Shown here: piece after piece, positions 1 to 64,000 of the stretch
Layout: every line of letters begins with the position of its first letter
Numbering within the stretch: position 1 is the first letter of the stretch
Origin: an uncultured Spirochaetota bacterium
Lineage (GTDB): Bacteria > Spirochaetota > B62-G9 > DRHN01
Reading direction: 5' to 3'
Assembly: GCA_964583615.1 (NCBI GenBank)
Contig: CAZOWM010000003.1
Location: forward strand, 30,934 to 94,933
DNA length: 64,000 bases
Notes under the pieces: model-generated
What the model saw: the letters and a program-made list of their open reading frames with translations, nothing else
Told to the model about the DNA's origin: nothing
Database searches by the model: none
Position numbers and translations under genes: made by a program

Positions 1-188
1 CGCCAAAACAAGGGGCACCGCCATCGGGATAGGGCATATACAGCGTGCGTACACCCTCCCCGTACTCAATGCACAGTTCGAAAGACTGAAAGCGGAAAAC
101 ATTTCTCTCGTATTCGCGTCCGAAGCAGTGAAAATCAATTGAAATTGATGATGAATGGTATTATCAATAGGTTTCGTGGGTAAAATAG

Positions 189-1220
189 ATGAAAATTCTC
201 GGTATAGAGACAACCTGTGACGAGACATCGGCCTCCGTTGTCGAAGACGGGACAAGGATTCTGAGCAATATCGTGGCAACACAGCACGAGTTTCATAAAG
301 AGTTTGCGGGAGTCGTCCCGGAAATCGCGTCGAGGAAACACCAGGAAGTGATAAACTATGTGATAGAGAAAAGTCTTCAGTCCGCATCGATCGGTTTGCG
401 TGATATCGATGCGGTTGCAGTGTCTTCACATCCCGGACTGATCGGCTCGCTGCTGGTCGGTCTGGTTGTTGCCAAGACGTTGAGTCTTACACTGAATGTC
501 CCTCTCATCGGTATCAATCATCTCGAGGCCCATCTCTATTCGATCCATTTTGACAACACGGTCGAATATCCGATAATCGGTCTCATCATATCCGGAGGCC
601 ATACACTTCTCGTACGTTCAGAGGGAATCGGACAGTATGAAATACTGGGAAGCACGCTCGACGATGCCGTCGGCGAGGCCTTCGATAAAGTCGCAAAGCA
701 TCTGGGGCTCGGATATCCAGGTGGACCGGCGATTGAACAGGCCGCGAAAAAAGGAAAAGAGGATGCGTTTGTCTTTCCCCGTGTCATACTCAACGGCGGA
801 AAGGACAGATACAACTTCAGCTATAGTGGGTTGAAGAATGCAGTGATCAACCAGAGAAAGAACTTTCTTCGTACCGGAGACGTGAACTCTGTTGAAAATA
901 TTGCTTCTGCCTTTCAGGCAGCGGCCACGGATGTACTGCTGACAAAGGCACAGTGGGCGTGCGGAGACTATTCTATCAGAAGGGTCGCACTTGCAGGCGG
1001 CGTTGCAAACAACGGGCGGGTACGTCAAATATTCGTCAGCGAGGACACCCTTGTATCCTATCTTCCCCAAAAATCCCTCACACAGGACAACGCTGCAATG
1101 GTCGCTGGGCTCGGTTATTACAAATATCTCGAAGGCGATGTTGCTGATCTCGATCTTTCACCTCAGTCGAGAATCTCCGGCATCGGAAAAGGAAAAAGGA
1201 AAAGGAATGGGAATAAATGA
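189..1220 (+). CDS. tsaD: tRNA N6-adenosine threonylcarbamoyltransferase TsaD (Kae1/YgjD/Gcp family)
   Basis: 343-aa ORF with N-terminus MKILGIETTCDETSASV and metal-binding His motifs typical of TsaD. Overlaps lysS by 14 nt. Confidence 0.9.
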   Translation: MKILGIETTCDETSASVVEDGTRILSNIVATQHEFHKEFAGVVPEIASRKHQEVINYVIEKSLQSASIGLRDIDAVAVSSHPGLIGSLLVGLVVAKTLSLTLNVPLIGINHLEAHLYSIHFDNTVEYPIIGLIISGGHTLLVRSEGIGQYEILGSTLDDAVGEAFDKVAKHLGLGYPGGPAIEQAAKKGKEDAFVFPRVILNGGKDRYNFSYSGLKNAVINQRKNFLRTGDVNSVENIASAFQAAATDVLLTKAQWACGDYSIRRVALAGGVANNGRVRQIFVSEDTLVSYLPQKSLTQDNAAMVAGLGYYKYLEGDVADLDLSPQSRISGIGKGKRKRNGNK

Positions 1221-2670
1221 AGAAAGAGCGATCCGGATAAAAAAACTCGAGGAGATACGTGCTCAGGGGGTAAACCCCTACAAGGATCGGTTTGTAAGAA
1301 CTCACACACTCGCAGAGGCAAAAAGCCAGAATCTTGGCACAAATGATATCAGGATCGCAGGGAGAATACTGACCATACGCATATTCGGGAGGCTGATATT
1401 CGCCACACTGAAGGACTTCTCCGGAAAAACACAGATCGCACTCCAGGAGAAGGTGGTGGGAAAAGACCAGTTTGCATTTTTTAAAAAATACATCGACATC
1501 GGTGACTTCATCGGAGCAGAAGGAACCATTTTCAAAACAAAAACGGGAGAAATCACGCTTGATGTGGGAAACTATAGGCTGCTTTCGAAAACACTGCGAC
1601 CGCTCCCGGAAAAATTTCACGGCCTGACCGACAGGGAGTCGCTTTACAGACAGAGATACCTCGACCTTATCATGAACGAGGAGACGACAGAACGGTTTAA
1701 AAAGCGAACCGCGATTATCCGTTCTCTTCGCACGTTTCTCGACGCGGAGGGATTTGTGGAGGTTGAAACTCCAATCCTGCAGACGAAGCCGTCCGGCGCG
1801 ATTGCAAATCCATTTGTAACTCATCACAATGCCCTTGGGCTCGATCTTTACCTGAGGATTGCGCCGGAAACCTATCTCAAACGGTGCATTGCGGGCGGTT
1901 TTGAAAGGGTGTATGAATTTGCCAGAAGCTTCCGCAATGAAGGCCTCGATCCTTCCCACCTTCAGGATTTCACACTATTCGAGTATTACGTCGCGTACTG
2001 GAACTATGAGGACAACATGCGGTTCACCCAGAGGCTCATCAAGCGCGTACTCAATGAAGTAAACGGCTCTCTAAAGCTCCGATTCGGGGAAAAAACGTTT
2101 GATTTTCGCGGTGACTGGGAAAGACTAACTCTGCGTGAATTGATTCTCAGAGATACGGGAATCGACTATGAAGAGCATGAGGACTCCGCGCATCTGAGAA
2201 AAGCGATCGAAAAGCGCGGCATAGACATACAGGACATGAAAAAAATGGGCTTCGGAAGCCTCATCGATAACCTCTACAAGAAAGTTTCGAGACAGAACAT
2301 CGCAGGACCGCTCTTCATCATCCATCACCCGATTGCGCTCTCCCCTCTCGCCCGGAGAAACGACGACCAAGAAACTGTGACGGACAGGTTTCAGCTCGTA
2401 ATTAACGGATTGGAAATCGTAAATGCGTACAGCGAGCTCGTTGATCCGATTGACCAGAGGAACCGTTTCGAACAACAGGTGTCTTTACGAAAAAAAGGTG
2501 ACACAGAAACGATGGTGATGGATGAGGACTTTCTCATCGCCATGGAGCACGGCATGCCGCCGATCTCCGGATGGGGAATGGGACTCGACCGATTCGTGTG
2601 CCTCCTCACCAATCAGGAAAACCTGAGAGATGTGATTTTGTTTCCCTTAATGAAACCGCAGGATGACTGA
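1207..2670 (+). CDS. lysS: lysyl-tRNA synthetase, class II
   Basis: The track ORF begins at 991, but the LysS-like sequence starts at the internal ATG 1207 (MGINEERAIRIKKLEEIRAQG). It has an OB-fold anticodon-binding region and class II motifs (FRNEG..., GGGxGxDR-like GWGMGLDR). Confidence 0.9.
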   Translation: MGINEERAIRIKKLEEIRAQGVNPYKDRFVRTHTLAEAKSQNLGTNDIRIAGRILTIRIFGRLIFATLKDFSGKTQIALQEKVVGKDQFAFFKKYIDIGDFIGAEGTIFKTKTGEITLDVGNYRLLSKTLRPLPEKFHGLTDRESLYRQRYLDLIMNEETTERFKKRTAIIRSLRTFLDAEGFVEVETPILQTKPSGAIANPFVTHHNALGLDLYLRIAPETYLKRCIAGGFERVYEFARSFRNEGLDPSHLQDFTLFEYYVAYWNYEDNMRFTQRLIKRVLNEVNGSLKLRFGEKTFDFRGDWERLTLRELILRDTGIDYEEHEDSAHLRKAIEKRGIDIQDMKKMGFGSLIDNLYKKVSRQNIAGPLFIIHHPIALSPLARRNDDQETVTDRFQLVINGLEIVNAYSELVDPIDQRNRFEQQVSLRKKGDTETMVMDEDFLIAMEHGMPPISGWGMGLDRFVCLLTNQENLRDVILFPLMKPQDD

Positions 2671-2673
2671 CCT

Positions 2674-3987
2674 TCAGTTCGTCAAACCGGCAATTGCTGC
2701 ACCTATCAGGGGCGCATTCTCCACTTTGACGAACTCATAATAGTGTCCTTTCCTGTTCATGAGGAAATCCTTCATGTAGAACTGGACCCTCTCTCTCAGG
2801 GATTTAAGCCCGTAGAATGTACTCCCGTCTGCAGTGATGCACACGGGATGAAGAGGGTCTTTCCCTTTTCCGGATTGGATCACCACTGATGAAAGTGCCA
2901 CGGCTGAAAGTTTCGCAGCCCGTTCGATCAGTCGGTCGATGATCTGGTATGCGGTCTGCGAATCTTGTGCGCTCCCTTTTTCCAGTGCATTTGAAATGGG
3001 TGTGTTTCCGGACTCAGGATCGAGCATATACTCACTGACCTCTTTCGTATCAAGTGTTCTCAATTCACCGAGACGCTCCCTCACCTTCACCGAAAACAGT
3101 CCATACTCTGCGGCACTCCTGAGCGTCCACAAGCAGAGAGGACCGAAATATGCACCGGAGATCATCTTCTCAAATGTGTACTCACCTGGATTCTGCATCG
3201 AGCGGTCGTAGGCAATATCAATAGAACCTCTCGGCGCTTTCCCGAACCCGCCGAATTCGGTATTCACTACCTGTGCCTTTTCAGGGTCGAGGCCTGCAAG
3301 CTTTTCGATGGCGCTGTTTTTTTCCACGTAGGCACTGTTCGTTCCGGTGCCGAGAATAAAACCGATAAATGAATCGAATGTTCTTTTCTGAAATGCGGAG
3401 CGCCCAGCTAAAAGCGTGGCAACAGTATCGTTGAGAATAACAACCCTGTGCCCGGCGTTTTTTCCCTTCCTCCGAAGTGTGGATATCAGGTTCTCCCCCA
3501 GAAGCTCTCCAATGACCTGCTCGGCCTTTATCTCTTTTGAGAACTGTATCGTTTTCCCATCTCTGTTTGGAAGCATCTCAGTGGAGTAGGAGAAACAGAA
3601 TCCGATGCAGTCGCTTTTATCGATGACACGCTCGATATAACGCGCGATTGTTTCGAAAAACTCTGACTTAGTGACCGGTGAATGGATACCCGGCATCGAC
3701 TGCTTTTCGTAGTTTTCGATGATCGGCCTTTTTTTGTCGTCAAAATAGAGTGTAGCCACCCTGAAATTCGTGCCGCCGGCATCGAGCGCAATCACTGATT
3801 TTTCCGACGGGATCTCCTTTTCCACTTCTATGTAGGTGGGAAGCATCTCAAGGCTGCTTGGTTTCCCCTGCAACCCCTTTCTCATCTCTTCTGTGAAAAC
3901 TTCGACACATGCTGGAATATCGATGTCTTCGAAATCCATTTCACAGCTTCTCAGAAAATTAATGACCTTGTTCTTCACCCGCTCCAT
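2674..3987 (-). CDS. hexokinase (eukaryote-type, PF00349/PF03727 family)
   Basis: Carries the ALDAGGTNFRV phosphate-1 motif and a GFCFSYS sugar-binding region. Start placed at ATG 3987 (MERVKNKV), 8 nt downstream of an AGGAGG RBS; the longer ORF to 4017 lacks an RBS. Confidence 0.75.
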   Translation of the reverse strand: MERVKNKVINFLRSCEMDFEDIDIPACVEVFTEEMRKGLQGKPSSLEMLPTYIEVEKEIPSEKSVIALDAGGTNFRVATLYFDDKKRPIIENYEKQSMPGIHSPVTKSEFFETIARYIERVIDKSDCIGFCFSYSTEMLPNRDGKTIQFSKEIKAEQVIGELLGENLISTLRRKGKNAGHRVVILNDTVATLLAGRSAFQKRTFDSFIGFILGTGTNSAYVEKNSAIEKLAGLDPEKAQVVNTEFGGFGKAPRGSIDIAYDRSMQNPGEYTFEKMISGAYFGPLCLWTLRSAAEYGLFSVKVRERLGELRTLDTKEVSEYMLDPESGNTPISNALEKGSAQDSQTAYQIIDRLIERAAKLSAVALSSVVIQSGKGKDPLHPVCITADGSTFYGLKSLRERVQFYMKDFLMNRKGHYYEFVKVENAPLIGAAIAGLTN

Positions 3988-4043
3988 TTCAGAACCTCCT
4001 GTTCGGCACATACACACACGTCACCGAAGAGTCCACTGCGGCC

Positions 4044-4730
4044 CTATTCTTTCCCTTTCTTCCTGTAGCACTCTTCCATGATTTTTTCCGTCTGTGTCGC
4101 ACCGAACCGCGTCGCACCCACGCTTCTCACCTTGACAGCCGTCTCGTAATCCCGAACTCCGTGAGCCGCCTTGACCTGCACCCTTTCGGAAACCGTTTTT
4201 CTCATCAATCGGAGGTCGTCCAACGTTGCACCTGCAGCTGCAAAGCCTGTGGATGTCTTGATGAAATCGGCACCCGCTTCCTCTGCAAGCCTGTATCCGG
4301 TTTTCTTCAGTTCGTCCGAGAGGTAGCAATTCTCGAAAATGACCTTCACGATCACCCCTTTTCGATGAGAGGCATCGACCACTGCCTTGATATCATTTCT
4401 TACATAATCGAATTCCCCGCTCTTCAGTTTTCCGATATTGATCACCATGTCGAGCTCTTTTGCACCGTCATCGATCGCCTTTTCCGCTTCAAAGACCTTC
4501 GTATCAGTCCTGTTGTACCCGTGAGGAAATCCGATGATGGTCGTAGGATTCACCCCAGACCCCTCAAGATGCGTGCGCACAAGAGGTAATGCGGAAGGAG
4601 AGCAACACACGGACGCCACCTTGTACTTTTTTGCGATTTCACAGCCTGCGATGATATCCTCATCAGTAAGCTCCGGCTTCAACAGCGAGTGGTCGATCAT
4701 ATTCGCGATATCTCTGCATGTAAATTCCAT
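4044..4730 (-). CDS. deoC: deoxyribose-phosphate aldolase
   Basis: 228-aa class I aldolase with DeoC-like GADFIKTSTGF Schiff-base lysine region and CCSPS/VINIGKLKSGE motifs. Confidence 0.85.
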   Translation of the reverse strand: MEFTCRDIANMIDHSLLKPELTDEDIIAGCEIAKKYKVASVCCSPSALPLVRTHLEGSGVNPTTIIGFPHGYNRTDTKVFEAEKAIDDGAKELDMVINIGKLKSGEFDYVRNDIKAVVDASHRKGVIVKVIFENCYLSDELKKTGYRLAEEAGADFIKTSTGFAAAGATLDDLRLMRKTVSERVQVKAAHGVRDYETAVKVRSVGATRFGATQTEKIMEECYRKKGKE

Positions 4731-5012
4731 TATTGAACACCTCCAGTCGTATTTTGTTCACCCCTATTTCAGGAAAAAATATAAATTTCAGTTAACATAC
4801 CTCAAAAACTGTGTTAAATTTAAGAGTGCCTGCAGTGTTCGTGATGCTGGCTACCCAATTTTTGAGCCAACACTCATATTAAAGGGATGTCAATATCCAC
4901 CTGGGGAATGCACTCACCCGCAGAGGTTTAAGAGTACAGGAAACAGGTGTGCGACGGCCCACCTGATTATTCAGGTTCAAAACGGCCCCGGCACACGGCA
5001 TATGCGGGCTTT

Positions 5013-6767
5013 TTATATCCCCCGTTCGCCCAGTAATATTTTCAGCTGCTTGATATCATGTATGATTTTCTGACGATCATAGTCTTGAAAACGAGAGGGA
5101 ACCATCTCTCGTGAAGTACACTCCATAACTGCGACGAGATTCTGGAGCTCTATCTCGTGCGGGTAGGTCGGCGGCACGAAATCTTCGATGGTTTGCTCGA
5201 GATCGGATTCATTGATGATGATGTGGTTGTTCATCGTGGCGAGAAATTTTGCACGGATCAGGATCGATTCCAGGTCTGCACCGGAAAAATCAAAATTGCT
5301 TCGCTGCAACATACTGACGATATCGATTTTCTGAACTTTCATGCTGAGCTTTTTTACAAGAGTGTTGAACAAGAGCTGTTTTTCTTCGAGTGTTTCGGGG
5401 TAAAACAGTGCGAGGTGCTCCTCGGCCCTCCCCTGTCGTTTGAGGTCAATGGGGATGAGGTCAGGCCTGCACGTGATGAGAAACCAGATGATCTTTCCCC
5501 TGTATTCCGTGTTTCCCATAAAAGACGCAATCTGGGCGAATATCCTGTTGCTCGTGCCGGAATCACCTTCCTGGTTCCTGTGTCCGAGGAATGCATCCGC
5601 CTCATCGATCATCACCCCTACCGGTGCCATTGCCTTGAGTATATTGAGGATTTTCTCAAGATTCGATTCCGTGACTCCCTGCCACTTGCTTCTGAAGTTT
5701 TGAAATTTCACGATTGGAATCCCGATCTCTCCTGCAAAGGCGGTAACCATAAATGATTTTCCAGTTCCCACGGGCCCTGAAATCAGGTATCCCATTGGCA
5801 GAACATCGAGCCTTCCCTGTTTTATCGCCCGAGCTGCACTCTTAAACCGTTTCTTTACAAAATCATGACCTGAGACCATTGAGAGGTCGTATTCTGTCTC
5901 GATGAATTCCAGAAGCCCGATTGCCTCAGCCTCTATGATCTCCTTTTTCTTTTCCTTGAGATAATGAAGGTCTATCTCCCTGTTTTCCTGAAACGACTCT
6001 GCGGCGAGTTGGTGAATGTTCACAAGATTCAGCCCGCTTGTGACCCGCCCCATCATCTCTGCCGAAAGCCCACGCGAAACGATAAGCTCATCCTTTTTAT
6101 GCAGATATTTGAAAAAACTCTCTCTCACCCGCTCGTCCGGAATAGGGATATTGACTTTCACGGTGCTCGGCGACCTGATGATCCGCGGGCTTAGATCTGC
6201 AAGGTTTTCTGTGAGGAGTATGATGGAAATGTCGTTTTCATTGAATATTGGATCTGTTGCCCACCGGTTGAGGGTGACGAGACAGTATCGGTCCTCATCG
6301 GTATAGTGCGAAATGTCAGTACTCGGAACAATCGTCTCTGCATAGTCAACGATCAAAACAATTCTCAGCTTTCGTCTGATGTTTTTGTAACAGTATTTCT
6401 CGAGGTAGTGAAATGCTTCCGAGGGGTCCTTGGAAAGAAAATCATCAGAACCCTCATTCCCGACGATGGATTTCATCTCTGCGAGATATTCCTGCTTCAT
6501 CTCAGGCTTGCAGAAGGTAATTCCGGAGGACCTGTCGTAATAAATGATGATGTCCCTGTTTCCGAAAAGTATGTCGGAAATATAACTCTGTATCTTTACA
6601 AAGATGAACTCCTCCTCATGCATCTTATGAGGAAGGTAATCTCGTATGTTTCCGTATACCACGTAAAGGTTTGCCGTCTTCGAGCAGTACTTGTAGGAAA
6701 GCTCCTGTGCCCAGGAGGGAAGAATCTTGATAAAAGGGAGGTGCTTCAGAATAAGCTGTTCAGCCAC
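5013..6767 (-). CDS. AAA+ ATPase with uncharacterized ~300-aa N-terminal domain
   Basis: C-terminal half has Walker A GPVGTGKS, Walker B VMIDEADAF and a classic-clade AAA second region of homology. The N-terminal ~300 aa match no family I can name. Confidence 0.8.
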   Translation of the reverse strand: MAEQLILKHLPFIKILPSWAQELSYKYCSKTANLYVVYGNIRDYLPHKMHEEEFIFVKIQSYISDILFGNRDIIIYYDRSSGITFCKPEMKQEYLAEMKSIVGNEGSDDFLSKDPSEAFHYLEKYCYKNIRRKLRIVLIVDYAETIVPSTDISHYTDEDRYCLVTLNRWATDPIFNENDISIILLTENLADLSPRIIRSPSTVKVNIPIPDERVRESFFKYLHKKDELIVSRGLSAEMMGRVTSGLNLVNIHQLAAESFQENREIDLHYLKEKKKEIIEAEAIGLLEFIETEYDLSMVSGHDFVKKRFKSAARAIKQGRLDVLPMGYLISGPVGTGKSFMVTAFAGEIGIPIVKFQNFRSKWQGVTESNLEKILNILKAMAPVGVMIDEADAFLGHRNQEGDSGTSNRIFAQIASFMGNTEYRGKIIWFLITCRPDLIPIDLKRQGRAEEHLALFYPETLEEKQLLFNTLVKKLSMKVQKIDIVSMLQRSNFDFSGADLESILIRAKFLATMNNHIIINESDLEQTIEDFVPPTYPHEIELQNLVAVMECTSREMVPSRFQDYDRQKIIHDIKQLKILLGERGI

Positions 6768-6833
6768 GTTCTGCTCCCATGCTCTCTTATCCGTTCATTT
6801 AATATGTAATAATAATCATAACCGCGGGGTTAT

Positions 6834-7529
6834 TCAATGTTTAATACCGCCTATGAAGATTCTGGCGCACATGTTCATCAGAAAGGAAATGCCCAGCAGG
6901 ATGAGCGCGCTGAAGCTCAGAAGCAGTTTGCCTGTGTACGGGAAAAACGGCGCGGTGATCGATATAAGCGCAATCACAGTAAACGCACAGATCGTTTTTT
7001 CTCCATATTTGACAAAGACGGGGAAAGTGTCGTCCGCCGGAAGCAGAAGAAGAATGAACTCATACCCGTACCGCATGAGCCCGATTATAAGAATCCATGC
7101 TTCCATGCCGGCGAATACGAAACCGTTCACTGACAGAGAGAGGGTGAAAAACGCATCGACTTCCATATCGAGCTTTGCCCCGAAGACTGTGCACCCTTTC
7201 CAGCGTGCTATCATTCCATCGATTACATCTGTGAGCGCGGCAGCCGATATGAAAAAAAATTTATACACAGTGAATTCCGGACGGAGCGCCATCCAGCACA
7301 GGAAAACCCCTCCCGCTCCAAGCCGGAAAAGCGTGACTATATTCTGCAGGCGCATGACTCTGTGGCGCTGTACGATCAGCAGAATGGCAAACATCGCAAA
7401 ACCGTATCCCACCAACCCGAAAACAAGCCCGGAGACGTACGTACGTGTGTTTCCAAGAAAAAAAAGCGTACAGAACGCAATACAGATGAGAGAGTGCGTC
7501 AGTGCCCAGGAGTCTTTGGGCTTCCCCAT
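6834..7529 (-). CDS. CDP-alcohol phosphatidyltransferase family membrane protein
   Basis: Polytopic membrane protein containing D-G-x2-A-R-x8-G-x3-D-x3-D (DVIDGMIARWKGCTVFGAKLDMEVD). Confidence 0.6.
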   Translation of the reverse strand: MGKPKDSWALTHSLICIAFCTLFFLGNTRTYVSGLVFGLVGYGFAMFAILLIVQRHRVMRLQNIVTLFRLGAGGVFLCWMALRPEFTVYKFFFISAAALTDVIDGMIARWKGCTVFGAKLDMEVDAFFTLSLSVNGFVFAGMEAWILIIGLMRYGYEFILLLLPADDTFPVFVKYGEKTICAFTVIALISITAPFFPYTGKLLLSFSALILLGISFLMNMCARIFIGGIKH

Positions 7530-8035
7530 TCCTCGTAAAACACGATCTTTTCGATTGGGAGTCTGTCCTTTTCTCGTAGCGTGCCTTCCTTTGGATATCC
7601 GAGAGTGAGCAGTTCCACGACCTTGATATGATCCGGTATTTCAAGAAGTTTCTTCACTTCGTCCTCATAAAAGGCCCCGATCCAGCACGTGCCCAATCCC
7701 AATCCCACAGCCCGAAGTGTGATATGGTCGATCGCGATTGCAACGTCGATCGGATAGCAGAGCTGACCACAGCGCATCTCATGATAATCGGTATCCGCAC
7801 AGCAGGCCAGTATACATGGAGCATTCCCGACAAAGAGCTGCCCTGCCGCGGCTTTCGACATTTTCTGCCGCTTTGTGCTGTCGGTGACAACGACGAAACG
7901 CCATTCCTGCCGGTTTCCGGCAGAAGGTGCAAGCCGTGCCGCTTCAACAACTGCCTCGATCTTTTGCTTTTCCACCGGGCGGTCTGCATATTCTCTCACG
8001 CTCTGTCTACTTCTGATTGCTTCCTCTACTGTCAT
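7499..8035 (-). CDS. nitroreductase-family FMN oxidoreductase
   Basis: 178 aa, RQSVREY...P, APSAGNRQ..W.FVVV pattern characteristic of the nitroreductase fold. 31-nt overlap with the downstream gene. Confidence 0.75.
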   Translation of the reverse strand: MTVEEAIRSRQSVREYADRPVEKQKIEAVVEAARLAPSAGNRQEWRFVVVTDSTKRQKMSKAAAGQLFVGNAPCILACCADTDYHEMRCGQLCYPIDVAIAIDHITLRAVGLGLGTCWIGAFYEDEVKKLLEIPDHIKVVELLTLGYPKEGTLREKDRLPIEKIVFYEEWGSPKTPGH

Positions 8036-8209
8036 TATTTCCCCTCACAATTTTTTCATCATTATAAACGTATTCCAGCAGATTTTTCAACAAACTTCAT
8101 GGCCATCTATTCCACGGAACGCCGACGCGCACAGTACAAAAAAGCGTTCTTTCTTTTTACTGCAAAAAACGGTATTTTATATGGCTAAATAGCTTTACGA
8201 GGGGTCGGC

Positions 8210-9988
8210 ATGAAGAAACTTCTTTCAGGGAACGAGGCAATCGCACGAGGAGCGTACGAATACGGAGTGAAGGTTGCGGCGGGTTATCCCGGAACGCCGA
8301 GTACTGAAATACTCGAAAACCTCTCGCGGTATGAAGGTGTGTACGTCGAGTGGGCTCCGAACGAGAAAGTCGCTCTTGAGGTCGCGATCGGCGCATCTCT
8401 CACCGGTATCAGAGCCATGGCCACCATGAAGCATGTGGGGTTAAACGTCGCAGCAGACCCGCTCATGACATTCTCCTACACGGGAGTGGAAGGAGGGCTG
8501 GTCATTGTGGTCGCGGATGACCCGGGAATGCACTCATCACAAAACGAACAGGATTCAAGAAATTATGCACGCTTTGCGAAGGTCCCTCTTCTGGAGCCGT
8601 CTGACTCGGATGAAGCAAAGCGATTCCTCGGGCTCGCATTCGAGATTTCCGAACAGTACGATACCCCGGTCATTGTGCGGTCAACTACGAGAATATCCCA
8701 CTCCAAGGGCATCGTGAACCTGGAAGAACGAGTTTTTGAAGACCGCACTCCCGACTACCGGAGACAACCCTCCAAGTATCTGATGGTTCCCTCCTATGCG
8801 AGAAACAGGAGGATTGCGGTCGAAGAACGGAGCAAAAAATTGCGCGAGCTTGCAAACACCTTTCCTGAGAATAAAAATATTTGCGGCAACTCGAGGCTTG
8901 GAATCATCACATCCAGCATTTCCTATCAGTACGTCAGGGAAATCTTTCACGACGCCTCAATACTGAAACTCTCGCTGTCCTATCCCTTTCCGGACAAACT
9001 CATAAGCAATTTCATATCTGAGGTGGAAAATGTTTTCGTTGTCGAGGAGCTGGATCCCTTCATCGAAGAACACGTTCGTGCGCTCGGTGCCACCCCTGTA
9101 GGAACCGAACTCGTGCCGTGTATCGGAGAGCTCAATCCAGATATCCTTCTCGATGCGCGAAAACAGCTCGCAGCGCACGGTCTTTTCGAAATGAACACCG
9201 AGTTTCCCGCACAGATAAAACTGAAACAGGATTTCCCTCTCCCTGCTCGTCCGCCGGTTCTCTGCCCGGGATGCGCACACAGGGGGGTATTCTATACACT
9301 GAAGCAGTTCAATCCAGTGGTAATCGGAGACATCGGCTGCTACAGCCTCGGTGGGCTTGCACCCCTCGACAGCATGGACGCAATCATCTGTATGGGAGCG
9401 GGTGTGAGTGCAGCGATGGGTGTGTCCAAAAGCGGCCTTGACAGACCTGTGGTAGGCATAGTAGGCGACTCTACATTCTTTCACTCTGGAATAACCGGGC
9501 TTCTTGATATCGGCTACAACAATGGAAATCTCACGATCATCGTTCTGGACAACCGTGTGACCGCCATGACCGGACATCAACAAAACCCGGGAACCGGAGT
9601 TACTCTGAGCGGGGAGCACAGCTTTCAGGCCCGGATTGAAAAATTCGCAGAGGCCTCTGGAATCACAAGGATTCGTGTATTCGACCCATACGACCTGGCG
9701 CAGACCGCAGCAGTGATGAACGAAGAACTCCACTGCGGGCAGGCATCGCTCCTCATATCCAGACGTCCCTGCGTGCTCATTCAGGAAAGAAAAGAGTTCG
9801 CCGTGTATGCAATCGATGAGGAAGCATGCAGGGCATGCGGGAAATGTTTGAAGCTGGGCTGTCCTGCCATTGAAAAAAAGACCGGTGCCGGGGGAAAATG
9901 GGTCGCATTTATCAGTCCGACTCTCTGCACAGGCTGCTCCGTGTGCGCACAGGTATGTCCGTTTGACGCAATTGGTGAACAACAATGA
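8210..9988 (+). CDS. iorA: indolepyruvate/2-oxoacid:ferredoxin oxidoreductase alpha subunit
   Basis: 592 aa with TPP-binding N-domain (GYPGTPSTEI), GDIGCY TPP motif, and a C-terminal 2x[4Fe-4S] ferredoxin domain (CRACGKC..CP, CTGCSVCAQVCP). Confidence 0.85.
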   Translation: MKKLLSGNEAIARGAYEYGVKVAAGYPGTPSTEILENLSRYEGVYVEWAPNEKVALEVAIGASLTGIRAMATMKHVGLNVAADPLMTFSYTGVEGGLVIVVADDPGMHSSQNEQDSRNYARFAKVPLLEPSDSDEAKRFLGLAFEISEQYDTPVIVRSTTRISHSKGIVNLEERVFEDRTPDYRRQPSKYLMVPSYARNRRIAVEERSKKLRELANTFPENKNICGNSRLGIITSSISYQYVREIFHDASILKLSLSYPFPDKLISNFISEVENVFVVEELDPFIEEHVRALGATPVGTELVPCIGELNPDILLDARKQLAAHGLFEMNTEFPAQIKLKQDFPLPARPPVLCPGCAHRGVFYTLKQFNPVVIGDIGCYSLGGLAPLDSMDAIICMGAGVSAAMGVSKSGLDRPVVGIVGDSTFFHSGITGLLDIGYNNGNLTIIVLDNRVTAMTGHQQNPGTGVTLSGEHSFQARIEKFAEASGITRIRVFDPYDLAQTAAVMNEELHCGQASLLISRRPCVLIQERKEFAVYAIDEEACRACGKCLKLGCPAIEKKTGAGGKWVAFISPTLCTGCSVCAQVCPFDAIGEQQ

Positions 9989-10140
9989 AGACATGGCTGT
10001 TTTACAGCGTTATCACCCTTTTTCTCTGGGGGTTTTGGGGATTCTTGGGAAAAGCTGCGGCGGAGAACATACCAAGCAGGACTCTTCTGGTGCTCGCGTG
10101 TCTCGGGTTTGCGCTCGCGTTTCCGATCACAGAAGAATAA
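9985..10140 (+). pseudogene. 51-aa ORF translationally coupled to iorA (ATGA); resembles the N-terminus of an EamA/DMT transporter; no iorB present
   Basis: My own translation (ORF is below the track cutoff): [51 protein letters not shown]. The ATG overlaps the iorA TGA. The FLWG...K pattern is typical of EamA first helices. Confidence 0.3.
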
Positions 10141-10179
10141 TATTTGCCTTTACACAGGAAATGAGCGCACAGATACTTT

Positions 10180-10207
10180 TTGTCCCTGCAAGGTGATCGT
10201 ATTATAT
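10180..10207 (+). promoter_or_regulatory. candidate sigma70-type promoter for asd
   Basis: TTGTCC, a 16-nt spacer, then TTATAT about 65 nt upstream of the asd start. Read by eye only. Confidence 0.25.
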
Positions 10208-10273
10208 TACACATTTAATAAGCGGCGTGGGCTCACTAAATCACACGTGTTTCAGAAGAAGGAGGTCGCGGAC

Positions 10274-11287
10274 ATGGGATACAGGGTTGCGGTCGTGGGT
10301 GTGAGCGGGGCTGTTGGTCAGGAATTTCTGAAAGTGCTCTCGGGGAGAAACTTTCCAATAGATGATCTCAGGCTTTTCGGCTCTCACAGAAGTGCGGGAA
10401 GGGAATACATTTTCAAGGATGAGAAAGTTATAGTCTCCGAGCTGAAAAAAAACGATGACTTCAAGAATATCGACATTGCGCTCACTTCAGCGGGAGCCGG
10501 CACATCCCGGGAATTCTGGGAAACGATCACCAAACACGACGCGTTGATGATAGATAATTCCAGCGCTTTCAGGATGGAAGACGATGTCCCTCTTGTCGTG
10601 CCTGAGGTGAATCCGGATGACTGCAAAAACCGCCCGCGCAACATAATCGCAAACCCAAACTGCTCCACCATCCAGATGGTCGTTGCGCTCAAAGCAATCG
10701 AGAACCTTTCCCACATACACACCGTGCATGTGGCCACCTATCAGGCAGCAAGCGGAGCGGGAAACCTCGCGATGCAGGAACTTGAGAATCAGGCTCGCCA
10801 GTATGTGCACGGCGAAAATCTCGAAATCGGCAAATTTCAACATCAACTATTTTTCAATGTGATCCCTCATATTGACGTGTTTCTTGACAATTTCTACACA
10901 AAAGAAGAGATGAAGATGCACCATGAGACGCAAAAGATCATGCACTCAGACGTCAAGGTCAGCGCAACGGCGGTACGAATTCCCATCATGAGGGCGCATT
11001 CCGAGGCGATATGGGCCGAAACGGAAAAAGAGCTCACCGTGCAGGAGGTCCGGGAGGCGTTCAGGAATGCGGACGGCATCACCCTTGTTGACAACCCCTC
11101 CAGGAACGAATACCCGATGCCGCTCATGGCATCAGGAACGGATGACGTCTATGTGGGACGGGTGCGAAAGGATACCACCTCTCCGAATGGGATTGCGTTC
11201 TGGTGCGTTGCAGATCAGATCAGAAAGGGCGCGGCCCTGAATGCGGTGCAGATCGCAGAAGCGTGCATTGCAGAGGGGTGGGTCTAG
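10274..11287 (+). CDS. asd: aspartate-semialdehyde dehydrogenase
   Basis: Start at internal ATG 10274 ([16 protein letters not shown]), preceded by a GAAGGAGG RBS. Active-site NPNCSTI motif. Confidence 0.9.
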
Positions 11288-11321
11288 CCGGCACCGCCGT
11301 AACAGAGTGTATTGCGGCTGC

Positions 11322-12503
11322 TCATTTCCCCTTTAAGAGCAGTTCAATGAGTTTGTGTCCCTGTTCAATGAAGATGCCGGACCGCTTCGCCATTTTTTCG
11401 GAATAGCCCTCCACCTCGTTCGGTTCTACTCCGCTTCCGTACAGAATGAAAGGAACGGGTTCCGAAGAATGGGTTTTCGTTCGGATGGGAGTTGGATGGT
11501 CTGGCATGATGAGCATCCGATAATCCCCTTCGAGCCTGGGGAGAATGCTTCCGAGCAGCCGGGAATCAAAATCCTCGATTGCCTTTACCTTCAGCTGTGC
11601 ATCACCCTGATGACCCGTTTCATCCGGCGCTTCAACATGAACGAACACAAAATCTTTCGTCTGAAGTGCGCGGATCGCCGCATCCGCCTTCCCCTCATAG
11701 TTCGTGTCCACAAATCCGGTCGCCCCTTCTACATGCACCACTTCGAGGCCCGCAAGAACACCGATGCCCCGTATCAGGTCCACTGCGGTGATTACGGAAC
11801 CCGAAATACCGTATGTGTCTTCGAACCGCACGAGGCCTGGCCTGTATCCGTGCCCCCACAGCCATATCTGTGTTGCCGGTAGTTTTTCTTCCTGCAGCCG
11901 CCTCCTGTTGACCTCTTCTGCGGCCAGAATAGGTATTGAGCTTTCCATGAGGGAGCGAACGAGATCCTGGTTCTGCCCATTTGGGAGATAGGAGCTTATG
12001 CTCTTTCCGGAAATGTCATGGGGTGGGGTACAGAAAAGATCCTGAAACGAACCTTTCAGCACACAGATGTGCCGATAATCCACACCCGGATAAAAACGTA
12101 CTCCATCGTTGGCAAGTGAAGTGTTGAGTGCATGGATAAGCTTTTTTGCCTCGGCGGTCGAAATGTGCTCCGAGGAGTAATCGTTCATCTGCCCATTTCG
12201 CACGTTTACCAGATTGCACCTGAAAGCGCAGTCATCCTCCCCGAGCGGGATTCCCATGCTCGCCGCCTCGAGGGGGCCTCGCCCCGTGTAGTACGTGCGC
12301 GGATTGAAACCGAGAAGACTGAGATTTGCCACATCACTTCCAGGCGGAAGCCCTTCAGGAATTGTCCTCACCATTCCGACAATACCTTCACGTGCACACC
12401 GGTTCATATTCACAATACGCGCGGCTTCGAGAGGAGTCCTGTCCCCAAGTGAGGGCACAGGCTCGTCCGCCATACCGTCTCCGACAACAAACAGAAATTT
12501 CAT
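11322..12503 (-). CDS. apgM: 2,3-bisphosphoglycerate-independent phosphoglycerate mutase, archaeal/ApgM type
   Basis: 393 aa. N-terminus MKFLFVVGDGMADEP and C-terminal PDHPTP metal-site motif typical of the ApgM branch of the alkaline-phosphatase superfamily. Confidence 0.8.
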   Translation of the reverse strand: MKFLFVVGDGMADEPVPSLGDRTPLEAARIVNMNRCAREGIVGMVRTIPEGLPPGSDVANLSLLGFNPRTYYTGRGPLEAASMGIPLGEDDCAFRCNLVNVRNGQMNDYSSEHISTAEAKKLIHALNTSLANDGVRFYPGVDYRHICVLKGSFQDLFCTPPHDISGKSISSYLPNGQNQDLVRSLMESSIPILAAEEVNRRRLQEEKLPATQIWLWGHGYRPGLVRFEDTYGISGSVITAVDLIRGIGVLAGLEVVHVEGATGFVDTNYEGKADAAIRALQTKDFVFVHVEAPDETGHQGDAQLKVKAIEDFDSRLLGSILPRLEGDYRMLIMPDHPTPIRTKTHSSEPVPFILYGSGVEPNEVEGYSEKMAKRSGIFIEQGHKLIELLLKGK

Positions 12504-12559
12504 GATTTATCCGTTTCTTTGTAAGATAGTGGATAACGGCGATTTCTTAAAGAAAAAAC

Positions 12560-14044
12560 TCAGCTGTGAGAGGGGGGCCATCTGAGAACCGGATTTCGTG
12601 CTGCTTTCACCTCATCGACCCTGTTGATTTTTGATTTTCTCGGCGCTTTCTTCAGTTCCTTCGGGCGCTCTTTTGCAGCCTCCGCGATCTGGATCATGGC
12701 ATCGATAAATCGGTCAATGGTTTCCCTGCTCTCGGTTTCAGTCGGCTCGATCATCAGAGCCCCATCCACCACAAGGGGAAAATAAATCGTGGGTGGATGG
12801 AACCCGTGGTCGATGAGATTTTTTGCGATATCGAGTGTCGTGATTCCCAGTGGCTTCTGCTCCTTGTCGGTAAAAACGCATTCGTGCATGCAGTTTTTGT
12901 CGTAAGGAAGATGATAATACGGCTTGAGCTTCGAGCGAATATAATTCGCGTTCACAACGGCAGTTGTGCTCGCCTGTCTCAAACCCCGTGCTCCCATAGA
13001 ACATATATACGAATAGGCCTTAACGCAGACTAGAAAATTCCCGTAAAAACTTCGCACCTTTCCGATGGTCTGAGGGCGGTCGTAGCCGAATCTGAACTCC
13101 TCGCCTTCCTTTTCCACGCGTGGAACGGGAAGATAAGGTTCGAAAACCGACTTCACTGCAATGGGCCCCGAACCTGGTCCTCCGCCGCCGTGCGGAGTCG
13201 AAAAAGTCTTGTGGAGGTTCATATGAACGATATCGACCCCAAGTTTTCCTACCTTCACGATTCCCATGAGTGCGTTGAGATTTGCACCGTCGCAGTACAC
13301 AAAACCGCCCTTTTTGTGAACGATCTCGGATATCGCAGCAATATGCGACTCGAACAGACCGAGCGTATTGGGATTCGTGATCATGATCGCCGCAACGTCC
13401 TCGTCCATGAGGGAAGCGACGGTATCCGGCTCGAGTATCCCCTCTTTGCCGGATTTCACCGGTACCGTCTCGAAGCCGCACATTGCCACACTTGCAGGGT
13501 TGGTCCCGTGAGCCGTATCCGGAATCAACACCTTGTGACGTGTGCTGTTCTTTTGCGTACAATATGCTTTGATGATCATCATTGCGGTCAGTTCACCGTG
13601 AGCCCCTGCGGCGGGCTGGAGCGTCACGCAATCCATTCCGGTGATTTCTGCCAGAAATTGTTCAAGCTCCCACAGTACACGCAAACACCCCTGACAAAGG
13701 GATTCCGGTTGAAAGGGATGGCACAATGTGAATCCTCGAAGCGCTGCGATATCTTCGTTGATCTTCGGGTTGTACTTCATAGTGCACGATCCGAGGGGAT
13801 AGAATCCGGTATCAACCCCGTAGTTCCAGTTTGAAAGTCTCGTAAAATGCCGAACGAGCTCGACCTCGCTTATTTCGGGGAATCCGTTTATTTCATCCCG
13901 CATGAGAGATTCAGGAATCGAGCTTTCCGACAAAGGTTTTTCTGTTTCAGGCTCAGGCAGAGAAAAAGCAGTCCTTCCCGGCGACCCAATTTCGAAAATG
14001 AGAGGCTCATCGTGAGCCAGCGTCGTTATGCCCAGAGATTTCAT
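12560..14044 (-). CDS. gcvPB: glycine dehydrogenase (decarboxylating) subunit 2
   Basis: 494 aa, PLP-dependent; matches the GcvPB family with a MNLHKTFSTPHGGGGPG-type PLP-lysine region. Confidence 0.9.
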   Translation of the reverse strand: MKSLGITTLAHDEPLIFEIGSPGRTAFSLPEPETEKPLSESSIPESLMRDEINGFPEISEVELVRHFTRLSNWNYGVDTGFYPLGSCTMKYNPKINEDIAALRGFTLCHPFQPESLCQGCLRVLWELEQFLAEITGMDCVTLQPAAGAHGELTAMMIIKAYCTQKNSTRHKVLIPDTAHGTNPASVAMCGFETVPVKSGKEGILEPDTVASLMDEDVAAIMITNPNTLGLFESHIAAISEIVHKKGGFVYCDGANLNALMGIVKVGKLGVDIVHMNLHKTFSTPHGGGGPGSGPIAVKSVFEPYLPVPRVEKEGEEFRFGYDRPQTIGKVRSFYGNFLVCVKAYSYICSMGARGLRQASTTAVVNANYIRSKLKPYYHLPYDKNCMHECVFTDKEQKPLGITTLDIAKNLIDHGFHPPTIYFPLVVDGALMIEPTETESRETIDRFIDAMIQIAEAAKERPKELKKAPRKSKINRVDEVKAARNPVLRWPPSHS

Positions 14045-14062
14045 TTCCGTTTTCCTTTCGAT

Positions 14063-15412
14063 TTATTTCATTGCGTGTTTTAAAGCTTCACAGAGAATGT
14101 CTATATCCTCCGCGGTATTCGTCTCTGTAAAAGTAAGTAAAATGCAATTCCTCAGCTCGGGGTAGAATTTCTCCATCTGAATCCCGGCAATAATTTTTTT
14201 TTCAATAAGCCTCTTCTCAAGAGTTTCGGAGTCAGCATCAACCTTTATAACGAATTCGTTGAATGTGGGAGAGAAAAATTTAAGCTTTACTGCGCCAAGC
14301 CGGGCGATCTTCTCCTTCGCGTACTCGGCCCGCGCGTGACAGATCCCTGACACACGCCGGATTCCCGTCTTTCCAAGACCGGAAAGATACACCGCGGCCA
14401 TGAGCGCACAGAGCCCCTGATTCGTACACACATTGGATTTTGCTTTTTCTCTCCTTATGTGCTGTTCTCTGGCCGAAAGTGTGAGAACATACGCCTGCCT
14501 TCCGTTTTGATCCTCTGTAAGGCCCACAATTCTTCCCGGCATGTTGCGTACGTACTGTTTCTTCGCAGTAAGAATTCCCAGATAGGGACCCCCAAAACCC
14601 ATCGGGATACCGAGGCTCTGTCCCTCTCCACAGCACATGTCTGCACCGAAATCCCCAGGCGGTTTTAGCACTCCGAATGCGAGTGGCTCTGAAAATGCGG
14701 CAATAAAAAGCGCATCCTTCTCATGGATTATTTTTCCGTATTTTCCGAGGTCCTCTATAATACCGAAGAAGTTCGGTGATTGCAGTACCGCACAGCTCAC
14801 GCCGCCTGCGACGGCTGATTCAAATTGCTTCATGTCCGTCATACCGTTCTCATCATAAGGAATCTCGATAATTTCATTTTCATTTCCGCTGCAGTAGGTT
14901 TCCATTACTTTCCTGTAGTCAGGATGCACGCTCTTTGCGACGACGATCTTCGTTTTTTTCTTCAGCCGCACTGCCATCAGCGCAGCTTCCGCCACACTCG
15001 TTGCCCCGTCGTAGAGTGAGGCGTTTGAAACCTCCATTCCCAGGAGCATGCTGATAAGCGTCTGGAATTCGAACATCGCCTGGAGAGTACCCTGGCTGAT
15101 TTCCGGTTGATACGGGGTATAGGACGTATAAAACTCCGACCTCGACACCAGATGCCTCACCACCGAGGGAATAAAGTGATGATAGACACCTCCTCCGATA
15201 AAGAAACGGTAATCCTGAGCGTTGGCATTTTCCTCACTCAGACGCATCATGTGGGATAAAAGCTCGTATTCTGAAAGTGCATGCGGGAGATTGAGGTCCT
15301 CTCGTAACAGAAATTCTCTCGGAACGATCTCAAAGAGCTCTTCGACATTTTTAACGTTTATATCCGAGAGCATGTCCTGAATATCTGTATCTGTATTCGG
15401 AATGTACCGCAT
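14063..15412 (-). CDS. gcvPA: glycine dehydrogenase (decarboxylating) subunit 1
   Basis: 449 aa; conserved GcvPA N-terminal region (YIPNTD...SF.G.G.Y.H). Confidence 0.9.
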   Translation of the reverse strand: MRYIPNTDTDIQDMLSDINVKNVEELFEIVPREFLLREDLNLPHALSEYELLSHMMRLSEENANAQDYRFFIGGGVYHHFIPSVVRHLVSRSEFYTSYTPYQPEISQGTLQAMFEFQTLISMLLGMEVSNASLYDGATSVAEAALMAVRLKKKTKIVVAKSVHPDYRKVMETYCSGNENEIIEIPYDENGMTDMKQFESAVAGGVSCAVLQSPNFFGIIEDLGKYGKIIHEKDALFIAAFSEPLAFGVLKPPGDFGADMCCGEGQSLGIPMGFGGPYLGILTAKKQYVRNMPGRIVGLTEDQNGRQAYVLTLSAREQHIRREKAKSNVCTNQGLCALMAAVYLSGLGKTGIRRVSGICHARAEYAKEKIARLGAVKLKFFSPTFNEFVIKVDADSETLEKRLIEKKIIAGIQMEKFYPELRNCILLTFTETNTAEDIDILCEALKHAMK

Positions 15413-15441
15413 ACGTTCACCTCGCCTTCATCGGATATGCA

Positions 15442-15831
15442 CTACTCCTCTTCACTTTCAATAAATTTTTCGTAGTCCTCGATCTTCATGAGATTGTCGT
15501 ACTCCGTGCTGTCAACGATTCTGATTTTCACTATCCACCCCTTTTCATAGGGAGACTGATTGAGAATTTCAGGATGACCTTCGAGTTCCTCGTTTATCTC
15601 CAGTACCTCCCCACTCAGCGGTGCATACACATCGCTCGCTGCCTTCACCGACTCAACGACGCAGAACGCTTCTCCCTTTTTGAGCTCTGTGCCGATCTCG
15701 GGGAGCTCCACGAACACCACATCTCCAAGATGCTGCTGTGCGTAATCAGTAATCCCTACGAGAGCCGTATCATTCTCCAAGAGCACCCACTCATGTTCTT
15801 TTGTATACCTTAATTTTTTTGGAAATTCCAT
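15442..15831 (-). CDS. gcvH: glycine cleavage system H protein
   Basis: 129 aa, lipoyl-lysine motif ESVKAASD, N-terminal YTKEHEWV. Confidence 0.9.
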   Translation of the reverse strand: MEFPKKLRYTKEHEWVLLENDTALVGITDYAQQHLGDVVFVELPEIGTELKKGEAFCVVESVKAASDVYAPLSGEVLEINEELEGHPEILNQSPYEKGWIVKIRIVDSTEYDNLMKIEDYEKFIESEEE

Positions 15832-15865
15832 GCCGCATTTCTCCTGTTTGATATCTTCCAGAGTT

Positions 15866-17071
15866 TTATATCTTCACCTGTGAAACAGAGAAAATATTCT
15901 CACTACTGTCCTCGATTTTTCGAACATCCTCTCCTTTCAACATCCCGTCGATCTGTATTCTCGCGCATGCGCCGTCACCGCCCTGAAATATCGTATTTTC
16001 CATGATTTCAACATTTATGCTCGCCTCTCGTATTATATCGAGTACTCCTGCAAGCACACCGACTCTGTTTCGGTGATGCACAGACAGCACATAACTCGCT
16101 GGAGTCTTCTCCAAATAATTTACACAGTTGTATACGTATCCTGTCCTGATATATTCAATCAAAATCCGCAGTGTTTCATCAGCAACAGCAGACTGCGCCT
16201 GCTCGGTCGAAGCACCGATGTGGTGCGTACCGTACACACGCTCATACGTGCCTATTTCGTCTGTAAAAGGACCCTTCTTTTGTGCGGGTTCACCATCAAA
16301 CACATCGAGTCCCGCATGGATTCTTTTCCTTACGACCGCATCCTTCAAAGCATCCTGATCCACAACCTCCGCCCGAGATGTGTTTATGAAAAACGCCCCT
16401 TCTTTCATCGCGTTGAAAAACTCTTTTCCGATCATCTTTCTGGTATCATCAGCAAGCGCGACGTGCACACTCACCGCATCCGCATGACGGGCAACATCGA
16501 TCGGAGTGCTCATATATTCAACTCCCAACTCATCCGCCTTCTCAGGAGTCAGAGACCTGCTCCACGCCACTACTTTCATGCCGAACACAGTCGCCCGCAC
16601 TATCACCTCCCGGCCTATCCGCCCCACCCCGATAACACCGAGCGTTTTTCCATAGATACCCCCCGCTTGGCTGAACTCCTTCTTGTTCCACCTTCCCGCT
16701 CTCAGCTGAATGACATTATCCGGAATTCTTCTGTCAATACTCAATAGAAGCCCGAACGCAAGCTCTGCAACCGCAATGGAATTCTTTCCTGGACAGTTCG
16801 CCACATACACGCTTCTCTCCGAAGCGGTCTTCACATCAATCGTGTTGAAACCGGAACCTGCGCGGATGATAAGGCTTAAAAAAGGAGTTGATGAGATCAT
16901 TTCACCGGTCACGACTGTCGACCGCACGACGAGAACGTCGGGCTGCTGCTCGTGTAACCCCTCGAGGAGACTGTCCCCATCCAGTGATTGCTCGTACACA
17001 ACAGCACACCCCAGCTCTTTGATTCTCTCAATACTTTCTTCAGGAAACTTATCCGCAATAAATACTTTCAT
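15866..17071 (-). CDS. serA: D-3-phosphoglycerate dehydrogenase with C-terminal ACT domain
   Basis: Start MKVFIADKF (ATG 17071). NAD-binding GVIGVGRIGREV; 2-hydroxyacid dehydrogenase catalytic region; ACT-like C-terminus. Confidence 0.85.
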   Translation of the reverse strand: MKVFIADKFPEESIERIKELGCAVVYEQSLDGDSLLEGLHEQQPDVLVVRSTVVTGEMISSTPFLSLIIRAGSGFNTIDVKTASERSVYVANCPGKNSIAVAELAFGLLLSIDRRIPDNVIQLRAGRWNKKEFSQAGGIYGKTLGVIGVGRIGREVIVRATVFGMKVVAWSRSLTPEKADELGVEYMSTPIDVARHADAVSVHVALADDTRKMIGKEFFNAMKEGAFFINTSRAEVVDQDALKDAVVRKRIHAGLDVFDGEPAQKKGPFTDEIGTYERVYGTHHIGASTEQAQSAVADETLRILIEYIRTGYVYNCVNYLEKTPASYVLSVHHRNRVGVLAGVLDIIREASINVEIMENTIFQGGDGACARIQIDGMLKGEDVRKIEDSSENIFSVSQVKI

Positions 17072-17096
17072 AGCCTGCCTCCCGCACATTACATCT

Positions 17097-18320
17097 TTAA
17101 AATTGATGTATCAGAATTCCGGAACGCAGTTTCGGAACAAACCAGGTGGATTTAGGCGGCATAACCTCTCCTGCATCACTTACCGCAAGCAGTTGTTCTA
17201 TGCGCACCGGATTGAAACTGAAAGCCACCCCACCGTTCTCATCGACCAATCTCTTCAGTTTTTCGATGCTCTGCTCCCCGCCGATAAAATCTATCCGCTT
17301 GTCATTTCTCTGGTCAGTAATGCCCAATACCGGCTCCAGAAGCTCTCGCTGAAACAGATTGAGGTCGAGTGATGAGGCGGGGTCCTCAGAAACTTCTTCA
17401 TCCGCGTGCAGCCCGAGACTGTACCACCTTCCGGAAAGGTACATGCAGATGCGCCCTTTCCCCTTGGGCACGCCCGTATCGGATGCTTTTATTTCGAAAT
17501 GTTCACCGACTTTTTCGAGAAATTCTTCACCGCTGGAGCCCCCCAAATCGGAAATCCATCTGTTGTAGGGGAGGATTTTCAGCTGCTTGTCTCCAAAAAG
17601 CACAGCGAGAAAGTAATTGAAATCCTCGTCACCTGAGACGGCCCCGTGAATCTCCTTCATTGCATTTTTCACTCTGCTCGCACCCGCAGCCCTGTGGTGT
17701 CCGTCCGCAATGTAGAGGCAGGGGACTGCGGCAAACTCCTCGACGATTCGCTCACCGGCTTGCGCTTGCCAGACTGTGTGCCGTATTCCGTCTTCTGCAA
17801 CAAAATCGTACAGTGGAGCGTTCTTCGTCTCTCGCTCGATAATACTGTTTATTCCGCCCTGTTCCCTGTAGGTCATCAACACGGGGCCAGCGTGAGCTGA
17901 CAACGTGAGCATGTGCTTCAGCCTGTCGTCCTCCTTCTCCTTTCGGGTGTGTTCGTGTTTTTTTATTATGCCGGCATCGTATTCATCGACCGAACAGCAG
18001 CATGCAACACCTGTCTGGGCGTGATTGTTCATCTCGAGTCTGTATATATAGATTGACGGATCCTGTTCCTTTATGAGGACACCTTCGCTCTCGAGCCGGT
18101 GGAAATTCTTCAGCGCCTGCTGGTAGACTTCTTCCGAGTAGAGATCGGTCCCTTCGGCGAGATCGATTTCGGGTCTGATTACATGGAGAAAGCTCAGGGG
18201 ATTTCCCTTTACGAGTTCCCTCGCCTCAGCCGTTGTTACAACGTCATAGGGAACGCTTGCCACTTCCCTGCACGTCTGCTCCATGGGCCGCATCGCGCGA
18301 AAAGGTCTTATCGTCGCCAT
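17097..18320 (-). CDS. DUF1015-family protein
   Basis: 407 aa (MATIRPFRA...); matches the conserved DUF1015 family. Located between serA and the glyA-gcvT fusion. Confidence 0.75.
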   Translation of the reverse strand: MATIRPFRAMRPMEQTCREVASVPYDVVTTAEARELVKGNPLSFLHVIRPEIDLAEGTDLYSEEVYQQALKNFHRLESEGVLIKEQDPSIYIYRLEMNNHAQTGVACCCSVDEYDAGIIKKHEHTRKEKEDDRLKHMLTLSAHAGPVLMTYREQGGINSIIERETKNAPLYDFVAEDGIRHTVWQAQAGERIVEEFAAVPCLYIADGHHRAAGASRVKNAMKEIHGAVSGDEDFNYFLAVLFGDKQLKILPYNRWISDLGGSSGEEFLEKVGEHFEIKASDTGVPKGKGRICMYLSGRWYSLGLHADEEVSEDPASSLDLNLFQRELLEPVLGITDQRNDKRIDFIGGEQSIEKLKRLVDENGGVAFSFNPVRIEQLLAVSDAGEVMPPKSTWFVPKLRSGILIHQF

Positions 18321-18345
18321 TGGTTTCTCCTTTTCTTCGATTTGA

Positions 18346-21300
18346 TCATTCAGTAAAACGCCCTTCTTCAGGAAACCTGCTTATTATGCGCGCATCATCA
18401 TGGAGCTGAACCCTGTCGCCGATACGCGGTCTCTCTGAGGCCGTTTTTTTCTCCTTCTCCTCACGCTGACACGCGATAACGCCGATGGGTGTGCCCTCCC
18501 GGGCGTATCTCCTGTCAACATACGCCATGCCGACCTGGACACCGTCTGTTCCAAGGGCACAGCTGGTCACCATGCCAATTATTTTCTGCCCTCTCTTGGC
18601 TACGACAATATCGTCCGTGCGTGCGATTCTCACGCCCGGCCTGCTCATCCTGAAACGTACGATCTCCATTTTCATCGAATTCATATTTCTCATCAGTGCG
18701 TTTCTTCCGATGAAAAAGGGTTTGTGAAGCTTTACATATGATCCGAACCCGGCCTCAACCGGTGAAATGCCGAGCTCTCCTGCAAGCTCATGCCCGTACA
18801 GGGGAAGACCCGCCTCGATTCTCAGAGAATCACGCGCTCCAAGACCGATCGGTTTTACACCGAACCGTGCCCCTTGGTCCAAAACCGCATTCCAGAACCG
18901 GACCGCCGCATCAGGATGAAGAAGGAGCTCAAAACCTGTGTCCTCTCCGGTATATCCGGTGCGGCTTACATACATCCTTATTCCCGCAATTTCCGCCTCT
19001 ATAAACTGTGTCTTTTGCACCCTTTCGAGCTTTTTGCTGCACCCGGCTGAACCTGCGAGCGCTTTTAACACGAGAAGCGAATTTGGTCCCTGAAGAGCGA
19101 TATTCACAAGACAGTCAACTCCCCATGCCCTGTTTTTCAGATTACGAATCTCAACCCCGCCGGGTGGACGAAGTGTGGGATTGTTCCTGCCTGCCGGTAC
19201 GTCGCCGGATTTCACCGCTTTCATCCATTCGAGATCCCGGTCACTGTTGACCGCATTGACGATGATGATATATCGCTCATTTCCCACCCGGTACACCATG
19301 ATATCGTCGATAACTCCTCCGTCAGGATCGAGAAGATAACTGTACTGGGACTCCCAATTTGTTATCCACGGCACATAGTTTGTTGTAACGATATCCAGGA
19401 AACTCTCCGCATACTCGCCCCTGACTTCGATAATTCCCATATGGGAGATGTCGAAAATACCGCATGCCTCCCGAACTGTCCTGTGCTCTTCGACGATTCC
19501 TTCATATTTTACCGGCATGAGCCACCCCGCAAACTCAACGAGGCTCTTCGTCAGTTTCACATGCTCTGCATAGAGACAGCTCTTTTTGACAGGCTTCTGG
19601 CCCTCTCCGAACACAAACTCCTTCTCCGCTCCGTCCCGGGAAGAGGCAATCATGCTCTGTGCAACGAAATACGGTTTCGACATGTCGATGAACTGTGGTG
19701 CGCGCGCAGCAAGATCACGGACATCTTCTCCCCTGCCGAACGCTGAAAAGGCGGTTTCTTCTATACCCAACGCTTTCACGGAGCGTGCGATTCTCTCCCT
19801 GTCACCTGCGGAGAGCTCGTGAAAGTCATAGATCTGTGCCGGGCCCTCAACCTTTTTGAAAATATCTTCAGAATCGAATTCCACATAGCCGTCCGCAACT
19901 CCCCGAAGCCACTCTCTCAAATCCTCTCCATCTTCGGGTCTGCACACCACGCAGTACTCGTCAGCCGACTCACGAAACACGTAAGTGAAGGCAAGCAGCT
20001 TTCCTCCCCTGTCAAAAAAAAACGAGTAACACCCTTCCCCCTTTGCTCGCCTCCCTACTGAATTGGTGGTGACCTGCTCGATGAACCGATGCACCCGTTC
20101 ACCCTTCAGCAAAAGAACCCCGTGAGTGTTTTCCGCCGAGAAAGGCCTGACCGGTGTAAAAACTGTATAGTGCGGATACCCTGTTCCCAGAGATGCCCTC
20201 TCGGAGCTCAGCGACCCCGCCAGGTCGGCAACTCTCCGTCTGGCTTCTCTCAGTACACCGTAGTCGACCTTTCCTCTCGGGAGGTCGCCGGTGAGGCCGA
20301 GATAGGTAAAGGGACGTATGTTTTTGAGCACGAATGCAATAATACCCGCCAGTTTTTCGATCCCCTGTTTCGTGATGCCTCTCTGTGTAATCCATGGAGT
20401 ACCGAGCCTGATTCCGCTTGCTTCGGCGGTCATCGTATCTCCGGGAATCGTATTCTTGTTGGCCACGATTCCGCACAGGTCGAGCATCCGCACACCGATT
20501 TCCCCTTTCAGCGGAAACCCGCTTTCCGTCTTGATCTTTCCGAGATCAAGAAGCAGGAGATGGGTATCCGTTCCGCCGTACGCGAGCGTCATCCCCTCGT
20601 TTTCAAGGGCACGCGCAAGATATGCGGCGTTTCTGACGATTGCCTTCTGGGCCCTTTTGAACTCCTCGCTCTGAGCGATTCTGAATGCAACCGCCATTGC
20701 TGCAAACTTGTTCACATGAGGCCCCCCCTGCTCCCCCGGAAACACGGACTGGTCGATCATCCGGCCGTACTCTTCGTTTGCCGTCATTATAATGGCCCCG
20801 CGCGGCCCGAAGAGAGTCTTGTGCGTGGTACAGGTAACCACATCTGCATAGTCGATCGGGTTTGGGTACACACCGCCGACGATCAGGCCGGCGGGATGCG
20901 AGATATCTGCAAAGAGAACGGCGTCCACCGCATCCGCGATCTGTCTGAATTTCTCCCAGTCGGGCGCCCAGGGATAGGAGGTATAACCTGCAATGATCAT
21001 CTTTGGGCGGTGCGTCTCTGCCAGATCCATGATGTCATCGTAATTGAGACGTCCCGTTGCGGCATCCACTTCATAGGAAACGATCGTGTAGTTTTTTCCC
21101 GATCTGTTGAACTCACTGCCGTGAGTGAGATGGCCGCCGTGCATGAGACTCAATCCCATGACAACATCCCCTGGATGCACAAAGGTATCGTACACAGAAT
21201 TGTTCGCGGCAGCTCCCGAGAGAGGCTGCACATTTACGTGTATGCAATTCGCAGGAGTTCTTTCCGTGGCAAAGAGTTCAGCAGCCCTCCTTCCTGCAAG

Positions 21301-21702
21301 GGATTCCACAAAGTTTGCGTAGTCGCATCCCTTGTAGAACCTGCGGTCGGAATATCTTCGCAAGCGGGCGAGCTGAAAGTCAATATCGAGTAAACCGTTT
21401 TCATCTTCGCCGGTCATTTTTGCAGGGGGATACCCCTCTGCATAAATATTGTTGAAAACCGATCCAAGCGCTTCAAGAACAGGAGCGGGGCAGATGCTCT
21501 CTGACGGAATCATCACGATCTTTCGGGTTTGCCGCTCCTGCTCGAAATCGATAAGTTTTTTTACCTCCGGATCAATGTCTTCAAGCGCTTTCCTGAGATA
21601 ATAATCGATGAAAGTTTCTGTGCTCACGTTTTTTCCCCATCCGATAGATTGGAAAATGAATACGCAGGGATTGTACTTCACGCTATCCGTGTTTATTCGC
21701 AA
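18346..21702 (-). CDS. glyA/gcvT: fusion protein: serine hydroxymethyltransferase (N-terminal ~470 aa), partial GcvT-like folate-binding module, complete aminomethyltransferase GcvT (C-terminal ~400 aa)
   Basis: Single 1118-aa ORF. The N-terminal part carries SHMT motifs (VLEALGS..YAEGYP, TTHKTLFGPRGAI with the PLP lysine). The middle has GVLLLKGERVHRFIEQVTTNSV, which is GcvT-like. The C-terminal part is a complete GcvT (GIFDISHMG...GARDSLRIEAGLPLYGHEL). Confidence 0.8.
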   Translation of the reverse strand: MRINTDSVKYNPCVFIFQSIGWGKNVSTETFIDYYLRKALEDIDPEVKKLIDFEQERQTRKIVMIPSESICPAPVLEALGSVFNNIYAEGYPPAKMTGEDENGLLDIDFQLARLRRYSDRRFYKGCDYANFVESLAGRRAAELFATERTPANCIHVNVQPLSGAAANNSVYDTFVHPGDVVMGLSLMHGGHLTHGSEFNRSGKNYTIVSYEVDAATGRLNYDDIMDLAETHRPKMIIAGYTSYPWAPDWEKFRQIADAVDAVLFADISHPAGLIVGGVYPNPIDYADVVTCTTHKTLFGPRGAIIMTANEEYGRMIDQSVFPGEQGGPHVNKFAAMAVAFRIAQSEEFKRAQKAIVRNAAYLARALENEGMTLAYGGTDTHLLLLDLGKIKTESGFPLKGEIGVRMLDLCGIVANKNTIPGDTMTAEASGIRLGTPWITQRGITKQGIEKLAGIIAFVLKNIRPFTYLGLTGDLPRGKVDYGVLREARRRVADLAGSLSSERASLGTGYPHYTVFTPVRPFSAENTHGVLLLKGERVHRFIEQVTTNSVGRRAKGEGCYSFFFDRGGKLLAFTYVFRESADEYCVVCRPEDGEDLREWLRGVADGYVEFDSEDIFKKVEGPAQIYDFHELSAGDRERIARSVKALGIEETAFSAFGRGEDVRDLAARAPQFIDMSKPYFVAQSMIASSRDGAEKEFVFGEGQKPVKKSCLYAEHVKLTKSLVEFAGWLMPVKYEGIVEEHRTVREACGIFDISHMGIIEVRGEYAESFLDIVTTNYVPWITNWESQYSYLLDPDGGVIDDIMVYRVGNERYIIIVNAVNSDRDLEWMKAVKSGDVPAGRNNPTLRPPGGVEIRNLKNRAWGVDCLVNIALQGPNSLLVLKALAGSAGCSKKLERVQKTQFIEAEIAGIRMYVSRTGYTGEDTGFELLLHPDAAVRFWNAVLDQGARFGVKPIGLGARDSLRIEAGLPLYGHELAGELGISPVEAGFGSYVKLHKPFFIGRNALMRNMNSMKMEIVRFRMSRPGVRIARTDDIVVAKRGQKIIGMVTSCALGTDGVQVGMAYVDRRYAREGTPIGVIACQREEKEKKTASERPRIGDRVQLHDDARIISRFPEEGRFTE

Positions 21703-22771
21703 ACCGCCTCATAAAATCTGCAACCCTCTCTATGTCTTCCACTCCGTGACTATTGTATATGGATATCCGAATCCCTCCCACCGAGCGATGCCCCTTGATT
21801 CCGATGATTCCTTCCGATGCTGCATCCTCGATAAACCGTGCCTCGAGCGTGTCGTCTGTGAGATTGAAAGTGATGTTCATATCCGAACGGCTCTCCTTTT
21901 CAACCCGCGACAAAAAGAACGGGGAATTCTCGTCGATGAGTGTGTAGAGTATTTCAGCCTTTTTTTTGTTCTGCGCTTCGATGAAATCAAGCCCTCCTTT
22001 TTTCTCTACCCACTTCAGCATGTTTCTCATCATATACACGCAGAAGCAGCAGGGCGTATTATAGAGAGAGTTTTTCTCAACGAGCGTCCTGTAACTGAGA
22101 ATATCAGGGAGTGAAGGGAGTGCCCTTTTCACTAAGTCGTCCCGTATGAGCACAACCGTGACGCCGGCAGGCCCGAGATTTTTCTGCGCCCCCGCATAAA
22201 TCAATCCAATACCGGAAAAATCAATTCTTCTGGAGAATATATCGCTCGACATGTCCGCAACAATGGGAACTCCCTCAATATCGGGGAACTCTCTCCATTG
22301 TGTTCCAAAAATCGTATTGTTTGAGGTGAGGTGGCAGTAAACCGAGCCCTTTACAATATGTATCTCATCCTGTTTCGGTATACGGAAATATTTCCCTTCG
22401 GCCTCTGTAGACACGGCAAGATGGACCTCTTTCAGGGTTTTTGCGGTCTTGTATGCATTGTTTGAAAACCGCCCTGTAACAATATAGTCAGCCGCATCGC
22501 CCTCTCCGAGCAGATTCATCGGTATCATCGCAAACTGCAGCGACGCTCCCCCCTGCAGAAGAAGAATGTGAAAATTTCTTGGAATACCGTAGAGCCCTCG
22601 CAAAAGTTCAATTGCTTCCTGATGAACCGCACTGTATTCCTTTGAACGATGGCTTATCTCCAAAACGGACATACCGGTTCCGCCCCAGTCCAGAAGCTCT
22701 CTCTGCGCCTGCTCGAGTGTTTCTAACGGCAGAGCCGAAGGACCCGGGTAAAAATTCATTACTCTTTTCAT
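21683..22771 (-). CDS. serC: phosphoserine aminotransferase
   Basis: Start MKRVMNFYPGPSALP (ATG 22771) forms ATGA coupling with the stop of the upstream small ORF. Class V aminotransferase; SerC-like throughout. Confidence 0.85.
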   Translation of the reverse strand: MKRVMNFYPGPSALPLETLEQAQRELLDWGGTGMSVLEISHRSKEYSAVHQEAIELLRGLYGIPRNFHILLLQGGASLQFAMIPMNLLGEGDAADYIVTGRFSNNAYKTAKTLKEVHLAVSTEAEGKYFRIPKQDEIHIVKGSVYCHLTSNNTIFGTQWREFPDIEGVPIVADMSSDIFSRRIDFSGIGLIYAGAQKNLGPAGVTVVLIRDDLVKRALPSLPDILSYRTLVEKNSLYNTPCCFCVYMMRNMLKWVEKKGGLDFIEAQNKKKAEILYTLIDENSPFFLSRVEKESRSDMNITFNLTDDTLEARFIEDAASEGIIGIKGHRSVGGIRISIYNSHGVEDIERVADFMRRFANKHG

Positions 22772-23067
22772 CGTCTGTTCCTCCATATGAACTGTGCTGC
22801 ATATCGGTCAAACTTCGCCCTGATCTCGTTTGACCGTTCTTCCGTTTCTTCCAGTTTCATCTCCTTGCAGTGATAGCCGAACATACCTTTCATGGTGATT
22901 AACCATAGGATTCCCATTTTCAACAGCGCATACGGGCCTGCACCGCCTTTGATGATGAGAATGGGCATCGAACCGCTCCGGCGATTTGCGGTGAGATGAA
23001 AATACTCTCGCAATCCACCCTTCAAATATCGCTCGATCTTATCTTCTCGTGGACCGCAAGTTGGCAT
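22768..23067 (-). CDS. hypothetical protein (99 aa or shorter)
   Basis: ORF whose stop overlaps the serC start (ATGA). No recognizable family. Confidence 0.3.
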   Translation of the reverse strand: MPTCGPREDKIERYLKGGLREYFHLTANRRSGSMPILIIKGGAGPYALLKMGILWLITMKGMFGYHCKEMKLEETEERSNEIRAKFDRYAAQFIWRNRR

Positions 23068-23106
23068 ATAGGTTCTCTCTATGGGATGATTAATATTTAT
23101 TCTAAT

Positions 23107-23133
23107 TTTTACATAATATTATATATTGTCAAG
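23107..23133 (-). promoter_or_regulatory. candidate promoter for the serC/gly operon
   Basis: A perfect TTGACA on the minus strand (plus tgtcaa 23128-23133), followed about 15 nt later by TGTAAAAAT (extended -10-like), inside a 245-bp AT-rich intergenic region. Confidence 0.25.
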
Positions 23134-23313
23134 CAAAATTACGTTATCAGAATTAAATATTATATATTTTACGAAATTAACGGATTCGGTGTGTATTCAT
23201 TCGATCTCGCGATATCCACGTTCAGCGTCTCTTGCGGTCTTATTGTAGTATACACTGAAGAGAGCAAAAAGGCATATACTTTTCAGGAGTATGGGGCGCC
23301 CTGATTCGGGCGT

Positions 23314-23589
23314 TCACTCGGAGTGTTTCTTTTTATGGGGAGGATGTTCGGAGGTTTTTTTCTTTTTTTCGAAAAAGCCTCCTATATCTCCGATCCTGTC
23401 GATGGATAATTTCGAGGCGTCGATGTTTTCCTTCTGGATCGCAAGGTACACCTCTTTTCTGTGCACCTTGATATCCCGGGGGGCTTTAATACCGAGCTTG
23501 ACCTGGTCACCTTTTACTTCGATGACGCTCACCTCAACAGAGTCCCCGATCATGATGCTTTCGTTGCGTTTCCGCGTGAGAACAAGCAT
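23314..23589 (-). CDS. csrA: carbon storage regulator CsrA (with C-terminal extension)
   Basis: [47 protein letters not shown] core. About 30 extra C-terminal residues, as in FliW-partnered CsrA proteins. Confidence 0.85.
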
Positions 23590-24047
23590 CAGCCGGTCTC
23601 CCTGAGAACGGCTTTTTTCTTTTTCATTTCCTCGAGAATATAGTGCTTCACTCCGTACGAGTCGTTCTCTGAAATGACCTGTTTTGCCGTTCTCGTACGC
23701 CTGTTTATGAGGATCGGTCCCATCAGATTTGCAGAGATCTTCGAGTGATCTTCGGGCACGGTCACAATCGCGAAATCGAGGAGGTCATCCTTCGATTTCA
23801 GGTTCAGAGCGTCCAAATCTGACACCTTTACCTCGATCTCGTAATCTTTTCGGAAAATACGGGGGTCCATAATGAGAAACGCGAGCTCCGGATACTCCTC
23901 GGACTGGAGCCAGTAAAACGGGCCTTCTCGGGAATCGAGGAGAAAATAATTCAAAATACCCTCGAAACCAATGATTCCTTCCGGAAAACGGATCCTCTGG
24001 TGCTCGTCAACTTCAATTTCTCCATAAGGTTTTGTCTTGATCTTCAT
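23589..24047 (-). CDS. fliW: flagellar assembly factor FliW
   Basis: ~150 aa ([30 protein letters not shown]), a FliW-family match. Stop overlaps the csrA start by 1 nt. Confidence 0.8.
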
Positions 24048-24059
24048 ACGTTGCACTCC

Positions 24060-25295
24060 TTACCGCAGGAAATCTAAAAGAGTTGGCTGTATAATGCGGG
24101 CCGAAACCCCGAGAGCAGACCTGTATGCGAGCTCCAGCGTTTTCAGCTTTGTGATCTGCTCAGCCACATCAACATCCTCATTTTTCGAGAGAATATCCTC
24201 AAAATCGGTTCTGTCGTGGATAATCCTCATCTTGACTATGTCGAGCCTGTTTGCCCGCGCACCAAGCTCCGCACGGTATTTGAGGATGTTCTCGAGCGCG
24301 AGGTCCATTCCTCCAAGCGCCCTGCTGCCGAGGTCCTCGACATCATTCATATAGAGGGAATCTCGGAGACGCTTTACCATGTCAAACACACTTCCACCGA
24401 AATGGCGCGCAGTTGGAGAGATGTTCTTCGGCGGAGTGTCACCGGAGATGACACCAAGGTCACGCATTACCGTGCTGCCCTTTATGTCTTCAACCCAGAT
24501 ATCACGGGCTGAAGAGGTTTCGAGAATGATTCCTCCATTCATTCTATTTACCGAAGCCCGGATGGGTATCTGCGCGTTGTTCAACCTTTGCACGATCATT
24601 TCGATGTTGTCCCCTGCCTTGAGCGGTACCTCCACGCCATTGATTCTCACGGTCGAGTCTGCCGGGACAATGTAGTCTGTCGCGTCAACCGAGGAAAACA
24701 CCGAAACATTTTCTGCCCAGAACGCCTCGTTTCCGGGAACGTTCACAGAAACGATCGACTCGCGGCTAATTTCTCTGTTGAGCTTTCCCATATCTCCGAA
24801 ATACTCAACAGTATCCACCACATCCCTTCCTGCATATTTAAAAAACGTTCTCCTTACCTTGAAGGGATCCTCGAGTGTATCGTTTCCCGCGAAAAGCGCC
24901 TTACCCTTGTACTTCGTATTCGCGATACTGATAAGCTCTTCGAGCAGATCCTCCACCTCTGCGGCGATTTTCGCCCTATCCTCTTTTGTGTATATACCGT
25001 TCGCCCCCTGGACTCCGAGCTCCCGGATTCTCTGCAGTATATCCGTTGCACTCCCGAGAGCGGCGTCAGCGAGGTTCAGCCTGGCCTTTCCGTCATCGAC
25101 ATTTTTCTCAAACTGTTCAAGTTCGAAGAGGACCCTGTTGTACCCTATGGAGTGGCCCACTTCCACCGGGTTTTCTCTGGGAAGGCGGTTTTTCCGCCCT
25201 GTCGCTACGTTGTTCTGAATATTCAGCATCTTCTCAGCGTTTCTCTTTACAATGTTAATCAGATTGTCGCCGATCATGCCGGATGTTACGCGCAT
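24060..25295 (-). CDS. flgL: flagellar hook-associated protein 3
   Basis: 411 aa. Flagellin-like N-terminal (MRVTSGMIGDNLI...) and C-terminal helices with a shortened central domain: FlgL family. Confidence 0.8.
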   Translation of the reverse strand: MRVTSGMIGDNLINIVKRNAEKMLNIQNNVATGRKNRLPRENPVEVGHSIGYNRVLFELEQFEKNVDDGKARLNLADAALGSATDILQRIRELGVQGANGIYTKEDRAKIAAEVEDLLEELISIANTKYKGKALFAGNDTLEDPFKVRRTFFKYAGRDVVDTVEYFGDMGKLNREISRESIVSVNVPGNEAFWAENVSVFSSVDATDYIVPADSTVRINGVEVPLKAGDNIEMIVQRLNNAQIPIRASVNRMNGGIILETSSARDIWVEDIKGSTVMRDLGVISGDTPPKNISPTARHFGGSVFDMVKRLRDSLYMNDVEDLGSRALGGMDLALENILKYRAELGARANRLDIVKMRIIHDRTDFEDILSKNEDVDVAEQITKLKTLELAYRSALGVSARIIQPTLLDFLR

Positions 25296-25333
25296 TGTTT
25301 ATCATACCTCCATAAAAAATATGCCCAGAACTT

Positions 25334-27193
25334 CTACAGCATTCTGTTGATCAGCACCTCGAGCATTTTGTTCACCTCTGTCACAAACCTGGCTGCAGCT
25401 GCATAGCCGTGCTGGAACTTGACGAGGTTCACAAGTTCTTCATCGATGTTGACCCCCGATATTGACTTTCTTAGATTTGTCAGGTTTTCAACGATCAGGG
25501 TACGGTTACTTTTCTCATTTTCTGCGCTTTCGCCCTTCAAACCCGTGTGCGTTATGAGCGCTTGATAGTATTCGTTGAGCGTCTGGCTTCCCCCGATCAT
25601 TACTCTGTCAAACCGCAATCCCGCAATTTTGAGTGCATTGTCGCCGTTTCCTGCACCGTCCGCAACATCCGGAATCTCGTCACCGTTCGCATCGGTGCCG
25701 GTGCTCGCTGCAATCGACTCCACTTCGTTGACAATTCCTTCTGAGAGTGATATCCACGAGGAAGGGTGTGCCTTCGGGGTGACCGTATATGTTCCTGAAA
25801 TAGCCTCCGTCATTCCAGGTGCACGGTAATCAAATGCCCCATCCTCTCCCCGCGCAGCGAGTACCCCCGCATACTGCCCGAGGAAATCGCCGGAATCCTC
25901 GAGGTGGGTGATAAAAAACTCAGCAGTGTCCGACCGTGCAACAAGACGGCCCTCACTGTTGAGAACAAACTTTATGTTCGCCCCTGAATTGTTCACCTTC
26001 ATGACGATATCGGCAATTCTATCCGTTTCGGTGTATTCAACTTGAATGCCGTTGTTCAAAGTAATGCTTCCCCGGATGCCCGCAACGTCATCCGTGTCAA
26101 TAACCCGGGTTCCGGTAATCCGGTATAGTGCGGTTCCGTCAACGATACCGTCGCGGTTGAAGTCATGATCTCCTGTCTGATTTATTGCAATAGGGATCTC
26201 CTTGAAAAAGTCTATTCCGGTTCTCAGGTTGAGACCGAACCCTTTGCGGTGAATCTCGTTCACCATGTCCATCAAGCTGAACGCAAATGTGTCGAGAGAG
26301 TCGATCTGATACTTCAACTCGACGTCCCTCGCTTCGAGGAGAGCTTTGAGCTCCCCTGACCTGAGCTCGAGTGGGGAGCCGTCCTCCCTCCACACAACAT
26401 CGGAATACCCCTCGTTTTGCGGGTTCGTCCTCAACTCAAGCTGTTCATAGTGCTTCCCCTGCACGAGATGTTTTCCGCCGATGTACACAAAATATTCATC
26501 TCTGTCGCTCCTACCGATGTGTATGTTTACATACTCGGAGAGCTTTTCGGAGAGCAGATCACGTTTGTCCCAGAGATCATTGGGATTATCGCCCGCGGCT
26601 TCAGAACGGAGGATCTCTCCGTTAAGCTTTGCGATCTGCCGTGCCAGAGAGTTGATTTCCTCTACACGCGCCTGCACCGCCATTTCGATATTGTCCCGTA
26701 TGGCTTTCAGTGCAGTGTAGTTCGCATTGAGTTGCCGTGTGAGTGCATCACCGTACTCCCTTACCGATTGACGAACCCCGATTTCCTCGGGGTTGTTTGC
26801 CAGCGCCTGCCAGGATGCCCAGAACTTGTCGAGAAGGTACATTATGCTTCTGTCAGTCGGTTCATTATGCACGAGTTCCACCTTATAAAGCCAGTCGTTC
26901 ATCCCTCTCCAGAAAGCAAGGTCGTTGGTTTCCTTGAGAATTCGATCTTCGAGGAGCATATCCCGTGCCCGAAGTATTTTTTCCACCTGGACTCCCTGCC
27001 CGATCTGGCCTGGCGTCATCTCTCTTGTCAATCCCGGGATATAGAGAGGATCGAACACTTCCAGGGTAATCTTCTGACGTGAATAACCTTCTGTTTCCGT
27101 GTTTGCAACATTGTGGCCCGTCACATGCAGCGCCGCCTGATGCGTTATGAGCCCCCGTTTCCCCAGCTCTATACCAGCAAACGTGGATTCCAT
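25334..27193 (-). CDS. flgK: flagellar hook-associated protein 1
   Basis: 619 aa. N-terminal rod/hook motif MESTFAGIELGKRGLITHQAALHVTGHNVANTETEGYSRQ and a conserved FlgK C-terminus. Confidence 0.85.
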   Translation of the reverse strand: MESTFAGIELGKRGLITHQAALHVTGHNVANTETEGYSRQKITLEVFDPLYIPGLTREMTPGQIGQGVQVEKILRARDMLLEDRILKETNDLAFWRGMNDWLYKVELVHNEPTDRSIMYLLDKFWASWQALANNPEEIGVRQSVREYGDALTRQLNANYTALKAIRDNIEMAVQARVEEINSLARQIAKLNGEILRSEAAGDNPNDLWDKRDLLSEKLSEYVNIHIGRSDRDEYFVYIGGKHLVQGKHYEQLELRTNPQNEGYSDVVWREDGSPLELRSGELKALLEARDVELKYQIDSLDTFAFSLMDMVNEIHRKGFGLNLRTGIDFFKEIPIAINQTGDHDFNRDGIVDGTALYRITGTRVIDTDDVAGIRGSITLNNGIQVEYTETDRIADIVMKVNNSGANIKFVLNSEGRLVARSDTAEFFITHLEDSGDFLGQYAGVLAARGEDGAFDYRAPGMTEAISGTYTVTPKAHPSSWISLSEGIVNEVESIAASTGTDANGDEIPDVADGAGNGDNALKIAGLRFDRVMIGGSQTLNEYYQALITHTGLKGESAENEKSNRTLIVENLTNLRKSISGVNIDEELVNLVKFQHGYAAAARFVTEVNKMLEVLINRML

Positions 27194-27206
27194 TTTCTCA
27201 CCTCTC

Positions 27207-27698
27207 TCATGCCTTTACATCAAATACAAAAGAAGAAACCTTTTTCCCTGAGGGGCTTTCCTTCCCGTTTACGGAATAGGTATTCCCCTTTGCCCCCATG
27301 CGGGAAAAAAGTGAGATGGAAAAATCGACAATCTCAAGACTGTTTTTAAGCAGTTTTTCTATATTCGCATTCAAAACCTTCTGCTCTTTTATCAGTGCAA
27401 TCAGACGGGTGCTGCTCTTCTCAAGCTCGTCGTGCAGACCGGCAGGAAGAGAAAGCTTTACGTCGGAAAGTGTTGCCTCTTTTCGGCCGCACAGCTTTTC
27501 GAGTATGTCGAGACGAACCTGCTCGGTATTCTCAATCTTTTTCAGAATATCTCTGCTATGGGAAAGGTATGCTTCGAGCCCTTTCCAGTCCTGATTGACG
27601 ATCGCGGAGAGCTTTTTCTGCTCAAAACTCAGCAGCTCTTTGTGCTGCCCTATGAGCACATCAAGTACCATCAGGAGTTCTCTCATGATCTTTTCCAT
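27207..27698 (-). CDS. flgN: FlgN-like flagellar export chaperone
   Basis: 163-aa helical protein directly upstream of flgK in the same orientation. Weak FlgN-family resemblance, supported by position. Confidence 0.5.
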   Translation of the reverse strand: MEKIMRELLMVLDVLIGQHKELLSFEQKKLSAIVNQDWKGLEAYLSHSRDILKKIENTEQVRLDILEKLCGRKEATLSDVKLSLPAGLHDELEKSSTRLIALIKEQKVLNANIEKLLKNSLEIVDFSISLFSRMGAKGNTYSVNGKESPSGKKVSSFVFDVKA

Positions 27699-27804
27699 GG
27701 CCTATCCTCAGACGTATTCTTTATCTTAGTTTCGGCGATATTTTTGATTTCATAATAGGGATTATTGTATATATTCCACCCATTCTGAAGAGGAGCACCG
27801 CTAC

Positions 27805-28701
27805 ATGCAGGATATGCGTTCGCAGGTTTTTGCACACCTCGCTCTTGTATTCACCGTACTATTCTGGGGGATGTCGTTTGTGAGCACGAAGATGGTTCTC
27901 AATACGGGGTTCCCACCGGTGACAATCGCCCTCATCCGTTTTTCCATTGCCGGATGTATACTCTTTCCTCTGCAAAAATTGCTGGCGCCTTCGGATAAAT
28001 TCAAGCCGCGGACCGTCGTTTACATGATGCTCGGTGGCCTCACCGGGGTGACTTTGTATTTTTTCTGTGAAAACAACGGTATCATGCGTACCACCGCGTC
28101 AAATGCCGCATTGATCATTGCTACGATTCCGGTGTTCACCCTCATCGCAGAGAGGCTATTCTTCAATCACAAGATACGGTTCTATCAGGCGGGAGCGATT
28201 CTTTTATCGATCGTCGGTGTGTATTTCCTCATCAATCCGGACGGCATGGCGGTTTCAGACACGGGCAGTCTTCACGGAAACCTCTTCATGCTTGGTGCGT
28301 GTCTTTCGTGGGTGTGCTATATCATTATCAGCAAGAAACTTCATGTTCACTATTCGGGACTTGCAATGAGCACCTATCACTCTCTGTTCGGTGCTCTGTT
28401 TCTCATTCCCCTCGCCCTCCTTGAGCGGAACGCGTGGGCGAGAATCGACATGTTTATGTGGATGCACATCCTCTATCTGAGCATTATTTGCTCTGCCGCA
28501 GCATATTTTCTCTATCTCTTCGCCCTCTCACGGCTCGAACCCACGGTCGTTTCTTCATACATAAATCTCATTCCTGTGACAGGAGCAATCGGCGGTGTGT
28601 CGATGCTCGGAGATCGTCTTCTCCCCGTACAGATTCTCGGAGCCTGCACGGTAATTATTGGTGTGGTTTTTGTAAATCTGCGGTTTCCTCTCCGTGCATG
28701 A
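27805..28701 (+). CDS. EamA/DMT-family transporter
   Basis: 298 aa, 10 predicted TM helices, two EamA repeats (FWGMSFVSTK...; ...SWVCYII). Confidence 0.8.
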   Translation: MQDMRSQVFAHLALVFTVLFWGMSFVSTKMVLNTGFPPVTIALIRFSIAGCILFPLQKLLAPSDKFKPRTVVYMMLGGLTGVTLYFFCENNGIMRTTASNAALIIATIPVFTLIAERLFFNHKIRFYQAGAILLSIVGVYFLINPDGMAVSDTGSLHGNLFMLGACLSWVCYIIISKKLHVHYSGLAMSTYHSLFGALFLIPLALLERNAWARIDMFMWMHILYLSIICSAAAYFLYLFALSRLEPTVVSSYINLIPVTGAIGGVSMLGDRLLPVQILGACTVIIGVVFVNLRFPLRA

Positions 28702-28713
28702 CCCTTTTTTTGC

Positions 28714-29076
28714 TCAATCTACGTTCCACAGGAGAAGTTTATTCCCTTCCTTATCCTTGAAAGTGCCTGCCGCAATCAGGATAAGGTCCACGAGTGAGCC
28801 GATCCCAGCAAGTCCAAACGTGAAAAGCCACAGGATTCCCGTTCCGATTCTTCCCACATAAAACCGGTGAATACCAAACACGCCGAGAAACCAGCAAAGA
28901 AGAATTGCAACGAGCCTCGACTTTTCACTGGCCCCCTCTTTTCCCTCAAGCTTTTCCTTCAGTGGGCCCAGTGCACGGCCGCATTTCGGGCAGACAACAG
29001 CATCCTTATGAATGATTTCTCCGCAATACTCGCAGTACTTATTGTCTGATATTATTTCCTGTCCCTCGTTTTCCAT
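28714..29076 (-). CDS. TM2-domain protein with N-terminal zinc-ribbon
   Basis: CEYCGEI..CPKCG zinc ribbon followed by the TM2 signature (LLCWFLGVFGIHRFYVGRIGTGILWLFTFG). Start MENEGQ preferred. Confidence 0.6.
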   Translation of the reverse strand: MENEGQEIISDNKYCEYCGEIIHKDAVVCPKCGRALGPLKEKLEGKEGASEKSRLVAILLCWFLGVFGIHRFYVGRIGTGILWLFTFGLAGIGSLVDLILIAAGTFKDKEGNKLLLWNVD

Positions 29077-29337
29077 TTCCTTTCTCCGGTTCCTGTGCTC
29101 ATACACGGCTCATATAGATTTATTATACGTTGATTATTACGGTTGTTCAAAGAATATTCACTTCTCAAAAACAGACAGACACTTTCAGTGAACGCAATTC
29201 ACTATTCCCGGCCGCAGATCATGTTCACACAGCACACACGAAAAGCACCTCGACACAGGCCGGGAAAACGGCGGCACTTGACAAAGGTCTTTTTCCCAGT
29301 TATGCTCGAATCCATCAAAGAGCGGAGGGAGTAAAGT

Positions 29338-30114
29338 ATGGAATATACAACCGTAAAAGTGGAGATAAAAGATGGAGTGAGTACAGTCACACTGAATTGT
29401 CCGGAAAAACTCAATACCTTCAGCACCGCACTCGCCAGAGAGCTCAACAGCGCGCTGAAGGAGCTCGATGCTGAGAGGGCCGTCCGTGTGGTTGTGATCA
29501 GGGGAGAAGGAAAACATTTCTGTGCAGGAATAGACCTCACCGAGATGAAGGGGAAAGACACCGTCGGGCTCAGAGAGTGGATCAGGGATATGGACGCGCA
29601 CAATTTCACCATCGCGCGGATGGAAAAACCTGTCATTGCCTCTGTTCACGGTGCGGCTGTTGCAAACGGACTCGGACTCGCCTGTGCGTGCGACCTCACC
29701 GTGGCTGCTGAAGACGCCCGGTTCGGTGCAACCGCGATCAATGTGGGCCTGTACTGTTTTGGGCCGTCTGCTCCACTTTCCCGGTGCGTGGGAAAAAAGA
29801 GAGCATTGCAGCTCCTCCTCACGGGAGAGATCATAGATGCGCACACAGCTCTGGATTATGGTATTGTAAACCGAGTCGTCGCCAGGGAAAAACTGAATGA
29901 AGAAACCCTGGCACTTGCCGCTGAACTCGCAGGGAAAAGCCCGCTCGCCCTTCGTATGGCAAAATCCTCCTACTACTCCATGTCAGATATGGGATACGAG
30001 AAGGCCCTCACATACCTCGGAGAGGTATTCACACTGCTTTGCTGTACGGACGATGCAAAAGAGGGTGTCGATTCTTTTCTCAACAAGCGAAAACCCGAGT
30101 GGAAGGAGCGCTAA
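29338..30114 (+). CDS. enoyl-CoA hydratase/isomerase (crotonase) family protein
   Basis: 258 aa. The oxyanion-hole region KHFCAGIDL and crotonase fold motifs run throughout. Confidence 0.8.
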   Translation: MEYTTVKVEIKDGVSTVTLNCPEKLNTFSTALARELNSALKELDAERAVRVVVIRGEGKHFCAGIDLTEMKGKDTVGLREWIRDMDAHNFTIARMEKPVIASVHGAAVANGLGLACACDLTVAAEDARFGATAINVGLYCFGPSAPLSRCVGKKRALQLLLTGEIIDAHTALDYGIVNRVVAREKLNEETLALAAELAGKSPLALRMAKSSYYSMSDMGYEKALTYLGEVFTLLCCTDDAKEGVDSFLNKRKPEWKER

Positions 30115-30180
30115 TCCTGTTTCCAGGGCTTCGCCTCCTTCTTTTCACCCCGAACCTGCGGTTGGGACCCCAAAACGGCG

Positions 30181-31617
30181 TTATTCGACGTTGCAGATGT
30201 AGCTTTGCTCCATTTCAGTGTAGGTGATTGAGCACTCCTTTCCAAGAGTGCGTTCCGCCTCCTCCACCGCCTCTTCTACGGTATGAAAGGGTTCGAACCC
30301 AACAAGACGGGCCGCTTCGAAATCTTTTGCCCCTGCAAGAAAGACTCTGGAAAGATACCTGAATCCGTATGCACCCTGCCCGTAGAGAATAAACGGGTGC
30401 GCGCCGTGAAACCCAAACCCATACCTGTATTTGTGTACGTATTCGGGCCTGTGGGCAAACTCCTCTGCATAGAGCTCCCACAGCTCAAAAGGGTCTTTCA
30501 GATGGGGCAGCAGTCTCTCGAACATTTCGACGTAGGATGGATACTTCACACGGTCGAATGTTCGGGTGCATGGGTGTACGAGGATGATGATTCCCTTCTC
30601 TCTCACCAATGGCCTGTTCTGAAACAGTCCGAAACTGTAGGACATACCGAGGTTTCTCACCAGTATGGGGTTGGTTTGTGACATCTTGGAGTATGGGTCC
30701 CTGCTGTTTCCCATCCCATACACCACCATATCAGACTGCCCGTTAACGGTTTCCACGTGCTGTTTCTGCAGTATTTCCAGTGTCTTTTTATGAGCCTCAG
30801 GAGGGTGCCCCGCAACAACTTGAACAACTGCCTGAGGAATCTCGTTGTTCATCGCCGCCTCTATCTGAAAATAGCGTCGTCCCCTTCGGGCAAGCTCCTT
30901 CTCTATCACCGCTCCCATCTCGTTTAAAAGCTTCGGGAAGGCGGAACGCTCAGGATCCATTGTTGATTTTCCCCCGGCCTTCGGGTAGGGTCGATGGTGA
31001 TGGCGTATACTGCGGTAGCTCGAGAGCCCCACTACGGCAGACTTCCAGCCTCCGTTGAAGTGAGACCAGGGATTGCTCACGTAAATAAACTGGTCGGAAT
31101 CGACAACGAGGCGGTTTACTTCCACCTCCATGTTTCGCTTCGTTTCGCCCAGAAAGCGGAGATTGCCTGCGTCTTCCGCGTCATGATTGAAGAGTGAGCT
31201 CGGGCCCCATCGATACCCGATATCTTCACCGATGATTGTGCTGAGCTCTCTTGTCGTCCACTTCCTGTGGAGACCCACAGCGCACACGAGACGGATATTT
31301 CCCCGATCTACTCCGAGGCCATCGAGCTCCTGGAGCAGTACCTTGACGGCCACTCCACGAAAATCAGGCTGTCTCTGCGCAGGGCAGAATCCTATGGGGT
31401 CGTCAAACCCGATGGTCACCACAGACTTCGGCCCCACAAGCTTTGAGAGCGGCTCATGTTCGATGGGATTGTTGAGTGCATCCCGAACTGCCTTTTCGAT
31501 GTCATGCAGAGCCGGGATCGGGGGTGTCGTCTGCCTTATTATTCTCGTTCTCTGGGGAAGTTTTGCTTCGAGGAAACTCGTGCCGTAAGGAATAAAAAAC
31601 CTGTTTTCGTCTTTCAT
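30181..31617 (-). CDS. LarA-like (DUF2088, lactate racemase N-terminal domain) protein
   Basis: N-terminal pattern FIPYG...LP, P.P.L.D..A...AL..PI, TIGFDD, AVGLHR, NGGWKSAV matches the DUF2088/LarA superfamily. Start MKDENRFF preferred. Confidence 0.55.
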   Translation of the reverse strand: MKDENRFFIPYGTSFLEAKLPQRTRIIRQTTPPIPALHDIEKAVRDALNNPIEHEPLSKLVGPKSVVTIGFDDPIGFCPAQRQPDFRGVAVKVLLQELDGLGVDRGNIRLVCAVGLHRKWTTRELSTIIGEDIGYRWGPSSLFNHDAEDAGNLRFLGETKRNMEVEVNRLVVDSDQFIYVSNPWSHFNGGWKSAVVGLSSYRSIRHHHRPYPKAGGKSTMDPERSAFPKLLNEMGAVIEKELARRGRRYFQIEAAMNNEIPQAVVQVVAGHPPEAHKKTLEILQKQHVETVNGQSDMVVYGMGNSRDPYSKMSQTNPILVRNLGMSYSFGLFQNRPLVREKGIIILVHPCTRTFDRVKYPSYVEMFERLLPHLKDPFELWELYAEEFAHRPEYVHKYRYGFGFHGAHPFILYGQGAYGFRYLSRVFLAGAKDFEAARLVGFEPFHTVEEAVEEAERTLGKECSITYTEMEQSYICNVE

Positions 31618-31681
31618 CGTTTCATCCTCAACACAGCAGAAGCCGGGCACCAAGGCTAGGTGGAAAACTGAGAGATGTCTT

Positions 31682-31990
31682 CTACACCTTTTTTGACTTT
31701 TGTATCTCTTCCTCGACTTCTTCAGCGCCTTCGGTGTAGAACTTTTCTTCTTCCGGCGCCAGCTCTCTCAACAAACGGAGAAACTCACCTGCATGTACGC
31801 GCTCTTCGTCAGCGATATCCTTTAGTACATCGATGGCGAGCTGGTTATCCGTTGAGTCCGCAAGCTGCATGTAAAGCTGGATAGCTTCGTATTCTGCCGC
31901 TATCATGAAGCGTATCGCTCTAATTAACTCTTCATGCGTCAGTTTGCGGTCATTGGCAAGACCTGAAAATGGAGATCCGAATTCAGGCAT
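31682..31990 (-). CDS. small ferritin-like diiron (rubrerythrin-family) protein
   Basis: ~102 aa from ATG 31990 (GGAGGG RBS). Motifs IAAEYEAIQLYMQLA and ADEERVHAGEF form an E...E-x-x-H diiron-type site. Confidence 0.55.
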   Translation of the reverse strand: MPEFGSPFSGLANDRKLTHEELIRAIRFMIAAEYEAIQLYMQLADSTDNQLAIDVLKDIADEERVHAGEFLRLLRELAPEEEKFYTEGAEEVEEEIQKSKKV

Positions 31991-32101
31991 TATAGTCCTC
32001 CCTTCTCCTGTGTATTGGTTTTTTATACGCCCTGTACAGAAATCGAACCGATCCCGAGTTTCGGTCACTGAATATGCGTGCAGAGCACACGAGGAGCTTC
32101 C

Positions 32102-32479
32102 CTACAGCAGTTTCTCCGCCCCGCAGTAGACCTCTTCCACTCTCAGCGCTGCCGCAGCGTTGCCTGGATGCTTGGTCGGATTCCACGATTTCATGTTTTC
32201 GAACAGTTTACCGCTTTTGTGATACTCGATGGAACCCTTTATCTGGTACGATTTTTTGTCCTCTGTGATGAACAGCAGAGAGCCCTTGCTTCCCGCAAGA
32301 ATATTTCTCCGCGTCTTGTCGAAGTAGTTGTCTGCAACCACAATGGTCTCATTGTCGTACAGGCTGACACAGGTGACGTATATGGTATTCGGTGTTCCGC
32401 TGTTGTTCACAGTGCCGAATATCACTGGCCCATTTCGTTGTTCCCATGCGTCAGCAACGAAGTGTGGAAGTGATGCCAT
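32102..32479 (-). CDS. pyridoxamine 5'-phosphate oxidase-like FMN-binding split-barrel protein
   Basis: 125 aa; PNPOx-like fold pattern (NTIYVTCVSLYDNETIVVADNYFDKT). Confidence 0.55.
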   Translation of the reverse strand: MASLPHFVADAWEQRNGPVIFGTVNNSGTPNTIYVTCVSLYDNETIVVADNYFDKTRRNILAGSKGSLLFITEDKKSYQIKGSIEYHKSGKLFENMKSWNPTKHPGNAAAALRVEEVYCGAEKLL

Positions 32480-32532
32480 GTTTTATCCTCCATGTATGTA
32501 TGCACGTACATTTATTGTCCTGAATTGCGAAT

Positions 32533-32563
32533 GCAAAAAATTTCACGCGCCCTTTACCGCGTG
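32533..32563 (-). terminator. intrinsic terminator of tkt (hairpin overlaps the stop codon)
   Basis: Minus-strand RNA: CACGCG, an 8-nt loop, CGCGUG (6-bp GC stem), then AAAUUUUUUGC. The TGA stop lies in the 3' arm of the stem. Confidence 0.45.
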
Positions 32564-34555
32564 CTCAGCCTCCTCTGCAACGCGCTCGGGGGTGAATCCG
32601 AACTGTTCTTTTAACACTTTCATGGGGGCAGAGGCTCCGAAACGATCGTGTGTGATAAACCGTCCCCTTTCACCCGCATATTTGTGCCAGCCCTGCCGGA
32701 CTCCCGCCTCGATCACGACGCGGGCCTTGAGCGCCGGAGGAATTACCTCATCGCGGTAGGACTGCGGTTGCATTTCGAAAAGCTCCCAGCTCGGCATGGA
32801 TACGACTCGTGTTTTCATCCCTCTTTTCACGATAAGCTCCTCTGCTTCGAGTGCGAGCGAAACCTCTGACCCTGTCGCAATAAGGAGCACATCTGGGGCG
32901 CCTGCAGGCGGGTCTGAAAGAACATAGGCTCCTTTGGCTAGGTTTTCCGCGTGTGCATATGTGGATCGATCGATAATAGGCAGGCCCTGCCTGCTGAATA
33001 TCAGTGCAATCGGCCCTTCCTTGTGGGAGAGTGCAAACTTCCACGCTTCCACTGTCTCGTTTGCATCGGCAGGCCGGATGACGATCAGATTGGGTATCGC
33101 GCGAAGTGCGGCGATGTGCTCCACTGATTGATGGGTTGGGCCGTCTTCTCCGAGCCAGACACTGTCATGTGTGTATACCCATATTGTGTGCAGTGATGCG
33201 AGGGCGGATATTCGAACAGAGCCGCGCATATAATCGGAAAACGTAAGAAATGTTCCTCCAAAGGGAATGACTCCGCCGTGGCAGGCCATTCCGTTCACGG
33301 CAGCGCCCATGGCGTGTTCACGCACTCCGAATCGAATGTTTCTCCCGCCCGGATTGGATGACTGCTGTTCTGCTATTTCCTTCATGTAGGTATTCGTTGA
33401 TGGCGCGAGATCCGCTGATCCTCCGATCAGGTTCGGGACCACCCTGGCCGCTGCATTGATGACCGAACCGGAAACTTTTCGTGTGGCGACTGCGCCGTCC
33501 GAAGGCGAAAAAGAGGGGAGCGCATTCTGCCATCCTGAGGGCAGGTCGCCGGCCCACATGAGATCCCACTGCCGGGCCATATCGGGGTACTTTTTCCTGT
33601 AGCTCTCAAAGAGGGATTTCCACTCACTTTCCATTTGCCCGCCTTTGTCGAGTGCCTTTTTGTAGTGCAAAGCCACATCATCAGGAATGTAGAACTCAGG
33701 CTCCAGGGGCCAGCCGAGATTGCTCTTCGTAATCTTTACCTCGTCGGGCCCGAGCGGTGCTCCGTGGATGCCGGAAGTTCCCGACTTATTTGGACTTCCG
33801 AATCCGATGGTCGTGTGGATATCGATCAAGGTGGGGCGCTCGGTTTGTTCTTCTGCCGCCGTGAGCGCATTTCTGATCCCTTCGATATCTTTGTCCCCGT
33901 CATTTACCTCGAGCACCTGCCAGCCATAGCTTTCAAATCGTTTTTTCACATCTTCCGTAAAAGAAACTTCGGTGGGGGCAGCGAGGGATATTTTATTGTC
34001 GTCGTAGAGTACGTTGAGCTTTCCAAGTTTGAGGTGGCCTGCGAGGGAGGCCGCCTCCGAGGCAACCCCTTCCATCATATCTCCGTCACTCGCGAGAACC
34101 CATGTGCGGTGATCGATGATGTCGTATCCTTCACGGTTAAAGAAGTGTGCCAAAAACCGTTCCGCGATGGCCATACCGACACTGTTACTGATTCCCTGGC
34201 CAAGAGGGCCGGTTGTCGACTCAACACCGGGGGTCAAGTGGCTTTCGGGATGGCCCGGGGTAAGACTTCCGTACTGTCTGAACAGCCGCAACTGCTCCAT
34301 TGTCATATGGTCATAACCCGTGAGATGGAGCAGAGAGTAGAGCAACATCGAGCCGTGACCACCGGAGAGAACGAACCTGTCTCGGTCCGGCCACTGTGGA
34401 TTATTTGGGTTGTGTTTTAAAAATTCAGACCAGAGTACATACGCCATTGGAGCCGCCCCCATGGGAAGGCCCGGGTGTCCAGAGTTTGCCTTCTGGATCG
34501 CATCAACAGCTAAAAACCGTATCGTATTGATTGCCCGAGCTTCAATGTCAGTCAT
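32543..34555 (-). CDS. tkt: transketolase
   Basis: 670 aa. N-terminus ...[18 protein letters not shown] motif GDGDMMEG, and a transketolase C-domain. Confidence 0.9.
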
Positions 34556-34786
34556 GATACCCGCTCCTTTTCAATTTTTGATAAACGATCACTAAAATAG
34601 CAGGAATTTGCACGTTGTCAAACATATTTTCCCCTCTCTGCGGAATGGAGCACGATAAACACACAGAACGGAGACCGTCTTGCCGACCTCAGAAGCTCAC
34701 TTGAGAAAAAAAGGAGTGAAATTGGGGCAAGGTATCTCGACATCGGGCTCGCATACATATGGAAATAAACCATGTTCAGGCGAAGC

Positions 34787-36028
34787 TCATGCATCGGGGT
34801 CCGGATAACGGCGGGCAATTGACTCCAGCACATCTAGGCAACTGAAGAAGGCATCAACCACCTCAGGATCGAACTTTTTCCCGTTCTGGTCTCTGATCTC
34901 CTGCAGAACCCTTTCCCTGTCCCAGGCTTCTTTGTACGCACGACGCGATCTGAGCGCGTCATAGACATCGGCGATCGCTACAATCCTTCCAAAAATCGGT
35001 ATCTGCTCTCCTTTGAGCCCAACAACTTTGCCCTGTGAGTCGGTCTTTATCGGTTTCCCCGTGTTGACATTGATGTATCCCGGATACCCCGTTCCATCCC
35101 AGTTCTCATGGTGGCGTAGTGCTGCCTGAGAAGCAATTTCATCGAACTCGGACTGCTTTTCCAGGAACAAGCGCGCCCCCAGATAGGTATGCCCTTCCAT
35201 AAGAGCCCGCTCCTTTGTTGTGAGCTTTCCCGGTTTCTTGAGAATCACGTCGGATATTGCGACCTTTCCGACATCGTGCACCATTGCGGCCATACGGAGA
35301 ACGTCTCTCTTCTTGTTGATTTCTTCCGACGTGATGTTGCGTCTCTGCGCCCATTTCTCATAGATTTCGATTGCATATGTCGCAACTCTGTTGACGTGAG
35401 GACCGGTCTCCATGGGGTCTCTGAGCTCTGCCATCGCAATCATCCTGAGAAGGAGAGCACGAGTCAGCCGTGCTCTCTGCAGGGCCATACTCGCGGTACT
35501 TGCAAAGTGAAGGCAGAGGACCTCATCCTCTTCATCAAAGGAAATCACCTCATTTTTTCCGTTATGCTTGTTTATGAGCTGCAGCACGCCGATTATCTCT
35601 CCCCTGTTGCTTTTCAGAGGAACGGTGAGCGTTGAGGTGGTTTTATAGCCGGTAACTTTGTCATAACTGGAATCGAAGTGATAAGGAGATTCTTCCGGAA
35701 TTGTATACATGTCTGGAATAATCAGCGTTTCGCCGGTTGCCGCTACGTATCCGGCAATCGACTTCTTGTTGATTCTCACTCGAAATGTCAGGTAGATAAG
35801 TTTCTGACCCTTGGGGAGCGATTTTTGCTTCGTATCGTTCTGAGCATAACTGAATACGAGGTCTTCGCCATCTTTGATATATATGGAACCGGCATCCGCA
35901 TGCGTAATCGAACGGGCTTCCGTCAATATTCTTTCGAGCAGAATATCCAGGTCCTGTACCATGGAGAGCTCGGTATCGAGACGGATAATCTCCTTCAATC
36001 GTGCAGCTTCACTATCCATTGCATCCAT
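34787..36028 (-). CDS. GAF-domain HD-GYP phosphodiesterase
   Basis: N-terminal GAF (ITHADAGSIYI...) and C-terminal HD-GYP (HHENWDGTGYPGY, MVHDVGK). Start MDAMDSE (ATG 36028) has an RBS and avoids overlap with the upstream gene. Confidence 0.75.
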   Translation of the reverse strand: MDAMDSEAARLKEIIRLDTELSMVQDLDILLERILTEARSITHADAGSIYIKDGEDLVFSYAQNDTKQKSLPKGQKLIYLTFRVRINKKSIAGYVAATGETLIIPDMYTIPEESPYHFDSSYDKVTGYKTTSTLTVPLKSNRGEIIGVLQLINKHNGKNEVISFDEEDEVLCLHFASTASMALQRARLTRALLLRMIAMAELRDPMETGPHVNRVATYAIEIYEKWAQRRNITSEEINKKRDVLRMAAMVHDVGKVAISDVILKKPGKLTTKERALMEGHTYLGARLFLEKQSEFDEIASQAALRHHENWDGTGYPGYINVNTGKPIKTDSQGKVVGLKGEQIPIFGRIVAIADVYDALRSRRAYKEAWDRERVLQEIRDQNGKKFDPEVVDAFFSCLDVLESIARRYPDPDA

Positions 36029-36092
36029 AGCCTTTTTGTATATATCGACACCAATACTCTGTTTGCTGAATATCCTTCCGGAACAACGATGA

Positions 36093-37289
36093 TCACATTT
36101 TTGTGTTTTCCGGACGTATATACATACTATGGAGGCCGCCTTCATTCACCAGCCCGAGACACACCTTCAGCCTGACGATCTTTCGAACTGAATCCATTAC
36201 CTGCCTTCTGAAATCGTCGTCTTTGTGTATTTCATCCAGCACCATCTGTATGAAGCGTGGCTCGTCTTGGGGCATGAGTATCATATCGCACCCTGCCCGC
36301 GTGGCTTCAATTGCCGGTTTTGAGAAGTATCGCACCGCATTCATACGCATTGCGTCAGTAACCACGATCCCCCTGAAACCAAGATCCTTTTTCAGCAGCC
36401 CGGTCACAATATCTCTCGACAGCGTCGAGGGAATCCCGTTTGTGTCGTACAAAGAATGATTTCGAATCGCAATGTGGCCCACCATTATGGATATGACGCC
36501 GCTTGCAATAACATCTCGGAATATCGACAGCTCCGGCGGCTCCCCATCAATGAAGATGAGCTCCTTGTGAGTATCACCCCGTACGCTTCCGTGTCCGGGA
36601 AAATGTTTTGCCGTTGCAACGATTCCTGCATGCTGGGTTGACTCTATAAAGGCGATAGACAGCTTCGTCACCTTTTCCACGTCACTCCCAAACGAACGGG
36701 AGCCGATGATATCTTTATTCAGAGAGATGTCGCACACCGGGGCGTAATTCACATGGATGCCGAGCTGTCTCAACATGACCGCGATCACCTCAGCAACCTT
36801 CTGCGCCTCGCCTTCAGTCTCTATTCGGCTTGCACTCGTGACAAACTCCGTTGACCCCAGCCTGGATCGCACGAATGACGGTTCTCCGTCCAACGCGTAG
36901 AGCGGCAGAAGTACGGAAAGCGTCTTTTTCGCTGTCTCGGTAAAAAGCTGAGTGAGATTCAGGATCTCTGTATTGGATTTCGCAAAAAAGATCACTCCGC
37001 CTGTCAACTTCTTCTCAATGAGATCCACAACTACGTTCGAAGGATTTCCTTCTGGATTACAGTAGGTAACGACCATCTGAGAGATTTTCTCCTGTTCGGT
37101 GAGAGCCTCCATGATGGACTCGACAATTACATCGAGCTCTCCGTCGATAGCATAGAAATCTTCCAGATCGAACTGTCCATTGATATTCCCTATGAAAACT
37201 CCAGACTCCTGCGCCTCGATAAAACGGGGACTGTTCAGAAAGAAAATACCAAAAAAGACGCTGATGCAGCATATCGATATTCTTCTCAT
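36093..37289 (-). CDS. secreted glycoside hydrolase family 3 N-terminal-domain protein (NagZ-like beta-hexosaminidase)
   Basis: Signal peptide MRRISICCISVFFGIFFL; GH3 motifs KHFPGHG and VVTDAMRM. Confidence 0.75.
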   Translation of the reverse strand: MRRISICCISVFFGIFFLNSPRFIEAQESGVFIGNINGQFDLEDFYAIDGELDVIVESIMEALTEQEKISQMVVTYCNPEGNPSNVVVDLIEKKLTGGVIFFAKSNTEILNLTQLFTETAKKTLSVLLPLYALDGEPSFVRSRLGSTEFVTSASRIETEGEAQKVAEVIAVMLRQLGIHVNYAPVCDISLNKDIIGSRSFGSDVEKVTKLSIAFIESTQHAGIVATAKHFPGHGSVRGDTHKELIFIDGEPPELSIFRDVIASGVISIMVGHIAIRNHSLYDTNGIPSTLSRDIVTGLLKKDLGFRGIVVTDAMRMNAVRYFSKPAIEATRAGCDMILMPQDEPRFIQMVLDEIHKDDDFRRQVMDSVRKIVRLKVCLGLVNEGGLHSMYIRPENTKM

Positions 37290-37365
37290 TGCCCCTCCTG
37301 GCCCATCTCACTTTCGTACGGGATTTCTTTCCACGGACAGTTTTTTGTGGGGTTTTCTGTTCGAA

Positions 37366-38082
37366 CTACTTCTCTGCCCATCCGTTGCCCGCGCCGCTCT
37401 TGCAGTCCAAATGCTCAAAGTATGGTTTGATGTCAACGACCGGTGTACGATCGAAAGCATCTATACAAGAGGTAACGATTATGTTTGCCTCTATCTTTTT
37501 GATTTTCACGATGCTGAGTCCGAGGGGGCTGGGCCTGTTCGGTGACCTGCTGGCAAACACACCAACGGTGATTCCTCCTCCTCCGGGCGGTGTGGCGCGC
37601 AGTGATGCGCTGTGCAAGCTGCGGTTGAGGTAGAAAATCACGAAGGCGTAGGTGAAGCGATCGAGTTGATCAAGGCCCTCTTCATAGCGCGGATCGATGA
37701 TGATGCGGAAATCGCCGTCAGCATCCTCCTGAGTCTGCCTCGGTGCAGAGTGTGTGTACGGCGTTCGTATGATTCCAATCCGGTGCAGCTGGTAATGTGT
37801 ATGATTGTGAAGCGCTTGATGCGCCTCCTCATTTTCCGCCTCCACTGCATGTACATGAGATCCGGCATACGTATCCACGCTTTTCAGGGCTTTCGCAATA
37901 TGATCACCTACCTTTTCGGAAAGGTCCACCACGTGTTCCAGATGATGAACCACCTCTTTCAGTCCCATTTCCTTTGCCTTTTTCAGCCCCTTCACGCTCT
38001 CCTTTATGTGCTCCTCGTTGTGATTCATCCAGTAGTCCATCAAGAGTTTCAGCTTTTGTTTTCCGTCGTACTGTTCAACCAT
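37366..38082 (-). CDS. TsaA/TrmO(YaeB)-like domain protein with ~100-aa His-rich N-terminal extension
   Basis: The C-terminal ~140 aa match the UPF0066/TrmO domain (IGIIRTPY..., GVFASRSPNRPSPLGLS, TPVVDIKPY). The N-terminal ~95 aa contain 13 His (HNEEH, HHLEH, HVHAVE, HNHTH). Confidence 0.7.
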   Translation of the reverse strand: MVEQYDGKQKLKLLMDYWMNHNEEHIKESVKGLKKAKEMGLKEVVHHLEHVVDLSEKVGDHIAKALKSVDTYAGSHVHAVEAENEEAHQALHNHTHYQLHRIGIIRTPYTHSAPRQTQEDADGDFRIIIDPRYEEGLDQLDRFTYAFVIFYLNRSLHSASLRATPPGGGGITVGVFASRSPNRPSPLGLSIVKIKKIEANIIVTSCIDAFDRTPVVDIKPYFEHLDCKSGAGNGWAEK

Positions 38083-38086
38083 CCTG

Positions 38087-38281
38087 CTATTCCCTTTCGC
38101 CGAGGATGACCTGGTTCTTTATGAGATCAACCTCCTTGATCACATACCCTTTCAGCACTTTCTTCTCACCAAACAGGGTATTGATTTCAACCGCATCGTT
38201 GCGGCACACAATTTTTGATGCTTCGTCAACGATTACAGAATTCTCGTCGACACTTTTCACAAAGACTTTTGATAAGCACAT
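38087..38281 (-). CDS. CooT-like small nickel-binding protein
   Basis: 64 aa from ATG 38281 (GGAG RBS): MCLSKVFVKSVDENSVIVDEASKIVCRNDAVEINTLFGEKKVLKGYVIKEVDLIKNQVILGERE. The MC-x-x-KV N-terminus with Cys2, TLF-D/E-E and VDL match the CooT family from memory. The longer ORF to 38407 would overlap pspC. Confidence 0.5.
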   Translation of the reverse strand: MCLSKVFVKSVDENSVIVDEASKIVCRNDAVEINTLFGEKKVLKGYVIKEVDLIKNQVILGERE

Positions 38282-38363
38282 ATACTCTGCTCCGGTTATT
38301 GAGGATAGAGTAAATGTATCAATAAAAATCAAGAAAAAAAAGAAATTCCTGTATCCGTGTGTG

Positions 38364-38558
38364 TCAGGGAGTATTCCGCTCCGGCAGGATAATCCATGCA
38401 ACCGCATAGGTGATGAGGAGCGGGACTATTCCTGTTGCCAGCCCAATGAAAACAAACAGCAGGCGTATGAGTTTCGGATCGATGGAGTACAGCTCTCCAA
38501 GCCCTCCGCATATTCCCGCGAGCACCCTGTGATTCCTCGAGCGAAACATTTTTTTCAT
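38364..38558 (-). CDS. PspC-domain small membrane protein
   Basis: 64 aa, R.R.D.K...GVCGGL..Y...D...RL.FV pattern (RSRNHRVLAGICGGLGELYSIDPKLIRLLFV) plus one TM helix. Confidence 0.75.
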   Translation of the reverse strand: MKKMFRSRNHRVLAGICGGLGELYSIDPKLIRLLFVFIGLATGIVPLLITYAVAWIILPERNTP

Positions 38559-39271
38559 ACCACACTCCTTTCATTATTATATTGTCGGGAATGAAAATGA
38601 CGAGCTTTTTATGCCTGTATTCGATATTTGTTCTGGCACTGTGCGACCAGGTGTTTCCCTCGATTCTCACCAGTATCGGAAAAACAACCTTTCAGCAGGG
38701 GCTGCTTCTCTCTTCTCTTTCTCTGCTCCTGCCGTTTTCGTCAGCCTTCGCAGGCCTTGCCGCGGACAGAATGGGGAAAAAAGCCATTCTCACAATCGGA
38801 GCGCTGTTTCTTGCGATTCCCTTTGCGATTTCCGCTCTGGTCGGCAATATATGGATACAAATCGGTGCAGTGGTCCTGTTCGGCGTGGGCATGGGGTCGG
38901 TGGAAGGCCAGGCCTCTGCACTGCTCACCGACATTCACCCGGGAAAAGAACGCTCGATTCTGAACCTCTCCCAGGTCTTCTTCTGCTTCGGTGCCGCAGG
39001 AGGTCCGTTTCTTATTTCTCTCGCCTTTCGTTTCATTCCCGATCTCGGTCTTCCCACCCTGCTTCTTGCATCTGCCGCTGTTGCCTCTTCTGTGGTTCTT
39101 GGGTTCCTTGTCCTCAAAGACAATGGCCACCCTCACGGAGCGGTTCCGCCTTCCGGTTTCAAACGAGTACTCCTCGACAAAACCGGCAGGCTTCTGCTCG
39201 TTTCGATGTTCCTCTACGTCACCGTCGAAAGAGGCATTGCCGGATGGATTGTAAAATACATGGAGGAACAA

Positions 39272-39288
39272 TTTTTTTTTTCAAAAAA
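39272..39288 (+). repeat. homopolymer pair T10-C-A6 inside the MFS cytoplasmic loop
   Basis: ...caa tttttttttt c aaaaaa cagc...; encodes FFFSKN. A slippage-prone tract 30 nt upstream of the G8 frameshift site. Confidence 0.6.
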
Positions 39289-39318
39289 CAGCAGCGCCCT
39301 TCAGTCTCACCGTGTATT

Positions 39319-39326
39319 GGGGGGGG
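39319..39326 (+). repeat. poly-G (G8) tract at the MFS frameshift site
   Basis: Both overlapping ORFs translate this tract (frame 1 L-G-G-D; frame 2 W-G-G-M), which fixes the run length at 8. Confidence 0.6.
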
Positions 39327-39737
39327 ATGGCAGTGAGCCGGATCATCGTGTGGCTGTTCTTTTCTCGCATGCATGACACTCATCTCCTCGGTATAGCACT
39401 CTTTTTTACCCTCATTTTCCAGGTATTGATCTTTACCACCACTGATCCTGCAATCGTACTGTTCTGTCTGTTCTTCTTCGGTTTCGGAATGGGAACGGTG
39501 TGGCCGACCATAGTTGCGATGGTCGGGGCACGTTTCAAAAAATCAAGCGGTTCTGCGGTGGGCCTCGTCGCTGCATCCGGTGCAGCGGCTGTTCCGGTAA
39601 TTCATCAGGTCATAGGAATTCTCTCACAGTAGCGGTTTTTCGGGCTAAGGACCTCGCTCTTTGGACTTACAGTTATAACCGTACTCAATTTGTTCATCGT
39701 GTACAGGATCGGGCGCTGCCGGAAATGCGGTGCTGAT

Positions 39738-39768
39738 AGGCCTGAAACGGTGTAGGCCTGGTTTGATG
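39738..39768 (+). terminator. candidate terminator after the MFS pseudogene
   Basis: AGGCCU, a 10-nt loop, AGGCCU (palindromic 6-bp stem), followed by GGUUUGAUGU. Confidence 0.3.
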
Positions 39769-39792
39769 TCCACACGAAAAATATCTTCGCTT

Positions 39793-41271
39793 TCAACCTT
39801 CGCCGTAGACCACGTTCAGCGTTTCGAGAAGAATACTCCAGAATGTCTCCACACCCGGAATGTACACCATTTCATCAGGGGAGTGAAGTCCTCTCAGAGT
39901 CGGACCGATAGATATGGCGTCCATTCCTCCGCACTTTTCCTTTAAGACTCCGCACTCGAGCCCGGCGTGCACTGCCGTCACCTTCGGCTCTTTTCCCGTG
40001 ACCTTTCGTATTGCCTGTGCAGCGCATTTCGCAAGCGTGGAGTCCGGATTAGGAGTCCAAGGGGCGTACCTGTTGTTCTGCAGGATTTCAGCCCTGAACG
40101 TTTTTGCAATCGCGCCGTGCACGTCGCTTATCCAGTCAAGCGCGCCGTCTTGGGAGCTTCTGTGGCTCATGTGAAGCGCAACTAGTTCGTTTTCGTGACT
40201 GACCGATGCGAGATTCGTCGATGTTTCCACCAGTCCCTCTATGGAGCGGCTCATGGAGAGCACACCATGCGGGACGATCATAAGAAGGTTAACGAGCGCT
40301 TCTGTTGAAGCCTCATCAAATATCCTCACGGGCGCACCGCAATCGACTGCATCACAGGAGAATCCCGGATCAACGTGCCTGTACTCGTTTTTCAGGTTCT
40401 CACAGTACTCCAGAAATGCACGGCGCGTCTTTTCTGCGTGCGTTTTTTCCACCGCCACTTTCGCACATGCCTCGCGGGGAATCGCATTGAGCTTGTCGCC
40501 GCCTGCGAGGGAAAAAAGCGAAAAGGAAAACTGTTTTCCGATGTGGAAGAGCGCGCGTCCCATGCATTTGAGTGCGTTTGCCCCTCCAAGATGTATCTCT
40601 GCTCCTGAATGCCCGCCTTTGAGTCCCCCGATTCTCAATTCCCCGAACCACATGCTGCTCGAAGGATCCCTTCGATCAATGGAGAGTGTCATGTGGCTGT
40701 CCTTTCCGCCTGCACACCCGATATAAATCACACCCAGGTCTCCTGTATCGAGGTTGATCAGCATCTTTCCTGCAATCATTGAAGGATCCAGTTCGAATGC
40801 CCCTATCAGGCCGATCTCCTCATCAGTTGTGAAGAGGCACTCAAGAGGCCCCGTGTTGAGCGTTTCGTCTTCGAGCACCGCAAGCATTGCCGCGACTCCG
40901 ATACCGTTGTCCGCCCCCAAAGTGGTGTTTTCCGCCTTCACCCATTCGCCTTCGATCCTGAGAGAGATGGGGTCTTTCATAAAATCGTGCCTGCTTTCTC
41001 GGTTCTTCTCGCACACCATGTCAACATGACTCTGAAGCACCACCCGCGGCATATGTGCCATCGCCCGTGATGCAGGTCTGATGAGCACGATGTTGGAGGC
41101 GCTGTCTTTTTTGAACTGAAGATTCCGCTTCCTCGCAAAATCCTCGATAAAACGTATTACCCTCTCTTTATTCTTCGAGCACCGCGGGATACGGGAGAGC
41201 TCTTCGAAATACCACCAGAGCCTTTCCGGCCTGAGTCGGTTTGTCGCGTGTTGCATCCGTTTCTCCATCAT
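39793..41271 (-). CDS. pepD: aminoacyl-histidine (Xaa-His) dipeptidase, M20 family
   Basis: 492 aa. HVDMV, GADNGIG, TTDEE(I)G metal ligands and a PepD-like C-terminus (HAGLECG...GP...HSPDE). Confidence 0.85.
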   Translation of the reverse strand: MMEKRMQHATNRLRPERLWWYFEELSRIPRCSKNKERVIRFIEDFARKRNLQFKKDSASNIVLIRPASRAMAHMPRVVLQSHVDMVCEKNRESRHDFMKDPISLRIEGEWVKAENTTLGADNGIGVAAMLAVLEDETLNTGPLECLFTTDEEIGLIGAFELDPSMIAGKMLINLDTGDLGVIYIGCAGGKDSHMTLSIDRRDPSSSMWFGELRIGGLKGGHSGAEIHLGGANALKCMGRALFHIGKQFSFSLFSLAGGDKLNAIPREACAKVAVEKTHAEKTRRAFLEYCENLKNEYRHVDPGFSCDAVDCGAPVRIFDEASTEALVNLLMIVPHGVLSMSRSIEGLVETSTNLASVSHENELVALHMSHRSSQDGALDWISDVHGAIAKTFRAEILQNNRYAPWTPNPDSTLAKCAAQAIRKVTGKEPKVTAVHAGLECGVLKEKCGGMDAISIGPTLRGLHSPDEMVYIPGVETFWSILLETLNVVYGEG

Positions 41272-43436
41272 TCAAGATTACTGAACTGTATCGTGTAGAG
41301 CTTGTGATAGATACCCTTTTTCTTGAGAAGCTCTTGGTGGGTGCCCTCTTCCACGATTCTTCCCCCGTCGAGAACGATGATCTTGTCTGCATGTTGTATC
41401 GTTGAAAGCCGGTGGGCAATGGCGATCGACGTCCGGCCTTTGGTGATGTGCGTGATAGCATCCTGGACCAGCTTTTCCGTTTCCGTGTCTATGCTTGCCG
41501 TTGCCTCATCGAGAACAAGAATCGAAGGGTCAAAATAGAGCGCGCGTGCGAAACTTAAAAGCTGGCGCTCTCCTGCGGAAAATGTGGAACCGCGCTCCAT
41601 TACCGGTTCATCCTCCCCTGAGGGAAGCCCCTCAATAAATCGGTCAATATGGGTCAGCCTGCACACCGTCCGAAACCACTCTTCATTAAAAAAGCTTCCG
41701 AGTATGATGTTTTCCTTCACTGTCCTTGAAAAGAGAAATACATCTTGCATCACGGATATGATGTTCTTTCTGAGTATCCTGAGTGGAAACTCTGTGATTT
41801 CGACACCGTCAATGAGAATCTTCCCGCTCTGAAGCGGATAGAATCTCGCCAGCAGGTTGATAATCGTGGTTTTCCCAGCACCCGTTTCTCCAACGATCGC
41901 CAGGGTCTTCTTTGGATCGATGCTGAAAGACACTCCCTTGAGTATCCACTCGCCCGCATTGTAGGAAAACCACACATCTTCAAACTCGATCTTTCCGCTG
42001 AATCTCTCAGCCTCTTTATTCCGGAGAACAGTTGTTTCTGCGCGCCCGGGTGCTTCTTTTCTTTTTTCTCTTCCGCTGAGTTCATTGAGCGCATCCGTCT
42101 TCAGAATGGACAGTATCTTTTCACCTGCCGCATTGGCGCTCTGCATGATGTCGAATTTTTCTGAAAGGTCCTGTACCGGTGCAAAAAACCGCTCAACATA
42201 GGCAACAAACATCACAAGAATACCGTATGAGAGGGTTCCCGCACCGATCCCGCGTGCACTGAAATAGATCACCGCGGCAATGGAAAACCATCGAAGAAAA
42301 CCGATAAGCGGTCTGAACACGGCATAGGTATAGAGCTGCTTGAGCTGAGCGCTGTATACCTCTCTGTTCTTCGTTCTGAAATTTGACAGATTCTTTATCT
42401 CCTGCACAAAAATCTGTATGATGCGTATTCCGGTAATCGTTTCGTTGAGAAAGCTGTTGAGCTCGGAAATCTTCGACCGGATCAGCCTGTAGGCGCTTCT
42501 GACCTTTATCCTGAAAATGATAGTAATAAGAACGACAAAAGGAAAGGAAATCGAGACAGCAAGGGCAAGTCTGAAACTGGTAAAAAACATGACGGCTGCG
42601 ATTCCAAGCATCATGAGTATGTCCTGAAAAAGCGTGACGAGCACCGATGAAAAGAGCTCATTCAGGATCTCAATATCATTCGTCACCCTTGTCACGAGTT
42701 TCCCGATCTTGTTTCTGTCGTAGTATGAGGTTTCGAGACCGATGATGTGGGAGAAGAGATCGTCTCTGAGATCCCTCATCGCACGCTGAGAGAGCTTCAT
42801 GAGCAGCATGATCTGCGCGTAGGAGGCCGCAAACTGTACAAGGAGTACGAGCACAATTCCGATGAAATAGTGCAGTATACGGGTAAAGTCAAGCGCACGG
42901 AGCTCCGCGATCTCTCTCACCGTGAAGCGTTCGAGCGCACGTGATTCAATGAGGTACACCGAAGTGCCGTATGACAGAGCATTCCCCTCGATGATGAGTC
43001 CTTCGAGTTTTTTTTCGGAAACGCTTTCAAGCTCCGGGGATTCTATCAGCACGTAGCGTTCTTTCGAGAGTACCCCCTGTGCCTGCATACCTTCTATCTC
43101 ATCCCTGGAGTAATAATTGAGTTGGGACTGGAACAGGAACTCATGCCTGTCATCGAGTCGGATTCCATGTCCTCCGGATGAATCGAGGGCCGCTTTTTTA
43201 TTCTCCTCGGACGAGCTCTCGGAGGTCAGGATCCTGCCTGTCTTGAAGATATACTGGTCAACAATGGTTTTGAGCACGTAGGGAACGAGCAGATTTGCTG
43301 CAGTAATGACGAGCACGAATGCGAGTGAAATGAAGAGGTACTTTCTGTAAGTAAAAATATACCGAAAGAGGAGCCTCAGCACTTCTCTGTTGTAAAGCTT
43401 TCTGTTTGCGGTATCTTTCTGATCATAGTCGTTCAT
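41268..43436 (-). CDS. ABC exporter, fused permease/ATPase subunit B, with ~150-aa extracytoplasmic insert between TM1 and TM2
   Basis: Six-TM exporter domain plus NBD (Walker A GETGAGKTT, signature FSAGERQ, Walker B LVLDEATAS). Long hydrophilic loop after TM1. Start at ATG 43436, 10 nt after the upstream partner. Confidence 0.8.
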   Translation of the reverse strand: MNDYDQKDTANRKLYNREVLRLLFRYIFTYRKYLFISLAFVLVITAANLLVPYVLKTIVDQYIFKTGRILTSESSSEENKKAALDSSGGHGIRLDDRHEFLFQSQLNYYSRDEIEGMQAQGVLSKERYVLIESPELESVSEKKLEGLIIEGNALSYGTSVYLIESRALERFTVREIAELRALDFTRILHYFIGIVLVLLVQFAASYAQIMLLMKLSQRAMRDLRDDLFSHIIGLETSYYDRNKIGKLVTRVTNDIEILNELFSSVLVTLFQDILMMLGIAAVMFFTSFRLALAVSISFPFVVLITIIFRIKVRSAYRLIRSKISELNSFLNETITGIRIIQIFVQEIKNLSNFRTKNREVYSAQLKQLYTYAVFRPLIGFLRWFSIAAVIYFSARGIGAGTLSYGILVMFVAYVERFFAPVQDLSEKFDIMQSANAAGEKILSILKTDALNELSGREKRKEAPGRAETTVLRNKEAERFSGKIEFEDVWFSYNAGEWILKGVSFSIDPKKTLAIVGETGAGKTTIINLLARFYPLQSGKILIDGVEITEFPLRILRKNIISVMQDVFLFSRTVKENIILGSFFNEEWFRTVCRLTHIDRFIEGLPSGEDEPVMERGSTFSAGERQLLSFARALYFDPSILVLDEATASIDTETEKLVQDAITHITKGRTSIAIAHRLSTIQHADKIIVLDGGRIVEEGTHQELLKKKGIYHKLYTIQFSNLE

Positions 43437-43446
43437 ACTCTGCACG

Positions 43447-45246
43447 TTATATCCTTTTATCCTCAAGCTGCTGCAGCTCGAAAAGCGATCTGTAGTACCC
43501 TTCCCCGGCAAAAAGCTCCGCATGGGTGCCCTGCTCCGCGATCCTGCCGTTATCCAGAACGAGGATGCGGGTGCAGTCCATGATGGTTGATACCCTGTGT
43601 GATATGATGAAAATGGTCCTTCCCTCCATCTCTTTGCGAATGTTCAAAAGAATCTCTTTTTCCTTTACTGCATCCACCGCAGAGAACGCATCGTCAAGAA
43701 CGAGGGTCCGGGGGTCTTTGAAGAGCGCCCGGGCGATGGAGATGCGCTGTTTCTGTCCCCCGGAGAGAGTAATCCCCCTTTCCCCCACGATTGTCTCGAA
43801 ACGGTCGCCGAACTCCATTATCTCGTCATATATGCCGGTGAGCCGTGCGACCCGTCCGATTTCTTCATCATCGTAGCCGTTGTCGAGCCCGAATGCGATG
43901 TTGTTCCTGATGGTGTCGGAAAACAGAAACGGGTCCTGCGGTACATACCCGATAAAGCCTCTTAAAACTGCAAGCGGATATTCATGAATCACTATATTGT
44001 CGAGAAAGATCCGCCCGTGCGCAACCGGAAAAAGCCTGAAAAGCAGAGAAACGAGAGTCGATTTACCAGAACCGGGCCTTCCCATGATCCCCAGTGAGCT
44101 TCCCGCAGGAACCGATAGATCGATGTGATCGAGCACCGCCCTCTTTTCACCGGGGTACATAAAAGTAAGGTCCTTTATCTCGATTTTTCCTCCGATCTCA
44201 ACGGAAGAGACAAGCGCCGCTCCTCTGTCGACGATATCCGTTTTCGTATCGAGGAGCTCCAGGATGCGCTTTGAGGAAGCAATTCCGCGCTGCAGGAGAT
44301 TGAAAACCCAGCCGATTGCAATTACCGGCCAGACAAGGAGATTGATATACATGGCAAAGGAAATAAACTCTCCAAAGCTCAGCGAACCTGTGATCACAGA
44401 TCTTCCCCCGACAAGATAGAGAATTGCAAGAGACAAATTGGCAAGAAGTGTTATCGAGGGAAAGAACAGCCCCCAGACATTTATGAGCTTGAGATTTTTT
44501 TCCACATAGTCTTCGCTCTTTTCGGCAAATCCCGCTATTTCATGTTCTTCCTGAGCAAACCCCTTGACAACCCGTATGCCGGAAAATGCCTCCTGCGCAA
44601 CCGAGGATATCCCGGCAAACGTTTCCTGAACCGCCTTGAACCGTCTCTGAATAAGAGGCCCGAAACGGGCTATCATGAAGAGAATTCCGGGAAGGGGGAG
44701 AACGGCAAATACGGTGAGCCGCACGTTGATGGTGAGCATGAAAAAGAGGCTCAAGGTTCCCATGAACACCGCATCCGTCAGTGCAATAAACGACGGACCT
44801 GTTGCCATGCGAATTGCATTGACATCATTGACCATAAGTGCCATGATACTGCCGGTTTTCGACTTGTTGAAGTAGGTGAAGTCGAGACCCTGGAGGTGGG
44901 TGAACATGTCCTCCCGCACCTCCTTTTCGATTTTCCGCGCGCTCCCGATAATAAAGAGCCTCCAGAAAAACCGCAACACCACCATGCCCAGGGCGAGTCC
45001 AACAATGAGCGCGGTATTTCTCGATACGAGGGAACTCGAGAAAGCATTTTCCCCAAGCATATCAATAACCCTCTGTATCACCCTCGGAATGACGAGCTGA
45101 AAGAGATCCACAACCATGAGCACAACAACTCCAGCAGCAACACTCAACTTATGGTTTCCCACGTAGGAAAGCATGAACCGCACCGCGCTCTTCCGCCCTG
45201 TTTTCTCCTCTCTGTTCCGCTTTGTTCTCCGCTCGACGGTTTTCAT
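43447..45246 (-). CDS. ABC exporter, fused permease/ATPase subunit A
   Basis: 599 aa. Type I exporter TMD plus NBD (Walker A GRPGSGKST, signature LSGGQKQR, Walker B LVLDDAFSAVD). Heterodimer partner of the downstream subunit. Confidence 0.85.
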   Translation of the reverse strand: MKTVERRTKRNREEKTGRKSAVRFMLSYVGNHKLSVAAGVVVLMVVDLFQLVIPRVIQRVIDMLGENAFSSSLVSRNTALIVGLALGMVVLRFFWRLFIIGSARKIEKEVREDMFTHLQGLDFTYFNKSKTGSIMALMVNDVNAIRMATGPSFIALTDAVFMGTLSLFFMLTINVRLTVFAVLPLPGILFMIARFGPLIQRRFKAVQETFAGISSVAQEAFSGIRVVKGFAQEEHEIAGFAEKSEDYVEKNLKLINVWGLFFPSITLLANLSLAILYLVGGRSVITGSLSFGEFISFAMYINLLVWPVIAIGWVFNLLQRGIASSKRILELLDTKTDIVDRGAALVSSVEIGGKIEIKDLTFMYPGEKRAVLDHIDLSVPAGSSLGIMGRPGSGKSTLVSLLFRLFPVAHGRIFLDNIVIHEYPLAVLRGFIGYVPQDPFLFSDTIRNNIAFGLDNGYDDEEIGRVARLTGIYDEIMEFGDRFETIVGERGITLSGGQKQRISIARALFKDPRTLVLDDAFSAVDAVKEKEILLNIRKEMEGRTIFIISHRVSTIMDCTRILVLDNGRIAEQGTHAELFAGEGYYRSLFELQQLEDKRI

Positions 45247-45398
45247 GAGTAATGCTCTTCCTCATCGCATATAAAAACACACTTCATAAAATAACAACAT
45301 TGGCGTTCTGAAAGGCAGAAGTTTCTTTGCTTTTCTCCGTTTTCGGGACTATTTTACACCCTTGCGTTTCCATGGATACACTGCAAAGAAGGTGCAGA

Positions 45399-46553
45399 AT
45401 GGAGAAAAAAAAAGTCATTACACTCGGAGTCATGCACTTCTTTCTCGATATGCACATGAGTTTTTTTCCGATCTACTTTGTCATCGCACAGCTCGATCCC
45501 ACAACAGCTGCGCTCATTATTTCTGTCTCCGCGTTTGTCGGAAACATCCTTCAGCCGGTCATGGGATACGCTTCAGACAGGCTGCACAGAAAGCTCCCTC
45601 TGTTTGTGGGAATGCTCATCACCGCGGTCTCGATGTCAATGATCGGACGCACTGTCCAGTACGCTCCTCTCTTTTTCCTTGTGCTCATGGGGCATCTGGG
45701 TTCCTCTCTTTTTCATCCCGCAGGAGCGCATGGGTCGAGTATCGCAGGTGTGACAAAAAAAGATGCAAGCTTCGCGGTCTATTCCACGCTTGGTTTCGTG
45801 GGTTTTTCTCTGAGCCAGCCCATTTTTTCCGCCTTTACCGGACGTTTCGGATTGGAGAATTCTTTCCTGCTTGCCATTCCGACGGTTTTGATCGCCTTTT
45901 TTTATCTTCTGATCTCAAATAAAGAGAACCAGGAGCACCATCAAACGCCGCACCTGAACGAAGTGGCAGGCCTTCTTCTTCGGCGGTTCAGAGCTGTGGT
46001 TCTGCTCTTTTTCATCATGGTTTTCCGCTCTGCATTCTTGTTCTCGATGAACTCGTTTCTCGCAAAATCCTTTGAAGAGTGGGGATATTCGCGGAGCGTC
46101 TACAGCATCGCCAACACATCTTTTTCAATATTCGGGTCTGCAGGGGTCTTTGCTGCGGGGCACCTTGCATCGATTATCAGGCCACGAAAACTGATGTTTT
46201 TCTCACTTGTCGGTTTTTTCCCTTTTTTTCTGCTTTTTCTCCATTTCGGCAGGCTCGGGAGCTTCGCCCTCACGTTCTTGCTGCTGTCACTTACAGGGTT
46301 CATCGTTCACGGCGGGCACGGAATGAACATCGTGATGGGGCACCGCATCGCACCGGAGATGATGTCGACCATCAGCGGCATTCTCATGGGGTTTGCCTGG
46401 GCCACCTCCCAGTTCGGCCCGATCCTGTGCGCAAACACAAGCGGGCTCTTTTCTGGAATCGGGGGAATTTCTTCGGGGCTTTTCGTGATGAGCTTTTTCC
46501 CTCTGGTTGCTGCCGCCCTTTCACTTTTTTTGCCAACAGAGGTTGACGGATGA
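45399..46553 (+). CDS. MFS transporter
   Basis: 12-TM MFS with the GYASDRLHRK motif A region. Start MEKKKVITLG preferred over the upstream ATG. Confidence 0.75.
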   Translation: MEKKKVITLGVMHFFLDMHMSFFPIYFVIAQLDPTTAALIISVSAFVGNILQPVMGYASDRLHRKLPLFVGMLITAVSMSMIGRTVQYAPLFFLVLMGHLGSSLFHPAGAHGSSIAGVTKKDASFAVYSTLGFVGFSLSQPIFSAFTGRFGLENSFLLAIPTVLIAFFYLLISNKENQEHHQTPHLNEVAGLLLRRFRAVVLLFFIMVFRSAFLFSMNSFLAKSFEEWGYSRSVYSIANTSFSIFGSAGVFAAGHLASIIRPRKLMFFSLVGFFPFFLLFLHFGRLGSFALTFLLLSLTGFIVHGGHGMNIVMGHRIAPEMMSTISGILMGFAWATSQFGPILCANTSGLFSGIGGISSGLFVMSFFPLVAAALSLFLPTEVDG

Positions 46554-46666
46554 CAGCTGCCGGTTCGTGTACTCATGATCCGAGACCTGCAATACAAATA
46601 ATTTCGGTTGTAATCTTTTGGGTAATACGGTACAATTTTTTATCTTTTCATAAAAAGGAGGGAGAA

Positions 46667-48313
46667 ATGAAAAAACTGTGGCCAATAGGTATTGTTCTTC
46701 TCGTTGTGTGTTTTGCCCTTCCAGCATTCGCAAGTGAAAAACCGGAAGAAAAGCAGGAGCAGGTGCTCATATTCGGAAGCAGCGGTGACGTTGCACGACT
46801 GGACCCTGCCGATGTGACCGACGGAGAATCTATTCAGCGAATGGATAATATCTTCGAGGGGCTCGTAGAGTACGAACCCGGCTCCACATTGATCAAGCCG
46901 TGCCTCGCCACTTCGTGGGAGTTCTCCGCTGACAACAAGGAGATCACCTTCAAGCTGAGAAAAGGGGTGAAGTTCCATGACGGCACTGATTTCAATGCTG
47001 ATGCGGTGGTTTACTCATTCAAACGCCAGTACGACCAGAACCACCCGCACCACAAATACGGTCAGTGGGCGTACTGGGGATGGATGTTCACCGATATCTC
47101 CCGAGTCGAAAAGATCGACGGCTACACAGTCAAGATCGTCATGCAAAACGTCAATTCATCGATCATGACGAGCCTTGCCATGTTCACCGTCAACATCGTG
47201 AGTCCGTCGAACGCAGAAAAGTGGGGTGAGGACGCATTCGCGCATCCGGTCGGCACAGGCCCATTCACGTTTGTAGAGTGGGTAAAAGACGATCACATCA
47301 CGCTCGAGGCCTTCGACGACTACTGGCGCGGGCGGCCGATTCTCGACAGGCTGATCTTCAAGGTCATTCCCGATCCCGCCTCCCGACTTCTCGCCCTCGA
47401 GACTGGAGAGGTTCACGGAATCGAGTACCCGAATCCCGCGGATTTCAACAGAATCCGCCAAAACAGCGGTCTCCTGCTCATGTCTGAGCCGGGCATGAAT
47501 ATCGGCTATATAGCAATGAACGCGGGATACGGTTACAACGATGACAACGGCAATGCGAAAAAAGACCCCGACGAACCATGGGTGAAAACAGAGGGCTACT
47601 TCGAACCGCTCACCAAGAAAAAGGTACGGCAGGCCATCAACATGGCCATTGACAAGAAGTCGATCGTGCGGGACCTCTACATGGGGACCGCCTCTGTCGC
47701 GAAGAACGGCATGCCACCGTTCATGCTCGGCTACAATGACGATGTTCAGGACTGGCCCTACGACCCTGACCGGGCGAAAAAGCTGCTCACCGAGGCAGGA
47801 TACCCGAATGGTTTCGAGGTAACCCTGTACGTCATGCCTGTCTCACGTCCCTACATGTTCGATCCGCCGAAGATCGGCGAGGCGGTCCAGAGCTATCTTG
47901 CCGCAGTGGGCATCAAGGTGAACTTCTATCAGGTCGACTGGGCTACCTATCTACAGGAAACACAATATGGGAAACATCAGATGTGTTTTCTGGGGTGGAC
48001 GGGAGACAACGGTGACCCGGACAACTTCATGAACGTGCTCTACGGCCCAAATGCCACGTCAATCGGAACAGCCGGCAACTACGGGTTCTATAACGACATG
48101 AAGGCGCAGGAGTATCTGACCGCAGCGCTCAAGACATTCGATGAAGATGAGCGTGCCGAGTATTACAAAAAGGTCCAGGCCATGATCCACGAGAGCGCAA
48201 ACTGGGTGTACATCGCTCATGCAAACCAGAACCTGGTGTTCAGAAAGAACGTGAAAGGCTATGTAATACATCCAACCTCGAGAAAGTTCTTCTATCCCTG
48301 TTACATCGAATAA
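46667..48313 (+). CDS. ABC transporter substrate-binding protein, family 5 (peptide/nickel type)
   Basis: Signal peptide MKKLWPIGIVLLVVCFALPAFA after a GGAGGG RBS. DppA/OppA/NikA-family motifs throughout. Confidence 0.85.
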   Translation: MKKLWPIGIVLLVVCFALPAFASEKPEEKQEQVLIFGSSGDVARLDPADVTDGESIQRMDNIFEGLVEYEPGSTLIKPCLATSWEFSADNKEITFKLRKGVKFHDGTDFNADAVVYSFKRQYDQNHPHHKYGQWAYWGWMFTDISRVEKIDGYTVKIVMQNVNSSIMTSLAMFTVNIVSPSNAEKWGEDAFAHPVGTGPFTFVEWVKDDHITLEAFDDYWRGRPILDRLIFKVIPDPASRLLALETGEVHGIEYPNPADFNRIRQNSGLLLMSEPGMNIGYIAMNAGYGYNDDNGNAKKDPDEPWVKTEGYFEPLTKKKVRQAINMAIDKKSIVRDLYMGTASVAKNGMPPFMLGYNDDVQDWPYDPDRAKKLLTEAGYPNGFEVTLYVMPVSRPYMFDPPKIGEAVQSYLAAVGIKVNFYQVDWATYLQETQYGKHQMCFLGWTGDNGDPDNFMNVLYGPNATSIGTAGNYGFYNDMKAQEYLTAALKTFDEDERAEYYKKVQAMIHESANWVYIAHANQNLVFRKNVKGYVIHPTSRKFFYPCYIE

Positions 48314-48428
48314 AGATTGACTCATTTCAGAAAATGAAGGGCAGGGCGGTGGCTGGTTCACCGTCCTACTCTCTTGTATCTTGAAAGATACGGCAAGAAA
48401 TTGTTTTACAGTTTCACAGGCGGATAGA

Positions 48429-49433
48429 ATGAAGCGGTATATCATCAAGCGCATACTCCTGCTTGTCCCTGTTCTCCTGGGAGTATCAATACTCTCATTC
48501 TCCCTCATTCATCTTGCGCCCGGTGACCCGGCCCGAACCATTGCAGGAGAGCACGCTTCTCCTGAGATTCTCCAGGTCATTCAGGAAAAGTACGGGCTCG
48601 ACAAACCGTTTGTCACCCAGTACTGGATCTGGCTTCGCCAGGTTCTGAAAGGAGACTTCGGCCGCTCTATCGTTACCAACGAGCGCATCACGAAGGAAAT
48701 ACTCGATCGGTTCCCTGCTACGGTTGAGCTCACCTTTTTTTCGATGTTCATCGCAATCGCAGTGGGCGCGGTTGCGGGAATTGTGTCCGCATCCAAGCAG
48801 TATTCGGCATTAGACTACGCTACCATGGGAGTGGCGCTCTTCGGCGTGTCTATGCCGGTGTTCTGGCTCGGTGTCATGCTCATGATGGTGTTCGGAGTCT
48901 TTCTCAGATGGCTCCCGATCAGCGGCCGTATCAATACCCTGATTTCCTTCCGGCGCATCACCGGTCTGTACCTTCTCGACAGCATCATCGGCTTGAACTG
49001 GCCGGCTTTTTCAAGCGCTGTTCGCTATCTTATACTGCCCTCCGTTGCCCTGGGCACCATTCCCATGGCCACCATCGCGCGCGTGACCCGCTCGAGCATG
49101 CTCGAGGTGCTGCGCCAGGATTTCATAAGGACGGAGCGTGCGAAGGGGTTGTCCGAGCGAATGGTCATTTACAAACATGCGGCACGAAACGCCCTTCTTC
49201 CGGTTATAACCGTAATCGGCCTCAATTTCGGAATCCTTCTTGCCGGGGCGATACTCACAGAAACCATATTTTCCTGGCCGGGGATCGGCCGTTACGTGGT
49301 GAAGGCGGTACAGATGAGGGACTACCCGGCAGTTCAGGGGTGTGTGCTCTTCTTTGCGTTCATGTTCGTTATCGTGAATCTGATCACGGATCTCCTGTAC
49401 GCCTATATCGACCCGCGTATCAAGTACGAGTAA
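48429..49433 (+). CDS. ABC transporter permease (DppB/OppB/NikB type)
   Basis: Start MKRYIIKRILLLVP; EAA-loop permease fold with 6 TM. Confidence 0.85.
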   Translation: MKRYIIKRILLLVPVLLGVSILSFSLIHLAPGDPARTIAGEHASPEILQVIQEKYGLDKPFVTQYWIWLRQVLKGDFGRSIVTNERITKEILDRFPATVELTFFSMFIAIAVGAVAGIVSASKQYSALDYATMGVALFGVSMPVFWLGVMLMMVFGVFLRWLPISGRINTLISFRRITGLYLLDSIIGLNWPAFSSAVRYLILPSVALGTIPMATIARVTRSSMLEVLRQDFIRTERAKGLSERMVIYKHAARNALLPVITVIGLNFGILLAGAILTETIFSWPGIGRYVVKAVQMRDYPAVQGCVLFFAFMFVIVNLITDLLYAYIDPRIKYE

Positions 49434-49456
49434 AAAGGCAGGTGTGAAAAAAGCCT

Positions 49457-50410
49457 ATGAGCCCATGGTTTGAGAAAAAAAACTCCTTCCCTGACCTTTT
49501 CGGAAGAAAAGGGACTGCGGAGGAACTGGCGGAACACGTGCACACACGCGGCGGTGCCGGTATGTTTCGGCGGTTTCAGAAAAACAAGTCAGCCATGTTC
49601 GGGCTTTCCATAATCGTCGTGCTCGTCCTGTGTGCGATCTTTGCCGACCTGATCGCGCCCAACCACCCCACACCCTCCCCTCCGGATCTCCAAAACGCGC
49701 TGAAACCGGGATTCTGGAGCGACGAGTCGGTTCCCGGCGTTCCGCTGGGAACCGATGCACTCGGCCGCTGCGTGCTCAGCCGTATCATCTACGGCACGAG
49801 GATAAGCCTGAGTGCCGGATTCGTGGCGGTCGGGATCTCACTCATCCTGGGAATCGCCATGGGTGTAACCTCAGGATTCTTCGGCGGATGGGTCGATTCT
49901 GTGCTCATGCGGCTTGTGGATATCATGTTCGCTTTCCCCGCGCTCCTTCTTGCGATCGTCATCGTCGCAGTCATAGGGCAGGGGCTCGACAAGGCCATGA
50001 TCGCAATCGGAATCGTGTACACACCGCAGATGGCGCGGATCATCAGAAGCTCTGTTCTTTACATCAGGGAAATGGAATACATAGAGGTGCAGAGGGCAAT
50101 CGGTTCAAGTAACCTGCGGGTCATCTTCAGACACGTCATCCCCAACAGCGTTGCTCCGGTGATCGTGTACGGAACCCTGATGCTCGCGACTGCAATTCTT
50201 GAATGTGCGGCGCTGGGATTTCTCGGGCTTGGTGCGCAGCCGCCGACACCTGAATGGGGTGCGATGCTTTCAAAAAGCTACTCCTACATTGTGAGCGGGG
50301 CGTGGTGGGCTGCAACCTTCCCGGGGCTCGCGATCCTTTTTTCCGTTCTTGGACTCAACCTTCTTGGAGACGGTTTGAGAGATATTCTCGATCCGCGGTT
50401 GAAAACATAG
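49457..50410 (+). CDS. ABC transporter permease (DppC/OppC/NikC type)
   Basis: 317 aa, 6 TM, binding-protein-dependent transport signature. N-terminal ~35 aa may be an extension (alternative start 49562). Confidence 0.8.
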   Translation: MSPWFEKKNSFPDLFGRKGTAEELAEHVHTRGGAGMFRRFQKNKSAMFGLSIIVVLVLCAIFADLIAPNHPTPSPPDLQNALKPGFWSDESVPGVPLGTDALGRCVLSRIIYGTRISLSAGFVAVGISLILGIAMGVTSGFFGGWVDSVLMRLVDIMFAFPALLLAIVIVAVIGQGLDKAMIAIGIVYTPQMARIIRSSVLYIREMEYIEVQRAIGSSNLRVIFRHVIPNSVAPVIVYGTLMLATAILECAALGFLGLGAQPPTPEWGAMLSKSYSYIVSGAWWAATFPGLAILFSVLGLNLLGDGLRDILDPRLKT

Positions 50411-50418
50411 GAAAGGCG

Positions 50419-51381
50419 ATGAAACCACTTCTCGAAGTCACAGATCTCGAAACGAAGTTTTTCACCCATGAAGGGACCGTGAATGCGGTAAACGGAGTGA
50501 GCTTCACGATCAATGAAGAGGAGACGCTCGGGCTCGTCGGCGAATCGGGGTGCGGAAAAAGCGTCACCGCCCTCTCTATTATGCGGCTCGTTCCTGATCC
50601 TCCGGGAAAGATTGTGGGTGGAAAAATCACACTCCAGGGGAAAAACCTCTTTAACCTCAGCGAGAAGGAAATGCGGAGCATCAGGGGGAAAAAAATCTCC
50701 ATGATCTTCCAGGAGCCGATGACGTCGCTTGATCCCGTTTTCACCATCGGCCACGAAATAATGGAGTCAATCCGGCTTCATCAGAGGTTGAACAGGGAGG
50801 ATTCCCGAATGCGTGCGAAGGAATCCCTCAGCCTTGTGGGAATGCCGGACGCGGAAAAAAAGCTGAAAAATTATCCCCACGAGCTCTCCGGCGGAATGCG
50901 GCAGCGAGCGATGATCGCGATGGCGCTGGCATGCCACCCCGAGCTTCTTATTGCGGACGAGCCGACAACTGCGCTCGACGTGACGATTCAGGCACAGATC
51001 CTGCGCCTCATCGACGATCTTCAGGACAAACTCGGGAGCGCCGTGCTTCTCATTACCCATGATCTCGGAGTGGTTGCAGAAGTGTGCGACAGTGTTGCAG
51101 TCATGTATGCGGGGTACGTGGTGGAAAAAACGGACGTCAACACACTCTTCAGCACACCGCTTCATCCGTATTCAAAGGGGCTGATCCGTTCCATTCCAAG
51201 GCTCGATGCAAACGCAGACCGCCTCGACACCATAAAAGGGCTTGTACCGAACCTATTGCACATACCCACGGGCTGCCCTTTTCATCCGCGCTGCAATGAG
51301 TGCTTTGAAATCTGCCCAAAAGAAATCCCTGTGCTGAAGGAGGTTCACCCCGGCCACACGGTCAGGTGCCATCTTTACTGA
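50419..51381 (+). CDS. ABC transporter ATP-binding protein (DppD/OppD type)
   Basis: Start [14 protein letters not shown]. Walker A GESGCGKS, signature LSGGMRQR, oligopeptide-type C-terminal extension. Confidence 0.85.
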
Positions 51382-51392
51382 GGAGTACACGG

Positions 51393-52355
51393 GTGGAAAA
51401 AACGATTGAAGTGAAACACCTGAGAAAATGGTTTACGACCCGAAGCTCACGAATCAGTGCACGAGAGTCAGTGCGTGCAGTCGACGACGTAAGCTTTTCC
51501 ATCTACACACGCGAGGTCCTCGGGCTCGTCGGCGAGTCGGGGTGCGGAAAAACGACCTGCGGAAAAGTAATCCTGAAAATCATGGACCCGACAGACGGAC
51601 AGATATTCTTTCACGGACAGGAGATAACGCATCTCCCGAGAAAGGAAATGAACAGGTTCAGAAACCGTATGATGATCATCTATCAGGATCCTTACGGATC
51701 GCTCGATCCACGGATGACCATAAAGAACGCGATCGCCGAGCCCATGGAGGTGCACAGGACCGTCTCGAGAAAGGAAAAAGAAGAAAAAGTTGTTGAGATT
51801 ATGGAAAAAGTCGGCCTTACGCCTGATCAGAGAAACAGATATCCCCACGAATTCAGCGGAGGTCAGAGACAGCGCATCGGCATTGCCCGCGCACTCGCAA
51901 CAAATCCGGATTTTATCATTGCGGACGAAGCGGTGTCCGCCCTTGATGTGTCCATACAGGCGCAGATCATCAACCTCCTTCAGGATCTTCAGCAGGAGTT
52001 CGGCATCACGCTCCTGTTCATTTCCCATGATCTGAGCGTGGTAAAGCATATTAGCGACAGGGTTGCCGTCATGTACCTCGGGAAGATCGTTGAAATTGCA
52101 TTGAAAACCGACCTCTTTGAGCATCCCAAACATCCGTACACGCAGGCTTTGCTCTCCGCCATCCCTGTTCCGGACCCGAAGCTCAGAAAAAAGGGGAAAA
52201 TTCTTATGGGAGATGTTCCCAGCCCCATCAACCCGCCCCCGGGCTGCAGGTTCCATCCGCGCTGTCCCCACCGAATGGAGATCTGCGACAAGAAGCAGCC
52301 TCCTTTGAAAGACCTCGGAAACAGACACAGTGCGGCCTGTTACCTGTATGAGTAA
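51393..52355 (+). CDS. ABC transporter ATP-binding protein (DppF/OppF type)
   Basis: GTG start after a GAGGAG RBS. Walker A GESGCGKTT, signature FSGGQRQR. Confidence 0.8.
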   Translation: MEKTIEVKHLRKWFTTRSSRISARESVRAVDDVSFSIYTREVLGLVGESGCGKTTCGKVILKIMDPTDGQIFFHGQEITHLPRKEMNRFRNRMMIIYQDPYGSLDPRMTIKNAIAEPMEVHRTVSRKEKEEKVVEIMEKVGLTPDQRNRYPHEFSGGQRQRIGIARALATNPDFIIADEAVSALDVSIQAQIINLLQDLQQEFGITLLFISHDLSVVKHISDRVAVMYLGKIVEIALKTDLFEHPKHPYTQALLSAIPVPDPKLRKKGKILMGDVPSPINPPPGCRFHPRCPHRMEICDKKQPPLKDLGNRHSAACYLYE

Positions 52356-52386
52356 ATACTTTAAAAAATACTGTACATGCTGGTTT

Positions 52387-53577
52387 TTAACGCGCGGCTC
52401 CGCGATGAGAAAGACTTTTCAGCACCACGAGGATCATGACACCGATAGCAAGTGAAAGCGCAGAGCCAAAAAAGGGAAGCTTCCATGTGGAAGCAACATC
52501 GTGGAGATACCCTGAAAGGGGCACCCCGCATACCTGACCCATACCGTGAATCAGCGTTGCAGCTCCGAAAACCGTGCCCATCTCACGTTCCGTGACCTCG
52601 TCACTGATCAGAGAGGCGGTCACCGTTATTAGTCCAAAAAACACAAATCCGAAAAGGAAGGTGGAAAGATAGAACACCCACGCCATATTCCATGGAATGA
52701 TAACGATAACCGCGCCCGTTAAAATAGACGTTGCGCTCATCGCAACAACGATTTTATCTATTTTGTCTGAAAACCACCCCCAAAACAATCCGGAGTACAG
52801 TGAATTGAATCCGAACAGTGACCACATGATTCCGGCGGTTTTTTCGGAAAATCCGATCTCCGCAATCGCATAGACTCCGAAATAGGTCACGTAAATGATA
52901 TAGGAAAACCCGAGAATAAAGTAGTACAAGACCGTAAGGAAAAGCTTTTTGCGGGAAGCGAATACCCATGATATAGATTTCTTCTTTGTTTTTGCTTTTT
53001 GCCGGCTGATTTTCTTTTTTCCGTTTTTCATGAGCCGAAAGGTCACAATAAGCACAACAGTGTTGATGAGAGCCAGTACAAACCAGCTCACGCGGTATCC
53101 CAGACCGGGTGACACTGTAAGCAGCGGCGGAACGATGTACCCGCTGAGGACGATCCCCGCACCTGCACCTCCCATTACAATCCCGAAAGCGCTTCCTTTC
53201 TTCGAAACGGATTGATTGACAATTGCAATGAGGGGGATGTAGCTCCCTGCCGCACCGGCACCGAGCCCCAGAGTCGCGGCGAGAAGAACAGGATAGCTCG
53301 AAAAATACCCCAGACAAAAGAGCGATGCAGACACGAGCGCAATCGAATACTTCAGTGTCCTCTCTTCCCCTATCGCTTCCGAAATTCTTCCGCTCATGAA
53401 GGAATTGACCAGGTAACCCGCCACGATGCCCGTGCCGAGAAAACCCATCATGGTTGCGGACAGACCGAGGGCTTTCATCATATCAGGAAGAATGAGCGTA
53501 AAGACGAATCTGCCGAAAGCCATGGTTGTGAATTGAACAAGCCATCCGGCAAAAATCAGAGGGAGGTTTTTTCTCAT
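52387..53577 (-). CDS. MFS transporter
   Basis: 12-TM MFS. Start MRKNLPLIFAGW preferred (the longer ORF would overlap the upstream gene by 94 nt). Confidence 0.7.
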   Translation of the reverse strand: MRKNLPLIFAGWLVQFTTMAFGRFVFTLILPDMMKALGLSATMMGFLGTGIVAGYLVNSFMSGRISEAIGEERTLKYSIALVSASLFCLGYFSSYPVLLAATLGLGAGAAGSYIPLIAIVNQSVSKKGSAFGIVMGGAGAGIVLSGYIVPPLLTVSPGLGYRVSWFVLALINTVVLIVTFRLMKNGKKKISRQKAKTKKKSISWVFASRKKLFLTVLYYFILGFSYIIYVTYFGVYAIAEIGFSEKTAGIMWSLFGFNSLYSGLFWGWFSDKIDKIVVAMSATSILTGAVIVIIPWNMAWVFYLSTFLFGFVFFGLITVTASLISDEVTEREMGTVFGAATLIHGMGQVCGVPLSGYLHDVASTWKLPFFGSALSLAIGVMILVVLKSLSHRGAAR

Positions 53578-53597
53578 AGGGAAAGATATCGTTCGAG

Positions 53598-55289
53598 CTA
53601 TACGACCTTTATACCCTTTATCTTGAAGATTGCGAGAAAGAGAACGTGCACCACAACAACAATCGCCACCACAATCGTTGACATCGCACATGCGCTTTCT
53701 ATGTATCCGTCATCGATGAGATGTATAATGGTAATCGAGGCAAGCTGCGTTTTCGGAGACACAAGGAATATGACCGCGCTGATCGTGACCATGCTCCTTT
53801 CGAAAAAGAACAGAATATTGTTCCAGAAACTGACTCTGCTCAACGGGAAGATCACCTGAAAGAACGATTTCGGGAGATCCGCCCCGAGAGATGTCGAGGC
53901 TTCGTCAATCGATTTGTCGATATTCTTCATGTTTGTCATTGTGGAAAGCATACCAAGGGTGAAGTTTGCCACAATAATGTTGAGAATCACGATGGAAGCC
54001 TTGTAATAGAGCCAGTTCACACGAACGAACGCAAGGATGTAACCGAGCCCGAGAACGAGCCCCGGTATTGCGGCTGGAAGAACGGTAATGAGATAGAGCA
54101 GCTGGTTCCCTTTCGGTTTTCTTTTCTCTACGATGTACCCTGCAAAAAGCGTGAGCCATGCGCCGAAGAAGGCGACAATTAAGGAAATCCATAAACTGGT
54201 CCACACCACAGATATGGAACGCCCCCTGTGTGAAAAATTATAATGCCGCGTACTGAATGCGGTGAGCCATCTGAGGATCTGTTTTGATTGTCCGGCGCGT
54301 CCCCCCCATACATCAACGATGGATGTCCACAGTATTGCCCAGAAAATAATGATAATGGCACCGACAATGACGATTGAAACTGCGGAAAAAATCAGCTTTT
54401 TTGACCTGCTCGACGGCCTGATAAACGGCCGTGCGGCACCGCTTATCAGTGAGTAGTTCCTCTTTGTGAAATAGTTGTTGAGGACGAATGCAAGCACTGC
54501 AGGCACGAGAAGGATGACGCTTATCGTCGCACCCAGATCGAAACGCTGCATTCCTTCGACCTGCGTGTATATCTCCGTTGCGAGCACGTTGTAATCCCCC
54601 CCGATAACGATGGGGTTTCCGAAATCGGTGATGGTCAGATTAAACGCGAGTGCGGCGGCAGAAAAAATTCCGTACCGCGCGGATGGTATGGTCACCTTCC
54701 AGAATACCTTGAGCGCTCCTGCGCCGAGAGACTCGGCCGCTTCATTCAGGCGTGCATCAACCGCGGAAAGAGTGGTAATCAGTATGAGGAGCGCATAGGG
54801 AAAGCAATAAAAAAGTTCTGATATGATGATACCGGTCGGACCATATATATCCCACTTCCCCCCAAGCCAGTTCGTCACAAGCCCGTTTCTTCCGAAAAGA
54901 GAGATCAGTGCGAGCGCCTGCACAACCGAAGGTGCCATAAGGGGAAGCGAGGACACCGCCTTGTAAAACGATTTCCCCCGAATCGTGGTCCTGGTCATTG
55001 CGTAGGCCATGAAAAACGCCATGATCGTGGTTATAAAAGTTGTCACTCCTGCAACGTACAAACTGTTGTAAAGAGACCTTCTGATCCGGGCTTTCCCGAA
55101 GTACTCTATGTAGTTCTGGAATGTAAACCCTCCCTCTGTCACAAAGCTCGATTTCAGTATCTGCGCGAGAGGCAAAATGAGGAAAATCGCAAAAAAAATT
55201 GCAAATATACCTACAATGATATACGCCACAGCCTGGTCAGGGAGAACCGTTTTTACGGGTTTTATCACAATTGCTTGATTTTCTTCCAT
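53598..55289 (-). CDS. ABC transporter permease with two fused permease domains (Fe3+/thiamine/spermidine-type)
   Basis: 563 aa, 12 TM, two EAA-like loops; FbpB/ThiP-type architecture. Confidence 0.8.
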   Translation of the reverse strand: MEENQAIVIKPVKTVLPDQAVAYIIVGIFAIFFAIFLILPLAQILKSSFVTEGGFTFQNYIEYFGKARIRRSLYNSLYVAGVTTFITTIMAFFMAYAMTRTTIRGKSFYKAVSSLPLMAPSVVQALALISLFGRNGLVTNWLGGKWDIYGPTGIIISELFYCFPYALLILITTLSAVDARLNEAAESLGAGALKVFWKVTIPSARYGIFSAAALAFNLTITDFGNPIVIGGDYNVLATEIYTQVEGMQRFDLGATISVILLVPAVLAFVLNNYFTKRNYSLISGAARPFIRPSSRSKKLIFSAVSIVIVGAIIIIFWAILWTSIVDVWGGRAGQSKQILRWLTAFSTRHYNFSHRGRSISVVWTSLWISLIVAFFGAWLTLFAGYIVEKRKPKGNQLLYLITVLPAAIPGLVLGLGYILAFVRVNWLYYKASIVILNIIVANFTLGMLSTMTNMKNIDKSIDEASTSLGADLPKSFFQVIFPLSRVSFWNNILFFFERSMVTISAVIFLVSPKTQLASITIIHLIDDGYIESACAMSTIVVAIVVVVHVLFLAIFKIKGIKVV

Positions 55290-55303
55290 TTCGGATATCT
55301 CCC

Positions 55304-56392
55304 TTAAGAAAAAATCAGAAAATCTTCCGGTGGAAAGTACAATTGTACCGTTTCTCCAGTTTTGAACATCGCTTTCTCAAAATCCTTCTCGGTGATGTCA
55401 ACAATCACATACTCATTGAACATGCTGATAATAGAGCGCACAATGACACCGAGGAAGGTCACGACATCAATGACTCCTTCCTTGACATTGGTCTTTTTCA
55501 GGCCAGAGGGAATTTTGGCCAAATTCTTGTAGAGGTGTATTTTCTCCGGTCGTATGGAGATCGATACCGCTTTCCGTTGTTGTGCTGAAAAATCGCGCGT
55601 ATCCCGGGAAAGTGCAAACTGGAGCCCCGTACTTTTATCCAGAAACATGTCCGCCTCGAGCTCCCCTTCGAAGAAGTTCGATGTTCCCACAAAATCCGCA
55701 ACGAATTTCGAATTTGGATTCTTGTAAATTTCTATCGGTTTATCCACCTGTTCTATATACCCATGATTCATGACGATCACCCTATCGGATATGGATAGGG
55801 CCTCTTCCTGGTCATGGGTCACATACACCATGGTGATCCCCAGATCCGTCTGCACGCGCTTTATCTCCGCCCTCAGGTTTACCCGTATCTTGGCATCGAG
55901 CGCGGACAGCGGCTCATCAAGAAGGAGTATCTGGGGAAAAGTGGCCAGAGATCGTATCAGCGCGACCCTCTGCTGCTGCCCGCCTGAAAGCTCTGGAGGG
56001 TATTTAAACTTCTGGTCTTCAAGGCCAACGAGATGAAGAAGCTCGTCAACCCGCCGGGACATCTGTGACTTCTCGACCTTTCTCATCTTTAACCCGAACC
56101 CGACATTTTCCTTAACCGTCATATGGGGAAACAGGGCGTACGATTGAAACACAATCCCAAAGTTTCTCCTCTGAGGGATGATGTCATTGATTACATCTCC
56201 ATCGTAGATAATTTTTCCGCTTGTGGGAATTTCAAACCCCGCAATCATTCTCAATGTCGTGGTCTTGCCGCATCCCGACGGGCCCAGGAAACAGACGAAT
56301 TCCCCCTCCATTATCTCGATGCTCATGTCGCGAACCGCAACAATCTTTTCAAATTTCTTCGTGAGCTTTTCAAGAATGAGATCCTTCCCCAT
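55304..56392 (-). CDS. ABC transporter ATP-binding protein (FbpC/PotA type) with C-terminal TOBE-like domain
   Basis: Walker A GPSGCGKTT, signature LSGGQQQR, Walker B LLLDEPLSALD. Confidence 0.85.
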   Translation of the reverse strand: MGKDLILEKLTKKFEKIVAVRDMSIEIMEGEFVCFLGPSGCGKTTTLRMIAGFEIPTSGKIIYDGDVINDIIPQRRNFGIVFQSYALFPHMTVKENVGFGLKMRKVEKSQMSRRVDELLHLVGLEDQKFKYPPELSGGQQQRVALIRSLATFPQILLLDEPLSALDAKIRVNLRAEIKRVQTDLGITMVYVTHDQEEALSISDRVIVMNHGYIEQVDKPIEIYKNPNSKFVADFVGTSNFFEGELEADMFLDKSTGLQFALSRDTRDFSAQQRKAVSISIRPEKIHLYKNLAKIPSGLKKTNVKEGVIDVVTFLGVIVRSIISMFNEYVIVDITEKDFEKAMFKTGETVQLYFPPEDFLIFS

Positions 56393-56464
56393 GAAAACCT
56401 CCGGGCATATGAAAGTTATTGCAGGCGCAGGACGCTCTCACCCTGCGCCGCATTTTTCAACCAA

Positions 56465-57514
56465 TTATCTGAGAAACAGGTCCTGCCAGTTGATGAGAAT
56501 ATCACCTCTGTTCGCCGCCTGCCACTCAAAGTCCATGGGAATGAGCTTGACATCTTCCAGACTGGGAAGATCGGGTCGCACTGGGGGTATCCCAGGTTTG
56601 GTAACTCCCACCTTCCACTTCGCGTACAGCCTCATGGCATCGTCGGAAATCGCCCAGTCAAGAAACTTTTTCGCATTGTTTGGATGCTTCGCCCCTTTCA
56701 TGAGCGCATTTGCCTCCAGCTCATAGGCGCTTCCCTCTGCGGGAAGCACCATTTCAACAGGCTTCCCCTCCTTTTTGAGGTTTGCAATAACGAATGCAAA
56801 AGACGCACCGATTACATACTCTCCCGCCGCAGCATACTTTGCAGGCCGCGAGCCGCTCTTGATGTACTGACCCATGTTCTTGTCGAGCTCCCCGAGAAAT
56901 TTCCACCCCTCGTTTTCCGCAATCGTCTTGTTCTTGTAGTCGGGGTCCCAGGTTTCGAGGACTCCTGCAACCATTAAAAATCCCGTGCCCGAGCTTGCGG
57001 GGTTCGGCATGATAAGGTGCCCCTTGTACACCGGGTTGGTCAGGTCCTGCCAGGAAGTGGGCATGGGCAGGTTGTACTCATTTAATTTCTCCGTGTTCAC
57101 ACAGAACGCCGCAAGATAGAGGTCAATGGCGTACCAGTAATCATTCGGGTCCTTGAACCGGGCCGGTATCTTGTCTCCGTCTGCAGGTACATAGGGTTCG
57201 AAAAACCCCCTGTCAGTAAAATCCATCAGATAAGTGACCGCCCACCCATACACCACGTCTGCCTGCGGATTCGCTTTTTCAGCGAGAAGCTTCGCACCGA
57301 CGACCCCGGTTGAGAAACGGGTCCAGCTGATGTCCAGTCCTGTCGCGACCTCTGCCGCACTGATGTACTCTTCCGTCTCATCCGTTTCCAAAGAGGTGTA
57401 CAGTATGAGCTCATCACCCTCATCGACCGCCGGCTCTTTTGCTTTTTCCCCTTCGGCAAAAAGCAAAAGAGGTACACACACCATCAACGCAACAAACAGA
57501 AAAACCTTTTTCAT
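56465..57514 (-). CDS. ABC transporter substrate-binding protein, family 1 (iron(III)/thiamine-like)
   Basis: Signal peptide MKKVFLFVALMVCVPLLLFA; SBP_bac_1/FbpA-like fold. Confidence 0.75.
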   Translation of the reverse strand: MKKVFLFVALMVCVPLLLFAEGEKAKEPAVDEGDELILYTSLETDETEEYISAAEVATGLDISWTRFSTGVVGAKLLAEKANPQADVVYGWAVTYLMDFTDRGFFEPYVPADGDKIPARFKDPNDYWYAIDLYLAAFCVNTEKLNEYNLPMPTSWQDLTNPVYKGHLIMPNPASSGTGFLMVAGVLETWDPDYKNKTIAENEGWKFLGELDKNMGQYIKSGSRPAKYAAAGEYVIGASFAFVIANLKKEGKPVEMVLPAEGSAYELEANALMKGAKHPNNAKKFLDWAISDDAMRLYAKWKVGVTKPGIPPVRPDLPSLEDVKLIPMDFEWQAANRGDILINWQDLFLR

Positions 57515-57741
57515 CTTTCTCCTCCTTAGTCTGATATATAGATGTCATACATAATAACTTATATTAATTATTTTACCTCCTTTTTTCTTAGTGTAAAAAT
57601 TCATTTTGTATTTGTTACTTTTATGTTAATTTGATCGTACTACGAAGCGGTGCGTTTGTGCAATATTTTATTTGTATAAACCTTGTATTTTATGAGAATA
57701 TTTTTGTAAGACAGCACAATACACAGTGAGAGGATTATATC
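57515..57741. promoter_or_regulatory. AT-rich divergent intergenic region between the iron-type ABC operon (minus) and phoU-like/pit (plus)
   Basis: 227 bp of strongly AT-biased sequence, flanked by two divergent operon starts. Promoters and metalloregulator/Pho operator sites are expected here, but none could be called confidently. Confidence 0.3.
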
Positions 57742-58395
57742 ATGGGTTTTTTTATCCATAAAAAAGAAAAACATATCGTCGAACTGATCAAACGTCACGT
57801 TGACACTGTAGTGGAAACCGTGTACACGGTGACTGAAGCATTGGGGCTGCTTCTTGAAGGGAAGAAAGATGAATCCGTAGAATATACGAAAAAGGTTCAC
57901 AAAAAGGAGCACGAAGCTGACATCATACAGCGGGAGATCGATATGGAAATGTTTGGAGGCGCATTCATGCCCTCGATACGGGAAAATCTCTTCATTACGG
58001 TCGACATCGTAGACAAAGTAGCGAACAGAGCGGAGAAGCTCGGTGATTTCATCACCCTCATCAGCCCCGATGTGCCGGCGGAGATAGTGAAAGATGTAAG
58101 AAAAATGGGCGAACTGACGTGTAAATGCGCAGAAAAGATGCGAGATGCAGTATACAGTCTCTTTGACAGCATGGAGGCGGTCCACGAGGATACCATTGAG
58201 ATCGAGCGCTACGAGACAAGGATCGACAAAGTTGCGTGGAAAATTCTTGACACCATATTTAAAAAACTTGATATCGAAAAATTTTCTCACCGAATGATGC
58301 TGAGGGAGATGATCATCCACCTGAGTTCCATCAGTAACAAGATAGAAGACGCGTCCGACAGGATCGACATTATCGCGCTGCGGCTGAAATCGTGA
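57742..58395 (+). CDS. PhoU-like phosphate transport regulator (DUF47 family)
   Basis: 217-aa helical protein immediately upstream of pit. DUF47 proteins are the usual partner of PHO4-type Pit transporters. Confidence 0.75.
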   Translation: MGFFIHKKEKHIVELIKRHVDTVVETVYTVTEALGLLLEGKKDESVEYTKKVHKKEHEADIIQREIDMEMFGGAFMPSIRENLFITVDIVDKVANRAEKLGDFITLISPDVPAEIVKDVRKMGELTCKCAEKMRDAVYSLFDSMEAVHEDTIEIERYETRIDKVAWKILDTIFKKLDIEKFSHRMMLREMIIHLSSISNKIEDASDRIDIIALRLKS

Positions 58396-58428
58396 GGGTA
58401 TATACCTCTCATACAGGCAAGGAATTCT

Positions 58429-59354
58429 ATGTTTCGTCTCATTTCCGGAATATACCTCGGCTGGGGGCGAATGATGCTGCAAACGTGTTCGGTACGGGTG
58501 TTGCTTCAGGTGTGGTGAAGTACAGAATAGCGATCATTTTGACCGCTGTGTTTGTTGTCTCGGGCGCGCTCGTGCAGGGTTCTCGCGGCCTGCATACGAT
58601 CGGCGCTCTCGCAGAAATGGACTTAAACACCGCATTCATCGCCTCTCTTGCCGCCGCGCTCACGGTAAACATCCTCACCGTTCTTGCGATTCCGGTTTCC
58701 ACTTCCCAGGCGATTGTCGGCGCGATCTGCGCTGTCGGCATCAGGGGAAGCGGTGTGCAGGTATCTGTACTCATCAAAGTGTTGGCAAGCTGGGTCATAA
58801 GCCCGATTGCTGCAGCATTCATCTCGTACGCGCTTTACCGGATACTCGGATCACTGCTCGAGGGTCGAATATCAAATGTGCGTGTATGGTCGATCTTCAT
58901 GAGAATCGGTTTCTACTGCGTTGGAATCTACGGCGCATACGCGCTCGGTGCGAATAATGTTGCGAATACGACCGGTGTGTTCCTCAGTGCGGGGATGCTC
59001 ACTCCTGCGGCAGCAGCGCTCCTGGGAGGCGTTTCCATCGGACTCGGCGTTTTAACCTACAGCAAAAAGGTGATGTACACCGTGGGGAAAAGAATTACCC
59101 GTATGAGCGAGTTCGCGGCACTGGTCGCCGTGCTCGGGCAGGATATAACTGTTCACATCTTTTCATGGGTCGGCGTGCCTGTTTCGACCTCGCAGGCAAT
59201 CGTCGGCGCCGTTATCGGGGTGGGGTATGTAAAATCGAGCAGGGAGATAAACTTTGATATTGTTGGAAAAATTTTTCTCGGGTGGATATTCACTCCTACC
59301 GCATCATTTTTCATTGCCTATTTCGCCCTCCTCCTGTTTTCACGCTTCTTCTGA
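58429..59354 (+). pseudogene. pit: inorganic phosphate transporter Pit (PHO4 family) with apparent 5' frameshift in a G5 tract
   Basis: From GANDAANVFGTGVASG onward the track ORF (58392..59354) is a complete PHO4 protein. The hydrophobic helix-1 start MFRLISGIYLGW is encoded from ATG 58429 (AAGGA RBS) in the +1 frame and meets the main frame only if the G5 at 58463-58467 were G6. Confidence 0.5.
58463..58467 (+). repeat. poly-G (G5) tract at putative pit frameshift site
   Basis: cggctgggggcgaat, read directly from the sequence; G6 would restore MFRLISGIYLGWGANDAAN. Confidence 0.4.
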
Positions 59355-59386
59355 AGCCTTTCTCAAAATACACCTACCCACAGGTA

Positions 59387-60307
59387 ATGAGATGGATTAA
59401 ATCAAATATATGTATTCTCGCATATCCTTATATACGCAGGCGTGCTGAAAGGGGAAAACCACTGGTTGTCGGGGTTCCCAAAGAAAGTTTTCCCGGAGAA
59501 ACGAGGGTTGCCCTTGTGCCGTCCGGGGTGCAGACTCTCGTCTCAAAGGGTATTGATGTGGTTCTTGAGACAGGGTGCGGTGTGGCTGCGGGATACACCG
59601 ACGAAGCATACAGAGAAAAGGGCGCAGAGTTCGTGAAGGTTCGCCGTGACCTGTTTCACGCGTCAAGTTTGGTTCTTCAGGTGCGGGGAGCGGGGGCAAA
59701 TCCGCAGGGCGCGTGTTTCGATCTCGATCTGATGCGGAAAAACCAGATACTCATAGGACTGCTCGATCCTCTCCATGCTCCTCACTGCCTTCAAACCTTC
59801 GTGGAAATGGATCTCGGAAACGAGGACACGGAAGCGGACGGCGGGTACGCCCGTGCGATGGATGAGGAGTTTTACAGAAAACAGCGCGAACTGCTTTCCC
59901 GCGAGATGGGGGACGCGGATGTGGTCATCACCACTGCTGCAGTGCCTGGTAAAAAGGCACCTGTGCTCATCACAGAGGAAATGGTGAAGCGAATGCAGAA
60001 CGGTGCGGTGATCGTGGACCTGGCCGCAGAACACGGGGGGAACTGTGAGCTCACGAAGCCTGTAAAAGAAATTGTGTTCGAAGGGGTGAAGATTGTCGGA
60101 CCGGTAAACCTTCCCGCCACTGTTCCCTATCATGCAAGCCAGCTGTACTCAAAGAACATCACCACATTTCTGACTTCTCTGATCAGGGACGGTAAGATCG
60201 ATCTTGACAGTGACGATGAAATCATGAAAGCCACGCTCGTCTCCAGAGACGGAGTCATTGTCCACGAAGATTTAAAAAAGAGTGTTGGGAAAAAAAATCA
60301 TGGATAA
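59387..60307 (+). pseudogene. pntA: NAD(P) transhydrogenase alpha subunit part 1 (PntAA) lacking the central NAD(H)-binding Rossmann core
   Basis: N-terminal (VGVPKESFPGETRVA...) and C-terminal (DGGYARAMDEEF...DVVITTAAVPGKKAPVLITEEMV...VDLAAEHGGNCE) blocks align to PntAA dI. About 95 aa including the GxGxxG segment are absent between ...CLQTF and VEMD... (around nt 59800). Confidence 0.6.
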
Positions 60308-60608
60308 CTTTACTCTTATACTTATGATATTCGTACTCGCCCTATTCGTCGGTTTCGAGATCATTACCAAGGTACCTCCCATACTTCACACTCCCCTCAT
60401 GTCCGGCTCCAACGTAATATCTGGGATCACGCTTGTGGGCGCAATTCTTTCAGCGGGCACCCAGAGGACCACCCTGACGATGATTCTCGGGTTCATGGCA
60501 GTGGTGTTTGCAACCGTCAACGCGGTGTGGGCAGTTTCGTTGCCTTTGCAAAGCTTCAGGGCATCATCACAGAGAAATCCGTGCGCTTCTGGGGAGACCA
60601 GTTCGTGA
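60300..60608 (+). pseudogene. pntA: PntAB (transhydrogenase alpha part 2) with the C-terminal ~20 aa replaced by out-of-frame sequence
   Basis: MDNFTLILMIFVLALFVGFEIITKVPPILHTPLMSGSNVISG... is a typical PntAB up to ...ATVNAV, then continues as unrelated WAVSLPLQSFRASSQRNPCASGETSS. Confidence 0.55.
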
Positions 60609-61348
60609 AGTTCTTCTTCCTCTGTGTTTCGGTCCTGCTCGGCGTGCTTCTCACCGTTCCTATCGGGGGAGCGGACATGCCCGTTGTTATCGCGCTGTTG
60701 AACTCCTATTCAGGCCTTACTGCAGCCGGAACCGGATTCGTTCTTTCCAATACGGTGCTCATCGGAGGCATCGGAAAAATAACGGAAATCACCCTTCCGG
60801 ACGACGTTTACGGAGAAAAAGTGAAAAGCACCTCGTCAGAAGAGGTGGCGATGCTTCTCAAGGCGGCCAGAAGAGTCGTATTTATTCCGGGATACGGCAT
60901 GGCGATCGCACGTGCTCACCACGCAGTACACGTGCTCTTTCAGGCACTGATCAATGATGGCATTGAGGTTGAATTCGGAATACATCCGGTTGCGGGACGT
61001 ATGCCGGGTCACATGAATGTGCTGCTCGCTGAGGAGAACATCCCCTATGACAGGCTGAAAGAAATGGATGTCATCAACTCAACCCTCGAGCAGACCGATG
61101 TTGCCATTGTGGTGGGCGCAAACGACGTGGTGAATCCTCTCGCCCGCGAGGATTCAGGAACTCCGATCTCTGGAATGCCGATCATCGAGGCAGACAAAGC
61201 GCATACAGTCGTTGTGATCAAGCGAAGCCTGAGCCACGGTTTTTCTGGAATCCCCAACCCTCTCTTTGCTGCTGAAAACACGCTCATGCTCTTCGGTGAC
61301 GGGCAGAAAATGATTCAAGAGCTCATCGACGCCTACAAGGAAGCATGA
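60527..61348 (+). pseudogene. pntB: PntB (transhydrogenase beta) missing its N-terminal ~140 aa (first transmembrane helices)
   Basis: ORF begins at a GTG inside pntAB with GSFVAFAKL (equivalent to E. coli PntB residue ~140). It then reads IGGADMPVV..., the membrane segment and a complete NADP-binding dIII (GYGMAIARAHH, HPVAGRMPGHMNVLLAE). No upstream in-frame PntB sequence exists. Confidence 0.6.
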
Positions 61349-61617
61349 TCAATGTGATGTTCGGTTACTACGAAGATCCACAACTTACCAAGAAATCATT
61401 CCGTAAAAGCTATTTCATGACAGGAGACAATGGCTCCGGAGATGCATTTTTATTTTTTCAGGTGATGAGGCCGTGTCTGCGAGAAGAATATACACACAGC
61501 AGTGCAGTCTATGAGTCAATGGTAGCGGAATTGATCGGTCGTTTCCCCTCAAAAAAGGTGGAGACGCACCGCTTCATGCTGCACACAGACGGAAAAAGCA
61601 TTGGAACAATCTTTTGA
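61345..61617 (+). pseudogene. remnant of an AMP-dependent synthetase/ligase (acyl-CoA ligase) C-terminal region
   Basis: Begins ...FGYYEDPQLTKKSFRKSYFMTGDNGSGDAFLFF, matching the GYxxxPExTxxxFxDGWFxTGDxGxxDxDGYLF block of adenylate-forming enzymes. Flanking sequence does not continue the family. Confidence 0.35.
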
Positions 61618-62111
61618 TACTCTCTGTAGCTATCACCGAATATCTTTGTGAAATAGTATTTTTCCTGTATCACGACATAAACAACATCCATTGACACAAG
61701 CACTGGGAAAATGAAAAAAAGTTTCCGTGAACCGGTAATAAGCAGCATACCAGCGATAAAAAAAGAAAGCCAGAGTACACCCGGATGGCGTACGAGCGCG
61801 TAGGTTCCCGTGGTGACAAGCACGCCGTCTGTTCCCGCCTCCATATAGGTCTTTTTGAAAGGAATTTCAAAAAAAAGGCTGTACATGAGCAGAAGAAAAA
61901 AAACGGGTGCAAGAATCCAGCCGACAATGTGCGCGAAAAAAGGCAAATGAAAATATTCAGAGGTGAAACACGATATGAAGATAGAAAAACAGATCAGCGC
62001 GTTCCCCGCCACAAATATGGCCTGCTTGAGAAACCTGACTTTTTTCAGGCTCACCTTCTCGAAAAAAAAGAGTATGCAAAAACCGAGCACAGCAAAGACT
62101 ATACAGTACAT
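61509..62111 (-). CDS. isoprenylcysteine carboxyl methyltransferase (ICMT)/phospholipid methyltransferase-family membrane protein
   Basis: 200 aa, 5 TM, and the LVRHPGVLW motif of the ICMT/PEMT family. Confidence 0.6.
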   Translation of the reverse strand: MYCIVFAVLGFCILFFFEKVSLKKVRFLKQAIFVAGNALICFSIFISCFTSEYFHLPFFAHIVGWILAPVFFLLLMYSLFFEIPFKKTYMEAGTDGVLVTTGTYALVRHPGVLWLSFFIAGMLLITGSRKLFFIFPVLVSMDVVYVVIQEKYYFTKIFGDSYREYQKIVPMLFPSVCSMKRCVSTFFEGKRPINSATIDS

Positions 62112-62264
62112 GTGTCCGCCTGTAGTGAGCCTTTTGTCTCCCCTCCCCCATTACACCAGTATACTCCTTTTTTTTATGCTATCCATCGAGACACTGGTAT
62201 TTTTTCAATACACGTTCACCGCCGAGCATCCGCCGGCTGACTCAATTATAGTAAACATCCCTCA

Positions 62265-62726
62265 CTATTCATTATTTCTGCCGCCGCCCGGAACCACCAT
62301 GAGAATGGGGATAGAAGAGTGCACAAGCACTCTGTGAGCAACACTGCCGAAGACCCATTGCTGGAATCCGGACTTTCCGTGCGTGCTCATGGTAATCAGG
62401 TCTACCTTTTCATCCTTGGCGACTTCCAGAATCTTTTCTGCCGGCTGGCCATCAACCACAAGCTTTGTTTCAACAGGTATATCGTCTTTCCTCAGTTCAG
62501 CTGCTACCTTCTCAAGGTATTGCCTCGCATCGATTTCACGTTTTTCCTCAGCCTCACGGACGCGTTCCGCGCCGATAAAATCTTTTACATCCATTATGAG
62601 TGGTTCCAATACCCTCAATAGGATCACTTTCTCGACTGTGCGCCCTTTTGCTATTGTTCTCGCATGCTCGAGTGCACTTTCAGAGAATGTTGAACCATCC
62701 AGAGGTACCAATAATTTTTTATACAT
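62265..62726 (-). CDS. uspA: universal stress protein
   Basis: 153 aa. KKLLVPLDGS...LITMSTHGKSG...GSVAHRVLVHSSIPILMV is the UspA ATP-binding fold. Confidence 0.8.
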   Translation of the reverse strand: MYKKLLVPLDGSTFSESALEHARTIAKGRTVEKVILLRVLEPLIMDVKDFIGAERVREAEEKREIDARQYLEKVAAELRKDDIPVETKLVVDGQPAEKILEVAKDEKVDLITMSTHGKSGFQQWVFGSVAHRVLVHSSIPILMVVPGGGRNNE

Positions 62727-62769
62727 CCTCAGCCTCCCAGCTTCCCGTAAGCTTACATATAAAGAGTAG

Positions 62770-64000
62770 TCATTTCCCGTAGTATAAACTGGGCAACCAC
62801 AGGGCTATTTTCGGAAACATCATGACAACGACCAACCCGATAACCATCACGATCACGAAGGGGACGATCGATCGGTAGATGTCAGACAGCGTAATCTCTT
62901 TGGGAGACATGGCCCGCATAAGAAACAGGTTATAACCGAAGGGAGGCGTCAAATACGCTATCTGACATGTTATCGTGTAGAGAACCCCGTACCAGATCGG
63001 GTCGAAACCCAGCTCGATCACCAGCGGGACATACAGCGGAGCTACAATGATGAGCATGGCCGTATCGTCCAGAAACGTGCCCATCAAAAGGTAGGACAAC
63101 TGCATCATGATGATGATTCCCCACGGACCGAACCCGTACTCGAGAAATAACCCCTTTATCGCATGTACCGCACCCAGACCGTCAAAGATGGCGCCAAAGG
63201 CGAGCGCGGCAAGAATAACCCACATAAACATGCAACTCACGCTCAGCGTATCGCGCAGTACCTCGACCATTCCCTTCCGCGTTAAACGCTTGTTGAAAAC
63301 GGCTGCTAACGTCGTTACTGTCGCACCGACCGCTGAGGCCTCGACCAGACTGGTTATCCCAAGAAAGAACAGGCCCGACATCATGAAAATAATGAACAGC
63401 GGAACTATTCCCGACCTGAGCAGCAGAAGCTTTTTTTTCAATGGGATCCGCCGCTCTTCCTTGCTCAACGCCGGCCCCAAGTGCGGCTGAATCAAGCATC
63501 GACCGAGTATATACAAGATGAACAGGCCGGCCAGCATGAGGCCTGGAAAAACACCTGCGAGCCATAACCGGCCGATCGGCTGCCTGGCTATCATCCCGTA
63601 CAGAACAAGAACGACGCTTGGCGGTATCATGATGCCGAGGGAGCTACCTGCCTGGATCACTCCGGTCAGCATTATCTTGTCGTACTTTCGCTTCAGCATT
63701 TCGGGTAACGCAAGAGTTGCCCCTATTGCCATGCCTGCTACGCTCAACCCGTTCATAGCAGCGATTATGGACATCAGGCCAATAGTTCCAATGGCCAAGC
63801 CGCCGTTGATCGGGCCCATCCATACATGAAACATGGTGTAGAGGTCATCAGCGATCCCCGACTTGGAAAACATATACCCCATATAAATGAACATCGGCAG
63901 TGTGAGGAGCGGATACCAGTTGAGCAGATTGAAGCTTGCATGAAACGCTAACCCTGCGCCGCCCTTCCCCCATAAAATGAGGGCAAATGCACTGGCTACA
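62770..64000 (-). CDS. dctM: TRAP transporter large permease DctM (5' end beyond window edge)
   Basis: The DctM-like sequence continues in frame upstream of the annotated Met to the window end (...ALILWGKGGAGLAFHASFNLLNWYPLLTLPMFIYMGY...), so the gene is truncated by the window. Confidence 0.8.
   Translation of the reverse strand, partial: VASAFALILWGKGGAGLAFHASFNLLNWYPLLTLPMFIYMGYMFSKSGIADDLYTMFHVWMGPINGGLAIGTIGLMSIIAAMNGLSVAGMAIGATLALPEMLKRKYDKIMLTGVIQAGSSLGIMIPPSVVLVLYGMIARQPIGRLWLAGVFPGLMLAGLFILYILGRCLIQPHLGPALSKEERRIPLKKKLLLLRSGIVPLFIIFMMSGLFFLGITSLVEASAVGATVTTLAAVFNKRLTRKGMVEVLRDTLSVSCMFMWVILAALAFGAIFDGLGAVHAIKGLFLEYGFGPWGIIIMMQLSYLLMGTFLDDTAMLIIVAPLYVPLVIELGFDPIWYGVLYTITCQIAYLTPPFGYNLFLMRAMSPKEITLSDIYRSIVPFVIVMVIGLVVVMMFPKIALWLPSLYYGK

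Follow-up and report, generated by a model that had tools for sequence, protein, structure and literature searches.

A DUF1015 (SerBK-family) protein as the likely substitute for SerB in a spirochaete operon joining serine biosynthesis and glycine cleavage genes

In 2018, it was proposed that the phosphoserine phosphatase missing in C. difficile is the DUF1015 protein encoded in its serC-serA-DUF1015 operon (PMC6110889). The DUF1015 gene of C. botulinum, CBO1128, complements an E. coli serB::kan mutant, and the family was named SerBK; SerB is lacking from 47 of 50 genomes in which a close homologue adjoins serA (bioRxiv 10.1101/2024.10.14.618325). B. thetaiotaomicron has both SerB and DUF1015; its DUF1015 protein BT1151, accepted as a SerBK member and sharing 47% identity with that of C. 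difficile, is required when L-serine is the nitrogen source for growth (bioRxiv 10.1101/2024.10.14.618325). The free L-serine kinases SerK of Thermococcus kodakarensis (TK0378; PDB 5x0b and others) and SbnI of Staphylococcus (5uje, 5ujd, 6nr6) serve the synthesis of cysteine or of a siderophore, and neither is known to stand in for SerB. The classical arrangements of the glycine cleavage genes are the E. coli gcv operon (gcvTHP) plus glyA and, for the two-subunit P-protein, clusters of the form gcvT-gcvH-gcvPA-gcvPB.

The locus considered here belongs to an uncultured spirochaete and was analysed within a 64-kb stretch of DNA, hereafter the window. Pfam and NCBIfam matches define a minus-strand operon at about 12560-23100 that contains, in order, serC, a fusion of serine hydroxymethyltransferase (SHMT) with the T-protein GcvT, a DUF1015 gene, serA, gcvH, gcvPA and gcvPB. 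This gene content and order agree with the preliminary description of the locus as a single serine/glycine/C1 operon. The same description called the junctions short or overlapping; with the best-supported starts they measure 55, 25, 25, 34, 29 and 18 nt, and are thus short and without overlap. It had also remarked that the operon carries no serB/HAD-type gene, and among 51 ORFs scanned across the window none matched HAD/SerB or any other known family of phosphoserine phosphatases.

The first gene, serC (phosphoserine transaminase, 21683..22771), scored 474 bits with NF003764 and 470 bits with TIGR01364, both above cut-off. The longest serC ORF spans 21683-22786; the ATG at 22771, which is preceded by GGAGG, is probably the real start, judging from the spacing of this motif and from the start called in relatives, and would give a protein of 362 aa. 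Upstream of serC lies a 5' leader of about 310 nt (22772..23098, minus strand) that is 87% identical to that of the relative L091. It had no Rfam match and a fold z-score of -1.6, and its conservation is absent in relatives more distant than L091. A 99-aa ORF in this region (22768-23067) was rejected as a gene: L091, at 87% identity, lacks the ATG and carries an in-frame stop, and the substitutions between the two are spread evenly over the codon positions (11/14/13). The upper limit of 23067 given in the preliminary description is the end of this ORF and does not mark a gene. In the AT-rich gap after csrA, the best sigma-70-like promoter candidate for the operon (23105..23132, minus strand) consists of TTGACA, a 16-nt spacer and AAAAAT, with an upstream TG. 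It is a consensus match only, with a score of 10 of 12, the top value in the region, and retention in L091; the total count of sigma-70-like sites in the region did not exceed that of shuffled sequences.

The second gene is the SHMT (GlyA)-middle domain-GcvT fusion (18346..21627, minus strand). Its ORF extends over 18346-21702, and translation probably starts at the GTG at 21627, giving 1093 aa. The two terminal parts matched PF00464 (396 bits) and PF01571 (276 bits), and NF000586 and TIGR00528 were above cut-off. Between them lies a middle domain that bears invariant residues and represents a diverged copy of the N-terminal subdomain of GcvT (E 7e-10). The SHMT T-T-H-K-T motif, which holds the PLP lysine, is invariant throughout the fusion family. 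Homologous fusions of 1060-1280 aa form at least 120 clusters, and a literature search returned no paper on an SHMT-GcvT fusion; it is a widespread, undescribed protein. With its C-terminal part as T-protein, the glycine cleavage components T, H (gcvH, 15442..15831; TIGR00527, 173 bits) and P (gcvPA, glycine dehydrogenase subunit 1, 14063..15412; NF001696, 620 bits; gcvPB, subunit 2, 12560..14044; NF003346, 733 bits) are all above cut-offs. As in the classical gcvTHP/glyA systems, H, PA and PB pass the equivalog cut-offs and the T-protein and SHMT domains the family cut-offs. However, the T-protein is here fused behind SHMT via the conserved extra GcvT-like subdomain, genes of serine biosynthesis are interspersed among those of glycine cleavage, and no dihydrolipoamide dehydrogenase (L-protein) gene was found within the window; it may lie elsewhere in the genome.

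The DUF1015 gene (17097..18320, minus strand) encodes 407 aa and lies between serA and the fusion, as the preliminary description had it. The match of the protein to PF06245, at 342 bits (gathering score 25.8), covers profile positions 1-323 of 325. Aligned with the C. difficile orthologue (L076, of CDIF630erm_01132), it showed 45% identity and 65% positives (E 3e-133; residues 1-407 versus 1-414). With CDIF630erm_01132, CBO1128 and BT1151 it shares the Pfam family, the length, the position beside serA and serC, the invariant motifs and the structural resemblance to SbnI reported for SerBK. The family is large, with 1744 representatives at E<=1e-30, and its conservation is tight, with 37 residues invariant across 80 species. 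The next gene, 25 nt downstream, is serA-like (15866..17071, minus strand). It matched PF02826 and PF00389, and its C-terminal ACT-like region gave a weak ACT match; the scores with TIGR01327 (264 bits) and NF008759 (208 bits) fell below the equivalog cut-offs for D-3-phosphoglycerate dehydrogenase. Within the longest ORF (15866-17089), the start is probably the ATG at 17071, for a product of 401 aa.

The preliminary description had suggested a check of DUF1015-serA co-occurrence, and we sampled the neighbourhood of DUF1015 in 80 species, independently of the published survey. The only recurrent neighbours were serC (32 loci) and serA (at least 23 loci), almost always on the same strand; the SerA type of the window adjoins DUF1015 in 23 of the 80, and no other family recurs in more than six. 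Of the 80 loci, 41 carried serA, serC or both on the DUF1015 strand at a distance of no more than 6 kb; among the 47 with at least 3 kb on both flanks, the figure was 24. Roughly half of the 80 sampled genes do not adjoin serA or serC. None of the 80 other loci has the SHMT-GcvT fusion, gcvH and gcvPAB of the window operon, which, together with its host, an uncultured spirochaete, sets it apart from the known SerBK systems. The statement that DUF1015 has no established function is out of date, SerBK having been published; the proposal that it is a candidate for the missing step from phosphoserine to serine was right and is supported here, but a SerB replacement of this kind is not new (PMC6110889; bioRxiv 10.1101/2024.10.14.618325).

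The AlphaFold2 model of the protein (pLDDT 93.8, pTM 0.91) has the two-domain serine-kinase fold. In a Foldseek search of the PDB, the top nine matches, with E from 1e-8 to 2e-6, were all SerK, 1vk1 or SbnI. The tenth had an E of 0.02, and no HAD structure was returned; no HAD or SerB model matched the sequence either. D206-G-H-H-R210 is invariant in 80 DUF1015 sequences and identical to the D-G-H-H-R of SerK, the SbnI counterpart being D-G-V-H-R; GxxR is the P-motif of the ParB/Srx fold (PMC12704722). The catalytic Glu30 of SerK, of which E30A and E30Q mutants appear in PDB titles, stands within K-P-H-E, and Glu20 of SbnI within L-H-E-T. DUF1015 has an invariant K-H122-E123-x-T125, paired with the H-E motif of SerK and SbnI only in a low-confidence alternative hhalign alignment. 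hhalign gave three collinear weak matches, the best joining residues 363-396 to SbnI 172-205 (E 0.0026, probability 11%), and paired residues 202-214 with SbnI 54-66. With DUF1015 as query, neither phmmer nor a profile search retrieved SerK or SbnI from the PDB at a limit as loose as E<=10, and DUF1015 is about 165 residues longer, with inserted elements. Because recognisable sequence homology is absent, we do not file DUF1015 as a member of the SerK/SbnI family; it shares their fold and probably works in a similar way, the suggested residue equivalences resting on agreement of motif and fold.

DUF1015 and HAD SerB serve the same pathway step genetically, as the rescue of the serB mutant indicates (bioRxiv 10.1101/2024.10.14.618325), but their folds are unrelated and DUF1015 has no HAD motifs. 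The fold being that of a serine kinase and not of a phosphatase, the name "phosphatase" may misstate the chemistry: SerB is an aspartyl-phosphate hydrolase, whereas DUF1015 probably transfers a phosphoryl group. We moderately favour nucleotide-linked phosphoryl transfer at a site formed by the conserved Glu123 and Asp206-Gly-His-His-Arg210; simple hydrolysis is a possible, less probable chemistry. Several points speak against a SerB role. For net serine synthesis, the reverse serine kinase reaction is thermodynamically unfavourable, with a Keq of about 4e-4 (bioRxiv 10.1101/2024.10.14.618325); the sole reported loss-of-function phenotype, that of BT1151, concerns the use of serine and not its synthesis; about half of the sampled DUF1015 genes stand apart from serA and serC; and the window protein is no more than 45% identical to the C. 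difficile prototype.

We conclude that the 407-aa protein is likely a SerBK enzyme that interconverts O-phospho-L-serine and L-serine, supplies the SerB step and is co-transcribed with the ser and gcv genes. The basis is family membership, fold, conserved motifs, the operon with its conservation, and published genetics on family members; that the window protein itself replaces SerB would follow by analogy with its family. The operon could instead be mainly assimilatory or catabolic, which we consider unlikely, if far from negligible. Serine would then arise through glycine cleavage and the fused SHMT, either from glycine (2 Gly -> Ser + CO2 + NH3) or from C1 units, and reversed SerC and SerA would give 3-phosphoglycerate. 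SerBK, as a forward serine kinase, would open a "phosphoserine route" by which glycine and serine enter central metabolism, and would not be a SerB substitute. The fold and motifs are those of serine kinases, the kinase direction is the favoured one thermodynamically, and growth on L-serine depends on BT1151 (bioRxiv 10.1101/2024.10.14.618325). The NADH of glycine cleavage would, by pathway stoichiometry, be used by reversed SerA, and glycine cleavage genes that are catabolic elsewhere would share one transcript here with serA and serC. Next to the operon of the relative L090 lie an AsnC-type regulator and, as a source of C1 or glycine, genes for an MttB-type methyltransferase and a URO-D-type protein and a cluster for an ABC transporter; in L086 and L088, the longer fusion stands beside a glycerate kinase (MOFRL family, as annotated), the enzyme of the non-phosphorylated serine-to-phosphoglycerate route of serine-cycle metabolism. 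The window also holds genes for peptide uptake and amino-acid fermentation (Opp, an M20 peptidase, indolepyruvate oxidoreductase). However, the serA-like protein retains the ACT-like region, a weak match, which is typical of serine-feedback-controlled biosynthetic enzymes, and the serine dehydratase route to pyruvate has no ATP cost. In addition, most genomes in which DUF1015 adjoins serA have no SerB yet depend on making serine (bioRxiv 10.1101/2024.10.14.618325). The two readings are not exclusive, since the enzyme may work both ways, and the net in vivo flux through SerBK may run in either direction depending on supply.

An eighth same-strand gene (11322..12503), ApgM-like or HomK-like, bears on a further alternative. 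A gap of 56 nt, free of terminator-like sites, separates it from gcvPB, and it is probably co-transcribed with the operon. It scored 545 bits with the HomK/ThrB2 model TIGR02535 (cut-off 446) and about equally on phosphoglycerate-mutase models (NF003242, 557 bits; TIGR00306, 519 bits). The catalytic Ser56 and the metal ligands are present. Glu291, conserved in five homologues, aligns with a Lys of the solved phosphoglycerate mutases 2zkt and 3kd8 and would be the equivalent of E299 of BT2402, an ApgM-like homoserine phosphotransferase. The gene differs from that system in occurring near asd and not hom. Phosphoserine could accordingly be dephosphorylated by other means, DUF1015 having another serine-linked role: by a canonical SerB or other phosphatase elsewhere in a genome of which 64 kb is visible, SerB and DUF1015 coexisting in B. 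thetaiotaomicron (bioRxiv 10.1101/2024.10.14.618325), or by the HomK-like enzyme passing the phosphate to homoserine, the authors of GapMind having speculated that phosphoserine is the HomK donor. We regard this as very unlikely. Serine release via HomK could be no larger than the small flux into threonine. A DUF1015 gene alone complements serB::kan, and 47 of 50 genomes with DUF1015 adjoining serA are without SerB (bioRxiv 10.1101/2024.10.14.618325). Moreover, the HomK-like gene lies 3' of gcvPB only in the window, L001/L002 and L091, is found 3' of asd in L090, and has no counterpart near the operons of L092 and L085, although DUF1015 is present in every case; it is accessory and outside the conserved core.

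The locus derives from a metagenome assembly, but a chance juxtaposition or assembly artefact without functional meaning can be practically dismissed, because four further loci (L091, L092, L085 and L090), among them one on a closed contig of 3.5 Mb, keep the gene order with proteins that are 58-87% identical, and 20 DUF1015 clusters pair up with 20 fusion clusters by longest contigs of identical length; the artefact reading is refuted by four independent contigs from four samples that carry an identical DUF1015 protein and the same order.

What is new here is the joining of a ser operon with glycine cleavage genes and an SHMT-GcvT fusion, an arrangement conserved in this Spirochaetota lineage, along with the HomK-like phosphotransferase directly downstream and the recognition of the 99-aa ORF as a non-coding leader. 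In the mechanism we propose, serC and serA, which provide the other two steps of the phosphorylated serine pathway, would be co-transcribed from one promoter with SerBK, the SHMT-T-protein fusion, GcvH, GcvPA and GcvPB, and SerBK, which has the two domains of the free L-serine kinase fold and probably the catalytic motifs of these enzymes, would interconvert phosphoserine and serine in place of a HAD SerB. One shared transcript would thus link 3-phosphoglycerate, phosphoserine, serine, glycine and methylene-THF in this organism.

Pfam and NCBIfam searches identified seven closely spaced genes on the minus strand, from 12560 to about 23100, and confirmed the single operon proposed in the preliminary description. 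Its members are serC (21683-22771), a gene encoding a 1093-aa fusion in which a GcvT domain follows the SHMT domain (18346-21627), the DUF1015 gene (407 aa, 17097-18320), a serA-like dehydrogenase gene with a weak ACT match (15866-17071), gcvH (15442-15831), gcvPA (14063-15412) and gcvPB (12560-14044). All seven were matched by Pfam, and all except DUF1015 and serA also passed the curated NCBIfam cut-offs. With starts chosen by Shine-Dalgarno spacing and by the gene calls in relatives, the intergenic gaps were 55, 25, 25, 34, 29 and 18 nt, short as had been described but without overlaps. No minus-strand terminator-like site was found in the gaps, and the best-scoring promoter-like site lay at 23132-23105, in the AT-rich gap beyond the fliW-csrA flagellar operon. 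The csrA gene (91 aa, 23314-23589, minus strand) follows fliW with a 1-nt overlap, as in other flagellar operons, and marks the end of the transcription unit upstream of the serC operon. Other genes of the window encode flagellar proteins, peptide transporters, indolepyruvate oxidoreductase and a eukaryote-type hexokinase (2674-4017, minus strand; PF00349 and PF03727, no NCBIfam model match), and a 6S RNA gene is located at 4824-5014 on the plus strand (Rfam RF00013, 76.8 bits, full length).

A leader of approximately 310 nt (22772-23098, minus strand) separates the promoter-like site from serC. It aligned only to that of the closest relative, L091, with 87% identity, and the more distant relatives have short leaders. 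A 99-aa ORF within it (22768-23067) was rejected as a gene: the L091 copy lacks a start codon and contains an internal stop, and the substitutions between the two are spread evenly over the codon positions. The upper coordinate of 23067 previously assigned to the cluster had been set by this ORF, a non-gene stretch of the leader. A riboswitch or T-box upstream of serC was likewise rejected, as no Rfam match reached the gathering score in the window and four related loci; at E ≤ 5, the region 22700-23330 yielded nothing except a meaningless 9.5-bit match. The fold energy of the leader was unremarkable (z -1.6), and the two sequences available are too few for a covariation test. The leader could be a lineage-specific regulatory RNA.

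The preliminary description had pointed out that the operon lacks a serB/HAD-type gene, and this held for the whole window: a scan of 51 ORFs across the 64 kb gave no match to HAD, SerB or any other known phosphoserine phosphatase family. Its proposal that DUF1015 supplies the missing step is supported, and had already been published and partly tested. Hofmann et al. 2018 proposed that the DUF1015 gene of the C. difficile serC-serA operon dephosphorylates phosphoserine (PMC6110889). The GapMind 2026 preprint reported that DUF1015 homologues often adjoin serA and serC, that SerB is absent from 47 of the 50 genomes in which serA has a close DUF1015 homologue beside it, and that C. botulinum CBO1128 rescues an E. 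coli serB::kan strain; its authors named the family SerBK (10.1101/2024.10.14.618325). The ability of SerBK members to replace SerB has thus been shown genetically (10.1101/2024.10.14.618325). The window protein matched the C. difficile orthologue over its full length (45% identity), at the same distance from it as B. thetaiotaomicron BT1151, and we infer from orthology and gene context that it would also replace SerB. On the proposal that DUF1015 fills the SerB gap, the locus offers a confirmation of what is in the literature rather than a discovery.

The predicted DUF1015 structure resembles the serine kinase SbnI, and BT1151 is required for growth with L-serine as the nitrogen source; net serine synthesis by a kinase was left unexplained by the preprint authors, who estimated a Keq of ~4e-4 for the reverse reaction (10.1101/2024.10.14.618325). 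Our sequence searches found no tie between DUF1015 and any solved structure, and missed the likeness to SerK and SbnI, two free L-serine kinases. Motifs were compared using SbnI sequences and SerK residues 21-102 taken from PDB alignments. The L-I-V-D-G-H-H-R of SerK resembles L-Y-I-A-D-G-H-H-R in DUF1015, and the K-K-H122-E123-H-T of DUF1015 is a candidate counterpart of K-P-H-E around the catalytic Glu30 of SerK (the residue changed in the crystal entries E30A and E30Q) and of L-H-E-T around Glu20 of SbnI. Profile comparison of DUF1015 with SbnI gave three matches, all weak but in collinear order; the best of them paired the invariant C-terminal M-P-P-K-S-T-W-F with T-V-P-A-G-V-T-R-F (E 0.0026). 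Among 80 DUF1015 proteins of many phyla, 37 residues were invariant, including the D-G-H-H-R, H-E and C-terminal motifs. Since these shared motifs are invariant, the window protein is predicted to keep a serine-kinase-type active site, which makes nucleotide-linked phosphoryl transfer the likelier chemistry. Hydrolysis alone, the less likely reaction there, would remove the thermodynamic objection. Pyrophosphate as phosphate acceptor or donor is an idea on which a literature search gave no usable result; a diphosphate-serine phosphotransferase activity is classified as EC 2.7.1.80.

DUF1015 is a large family, with 1744 representatives at E ≤ 1e-30, and its association with serA was examined in 80 loci obtained from a scan of species-representative genomes, spanning Acidobacteriota, Bacteroidota, Verrucomicrobiota, Planctomycetota, Bacillota (including C. 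difficile), Myxococcota, Gammaproteobacteria and others. In 41 of the 80, serA and/or serC homologues were present within 6 kb of DUF1015, and L013 was the single locus where they were not on the same strand; among the 47 loci with at least 3 kb on both flanks, the count was 24. When all neighbours were clustered, just two families recurred: SerC, found in 32 loci and on the same strand every time, and one SerA type, that of the window, found in 23 loci, with more distant SerA-like genes in addition. Every other neighbour family occurred in at most six of the 80 loci. As SerC and SerA are the sole recurrent neighbours, DUF1015 does not belong with other pathways in the majority of the genomes sampled. 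SHMT or glycine cleavage genes adjoined DUF1015 in none of the 80 sampled loci outside the lineage, which indicates that the larger cluster is specific to these spirochaetes.

Within the lineage, the cluster was found repeatedly. The nearest named homologues of its proteins came from Spirochaetota MAGs, and four independent metagenome contigs shared one DUF1015 protein sequence, without differences, and its gene neighbours. The order serC-fusion-DUF1015-serA-gcvH-gcvPA-gcvPB recurred in L091 (87%) and L092 (63%); it was also seen in L085 (61%), where the operon lies on a closed Spirochaetota contig of 3.5 Mb (CP070841.1) and retains just a fragment of gcvP, and in L090 (58%), but there serC is not upstream. 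In addition, 20 DUF1015 clusters and 20 fusion clusters had same-sized longest contigs, implying shared contigs. This recurrence in independent contigs, relatives and matched clusters argues that the cluster is a conserved lineage trait and not a product of chance. Two of the relatives differ in detail. The L085 operon ends with a 68-aa GDC-P fragment (16188-16391) in place of gcvPA and gcvPB, and its P-protein genes may be decaying or relocated; its serA is a short form (321 aa) without the ACT-like tail. In L090 (3030-9693), the genes ahead of the operon are those of a divergent AsnC/Lrp-type regulator, a methyltransferase of the MttB family, a URO-D-like protein and an ABC transporter; this set suggests that the same pathway is fed there from a quaternary-amine or C1 source.

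SHMT-GcvT fusions form a genuine, conserved family: each of the 120 best matches was 1060-1280 aa in length and had both domains. The family comprises at least 120 clusters from Spirochaetota, Anaerolineae, Aerophobetes and unnamed bacteria, whose annotations name GcvT or SHMT and nothing more. A literature search found no paper describing such a fusion. The SHMT motif T-T-H-K-T, which carries the PLP lysine, is invariant across the family. Between the two domains lies a conserved middle domain of ~200 residues (about 500-700 of the fusion), with invariant residues of its own; its core is a divergent duplicate of the N-terminal subdomain of GcvT (24% identity over 106 residues, E 7e-10). Longer fusions (1220-1250 aa) are not beside serA, serC or DUF1015; their neighbours encode a LarA-like protein, a glycerate kinase (MOFRL), a GlcF-like iron-sulfur protein, a transketolase or an aminotransferase. 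The LarA-like, transketolase and glycerate kinase genes stand directly beside longer fusions in unrelated bacteria (L086, L088 and L089). The window also contains genes for a LarA-like protein (30181-31653, minus strand), which scored below the cut-off for the nickel-pincer hydroxyacid isomerase family, and a transketolase (32543-34555, minus strand), 8-11 kb upstream of the operon; the occurrence of both near the two kinds of fusion may be a coincidence.

Behind gcvPB, after 56 nt and no terminator, is a gene for a 393-aa ApgM-like protein (11322-12503, minus strand). It scored above the cut-offs of cofactor-independent phosphoglycerate mutase models and of TIGR02535, 'proposed homoserine kinase' (545 bits, cut-off 446). 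TIGR02535 proteins (HomK) replace ThrB and have a Glu in place of the Lys of true mutases, and phosphoserine was speculated to be their phosphate donor (10.1101/2024.10.14.618325). In the window protein, Glu291 aligned with the Lys of the solved archaeal-type phosphoglycerate mutases 2zkt and 3kd8 and was kept in five homologues; it is probably equivalent to the HomK-type Glu of BT2402. The gene directly follows gcvPB in the window, in loci L001/L002 and in L091, follows asd in L090 and is absent from L092 and L085, and this variable position marks it as an accessory neighbour. With that position and the HomK-type Glu, a role as phosphoglycerate mutase within the operon core is unsupported. 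The placement of a putative phosphoserine consumer behind a phosphoserine-making operon is suggestive and fits the phosphoserine-donor idea.

Taken as a pathway, one promoter would set the capacity of the whole serine/glycine/C1 chain from 3-phosphoglycerate to methylene-THF. SerA would interconvert 3-phosphoglycerate and phosphohydroxypyruvate, SerC phosphohydroxypyruvate and phosphoserine, SerBK phosphoserine and serine, and SHMT serine and glycine plus methylene-THF; the T, H and P proteins, with an L-protein encoded elsewhere, would interconvert glycine and CO2, NH3 and methylene-THF. That the main role is a route from glycine or serine to phosphoglycerate seems rather unlikely. In its favour are the kinase fold of SerBK, the BT1151 phenotype, the catabolic glycine cleavage genes as company, the methyltransferase genes next to the L090 operon and the glycerate kinase genes beside longer fusions, but biosynthesis is favoured by the ACT-like tail of SerA and by the occurrence of DUF1015 in genomes that lack SerB. 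A more elaborate version, which we consider improbable, makes the operon a self-contained route from glycine and C1 units to 3-phosphoglycerate. Here serine would be produced by the fused SHMT together with the glycine cleavage/synthase system, phosphorylated by SerBK and then converted to 3-phosphoglycerate by SerC and SerA in reverse, so that glycine or reductive-glycine assimilation would have a 'phosphoserine branch'; the adjacent HomK-like enzyme would use the same phosphoserine pool as its phosphate donor for homoserine, and the SHMT-T-protein fusion would pass methylene-THF directly between its two folate sites. To our knowledge, such a branch has not been demonstrated in bacteria.

The operon arrangement of this locus is previously undescribed. 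With SerBK on one predicted transcript with glycine cleavage, the fusion and, in some members, HomK, it yields testable predictions on flux direction. The locus is of moderate interest, chiefly for testing the chemistry of SerBK and HomK, and the fusion of SHMT with T-protein: it is a natural experiment on whether SerBK acts as a kinase, as a phosphatase or as a reversible phosphotransferase, and on whether phosphoserine serves as the phosphate donor of HomK.

Follow-up and report, generated by a model that had tools for sequence, protein, structure and literature searches.

A CooT-family gene and the gene directly behind it, which encodes a 238-aa fusion protein, probably form a metallochaperone cassette of the cooT-cooJ type, whose second gene is fused to an orphan AdoMet-binding enzyme domain. 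The pair was found in the 64,000-nucleotide stretch of Spirochaetota DNA analysed here (hereafter, the window). The arrangement is far beyond chance, as the pair recurs in all six other fusion loci. It is kept in two unrelated genomic settings without a CODH gene nearby, which makes it a testable starting point for work on an orphan family of enzymes.

The cooT gene and the layout of the locus

The first-pass annotation had proposed a nickel-handling module consisting of a CooT-like protein and a His-rich protein with a C-terminal TsaA/TrmO domain, and had set profile searches as a test. Both proteins passed. The 64-aa ORF matched Pfam CooT (PF10133) with E = 5e-12 and 46.4 bits (cut-off 27) over profile positions 1-59 of 60, and the 238-aa protein matched TrmO_N (PF01980) over residues 113-226 with E = 5.8e-30. 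In a sequence search, the 64-aa ORF also matched the solved CooT sequences 6fan, 5n76 and 6y8v (E = 4-7e-4). The protein begins MCLSKVFV, and both M1 and C2 were present in 12 of 13 rows of the CooT alignment, the remaining row (L005) being cut short by the coordinates used for it. Cys2 is the Ni(II) ligand of the characterised CooT proteins. The literature has already noted CooT in proteomes without CODH, and here no CODH or CooC gene was detected among the 27 window ORFs scanned or in the 12-kb related loci, which agrees with the earlier remark that the window holds no CO-dehydrogenase. A search of plasmids with R. rubrum CooT gave no match.

The two genes are on the same strand and, as originally read, exactly 4 nt apart: the cooT stop TAG (38089..38087) is followed by CAGG and then by the ATG of the fusion gene at 38082. 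The related loci have overlaps or gaps of 0-4 nt, and the 4-nt spacing suggests translational coupling. The PspC-domain gene noted just upstream of cooT is real, is shared at this position by the close relatives L005 and L010 only (absent in L001, L006 and L007), and lies outside the conserved core of the cassette. The promoter match upstream of pspC is a possible but weak candidate for the start of a pspC-cooT-fusion transcript, because the count of such sites in the region was not above shuffle expectation.

Table 1 Features of the cooT-fusion locus, in window coordinates.
Feature	Position	Strand	Basis
238-aa fusion gene: DUF8180 (CooJ-like) + His-rich linker + TrmO_N barrel	37366..38082	-	profile searches, alignment, predicted structure
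CooT-family gene, 64 aa + stop	38087..38281	-	Pfam CooT 5e-12
cooT Met1-Cys2 codons	38281..38276	-	sequence
cooT ribosome-binding site GGAG	38293..38290	-	8 nt upstream of ATG
Spacer CAGG, 4 nt, from cooT stop to fusion start	38083..38086	-	sequence read directly
DUF8180 / CooJ-like two-helix hairpin, aa 2-71	37870..38079	-	
Putative metal site Y17-W18-x-x-H21-x-x-x-H25-x-x-E28	37999..38034	-	CooJ HWxxHxxxH counterpart
Disordered His-rich linker, aa 72-99	37786..37869	-	pLDDT < 50 for residues 73-97
Short archaeal-type TrmO/YaeB class VIII AdoMet-binding beta-barrel, aa 100-233	37384..37785	-	TrmO_N, Foldseek
PspC-domain membrane protein, 64 aa, upstream neighbour	38364..38558	-	Pfam PspC 7.2e-20
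Sigma-70-like promoter match TCGTCA-16-TATAAT, upstream of pspC	38576..38603	-	10/12 positions

Domains of the fusion protein

The His-rich N-terminus of the fusion protein (99 aa) corresponds to DUF8180 (PF26551), an existing Pfam domain of unknown function that is precomputed on P0001 (92% identical to the window protein) and on all 19 full-length homologues. Against a family HMM built here from DUF8180, the window N-terminus scored 80.9 bits. In an exhaustive profile search the family came to 742 representative clusters, most of them of standalone proteins 65-100 aa long; a word-indexed search with the 75-aa N-terminus alone gave one match, a chimeric-looking 97-aa protein.

In the predicted structure, a two-helix hairpin modelled with confidence precedes a His-rich linker that is disordered. 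The 13 His counted by the first-pass annotation in this part were all recovered within residues 1-100 (positions 21, 25, 46, 47, 50, 61, 76, 78, 88, 92, 94, 96 and 100). Among the three His motifs it had listed, only HNEEH (given as HxxEH) is conserved, and HHLEH and HNHTH are not. H21 and H25 were invariant across 20 fusion proteins and 60 diverse members of the DUF8180 family, and motif position +11 was acidic in 20/20 fusions. The motif consensus is (H/Y)WxxHxxxHxxE. The window protein reads YWxxHxxxH(xxE), with Tyr at the first position, which is occupied by His in 30 of 59 diverse DUF8180 members and in all 14 from the Chloroflexi-type group. The published Ni(II)-binding motif of CooJ, H(W/F)xxHxxxH, lies on the first helix of that protein.

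The linker of the window protein has 7 His in 29 residues (aa 73-101). Comparable linkers, with 5-12 His and no conserved sequence, were found in 13 of 20 homologues, and in 6 of the 20 the linker is Lys-rich and almost free of His. Poly-His tails occur at the N- or C-terminus of various DUF8180 proteins. The likeness to Ni/Co-binding tails suggested earlier holds for the His-rich linker, and the idea of a loose tail gives way to an apparently folded, CooJ-like hairpin with a variable linker. The fusion hairpin fits the CooJ-type helical hairpin (~68 residues, dimerising to a four-helix bundle, a dimer that we infer here), and the CooJ-type disordered His-rich region has its equivalent in the linker directly after it. 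The site residues of CooJ itself we take to be His18, His22, His26 and Glu29.

The presence of CooJ's motif, size and fold, of a His-rich region at either end, and of a gene position after cooT suggests that the DUF8180 hairpin is CooJ-like. Homology to CooJ is unproven because no sequence search reached R. rubrum CooJ (6HK5), which was matched at E <= 10 neither from two DUF8180 profiles (A2 and A3) nor from the single sequences P0340 and the A. noterae domain. According to the literature, neither NCBI annotation nor eggNOG nor the sequence alone is enough to identify CooJ; a nickel chaperone review leaves it out. A Foldseek comparison of the hairpin with the PDB returned only non-significant Rop-like and ferritin-like hairpins.

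The closest solved relative of the C-terminal barrel is AF_0241 (2nv4), both by sequence search (E = 2e-21) and by Foldseek of the predicted barrel against this structure of AF0241 with SAM (E = 5e-9). The AdoMet contacts Q116, R179, D208 and K219 align to Q22, R82, D111 and K122 of AF0241, and all four are kept across fusion homologues of 36-92% identity. The protein matched TIGR00104 with 121 bits, above the cut-off of 93, and is therefore named TrmO by annotation pipelines. The tRNA-binding DPRxxY domain (TrmO_C, PF18389), which canonical TrmO matches do carry, is absent from the window protein, which ends at aa 238, 5 residues after the barrel. This domain is required for m6t6A formation, and the short archaeal-type YaeB/TrmO homologues are not linked to m6t6A: they bind AdoMet, cannot make m6t6A, and have been without an assigned function since 2014. 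The barrel is thus likely not a tRNA m6t6A methyltransferase, as judged from its sequence, and the pipeline label 'tRNA m6t6A methyltransferase TrmO' is very probably wrong for the fusion protein.

Short TrmO_N genes mostly lack a CooT neighbour: CooT was near them in 2 of 79 genome loci and adjacent in only one of these two. In the cultured Desulfosporosinus paludis, the gene after CooT encodes a TrmO_N protein whose 56-aa tail holds 22 His. The barrel is also nested in a LarC1 protein (P0041) and fused to FmdE, a domain that binds Zn/Ni, mainly Zn. A UbiE-like methyltransferase adjoins both short TrmO_N and LarC1::TrmO_N genes. Neither the NPN/AKR paper nor the LarC cryo-EM paper mentions TrmO or CooT proteins. 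The context of a tsaA gene on a Klebsiella plasmid was uninformative.

Conservation and neighbours of the pair

The first-pass annotation had named conservation in relatives as a further check. The N-terminal extension was kept in 20/20 full-length homologues, and CooT was directly upstream in every fusion locus examined (7/7, the window and six others). Carriers of the fusion include the MAGs GCA_964433545.1, GCA_975851135.1 and DAOVJS01. Five syntenic loci are Spirochaetota-like (L001/L003, L005, L006, L010 and L025), and L007 has an unrelated, Desulfobacterota-like context with sigma-54, NrfD and cytochromes. A 62-aa ORF between CooT and the fusion gene in L007 was considered as a third component and rejected, as the ORF has a spurious look and CooT was given a wrong start at this locus.

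Whether or not the barrel is present, CooT precedes DUF8180 in a strongly conserved gene order. Among the 72 metagenome loci of standalone DUF8180 with enough upstream sequence (scanned with alignment A4), CooT was upstream on the same strand in 62, mostly within 60 nt (<=60 nt), so that ~86% of the standalone subgroup sampled lies directly behind cooT. CooT::DUF8180 fusion proteins also exist (P0152, P0219, P0248 and P0374), one such fusion being annotated by JGI as 'predicted RNA-binding protein'.

Several neighbours of the standalone pairs are metal-related. The pair lies between CbiQ and CbiO in L105, with a FUR-family regulator nearby, and adjoins CbiM/Q/O in L023, and ZIP and CDF transporters are found near some other pairs. 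The ZIP, CDF and FUR neighbours would fit Zn or Co no less than Ni. In Acetoanaerobium noterae, a 115-aa DUF8180 member (35.7 bits) occurs with CooT beside acsB/RACo in the CODH/ACS cluster of this acetogen. Directly downstream of standalone DUF8180, ~12 loci have a gene for a class I methyltransferase and ~7 one for a radical SAM protein.

Two window genes cited earlier as nickel clues lend no support. The LarA homologue (30184-31653) is real (Lar_N, 2.4e-35), and its link to the pair was dropped because it is not syntenic in the relatives; no larB, larC or larE was detected among the nine ORFs that were scanned on either side, at 21.7-36.1 kb. The family-5 ABC importer is likewise genuine, and was dropped as a Ni importer because its binding protein scores better as DppA than as NikA. 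Neither a Ni enzyme nor a transporter specific for Ni was found tied to the pair in the window. An ABC exporter pair common to the window and the Desulfosporosinus locus was rejected as orthologous, being only ~30% identical. The nickel-handling reading itself gained support from the CooT::DUF8180 fusions, the poly-His tails, the CbiM/Q/O operons and the Desulfosporosinus locus, with nickel as the likely metal by inference.

Proposed mechanism, rival readings and known systems

In the metallochaperone cassette that we favour, the fusion protein would be a homodimer, since TrmO barrels build the AdoMet pocket across the dimer and Rop- or CooJ-like hairpins pair into four-helix bundles. CooT would capture Ni(II), or less likely Co or Zn, at its Cys2 site; the His-rich linker may take up several Ni(II) ions at low affinity and the hairpin site would bind Ni(II) at high affinity. 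The metal would then be held beside, or passed to, the AdoMet-binding barrel or a client recognised by the barrel. As there is no CODH gene near the pair, either in the window or in those related loci that were examined, the client for Ni would have to be other than CODH. A bolder extension, which we regard as unlikely, is that the short barrel is itself a Ni-requiring or Ni-delivering AdoMet enzyme, loaded by a dedicated CooT/CooJ-like chaperone pair. It would then do the work in a pathway of methyl transfer or cofactor maturation that depends on Ni and is so far undescribed. The independent joining of the barrel to four kinds of metal-binding module (DUF8180, poly-His tails, LarC1 and FmdE) would make sense on this view, and the archaeal YaeB paralogues, orphans for a long time, would have a function.

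The fully kept AdoMet contacts would also suit a metal-regulated methyltransferase, in which the barrel is the end-point, acting on an RNA, protein or small-molecule substrate, and DUF8180, the linker and CooT sense Ni/Zn and thereby switch the activity or stability of the barrel, without delivery to a client. The SAM enzymes often found directly downstream of standalone DUF8180 (the ~12 class I and ~7 radical SAM loci) and the UbiE-like methyltransferase beside short TrmO_N and LarC1::TrmO_N point the same way. However, transporters rather than methyltransferases accompany most CooT-DUF8180 pairs, and CooT and CooJ are by experiment chaperones rather than sensors, so we consider regulation of this kind quite unlikely. 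The same contacts count against a general buffer or store for divalent metals (Zn, Co or mixed, not Ni-specific) with the barrel as a passenger or dimerisation scaffold, because a passenger domain would not keep 4/4 of them at 36-92% identity. Moreover, Ni(II) is the only metal for which the Cys2 site of CooT and the HWxxHxxxH site of CooJ have been characterised, and some pairs are embedded in CbiM/Q/O-type Ni/Co importers. Storage proteins typically do have variable low-complexity His tracts, ZIP, CDF and FUR-family genes do neighbour standalone pairs, and FmdE, a related fusion partner, has Zn as its main metal; a buffer seems to us about as improbable as the sensor.

Least probable is an RNA-modification module, in which the fusion would be a tRNA/RNA methyltransferase, the CooT-like protein would replace the RNA binding of the missing TrmO C-domain, and the histidines would be incidental. 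The TIGR00104 score is above its cut-off and CooT was formerly named 'predicted RNA-binding protein', a label that JGI still applies to a CooT::DUF8180 fusion, but the DPRxxY domain is absent and the short archaeal-type homologues have no m6t6A link. Cys2 is also kept in the CooT partners (with the exception of the incomplete L005 row), which pair chiefly with DUF8180 in loci having no methyltransferase at all.

If the metallochaperone reading is true, DUF8180 would suggest itself as the CooJ-type family and CooJ would become findable. CooT/CooJ, until now a curiosity tied to CODH, would then count as a metal-handling cassette that is widespread among anaerobes and often linked with Ni/Co importers. 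The orphan short YaeB/TrmO family would gain a functional setting in nickel or another transition metal, and the automated naming of the fusion protein as TrmO would be exposed as an annotation error. Desulfosporosinus paludis SB140, with its CooT and poly-His-tailed TrmO_N protein, is a culturable organism for tests.

Compared with known systems, the pair is most like R. rubrum cooFSCTJ (5N76, 6HK5) in its small Met-Cys2 CooT and in the second gene immediately after it, but it has no CODH or CooC nearby. With R. rubrum CooJ, the fusion protein shares a helical hairpin of ~66-70 residues, a putative (H)WxxHxxxH site and a disordered His-rich region; it differs in having Tyr for the first motif His, no detectable sequence similarity and a fused TrmO_N barrel. 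The clostridial (clade E type) CooT/CooJ of A. noterae likewise has a DUF8180 member in one cassette with CooT, with a His-rich region that is there N-terminal, whereas its protein is standalone, belongs to a Wood-Ljungdahl cluster and is encoded after an intervening DUF3842 gene. Variable low-complexity His-rich segments on a structured domain are also known as the tails of HypB, SlyD and UreE, but the folds that carry those tails (GTPase, PPIase or UreE) differ, the tails serve hydrogenase or urease, and the conserved element of the window family is the hairpin site and not the tail.

For the barrel, AF_0241 (2NV4) and the short archaeal-type YaeB proteins offer the same single domain, co-crystallised with AdoMet, with the four contacts and without DPRxxY, but AF_0241 lacks a metal-binding module at its N-terminus and is not known to have a CooT partner. 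E. coli TrmO, the tRNA m6t6A37 methyltransferase, has an N-terminal class VIII AdoMet-binding barrel of this type (35-39% identity over the barrel) and, unlike the window protein, has and needs its C-terminal DPRxxY domain. The P0041 group, from Chloroflexota-like contigs, has a different partner domain and neither CooT nor DUF8180; there too the short TrmO_N clade (43-46% identical) has a Ni-binding module attached, namely LarC1, which inserts Ni in NPN cofactor synthesis.

The CooT gene and its fusion partner

The Pfam CooT profile covers the whole small ORF (E=5e-12; score 46.4 bits, cut-off 27), and each of the three CooT sequences with a solved structure also matches it (E=4-7e-4), bearing out the CooT-like protein proposed in the first-pass annotation. 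The first-pass description of the pair proved correct throughout. A GGAG was read 8 nt 5' of its ATG, and CAGG separates its TAG stop codon from the start of the fusion gene. The TsaA/TrmO-like domain proposed for this second protein, 4 nt after CooT, was recovered as TrmO_N over residues 113-226 (E=5.8e-30), and the count of 13 histidines in its N-terminal part (residues 1-100) was correct. The NCBIfam TrmO score was 121 bits (cut-off 93), and among solved structures AF_0241, a short archaeal protein, comes closest (E=2e-21). The PspC-domain gene said to lie upstream of the small ORF was found there by profile match. Divergently from pspC runs an MFS transporter gene that here consists of two ORFs with an overlap but in a syntenic relative (L005) of one 385-aa gene, likely reflecting a frameshift, a pseudogene or a sequencing error.

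Coordinates of features in the window and in related loci (L-numbers)
Feature	Locus	Coordinates	Strand	Detail
CooT-family ORF	window	38281..38087	-	64 aa, MCLSKVFV..., Pfam CooT match
Fusion ORF (DUF8180 + barrel)	window	38082..37366	-	238 aa, ATG at 38082
Split MFS gene (38582..39632), ORF 1	window	38582..39376	+
Split MFS gene, ORF 2	window	39312..39632	+
LarA homologue	window	30184..31653	-	Lar_N 2.4e-35
CooT and barrel with poly-His tail	L035	5766..6588		Desulfosporosinus paludis SB140, NZ_CP144211
LarC1 + nested barrel	L015	6001..7254		P0041, 417 aa
UbiE-like methyltransferase	L015	4409..5065		upstream of LarC1::TrmO_N
UbiE-like methyltransferase	L011	5453..6498		4-nt overlap with a short TrmO_N gene
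UbiE-like methyltransferase	L105	3156..3755		directly downstream of CooT-DUF8180
DUF3842	L023	3938..4387		metagenome contig
DUF3842	L191	7198..7614		Acetoanaerobium CODH/ACS cluster
Short tsaA	L190	6977..7456		IncC plasmids

Foldseek hits of the barrel included SAM-bound AF0241 and structures of TrmO (E 5e-9 to 1e-6). AF0241 holds AdoMet via Gln22, Arg82, Asp111 and Lys122, the lysine coming from the other subunit (Kimura et al.); the aligned residues in the window protein are Q116, R179, D208 and K219, the last three being invariant in the fusion family (20 full-length proteins). The same authors found that the C-terminal DPRxxY domain is needed for m6t6A formation and that archaeal-type short homologues are without it. 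Unlike E. coli-type canonical TrmO, the window protein is without this domain, and it stops five residues past the barrel. It is therefore a short YaeB, predicted to bind AdoMet, and no canonical TrmO, although annotation pipelines will name it TrmO.

Many short TrmO_N proteins end in the conserved sequence HLxLHIKGIPH(D/S)Y, as do the LarC1-nested form and the fusions with a Lys-rich linker (seen in homologues P0018, P0008, P0012-P0016 and P0041, and at locus L031); this tail is absent from the window protein. The short tsaA gene on Klebsiella and E. coli IncC plasmids encodes a protein 40% identical to the window barrel and accompanies qnrA6 and ISCR1; presumably it is a passenger that came from Shewanella.

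Conservation of the pair and its N-terminal domain

The homologue search returned about 19 full-length relatives of the fusion (36-92% identical), all of which carry the precomputed Pfam pair PF26551 (named DUF8180 in the context tables) and PF01980. When 20 full-length proteins were aligned, H21 and H25, which lie in the stretch KLxxLxxYWxNHNxEHIxE, did not vary; of the His arrangements described at first pass, HHLEH and HNHTH showed no conservation in this alignment. AlphaFold2 predicted a helical hairpin for residues 2-38 and 42-68 (pLDDT 95.6); modelled at full length, the protein is disordered at residues 73-97 and has the barrel at 100-233. Rather than a loose tail, the N-terminal extension is a domain conserved among the homologues. 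The linker sequence itself is not conserved; it holds 5-12 His in 13 of the 20 homologues and is replaced by a Lys-rich one in six, five of which end in HLxxHIKGIPH. A 97-aa ENA protein (P0121), with its first 29 residues identical to the fusion-family N-terminus followed by a 2x[4Fe-4S] ferredoxin, is probably an assembly chimera.

A CooT gene lies directly upstream of the fusion in every fusion locus that could be examined and the extension is present in all full-length homologues, so that the proposed pair with its extension is conserved in relatives. All CooT partners retain Met-Cys2; the one in L007 had been called too short, and an upstream start restores MCLSTVY. L001-L004, L005, L006, L010 and L025 (the last from a Spirochaetota bacterium) are syntenic with the window, the common order being ABC exporter pair, M20 peptidase, (MFS, PspC), CooT, fusion, GH3, GAF-HD-GYP and transketolase. 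Very different surroundings, with a sigma-54 activator, NrfD and cytochromes, were found in L007-L009. Among the best 80 loci from a collection of 185,579 species representatives, one representative had the full fusion, so the fusion looks rare; it also looks mainly Spirochaetota-associated. The flagellar genes in the window are consistent with Spirochaetota.

Other barrel fusions and CooT-DUF8180 cassettes

The short TrmO_N clade has been joined to metal-binding modules several times independently: to DUF8180 in the window protein, to a poly-His tail in D. paludis, to LarC1 in P0037-P0044, where the barrel sits inside the Ni-insertion domain, and to FmdE (P0084, L043), which binds Zn/Ni at an FHGHxC site and whose genes adjoin metal transporters. 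The D. paludis gene starts 25 nt after a CooT gene and encodes 202 aa, with 22 His in a 56-aa C-terminal tail and no DUF8180; this cultured Firmicute makes the CooT-barrel link tractable. P0041 has the order Ni_insertion - TrmO_N - Ni_insertion, apparently without LarC2, and its gene neighbours two methyltransferases, ArsP_2, a radical SAM protein and NadA. CooT was absent near short barrels at most loci examined.

Standalone DUF8180 genes were surveyed in 80 metagenome loci, and in 62 of the 72 with at least 260 nt upstream a same-strand CooT was found, mostly within 60 nt. Recurrent neighbours, counted as loci by clustering, were Fer4 ferredoxin-domain ORFs (34), class I methyltransferase (23, about 12 directly downstream), FeS_assembly_P (18), metallo-beta-lactamase fold (16), radical SAM (16, about seven directly downstream), Nitro_FeMo-Co and ZIP (8 each), CDF (7) and CbiO (6). 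The arrangements include FUR, CbiM(+PDGLE), CbiQ, CooT, DUF8180 and CbiO with a family-5 binding protein upstream (L105); CooT, DUF8180, two genes, then CbiM, CbiQ and CbiO (L023); DUF1847, CooT, DUF8180, radical SAM and CDF with ZIP close by (L018); and an isolated CooT-DUF8180 bicistron amid housekeeping genes (L187). No CODH cluster was among the neighbours in the surveyed metagenome loci, and CooT-DUF8180 would therefore serve anaerobes generally for handling metal and is not CODH-specific.

In Chloroflexi-like contigs without CODH (L007, L018, L020, L107-L186), CbiA/ParA P-loop ATPases with ferredoxin inserts, of the Pfam family that also contains CooC, cluster round CooT-DUF8180 together with DUF1847, Nitro_FeMo-Co and FeS_assembly_P; this set looks like a maturation system for some metalloenzyme. 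A UbiE-like class I SAM methyltransferase gene turns up in three settings (L011, L015, L105 and about 12 of L107-L186): with a 4-nt overlap to a short TrmO_N gene, upstream of LarC1::TrmO_N, and directly downstream of CooT-DUF8180; its product may correspond in function to the fused barrel. DUF3842, found next to CooT twice, is a possible additional cassette component.

Proposed metal trafficking and the relation to CooJ

Family memberships, gene order, Rosetta-stone fusions, transporter contexts and AdoMet contacts are observed, and they are best read as a cassette of CooT/CooJ type that would traffic nickel (or a closely related metal) and is physically joined to an AdoMet-binding barrel of orphan status. 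The assembly would be homodimeric, with Ni(II) as the probable metal passed among Cys2, the His-rich linker and the HxxxH(E) site, and the barrel and the metal may depend functionally on each other. Two pieces of nickel context offered in the first-pass annotation were dropped as support. A LarA homologue is indeed present (its top NCBIfam match is NPN-dependent hydroxyacid isomerase LarAH14/15/16, 392 bits, under the cut-off of 740), but it showed no synteny with the CooT cassette in relatives, and larB, larC and larE were not among nine ORFs scanned in the surrounding 21.7-36.1 kb. The binding protein of the family-5 ABC importer scored DppA (386 bits) over NikA (223 bits).

An exhaustive profile search yielded 742 representative DUF8180 clusters, the bulk being standalone proteins of 65-100 aa. 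Long poly-His tracts are N-terminal in some (P0124, P0143, P0160, P0164, P0201) and C-terminal in others (P0171, P0189, P0302, P0384), and four proteins are CooT::DUF8180 fusions (P0152, P0219, P0248, P0374). The consensus is KLxxLLxHWxxHNxEHxxExxKW; in the 59 diverse members whose motif could be recognised, its first position is His in 30, and position +11 is Glu or Asp in 51. In published CooJ, a helical domain bears the Ni(II) site HWxxHxxxH, a disordered stretch rich in His lies at one end or the other, and cooJ comes after cooT; its authors considered CooJ not findable by sequence or standard annotation. The DUF8180 consensus, His-rich ends and position behind cooT agree with this signature. 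In Acetoanaerobium noterae (acsB, gcvH, RACo, CooT, DUF3842, 115-aa protein), the last protein is His-rich at its N-terminus and contains LLAHWVDHNNSHQDGFKEW, and it was matched by the DUF8180 HMM built here (35.7 bits; E=4e-7 when scaled to a million sequences); a DUF8180 member therefore fills the CooJ position in this CODH/ACS cluster. Homology of DUF8180 to clostridial-type CooJ is well supported. DUF8180 searches gave no sequence match to Rhodospirillum rubrum CooJ, and we therefore call the domain CooJ-like.

Full-text literature searches found no paper naming CooT together with TrmO, TsaA, YaeB or DUF8180, and no functional work on short TrmO-like proteins. CooT, CooJ and TrmO_N were each already known, and PF26551 was catalogued as a DUF only; new here are DUF8180 as a probable CooJ-type family widespread outside CODH operons, and short YaeB barrels repeatedly linked to metal-binding modules.

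Follow-up and report, generated by a model that had tools for sequence, protein, structure and literature searches.

Several described systems resemble the locus analysed here. The lesions reported for Sodalis (2016, PMC4948707) comprise homopolymer indels, losses of tandem direct-repeat units and deletions of 2–100 bp between perfect or imperfect separated repeats. Deletions in bacterial pseudogenes show a 3n bias, which has been put down to in-phase microhomologies (PMC6054270; k-mers of 2–6 nt, mostly small deletions). Young bacterial pseudogenes have been treated by Kuo & Ochman (2010; PMC2916853), and the split proton-translocating transhydrogenase PntAA/PntAB/PntB is known from Rhodospirillum rubrum and Thermus thermophilus (PDB entries 1F8G and 4O9U).

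The window, i.e. the whole 64 000-nucleotide stretch of DNA that was analysed, comes from an uncultured Spirochaetota species, a sediment-type spirochaete. Two loci within it have very probably turned into pseudogenes recently: a fucose-permease-like MFS gene and the contiguous same-strand block DUF47-pit-pntAA-pntAB-pntB. This is ordinary gene decay, with neither genome-wide reduction nor assembly error behind the lesions, and their mechanism and kind are already well known. The lesion classes are those of Sodalis, but the deletions are bigger (72–465 bp), only two loci are affected, in what appears to be a free-living organism, and no genome-wide slippage-prone state was seen in the 21 kb compared with the sister species. 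Like the 3n-biased deletions, those of 318, 72, 90 and, in one haplotype, 465 bp are multiples of three, and 58–61% of the direct repeats (at least 8–10 nt) in the window's own genes lie a multiple of three nucleotides apart; the deletions are, however, large and the repeats behind them are 10–17 nt long. The window's pseudogenes agree with the young ones of Kuo & Ochman (2010) in being recent, species-specific and low in dN/dS, with few and identifiable lesions, and differ in that the operon has several hits, fixed across samples, with the DNA still present. The R. rubrum and T. thermophilus transhydrogenases have the same gene order and subunit split, and the remnants align to their structures with E values of 1e-97 to 1e-113 via an intact relative (L005). 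Unlike these enzymes, the window copy is without the dI NAD(H)-binding core, the end of PntAB, PntB residues 1–136 and two membrane segments; judged from its sequence, it cannot work as a member of the family.

A first-pass annotation had described a cluster of at least six disrupted genes. This holds in part: four of the six claimed lesions (MFS, pit, pntAA and the pntAB-pntB junction) are real, with details corrected below, and the other two (a ligase relic and iorA) are ancestral states. The supposed cluster is two independent events, one in a permease gene and one in a DUF47-pit-pnt unit.

Comparison set

Same-species contigs (at least 99.8% identical) were taken from JGI 3300031275, 3300031358 and 3300031624 and from Logan SRR8556769, SRR8556772 and SRR9706179. 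They apparently represent five samples, the pairings being inferred from common variants and agreeing contig coordinates; where one sample has both a JGI and a Logan assembly, the two are not independent. Outside the lesions the window was 99.8–100% identical to these contigs, without scattered homopolymer differences. The relatives originate from environmental metagenomes and MAGs.

The MFS permease gene

The features of this locus are as follows.

38591..39755, + strand: FHS/fucose-permease-like MFS transporter pseudogene (intact orthologue, 385 aa)
39272..39281, + strand: T10 run with a +1 frameshift; T9 is needed for the EEQFFFQKT of the intact relatives P0121 and P0122
39630..39632, + strand: nonsense codon TAG (GAG>TAG; Glu in relatives, SQERFFGL), codon 345 of the L007 frame

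The Pfam MFS_1 matches are split over two frames. P0121 (90% identity, 385 aa) and P0122 are intact orthologues, and the gene is intact at 385 aa in L006–L015; a codon alignment to L007 gave a single +1 insertion and a single stop in frame. The gene had been described as broken by a frameshift in a G8 run. The split into two frames is correct, but its cause is the additional T at 39272–39281, and the G8 run (39319–39326) stays in frame (W-G-G). The T run is polymorphic in the population (T10 in L035 and L037, T9 in L036).

The nonsense codon is a second lesion, overlooked in the first-pass annotation. It cuts off about 40 C-terminal residues, corresponding to the last hydrophobic segment, and was found in L035, L036 and L037.

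The DUF47-pit-pnt unit

The features of this locus are as follows.

57742..58395, + strand: intact DUF47/PhoU_div gene, first of the DUF47-pit pair (Pfam PhoU_div full length)
58429..59354, + strand: pit (PiT/PHO4 family) pseudogene (PF01384 match)
58461..58467, + strand: lone remaining CTGGGGG unit in pit; two tandem units in the closest relative, L005
59387..60307, + strand: pntAA remnant, 306 aa versus about 385–412 aa (minus 106 codons)
59794..59807, + strand: junction of the 318 bp in-frame pntAA deletion, at the direct repeat ACCTT(C/T)GTG(A/G)AA
60300..60608, + strand: pntAB remnant, correct to about codon 75 with a frameshifted tail thereafter (PNTB_4TM profile positions 2–70 of 85)
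60525..60529, + strand: junction of the pntAB/pntB deletion (463 bp in the window, L027 and L028; 465 bp in L026)
60529..61348, + strand: pntB remnant, a partial membrane domain plus the complete dIII (NADP(H)-binding) domain
60636..60652, + strand: junction of the 72 bp in-frame pntB deletion, about residues 172–196, at the quasi-repeat T(T/C)GG(T/C)GTGCT
60755..60764, + strand: junction of the 90 bp in-frame pntB deletion, about residues 236–265 (last membrane segment), at the perfect repeat GTGCTCATCG

These genes probably form a single transcription unit; a terminator-like site was looked for in the 32 bp pit-pntAA gap and none was found. Intact pit, pntAA (412 aa), pntAB (93 aa) and pntB (462 aa) are carried by L005 (87–89% nucleotide identity), and all four are likewise intact in L023. 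The DUF47/PhoU_div gene is 73–74% identical to L001–L004 and has one non-synonymous population variant (57833).

The native pit ATG (58429) and the GANDAAN motif lie in different frames, whereas relatives read MFRL..GWGLGANDAAN. Pit is indeed broken, as had been claimed, not by a 1 bp slip in a G5 run but by the loss of one 7 bp unit: L005 reads GGCTGGGGGCTGGGGGCG and the window reads GGCTGGGGGCG (58459–58469). L016 (motif found) and L027 (identical to the window at this site) share the lesion. A T4/T5 frameshift variant also segregates in the T run at 59272; L016 and L026 differ there and at 59250, giving two haplotypes within one sample.

Four deletions (318, 463/465, 72 and 90 bp) were found in the pnt genes by aligning the junctions base by base; each is bounded by direct or quasi-repeats of 10–17 nt that are visible in intact relatives. 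The reported in-frame loss of the pntAA Rossmann core is borne out: the 318 bp deletion (106 codons) takes out the GAGVAG fingerprint and corresponds approximately to R. rubrum dI residues 112–217, including GVGVAG. An identical 306 aa product is encoded by L026, L027 and L028. The reported pntAB-pntB junction deletion is also present (463 bp at about 60525–60529) and removes PntAB from residue 76 on together with PntB residues 1–136. In L026 the 465 bp version gives an in-frame 348 aa fusion, GT at 60525–60526 being polymorphic. The pntB remnant, aligned to L005, L023 and PDB 4O9U_B, has two PF02233 matches, the best of them spanning profile positions 263–455 of 456. Essential parts are gone from the locus: the GxGxxG NAD(H)-binding core of PntAA, PntB residues 1–136 with two further membrane segments, and the native Pit N-terminus.

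The 72 and 90 bp pntB deletions were absent from the first-pass list; the former is common to L026 and L027 and the latter is also found in L026.

It is very unlikely that the in-frame deletions were selected and gave a trimmed PntAA and a PntAB::PntB fusion with a new role, together with a Pit started from a GTG overlapping the stop codon of DUF47. L026 represents a haplotype in which each of the four pnt deletions has a length divisible by three and neither ORF is interrupted, so that a retained product could be made; gene callers predict a product of 306 aa and one of 348 aa with PNTB_4TM and PNTB domains, and the proposed fusion would combine a membrane anchor with a complete NADP(H)-binding dIII. 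The GTG (58392) opens a 320 aa ORF, in frame owing to the 7 bp deletion, that covers the whole PHO4 profile, and a Pit with a replaced N-terminus might still be produced from it. The dN/dS of the broken genes also remains low. Against this, in-phase spacing is expected from repeat-mediated deletions and four of four multiples of three has p ≃ 0.13; of the four sequences that span the junction, the window, L027 and L028 have the GT that breaks the fusion frame, and pit carries the additional segregating frameshift at 59272. Hydride transfer would be impossible because the NAD(H) site is deleted, and all 120 PntAA homologues listed are of 373–443 aa, with none shorter.

Neighbouring genes and older relics

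The first-pass annotation had considered a loss of transport and energy functions of the kind that goes with a reductive, host-associated lifestyle. That the window is one patch of a host-associated lineage under genome-wide reduction is very unlikely. Five broken genes among an estimated 55–60 in the window, plus two older relics, is rather high for a free-living bacterium, and the lost functions all belong to transport or energy metabolism; the five genes nevertheless represent only two mutational targets. In a 21 kb block syntenic with the sister species (L007), 17 of 18 genes are intact (dN/dS 0.06–0.25, indicating purifying selection), so general reductive evolution is not indicated. The intact set includes two ABC exporters, a further MFS and the opening genes of an Opp system; the rest of the Opp genes, a second MFS, a TRAP DctM gene and an ABC system of the iron/polyamine type appear complete. 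Genes in the 0–37 kb region, described as intact, also looked so on inspection. The Pfam scans gave no IS or transposase domains, the titles of related MAGs name no host and one relative is a 3.5 Mb genome record.

Three features bear on older states.

8210..9988, + strand: intact, full-length iorA
9985..10140, + strand: 51 aa N-terminal EamA-type transporter fragment (Pfam EamA profile positions 2–46 of 135, E = 0.005)
61345..61617, + strand: relic with weak similarity to the hinge region of an acyl-CoA (ANL) ligase

The absence of iorB beside iorA had been counted as a lesion; the gene lies outside the region to which the cluster was assigned. The description is true, yet this is the lineage's normal, ancestral gene order: the sister-species copy (92% identical) is also directly followed by asd, and a 66% identical homologue in the 3.5 Mb Spirochaetota genome record CP070841.1 has no adjacent iorB either. 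The acyl-CoA ligase remnant had likewise been placed in the cluster. The ORF is present, but its identity is weak: it gave no match in a Pfam search and its PDB matches to ANL ligases (E = 0.3–2, below significance) always fall at ligase residues of about 350–450. As the sister contig L005 also has this truncated relic after its pntB (L023 is without it), it is not a recent lesion. The EamA fragment also occurs in the sister species (L043), with an additional 17 bp deletion. Both fragments are older relics common to sister lineages.

Recurrence of the lesions

Homopolymer miscalls and mis-joins in otherwise intact genes are a highly improbable source of the lesions; the first-pass annotation had raised systematic homopolymer and indel problems of the assembly. 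Two lesions lie in homopolymers (T10 at 39272–39281 and the T-run variant at 59272), the MFS T run differs between two assemblies apparently of one sample (T9 in L036, T10 in L037) and contig L034 stops at 39267, immediately 5' of it. Of 22 long homopolymer runs in the window (A/T of at least 8, G/C of at least 7), however, just one has a frameshift, and the 7, 318, 463/465, 72 and 90 bp deletions and the TAG codon are not homopolymer errors and all recur in contigs assembled separately from different sequencing runs. No difference (100% identity) separates the window from L034 across 8540 bp or from L029, L030 and L032 over the aligned 1857, 1857 and 1706 bp. The suggested search for the lesions in other strains found every checkable one again in separately assembled same-species contigs, the large ones in every contig spanning them; this recurrence and the extra segregating frameshifts rule out an artefact and uphold the earlier opinion that at least part of the damage is biological.

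Phase variation, with the MFS T run, the pit T run and the GT repeat at the pnt junction as on/off contingency tracts, is scarcely credible, for although all three are length-polymorphic in the population, one of them within a single sample, there is no intact ON state (the MFS T9 allele still stops at the fixed TAG, 346 versus 385 aa), the second 7 bp unit of pit is irreversibly lost, the pnt genes are without essential domains and the tracts are short (T4/T5, GT ×1–2) and mid-gene.

Mechanism and age of decay

All lesions but one arose by slipped-strand mispairing over repeats of growing size: a +1 T in a homopolymer, a 7 bp loss from a tandem duplication and four deletions between dispersed repeats lying 72–465 bp apart. 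The exception is the single G>T nonsense substitution in the MFS gene. Under ordinary decay, a first inactivating hit would have left the remainder of each unit neutral and further hits would have gathered there, which would explain why the lesions are crowded in one 3 kb stretch with intact flanking genes.

Frameshifts still segregate (T9/T10 in MFS, T4/T5 in pit and ±GT at the pntAB::pntB junction). Eight of 13 variable sites fall inside the 4.1 kb of pseudogene DNA among the 19.8 kb covered (binomial p = 0.0015; coverage-weighted p = 0.015); these are three frameshifts, four non-synonymous changes and one synonymous change. The proposed comparison of dN/dS with relatives was carried out and gave values that are not raised (MFS 0.147, pit 0.14, pntAA 0.145, pntB 0.105; 0.10–0.15 against 0.06–0.25 in the neighbours), and such low values point to recent inactivation. 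In the pnt genes, 34 of 89 window-specific nucleotide changes alter an amino acid, versus 24 of 105 on the L005 branch, a mild excess. Since dN/dS is not raised, the signs of relaxed selection are confined to the population variants and this excess. The functions lost would be low-affinity phosphate uptake, proton-coupled NADH/NADPH transhydrogenation and one sugar-type symport.

Two recent inactivations among the transporter and energy genes

The cluster of at least six disrupted loci proposed in the first-pass annotation is largely real; its details were mis-described and its lesions over-counted. It resolves into two recent independent inactivations, together with a pair of older relics and one locus that carries no lesion. 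The first inactivation is of a single MFS permease gene and the second is of the DUF47–pit–pntAA–pntAB–pntB block; both are present in every same-species contig that covers them. Both arose mainly by slipped-strand mispairing, and the lesion classes match those described for deletogenic replication slippage (PMC4948707). The lesioned genes are as follows.

38591..39755 (+), MFS permease gene
58429..59354 (+), pit
59387..60307 (+), pntAA
60300..60608 (+), pntAB
60529..61348 (+), pntB

For each of these genes full-length relatives under purifying selection exist, and in each the frame is broken or an essential domain is removed. The apparent frameshifts and internal deletions are real and most probably represent gene decay.

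MFS permease gene

The window MFS gene was read by Pfam in two frames. The intact orthologues P0121 and P0122 (database proteins of 384–385 amino acids, 86–90% identity) read ...KYIEEQFFFQKT..YWGGMAVSR.., and the orthologue length is 385 amino acids across the sister-species contigs L006–L015. From the reading frame of the orthologues, the frameshift was assigned to one extra T in the T-run 39272–39281 (T10, not T9). The G8 run to which the disruption had been ascribed was excluded as the site; its codons give W-G-G when read in the correct downstream frame, and it lies in frame in the relatives. Codon alignment with the sister-species locus L007 gave exactly one +1 insertion (39272) and one in-frame stop, a TAG at 39630–39632 in place of a Glu in the relatives (SQERFFGL), which cuts off the last ~40 residues. 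The first ORF of the window gene is identical to NCBI protein P0124 (261 amino acids), for which an exact-protein look-up returned no match.

pit and its operon context

Translation from the native pit start (ATG 58429, MFRLISGIYLGWG) does not run in the frame of the conserved GANDAAN motif; the reading in eight relatives is MFRL..G.YLGWGLGANDAAN. In L005, the contig of the closest relative, pit contains GGCTGGGGGCTGGGGGCG, a perfect tandem of CTGGGGG (×2), whereas the window contains GGCTGGGGGCG; one 7-bp repeat unit has therefore been lost. The reported pit frameshift is thereby retained, and the single-base slip in a G-run by which it had been explained was discarded in favour of the unit loss. 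Beyond codon 13 the deletion changes the frame, so that the first GANDxxN motif is read in a different frame from the native start and first hydrophobic segment; the remaining PHO4 domain is complete (PF01384 profile positions 2–350 of 350). As a side effect of the 7-bp loss, the downstream pit frame joins that of a GTG at the DUF47 stop codon (58392–58395, the two overlapping as GTGA). A start at GTG 58392 would give a candidate 320-residue pit ORF in which a polar N-terminus replaces the hydrophobic one. A T4 allele at 59272 (in the same-species contigs L016 and L027; T5 in the window) breaks pit once more by an additional frameshift.

The order DUF47–pit–pntAA–pntAB–pntB, on one strand and with short spacers (window 57742–61348), is kept in three related lineages (the window, L005 and a second relative, L023). 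The more distant relatives L001 and L003 have pit without pnt downstream, and a scan of genome contigs returned only MAGs at 73–74% identity, in which pnt does not follow the DUF47–pit pair and which thus carry no information on pnt. The spacing from the pit stop to the pntAA ATG is 32–33 bp, no terminator-like site was found in this gap and the block is probably a single transcription unit. An exact-protein look-up of the window DUF47 gave no match, likely owing to a one-residue difference in the population contigs.

Deletions in the pnt genes

The best 120 PntAA homologues listed were all 373–443 amino acids in length. The top homologue, P0001, with 89% identity across the aligned part, is encoded on the ENA contig L005, which carries intact pit (partial)–pntAA (412)–pntAB (93)–pntB (462); L023 also has intact pnt genes. 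DNA alignment of L005 with the window (87–89% identity) showed that the window has four deletions and that the rest of the pnt coding sequence is free of small indels. The deletion junctions were inspected base by base against L005, and the deletions were placed on solved structures via L005.

Deletions in the pnt genes of the window relative to L005 (size; junction; junction sequence; frame)
318 bp; 59794–59807; repeat ACCTT(C/T)GTG(A/G)AA; in frame
463 bp; about 60525–60529; weak microhomology; out of frame
72 bp; 60636–60652; repeat T(T/C)GG(T/C)GTGCT; in frame
90 bp; 60755–60764; perfect repeat GTGCTCATCG; in frame

The 318-bp deletion removes about residues 112–217 of dI, including the GxGxxG NAD(H) fingerprint (106 codons with GAGVAG are missing), and the 463-bp deletion removes PntAB from residue 76 together with PntB residues 1–136. 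Both the in-frame loss of the pntAA Rossmann core and the pntAB–pntB junction deletion noted previously were thus recovered. Further membrane segments are lost through the 72- and 90-bp deletions (about PntB residues 172–196 and 236–265), leaving the dII membrane domain (PntAB and the N-terminal half of PntB) incomplete. The NADP(H)-binding domain dIII is complete (PF02233 profile positions 263–455 of 456) and aligns without gaps to L005.

Lesions in same-species contigs

A metagenome scan and exact-protein look-ups yielded 17 contigs that are 99.8–100% identical to the window (L016, L026–L030 and L032–L042); L031, the JGI contig of L026 retrieved again, was excluded. These are JGI and Logan assemblies of apparently five samples, and the JGI/Logan pairings were inferred on the basis of common variants and of agreement between contig coordinates. 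Searching the literature for their sample and run accessions gave no hit. The pit 7-bp deletion is also present in L016 and L027, the 318-bp deletion in L026–L028 with the exact 306-residue product, the pntAB–pntB junction deletion in L026–L028, the 72- and 90-bp deletions in L026 and, as far as its end, in L027, and the MFS TAG in L035–L037. An assembly artefact is rejected as the source of the lesions, since the same lesions recur in separate contigs (L016, L026–L028, L035–L037) from several runs and two assemblers. Elsewhere the window is identical to the same-species contigs (for example over all 8540 bp of L034), and the assembly therefore has no systematic indel problem of the kind that had been considered; the accompanying proposal that the lesions are at least partly biological is borne out by their recurrence.

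Some lesions vary within the species. The MFS T-run is T9 in L036 versus T10 in the window, and L026 lacks GT 60525–60526, which makes its junction deletion 465 bp and pntAB::pntB an open 348-residue fusion. L016 and L026, contigs of one sample, disagree within their overlap, and haplotypes therefore coexist in that sample. In 19.8 kb, 13 sites are variable, eight of which fall within the 4.1 kb of broken genes (binomial p = 0.0015; contig-coverage-weighted p = 0.015); of these eight, three are frameshifts, four are non-synonymous and one is synonymous. The excess in the broken genes may reflect relaxed selection after inactivation. Contigs were also seen to break or disagree at polymorphic homopolymer sites: L034 ends at window 39267 and the L016/L026 overlap lies at 59231–59398. 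The pattern points to strain variants living side by side as the cause of assembly breaks precisely at the decaying genes.

Selection and extent of gene loss

The sister-species contigs L006–L015 (89% nucleotide identity) are syntenic with window 28.6–49.7 kb. Gene-by-gene codon alignment with L007 showed 17 of 18 genes to be intact, with dN/dS values of 0.06–0.25; the MFS gene alone is broken and its value (0.147) is unremarkable. For pit, pntAA, pntAB and pntB, dN/dS was 0.10–0.145 between the window and L005 and 0.035–0.12 between L005 and L023, both of which are intact; amino-acid changes specific to the window are mildly in excess in the pnt genes. The comparison of the lesioned loci with relatives called for in the first pass thus gave no raised dN/dS, and this pseudogene signal is absent from the between-species comparisons of the broken genes. 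We interpret the un-raised values as recent inactivation relative to the species split (dS of about 0.4) and not as evidence of function. Sister lineages do not share the lesions: the MFS gene is intact in L006–L015 and pit and pnt are intact in L005 and L023.

The first-pass annotation had suggested, as one of two alternatives, the shedding of transport and energy functions by a host-associated lineage. Such reductive evolution of a host-restricted lineage finds no support within the window: beyond the intact genes under constraint in the comparison with L007, the other transporters align with relatives over their entire length or cover their full profiles, and no transposase or integrase domains that would indicate mobile-element proliferation were found by Pfam among the window ORFs scanned.

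In-frame deletions

The pnt deletions are multiples of three in three of four cases in the window and in four of four in haplotype L026, which could suggest selection for an open frame. On the alternative that follows, deletions sculpted pnt into a 306-residue PntAA without its NAD site and a 348-residue PntAB::PntB, a new membrane-anchored NADP(H)-binding module with the GT indel as an on/off switch; if so, the fusion would consist of a few membrane helices and an intact NADP(H)-binding dIII. We regard this as very improbable. Exact direct repeats of at least 8–10 nt, spaced 40–600 bp apart, were measured within the window genes; 58–61% are in phase, as in the pnt operons of L005 and L023, so that four in-frame deletions out of four have a p of about 0.13. 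A published account likewise attributes the 3n bias of pseudogene deletions to in-phase repeats (PMC6054270), and on both grounds the in-frame deletions were discarded as a sign of selection. A phase-variable contingency locus does not fit either, since the MFS T9 allele still ends at the fixed TAG and the deletions in pit and pnt cannot be reversed.

Gene decay is thus the preferred reading, with the predicted loss of Pit-type phosphate uptake, the proton-coupled transhydrogenase and one permease, which is of local interest for metabolic reconstruction. This kind of event is well known and opens no new question; the main value lies in quality control and in a clean natural example. Same-species contigs recovered from other assemblies make it possible to check, without reads, frameshifts and deletions of the type met in MAGs. 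Several repeat-mediated deletions can accumulate in one operon soon after inactivation, as this wild and apparently free-living population shows; extra frameshifts are still segregating among its co-occurring strains, and in-frame deletions alone are no evidence of retained function.

Older relics and iorA

The small ORF at 61345..61617, annotated as an acyl-CoA ligase remnant, weakly resembles the hinge region of ANL ligases (PDB matches are nearly all ANL ligases, residues ~350–450, E 0.3–2) and has no Pfam match. The same truncated relic directly follows pntB in L005 and is absent after pntB in L023. The relic is thus older than the split between the window and L005; it stands as a relic, with a weak ligase identity, and does not belong to the recent lesions.

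The gene iorA (8210..9988) had been counted as a lesion because it lacks iorB. It is full-length and in the sister species (92% identity) asd is likewise the next gene; the Spirochaetota genome record CP070841.1 (3.5 Mb) has an iorA of 66% identity that is flanked by a nitroreductase gene and csrA, without iorB. No iorB adjoining iorA was found in the window, in the sister-species locus L043 or in CP070841.1, and an upstream position was excluded, a nitroreductase gene on the other strand filling that ORF space. The absence of an adjacent iorB is therefore an ancestral gene order and not a disruption. A 51-residue ORF at 9985–10140 (+) overlaps the end of iorA at its stop codon, and its match to the EamA transporter profile does not extend beyond position 46 (E 0.005); this N-terminal relic is also found in the sister species, further decayed by an extra 17-bp deletion.

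Gene content of the window

Gene content was derived from the ORF listing and Pfam scans, which agree with the earlier description of 38–64 kb as transporter-rich. Sequence relatives place the organism among uncultured Spirochaetota.

Genes in the 38–64 kb part of the window
Split MFS gene
M20 peptidase gene
ABC exporter genes (two)
Second MFS gene
Opp-type system: binding protein, two permeases, two ATPases
Third MFS gene (MFS_4)
ABC importer: fused permease, ATPase, binding protein
DUF47 and pit
pntAA, pntAB and pntB
Small ORF 61345..61617
PEMT-like and Usp genes
TRAP DctM gene

The ABC exporter subunit at 41268–43436 (−) has ~190 additional N-terminal residues ahead of its ABC_membrane domain, for which Pfam gave no match; the sister species has the same 722-residue form, which aligns without gaps. 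In comparison with that species, the 599-residue ABC exporter gene has a 24-bp in-frame insertion near its 5′ end (45234) and the TrmO-like gene has in-frame insertions totalling 9 bp (37844–37855); both ORFs are open.

The left half contains housekeeping, serine/glycine-metabolism and flagellar genes, and was rightly described as intact, with full-length domain matches throughout. No tRNA genes were found in the window and the only Rfam family detected was 6S (SsrS) RNA, at 4824–5014 (+) with a full-length match (76.8 bits). An ORF at 18349–21708 (−), of about 1093–1120 residues, combines a serine hydroxymethyltransferase domain, a partial GcvT-like segment and a complete GcvT, and sits in a serine/glycine cluster (aminotransferase, DUF1015, 2-hydroxyacid dehydrogenase, GcvH and GcvPA/PB). 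It gives end-to-end alignments at 41–51% identity with dozens of 50%-cluster representatives (1030–1340 residues), which rules out a read-through artefact and identifies the ORF as a conserved SHMT–GcvT fusion family.

Follow-up and report, generated by a model that had tools for sequence, protein, structure and literature searches.

An uncultured Spirochaetota-like lineage with a probable relic of a recently inactivated proton-translocating NAD(P) transhydrogenase operon

We analyzed a stretch of 64,000 nucleotides (the window) from an uncultured Spirochaetota bacterium that carries a damaged pnt locus at positions 59387-61348 of the plus strand. The genes lie in the order pntAA-pntAB-pntB, the arrangement of a three-polypeptide transhydrogenase, and phoU_div-pit is located upstream on the same strand. 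Transketolase homologues annotated as Spirochaetota bacterium, at 70-71% identity, and a FlgK gene are the basis on which our analysis calls the lineage Spirochaetota-like. The locus contains the following features:

59387-60307, plus strand: pntAA remnant, an ORF of 306 aa counted from an upstream in-frame ATG at 59387; dI proper begins at 59462.
59462-59464, plus strand: CTG at the conserved pntAA start position, which is ATG in the related lineages L087, L001, L098 and L091.
59794-59807: junction 1, AACCTTCGTGGAAA, seen as overlapping BLAST blocks; in-frame deletion of 318 bp (106 codons).
60300-60526, plus strand: pntAB remnant, codons 1-76, encoding TM2, TM3 and the beginning of TM4.
60525-60528: junction 2, a 463-bp deletion with a GT/GTGT polymorphism at 60525-60526.
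60527-61348, plus strand: pntB remnant, an ORF of 273 aa with a GTG at junction 2.
60636-60652: junction 3, seen as overlapping BLAST blocks; in-frame deletion of 72 bp (24 codons), PntB residues 173-196.
60755-60764: junction 4, GTGCTCATCG; in-frame deletion of 90 bp (30 codons), PntB residues 236-265.
60765-61345, plus strand: coding part for the linker and the complete NADP(H)-binding dIII (Pfam PNTB 263-455 of 456).

The three ORFs are homologous to dI, to the N-terminal part of dII, and to dII plus dIII, with Pfam E-values of 1e-41, 7e-25, 8e-24 and 9e-103, and over the shared parts they are ~89% identical in amino acids to intact orthologues. The best PDB matches are the alpha1 chains of the Thermus thermophilus and Rhodospirillum rubrum transhydrogenases (E ~1e-52). 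With the alpha1/alpha2/beta systems of T. thermophilus (4O9U, 4IZH) and R. rubrum (1F8G) the locus shares its gene order, its Pfam families (AlaDh_PNT_N/C, PNTB_4TM and PNTB) and a complete dIII. Unlike those enzymes, it is without the NAD(H)-binding half of dI.2 and the RQD loop, retains only three of 12 transmembrane helices whole plus two hybrids, and has neither the conserved start codon nor, in the window allele, a continuous beta frame.

Comparison with related lineages shows what has been lost. The window's gene order, SBP, PhoU_div, PHO4, pnt, PEMT-like, Usp and DctMQP, is exactly matched in L087-L089, and every related lineage found (L001, L087-L089, L096, L090, L098 and L091) has a full-length operon rather than the short architecture. 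The sister genes encode a PntAA of 412 aa (as annotated), a PntAB of 93 aa and a PntB of 462 aa. These lineages are 81-89% identical to the window in nucleotide sequence overall: ~88-89% for L001, L087-L089 and L096, and 81-85% for L090 and L098. More distantly, a motif scan with the intact relative P0001 returned relatives at 54-61% identity among the matches listed, and the universal motif PKMFPMMM is deleted in the window. Among the best 120 homologues listed, PntAA matches are all 375-443 aa long, and no other shortened pnt architecture was seen among the best 120 homologues per search, a few shorter PntB being on contigs of 1-2 kb.

Measured by DNA alignment (overlapping BLAST blocks) and protein alignment to these intact relatives, four segments of 318, 463, 72 and 90 bp are missing. 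Together they amount to 943 bp, about one third of the operon; the remaining 1.9 kb contains no internal stop codons. The first-pass annotation had described an internally deleted pnt operon, all elements of which we recovered. Its two deletions are real, and the full count is four deletions plus the loss of a start codon. Because the syntenic genes in the flanking 9 kb are gapless against the relative's proteins, chance is no concern for the pnt lesions. Ten neighboring gene products align end to end with the relative's with zero gaps, the exception being PHO4, owing to a frameshift at its 5' end. This 5-bp frameshift at the start of pit is the sole other lesion in the surrounding 12 kb.

In pntAA, the Pfam matches on the 306-aa product are AlaDh_PNT_N 1-107 of 136 and AlaDh_PNT_C 78-214 of 214, so that the core between them (N 108-136 and C 1-77) is absent, and identity to the intact 412-aa PntAA of P0001 and L087 is ~89% before as well as after the gap. 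In an alignment to 4O9U, the alpha1 structure of T. thermophilus, the offset jumps from +10 to +106. Numbered on the 412-aa annotation, residues 137-242 are lost at junction 1, RITRAQSMD, GAGVAG and AYDVR among them, and with these 106 residues dI loses the completeness of its NAD(H)-binding Rossmann subdomain. An in-frame loss over the Rossmann core near 59800 had been noticed earlier; its position stands, while its estimated size of ~95 residues becomes 106 codons. The start of the gene is also altered: in L087, L001, L098 and L091 the ATG lies 6-7 nt past a GGAG-like ribosome-binding site, and both the window and the related allele L084 carry CTG in its place.

The pntAB gene is normal up to junction 2 and then runs into unrelated sequence, as the earlier description held: the product matches positions 2-70 of 85 of Pfam PNTB_4TM, L087 PntAB residues 1-76 align to the window at 89% identity by tblastn, and past 60526 the ORF is out of frame until a stop at 60608. 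From PntAB the deletion takes residues 77-93 and the stop codon; the spacer is lost too, as are residues 1-136 of PntB. Earlier estimates of ~20 aa of PntAB and ~140 aa of PntB were thus correct as to the presence of a loss and are refined to the last 17 aa and to residues 1-136. That PntB resumes in another frame is likewise confirmed, at the GTG at 60527 within the pntAB ORF; in the upstream sequence, no Shine-Dalgarno-like sequence was seen before this GTG. Junction 2 is polymorphic. The window, L093, L094 and L095 read GCGGTGTGGGC, with the frame shifted, whereas L084 reads GCGGTGGGC, a 465-bp deletion that creates an in-frame PntAB-PntB fusion of 348 aa. The GTGT allele, and with it the +2 frame shift at 60525-60526, is present in four assemblies (the window and three others) and the GT allele in one; in the L084 allele all four deletions are in frame. 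In the window, the conserved start with its ribosome-binding site and uninterrupted reading frames expected of a translatable gene are not found.

The pntB remnant scores 345 bits in two stretches against Pfam PNTB, versus 586 bits in one stretch for the intact L087 PntB. Junction 3 merges TM11 and TM12 into a single hydrophobic segment, and junction 4 eliminates TM14. Taking all deletions together, seven of 12 membrane helices are removed or truncated: TM6-9 and TM14 have been lost outright, and hybrid segments have formed from TM4/10 and from TM11/12, leaving dII incomplete. We take the underlying helix-to-residue assignment from hydropathy and from an alignment to the E. coli protein. The proton channel is formed by TM3, 4, 9, 10, 13 and 14 (PMC5742237), and four of these six helices are hit, with TM9 and TM14 gone and TM4 and TM10 truncated and fused. 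The dIII domain, in contrast, is complete, as had been claimed before: it aligns without gaps to the proteins of L087, L001 and L090, and the motifs GYGMA, HPVAGRMPGHMNVLLAE, GANDVVNP and KRS are all retained. The positions at which dIII has changes specific to the window are presumably ones that differ in E. coli PntB as well.

These losses predict an inactive product. Having lost the GxGxxG strand-loop-helix along with the acidic ribose ligand and the RQD loop, the product would be unable to bind NAD(H) in dI. Nor would it conduct protons, since two channel helices (TM9 and TM14) are missing and two more (TM4 and TM10) are truncated and fused. With both abilities lost, no transhydrogenase activity should be left.

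Could the deletions be artefacts of assembly, binning or sequencing, an operon that is really intact having been collapsed or chimerically joined at short repeats? The window does come from a metagenome-type assembly (NCBI; contig of 107 kb), three junctions lie at short repeats, and two Logan contigs end in places that could mark a branch in the assembly graph (L093 exactly at junction 4, L094 13 nt past junction 2). However, the same junctions are found in four other assemblies (Ga0307437, SRR8556769, SRR9706179 and Ga0315544), which come from different pipelines (JGI and Logan) and carry their own SNPs relative to the window. They represent at least three distinct samples, SRR8556769 looking like the Ga0307437 read set. 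Junctions 1 and 2 are covered in all four, junction 3 in three and junction 4 in two, and wherever an assembly of the lineage covers a junction, the junction is there; specifically, junction 1 also occurs in L092, L093, L094 and L095, junction 3 in L092, L093 and L095, and junction 4 in L092 and L095. Repeats of 10-17 nt are also far below assembler k-mer length, and a pntAB pattern fitting either form found no intact contig of the window species among JGI metagenome contigs, the scan returning just two window-type and two intact contigs. Because four other assemblies share the junctions, and far from restore the missing segments, we regard an artefact as extremely unlikely and the lesions as fixed in the lineage.

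How did the deletions arise? Three of the four junctions sit on short direct repeats that are already present in intact relatives, while junction 2 has almost none. In L001, ACCTT(C/T)GTG(A/G)AAA stands at both ends of junction 1 and codes in both places, in one and the same frame, for T-F-V; both ends of junction 3 carry an imperfect ~17-nt repeat encoding (V)L-x-G-V-L; and both ends of junction 4 carry a perfect 10-nt direct repeat, the sole exact 10-mer repeat within 600 bp in the L001 pnt operon. Judged from sequence, deletions joined at repeats are the signature of slipped-strand or microhomology-mediated deletion. Among direct repeats of 7-9 nt spaced 60-500 bp apart in the intact operon, 55-60% are in phase, and repeat phasing alone is expected to give an all-in-frame outcome in roughly 10-18% of cases. 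Given that ~56% of the operon's short repeats are in phase, such an outcome is unsurprising, and the in-frame pattern would need no selection.

Similar patterns are known from bacterial pseudogenes, in which both deletions and the spacing of microhomologies have a published bias toward 3n (Danneels et al. 2018, PMC6054270). In the microhomology-eroded pseudogenes of that study and of Kuo & Ochman 2010 (PMC2916853), short direct repeats flank the deletions, as here, and multiples of three are over-represented because microhomologies in coding DNA are spaced in phase. Small indels make up most of the cases in those studies, which deal with host-restricted genomes rich in pseudogenes, whereas the window has deletions of 72-465 bp and only one other lesion in the surrounding 12 kb.

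We also compared substitutions on separate branches. Over 628 shared pnt codons, the branch-specific nonsynonymous to synonymous (N/S) counts are 32/46 for the window, 25/81 for L087 and 59/144 for L098, giving a ratio of 0.70 on the window branch versus 0.31 and 0.41 (Fisher p = 0.019). A three-branch test with L090 as the third lineage and fewer codons gave p = 0.09. The rise is moderate and confined to the window branch, and the flanking phoU_div and pit have no such excess. The 0.70 of the window branch is far below the neutral N/S, assumed here to be about 2.5-3. Either point mutations have hardly started to erode the remnant or it is still under some constraint. The ratio of deletions to substitutions is high, with four large deletions in a short time.

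The locus might still work as a minimal or neofunctionalized variant, in which a truncated dI and a membrane-anchored dIII (the PntAB-PntB' fusion) would serve, for example, in NADP(H) sensing or binding. The L084 deletions are all in frame and gene callers predict from them a 348-aa PNTB_4TM+PNTB protein, the dIII motifs are intact, stop codons are absent, and an N/S of 0.70 is not neutral. The fusion product has four hydrophobic segments above threshold, with TM3 a weaker fifth, and could keep dIII cytoplasmic if all five span the membrane. Arguing against such a function, four of five assemblies, the window included, have a broken frame at junction 2, the canonical pntAA start is CTG, none of the best 120 homologues listed per search shares a short architecture, N/S is significantly above that of the intact lineages, a Rossmann fold reduced to one half would probably not be stable, and the all-in-frame outcome is within what repeat phasing gives. 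The first-pass annotation had raised an unusual minimal variant as its alternative; with the NAD(H) site, most of the channel and the canonical start lost and the junction 2 frame polymorphic, we consider a functional variant very unlikely. Equally doubtful is a more specific version, in which serial excision of the channel would have produced a selected membrane-tethered NADP(H)-binding module, the L084 allele, from which the GTGT allele derives as a dying form. Natural PntAB-PntB fusions do exist (P0125, 558 aa; P0143, P0186, P0197 and P0223, 560-581 aa; all PNTB_4TM+PNTB), and like them the L084 allele joins both domains in one polypeptide. Those fusions, however, keep all helices in their 558-581 aa, while the 348-aa L084 fusion is missing 155+24+30 codons, and the fusion of the window lineage is out of frame in most assemblies.

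Selection might instead have favored the deletions. Once a first lesion had occurred, for example the dI deletion or the loss of the start codon, a membrane domain that was still expressed could have been harmful, for instance through proton leak or a misfolding burden, so that the three dII deletions were advantageous rather than neutral. In keeping with this, the three additional deletions all fall in the membrane domain, where they remove or break four of six channel helices and spare dIII; there are many large deletions against a small excess of substitutions; and young pseudogenes in bacteria are reported to disappear faster than expected under neutrality (PMC2916853). But the events number only four, the membrane domain, as the most repeat-rich, low-complexity and hydrophobic part, may simply offer more microhomologies, and the metagenome pattern scan found no lineage intermediate between the window and the 89% relatives by which to order them. 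We therefore view selective dismantling as unlikely, although less so than a surviving function.

Based on the comparison with close relatives (L087-L089, with an identical neighborhood and 89% nucleotide identity), the locus is very probably what is left of a proton-translocating NAD(P) transhydrogenase operon that was inactivated recently and no longer functions, and the decaying operon that had been the main earlier reading is upheld. We propose that an intact operon was cut by four separate deletions, three of which joined pre-existing short repeats, and that selection may have been relaxed only late, over roughly the final 10-20% of the branch that began when the nearest intact lineage diverged. 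Read-through transcription from the phoU_div-pit unit probably still covers the remnant, which the usual bacterial deletional bias would now be whittling away. A promoter consensus scan gave nothing above shuffled expectation and a terminator scan nothing interpretable at the locus. Downstream of pntB lies a 90-aa ORF (61345-61617), for which neither Pfam nor NCBIfam supports an identity as an AMP-ligase C-terminal fragment.

The pnt remnant is best read as ordinary gene decay, not a new enzyme type, and opens no new biological question. In annotation, the 306-aa and 273-aa (or 348-aa) ORFs deserve a pseudogene-fragment flag rather than the name of transhydrogenase subunits, and metabolic reconstructions should not credit this Spirochaetota-like population with a membrane transhydrogenase. 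The locus is a clean small example of two known points, namely that in-phase short direct repeats channel deletions in coding DNA to multiples of three, and that a freshly dead gene therefore can look in-frame and conserved and yet be without its active sites.

We find that the transhydrogenase operon pntAA-pntAB-pntB of the window is very probably a real pseudogene of recent origin, left by a well-known enzyme, and that it formed via a well-known mutational route. The remnant (59387-61348) consists of three ORFs on one strand, which the first-pass annotation had described correctly, coordinates included.

59387-60307: pntAA ORF, 306 aa; AlaDh_PNT_N (1-107/136) and AlaDh_PNT_C (78-214/214)
60300-60608: pntAB ORF; PNTB_4TM (2-70/85)
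from GTG 60527, in another frame: pntB ORF, 273 aa; PNTB in two stretches

Relatives of the window species carry an intact operon. In a search with the first ORF, all PntAA proteins among the best 120 matches listed are full-length (375-443 aa), and the top match, P0001, reaches 89% identity in its best local alignment. It is the 412-aa pntAA product of contig L001, which further carries the PHO4 phosphate transporter gene pit, a 93-aa pntAB and a 462-aa pntB. The fused pntAB-pntB product, used as query, picked out the protein P0122 and with it contigs L087-L089 (up to 76 kb), whose neighbourhood is identical to that of the window (iron-type SBP, PhoU_div, PHO4, pntAA, pntAB, pntB, a 36-aa ORF, PEMT-like, Usp, DctMQP); positions 52037-63999 share ~89% nucleotide identity with L087. 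Full-length pnt genes are also present in a third lineage (L090/L098; 81-85%) and in the more distant L091.

DNA alignment of the window with L001 and L087 gives five collinear blocks, and their offsets correspond to four losses (943 bp in sum). The main reading of the first-pass annotation, an internally deleted, decaying pnt operon, is supported; it had counted two deletions rather than four.

D1, 318 bp: PntAA residues 137-242 (412-aa annotation), including RITRAQSMD (RQD loop), GAGVAG (GxGxxG) and AYDVR
D2, 463 bp: the last 17 residues and stop codon of PntAB, a 3-nt spacer and PntB residues 1-136
D3, 72 bp: PntB residues 173-196
D4, 90 bp: PntB residues 236-265

Aligned with the alpha1 structure of T. 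thermophilus, the remnant shows a jump in offset from +10 to +106. The NADP(H) domain dIII, previously called intact, is indeed unaffected by the deletions and keeps its conserved motifs in the protein alignment. Judging by hydropathy and by comparison with E. coli PntB, the deletions hit TM6-9, most of TM10 and the end of TM4, as well as half of TM11, half of TM12, and TM14. Since TM3, 4, 9, 10, 13 and 14 make up the proton channel (PMC5742237), four of the six channel helices are, on this assignment, lost or truncated.

The deletions are not an assembly artefact. Other assemblies encode the exact proteins of the window, on L084 (= L092 = L097; JGI Ga0307437) and L093 (Logan SRR8556769), and further such contigs are L094 (Logan SRR9706179) and L095 (JGI Ga0315544). 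These four contigs are 99.9% identical to the window and have SNPs of their own. Wherever they extend over a junction, that junction is present, and L095 runs across all four without a gap. A degenerate 47-nt pattern in pntAB, which fits deleted and intact forms alike, found no intact contig of the window species in the JGI metagenome collection. L093 lacks one T in a T5 run near the pit 3' end (window 59272) and ends exactly at junction 4 (60764), and L094 ends 13 nt past junction 2 (60539); these could be homopolymer errors and graph branch points from strain heterogeneity in the samples.

Three of the four junctions coincide with short direct repeats already found in the intact relative: ACCTT(C/T)GTG(A/G)AAA at junction 1, coding T-F-V at both ends; an imperfect repeat of ~17 nt at junction 3, coding L-x-G-V-L; and a perfect 10-mer, GTGCTCATCG, at junction 4, which is the sole exact 10-mer repeat within 600 bp in the pnt operon of L001. 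Microhomology at junction 2 is minimal only. Such repeats are a hallmark of slipped-strand or microhomology-mediated deletion, the probable route here (see PMC6054270).

Junction 2 is polymorphic. The window has GCGGTGTGGGC at this point and hence a frameshift, and its GTGT is shared by L093, L094 and L095; L084 is without the GT at 60525-60526, so that its D2 measures 465 bp, all four of its deletions are in frame and gene prediction yields a 348-aa PNTB_4TM+PNTB fusion. Such tidiness might suggest an unusual minimal variant of the transhydrogenase, the alternative raised in the first-pass annotation, which we consider very unlikely. The junction-2 polymorphism speaks against selection to keep the frame open, and the two forms probably coexist in one sample, because L093 and L084 have two SNPs in common (60719, and 62769 via L086). 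In-frame tidiness is instead explained by repeat phasing: 55-60% of 7-9-nt direct repeats 60-500 bp apart in the intact operon are in phase, which gives ~0.18 for three of three deletions in frame and ~0.10 for four of four, so the pattern is not improbable. This 3n bias, both of deletions and of the spacing between microhomologies, is known from bacterial pseudogenes (PMC6054270). Position 60719, in the pntB remnant, is A (Thr) in the window and L095 and G (Ala) in L084, L093 and all intact relatives. The A is a derived nonsynonymous change that segregates within the deleted lineage; together with the GT/GTGT site it defines three haplotypes.

We placed single-nucleotide changes by parsimony on three branches, using 628 shared pnt codons.

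Nonsynonymous/synonymous changes (N/S) per branch
pnt remnant: window 32/46 = 0.70; L087 25/81 = 0.31; L098 59/144 = 0.41; window versus the rest, Fisher odds ratio 1.86, p=0.019
phoU_div + pit: window 16/27; L087 35/52; L098 44/110; window versus the rest, Fisher p=0.6

A version of the test with a smaller codon set gives p=0.09. Based on the excess in pnt, constraint appears relaxed on the window branch, although 0.70 is still far from neutrality (taken as N/S ~2.5-3). A simple mixture estimate puts inactivation roughly in the last ~10-20% of this branch. Window-specific replacements in dIII are V to I, R to H twice, P to S, P to H and G to E, at sites that also differ in E. coli. PhoU_div has N/S of 8/8 on the window branch, from small counts.

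Start sites are also affected. In L087, L001, L098 and L091, pntAA begins with a conserved ATG just after a GGAG-like site; the same position is CTG in the window and L084. An in-frame upstream ATG (59387) keeps the ORF open, with no evident ribosome-binding site, and no Shine-Dalgarno-like sequence was found on reading the sequence upstream of the pntB GTG (60527).

Outside pnt, every gene in the 12-kb syntenic block except pit aligns with the L087 proteins over its full length and without gaps. In pit, a 5-bp deletion at 58458/58459, one copy of a GCTGG(GG) direct repeat 10-13 codons past the conserved ATG (58429), puts that ATG out of frame in the window and L093; L087 and L098 are intact. 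The pit ORF is still open only from GTG 58392, where a non-hydrophobic N-terminus takes the place of the original one. Decay may extend to the entire phoU_div-pit-pnt unit. As pnt closes this same-strand string and is followed by a convergent gene, gene order suggests that its decay would have no polar consequences. For this lineage, the practical value of these findings is a corrected annotation and metabolic inference.

Downstream, a 90-aa ORF (61345-61617) without a match in Pfam or NCBIfam overlaps the pntB stop, where relatives have only the 36-aa ORF. Compared with L087 and L001, the window has ~100 nt less between pntB and the convergent PEMT-like gene (window 61444-61503; L087 10269-10527), a change that is not polarisable as the L090/L098 sequence differs there. 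The host is an uncultured Spirochaetota-like bacterium. It encodes FlgK, and its transketolase is 70-71% identical to those of MAGs that bear this name. Elsewhere in the window are two further features, the first of which is an unusual single-frame fusion of two one-carbon enzymes.

18346-21702 (-): 1118-aa ORF, with regions of serine hydroxymethyltransferase (residues 117-462) and the glycine-cleavage aminomethyltransferase GcvT (705-1080)
4824-5014 (+): full-length 6S (SsrS) RNA match, 76.8 bits (gathering score 46.4), the sole Rfam match in the window
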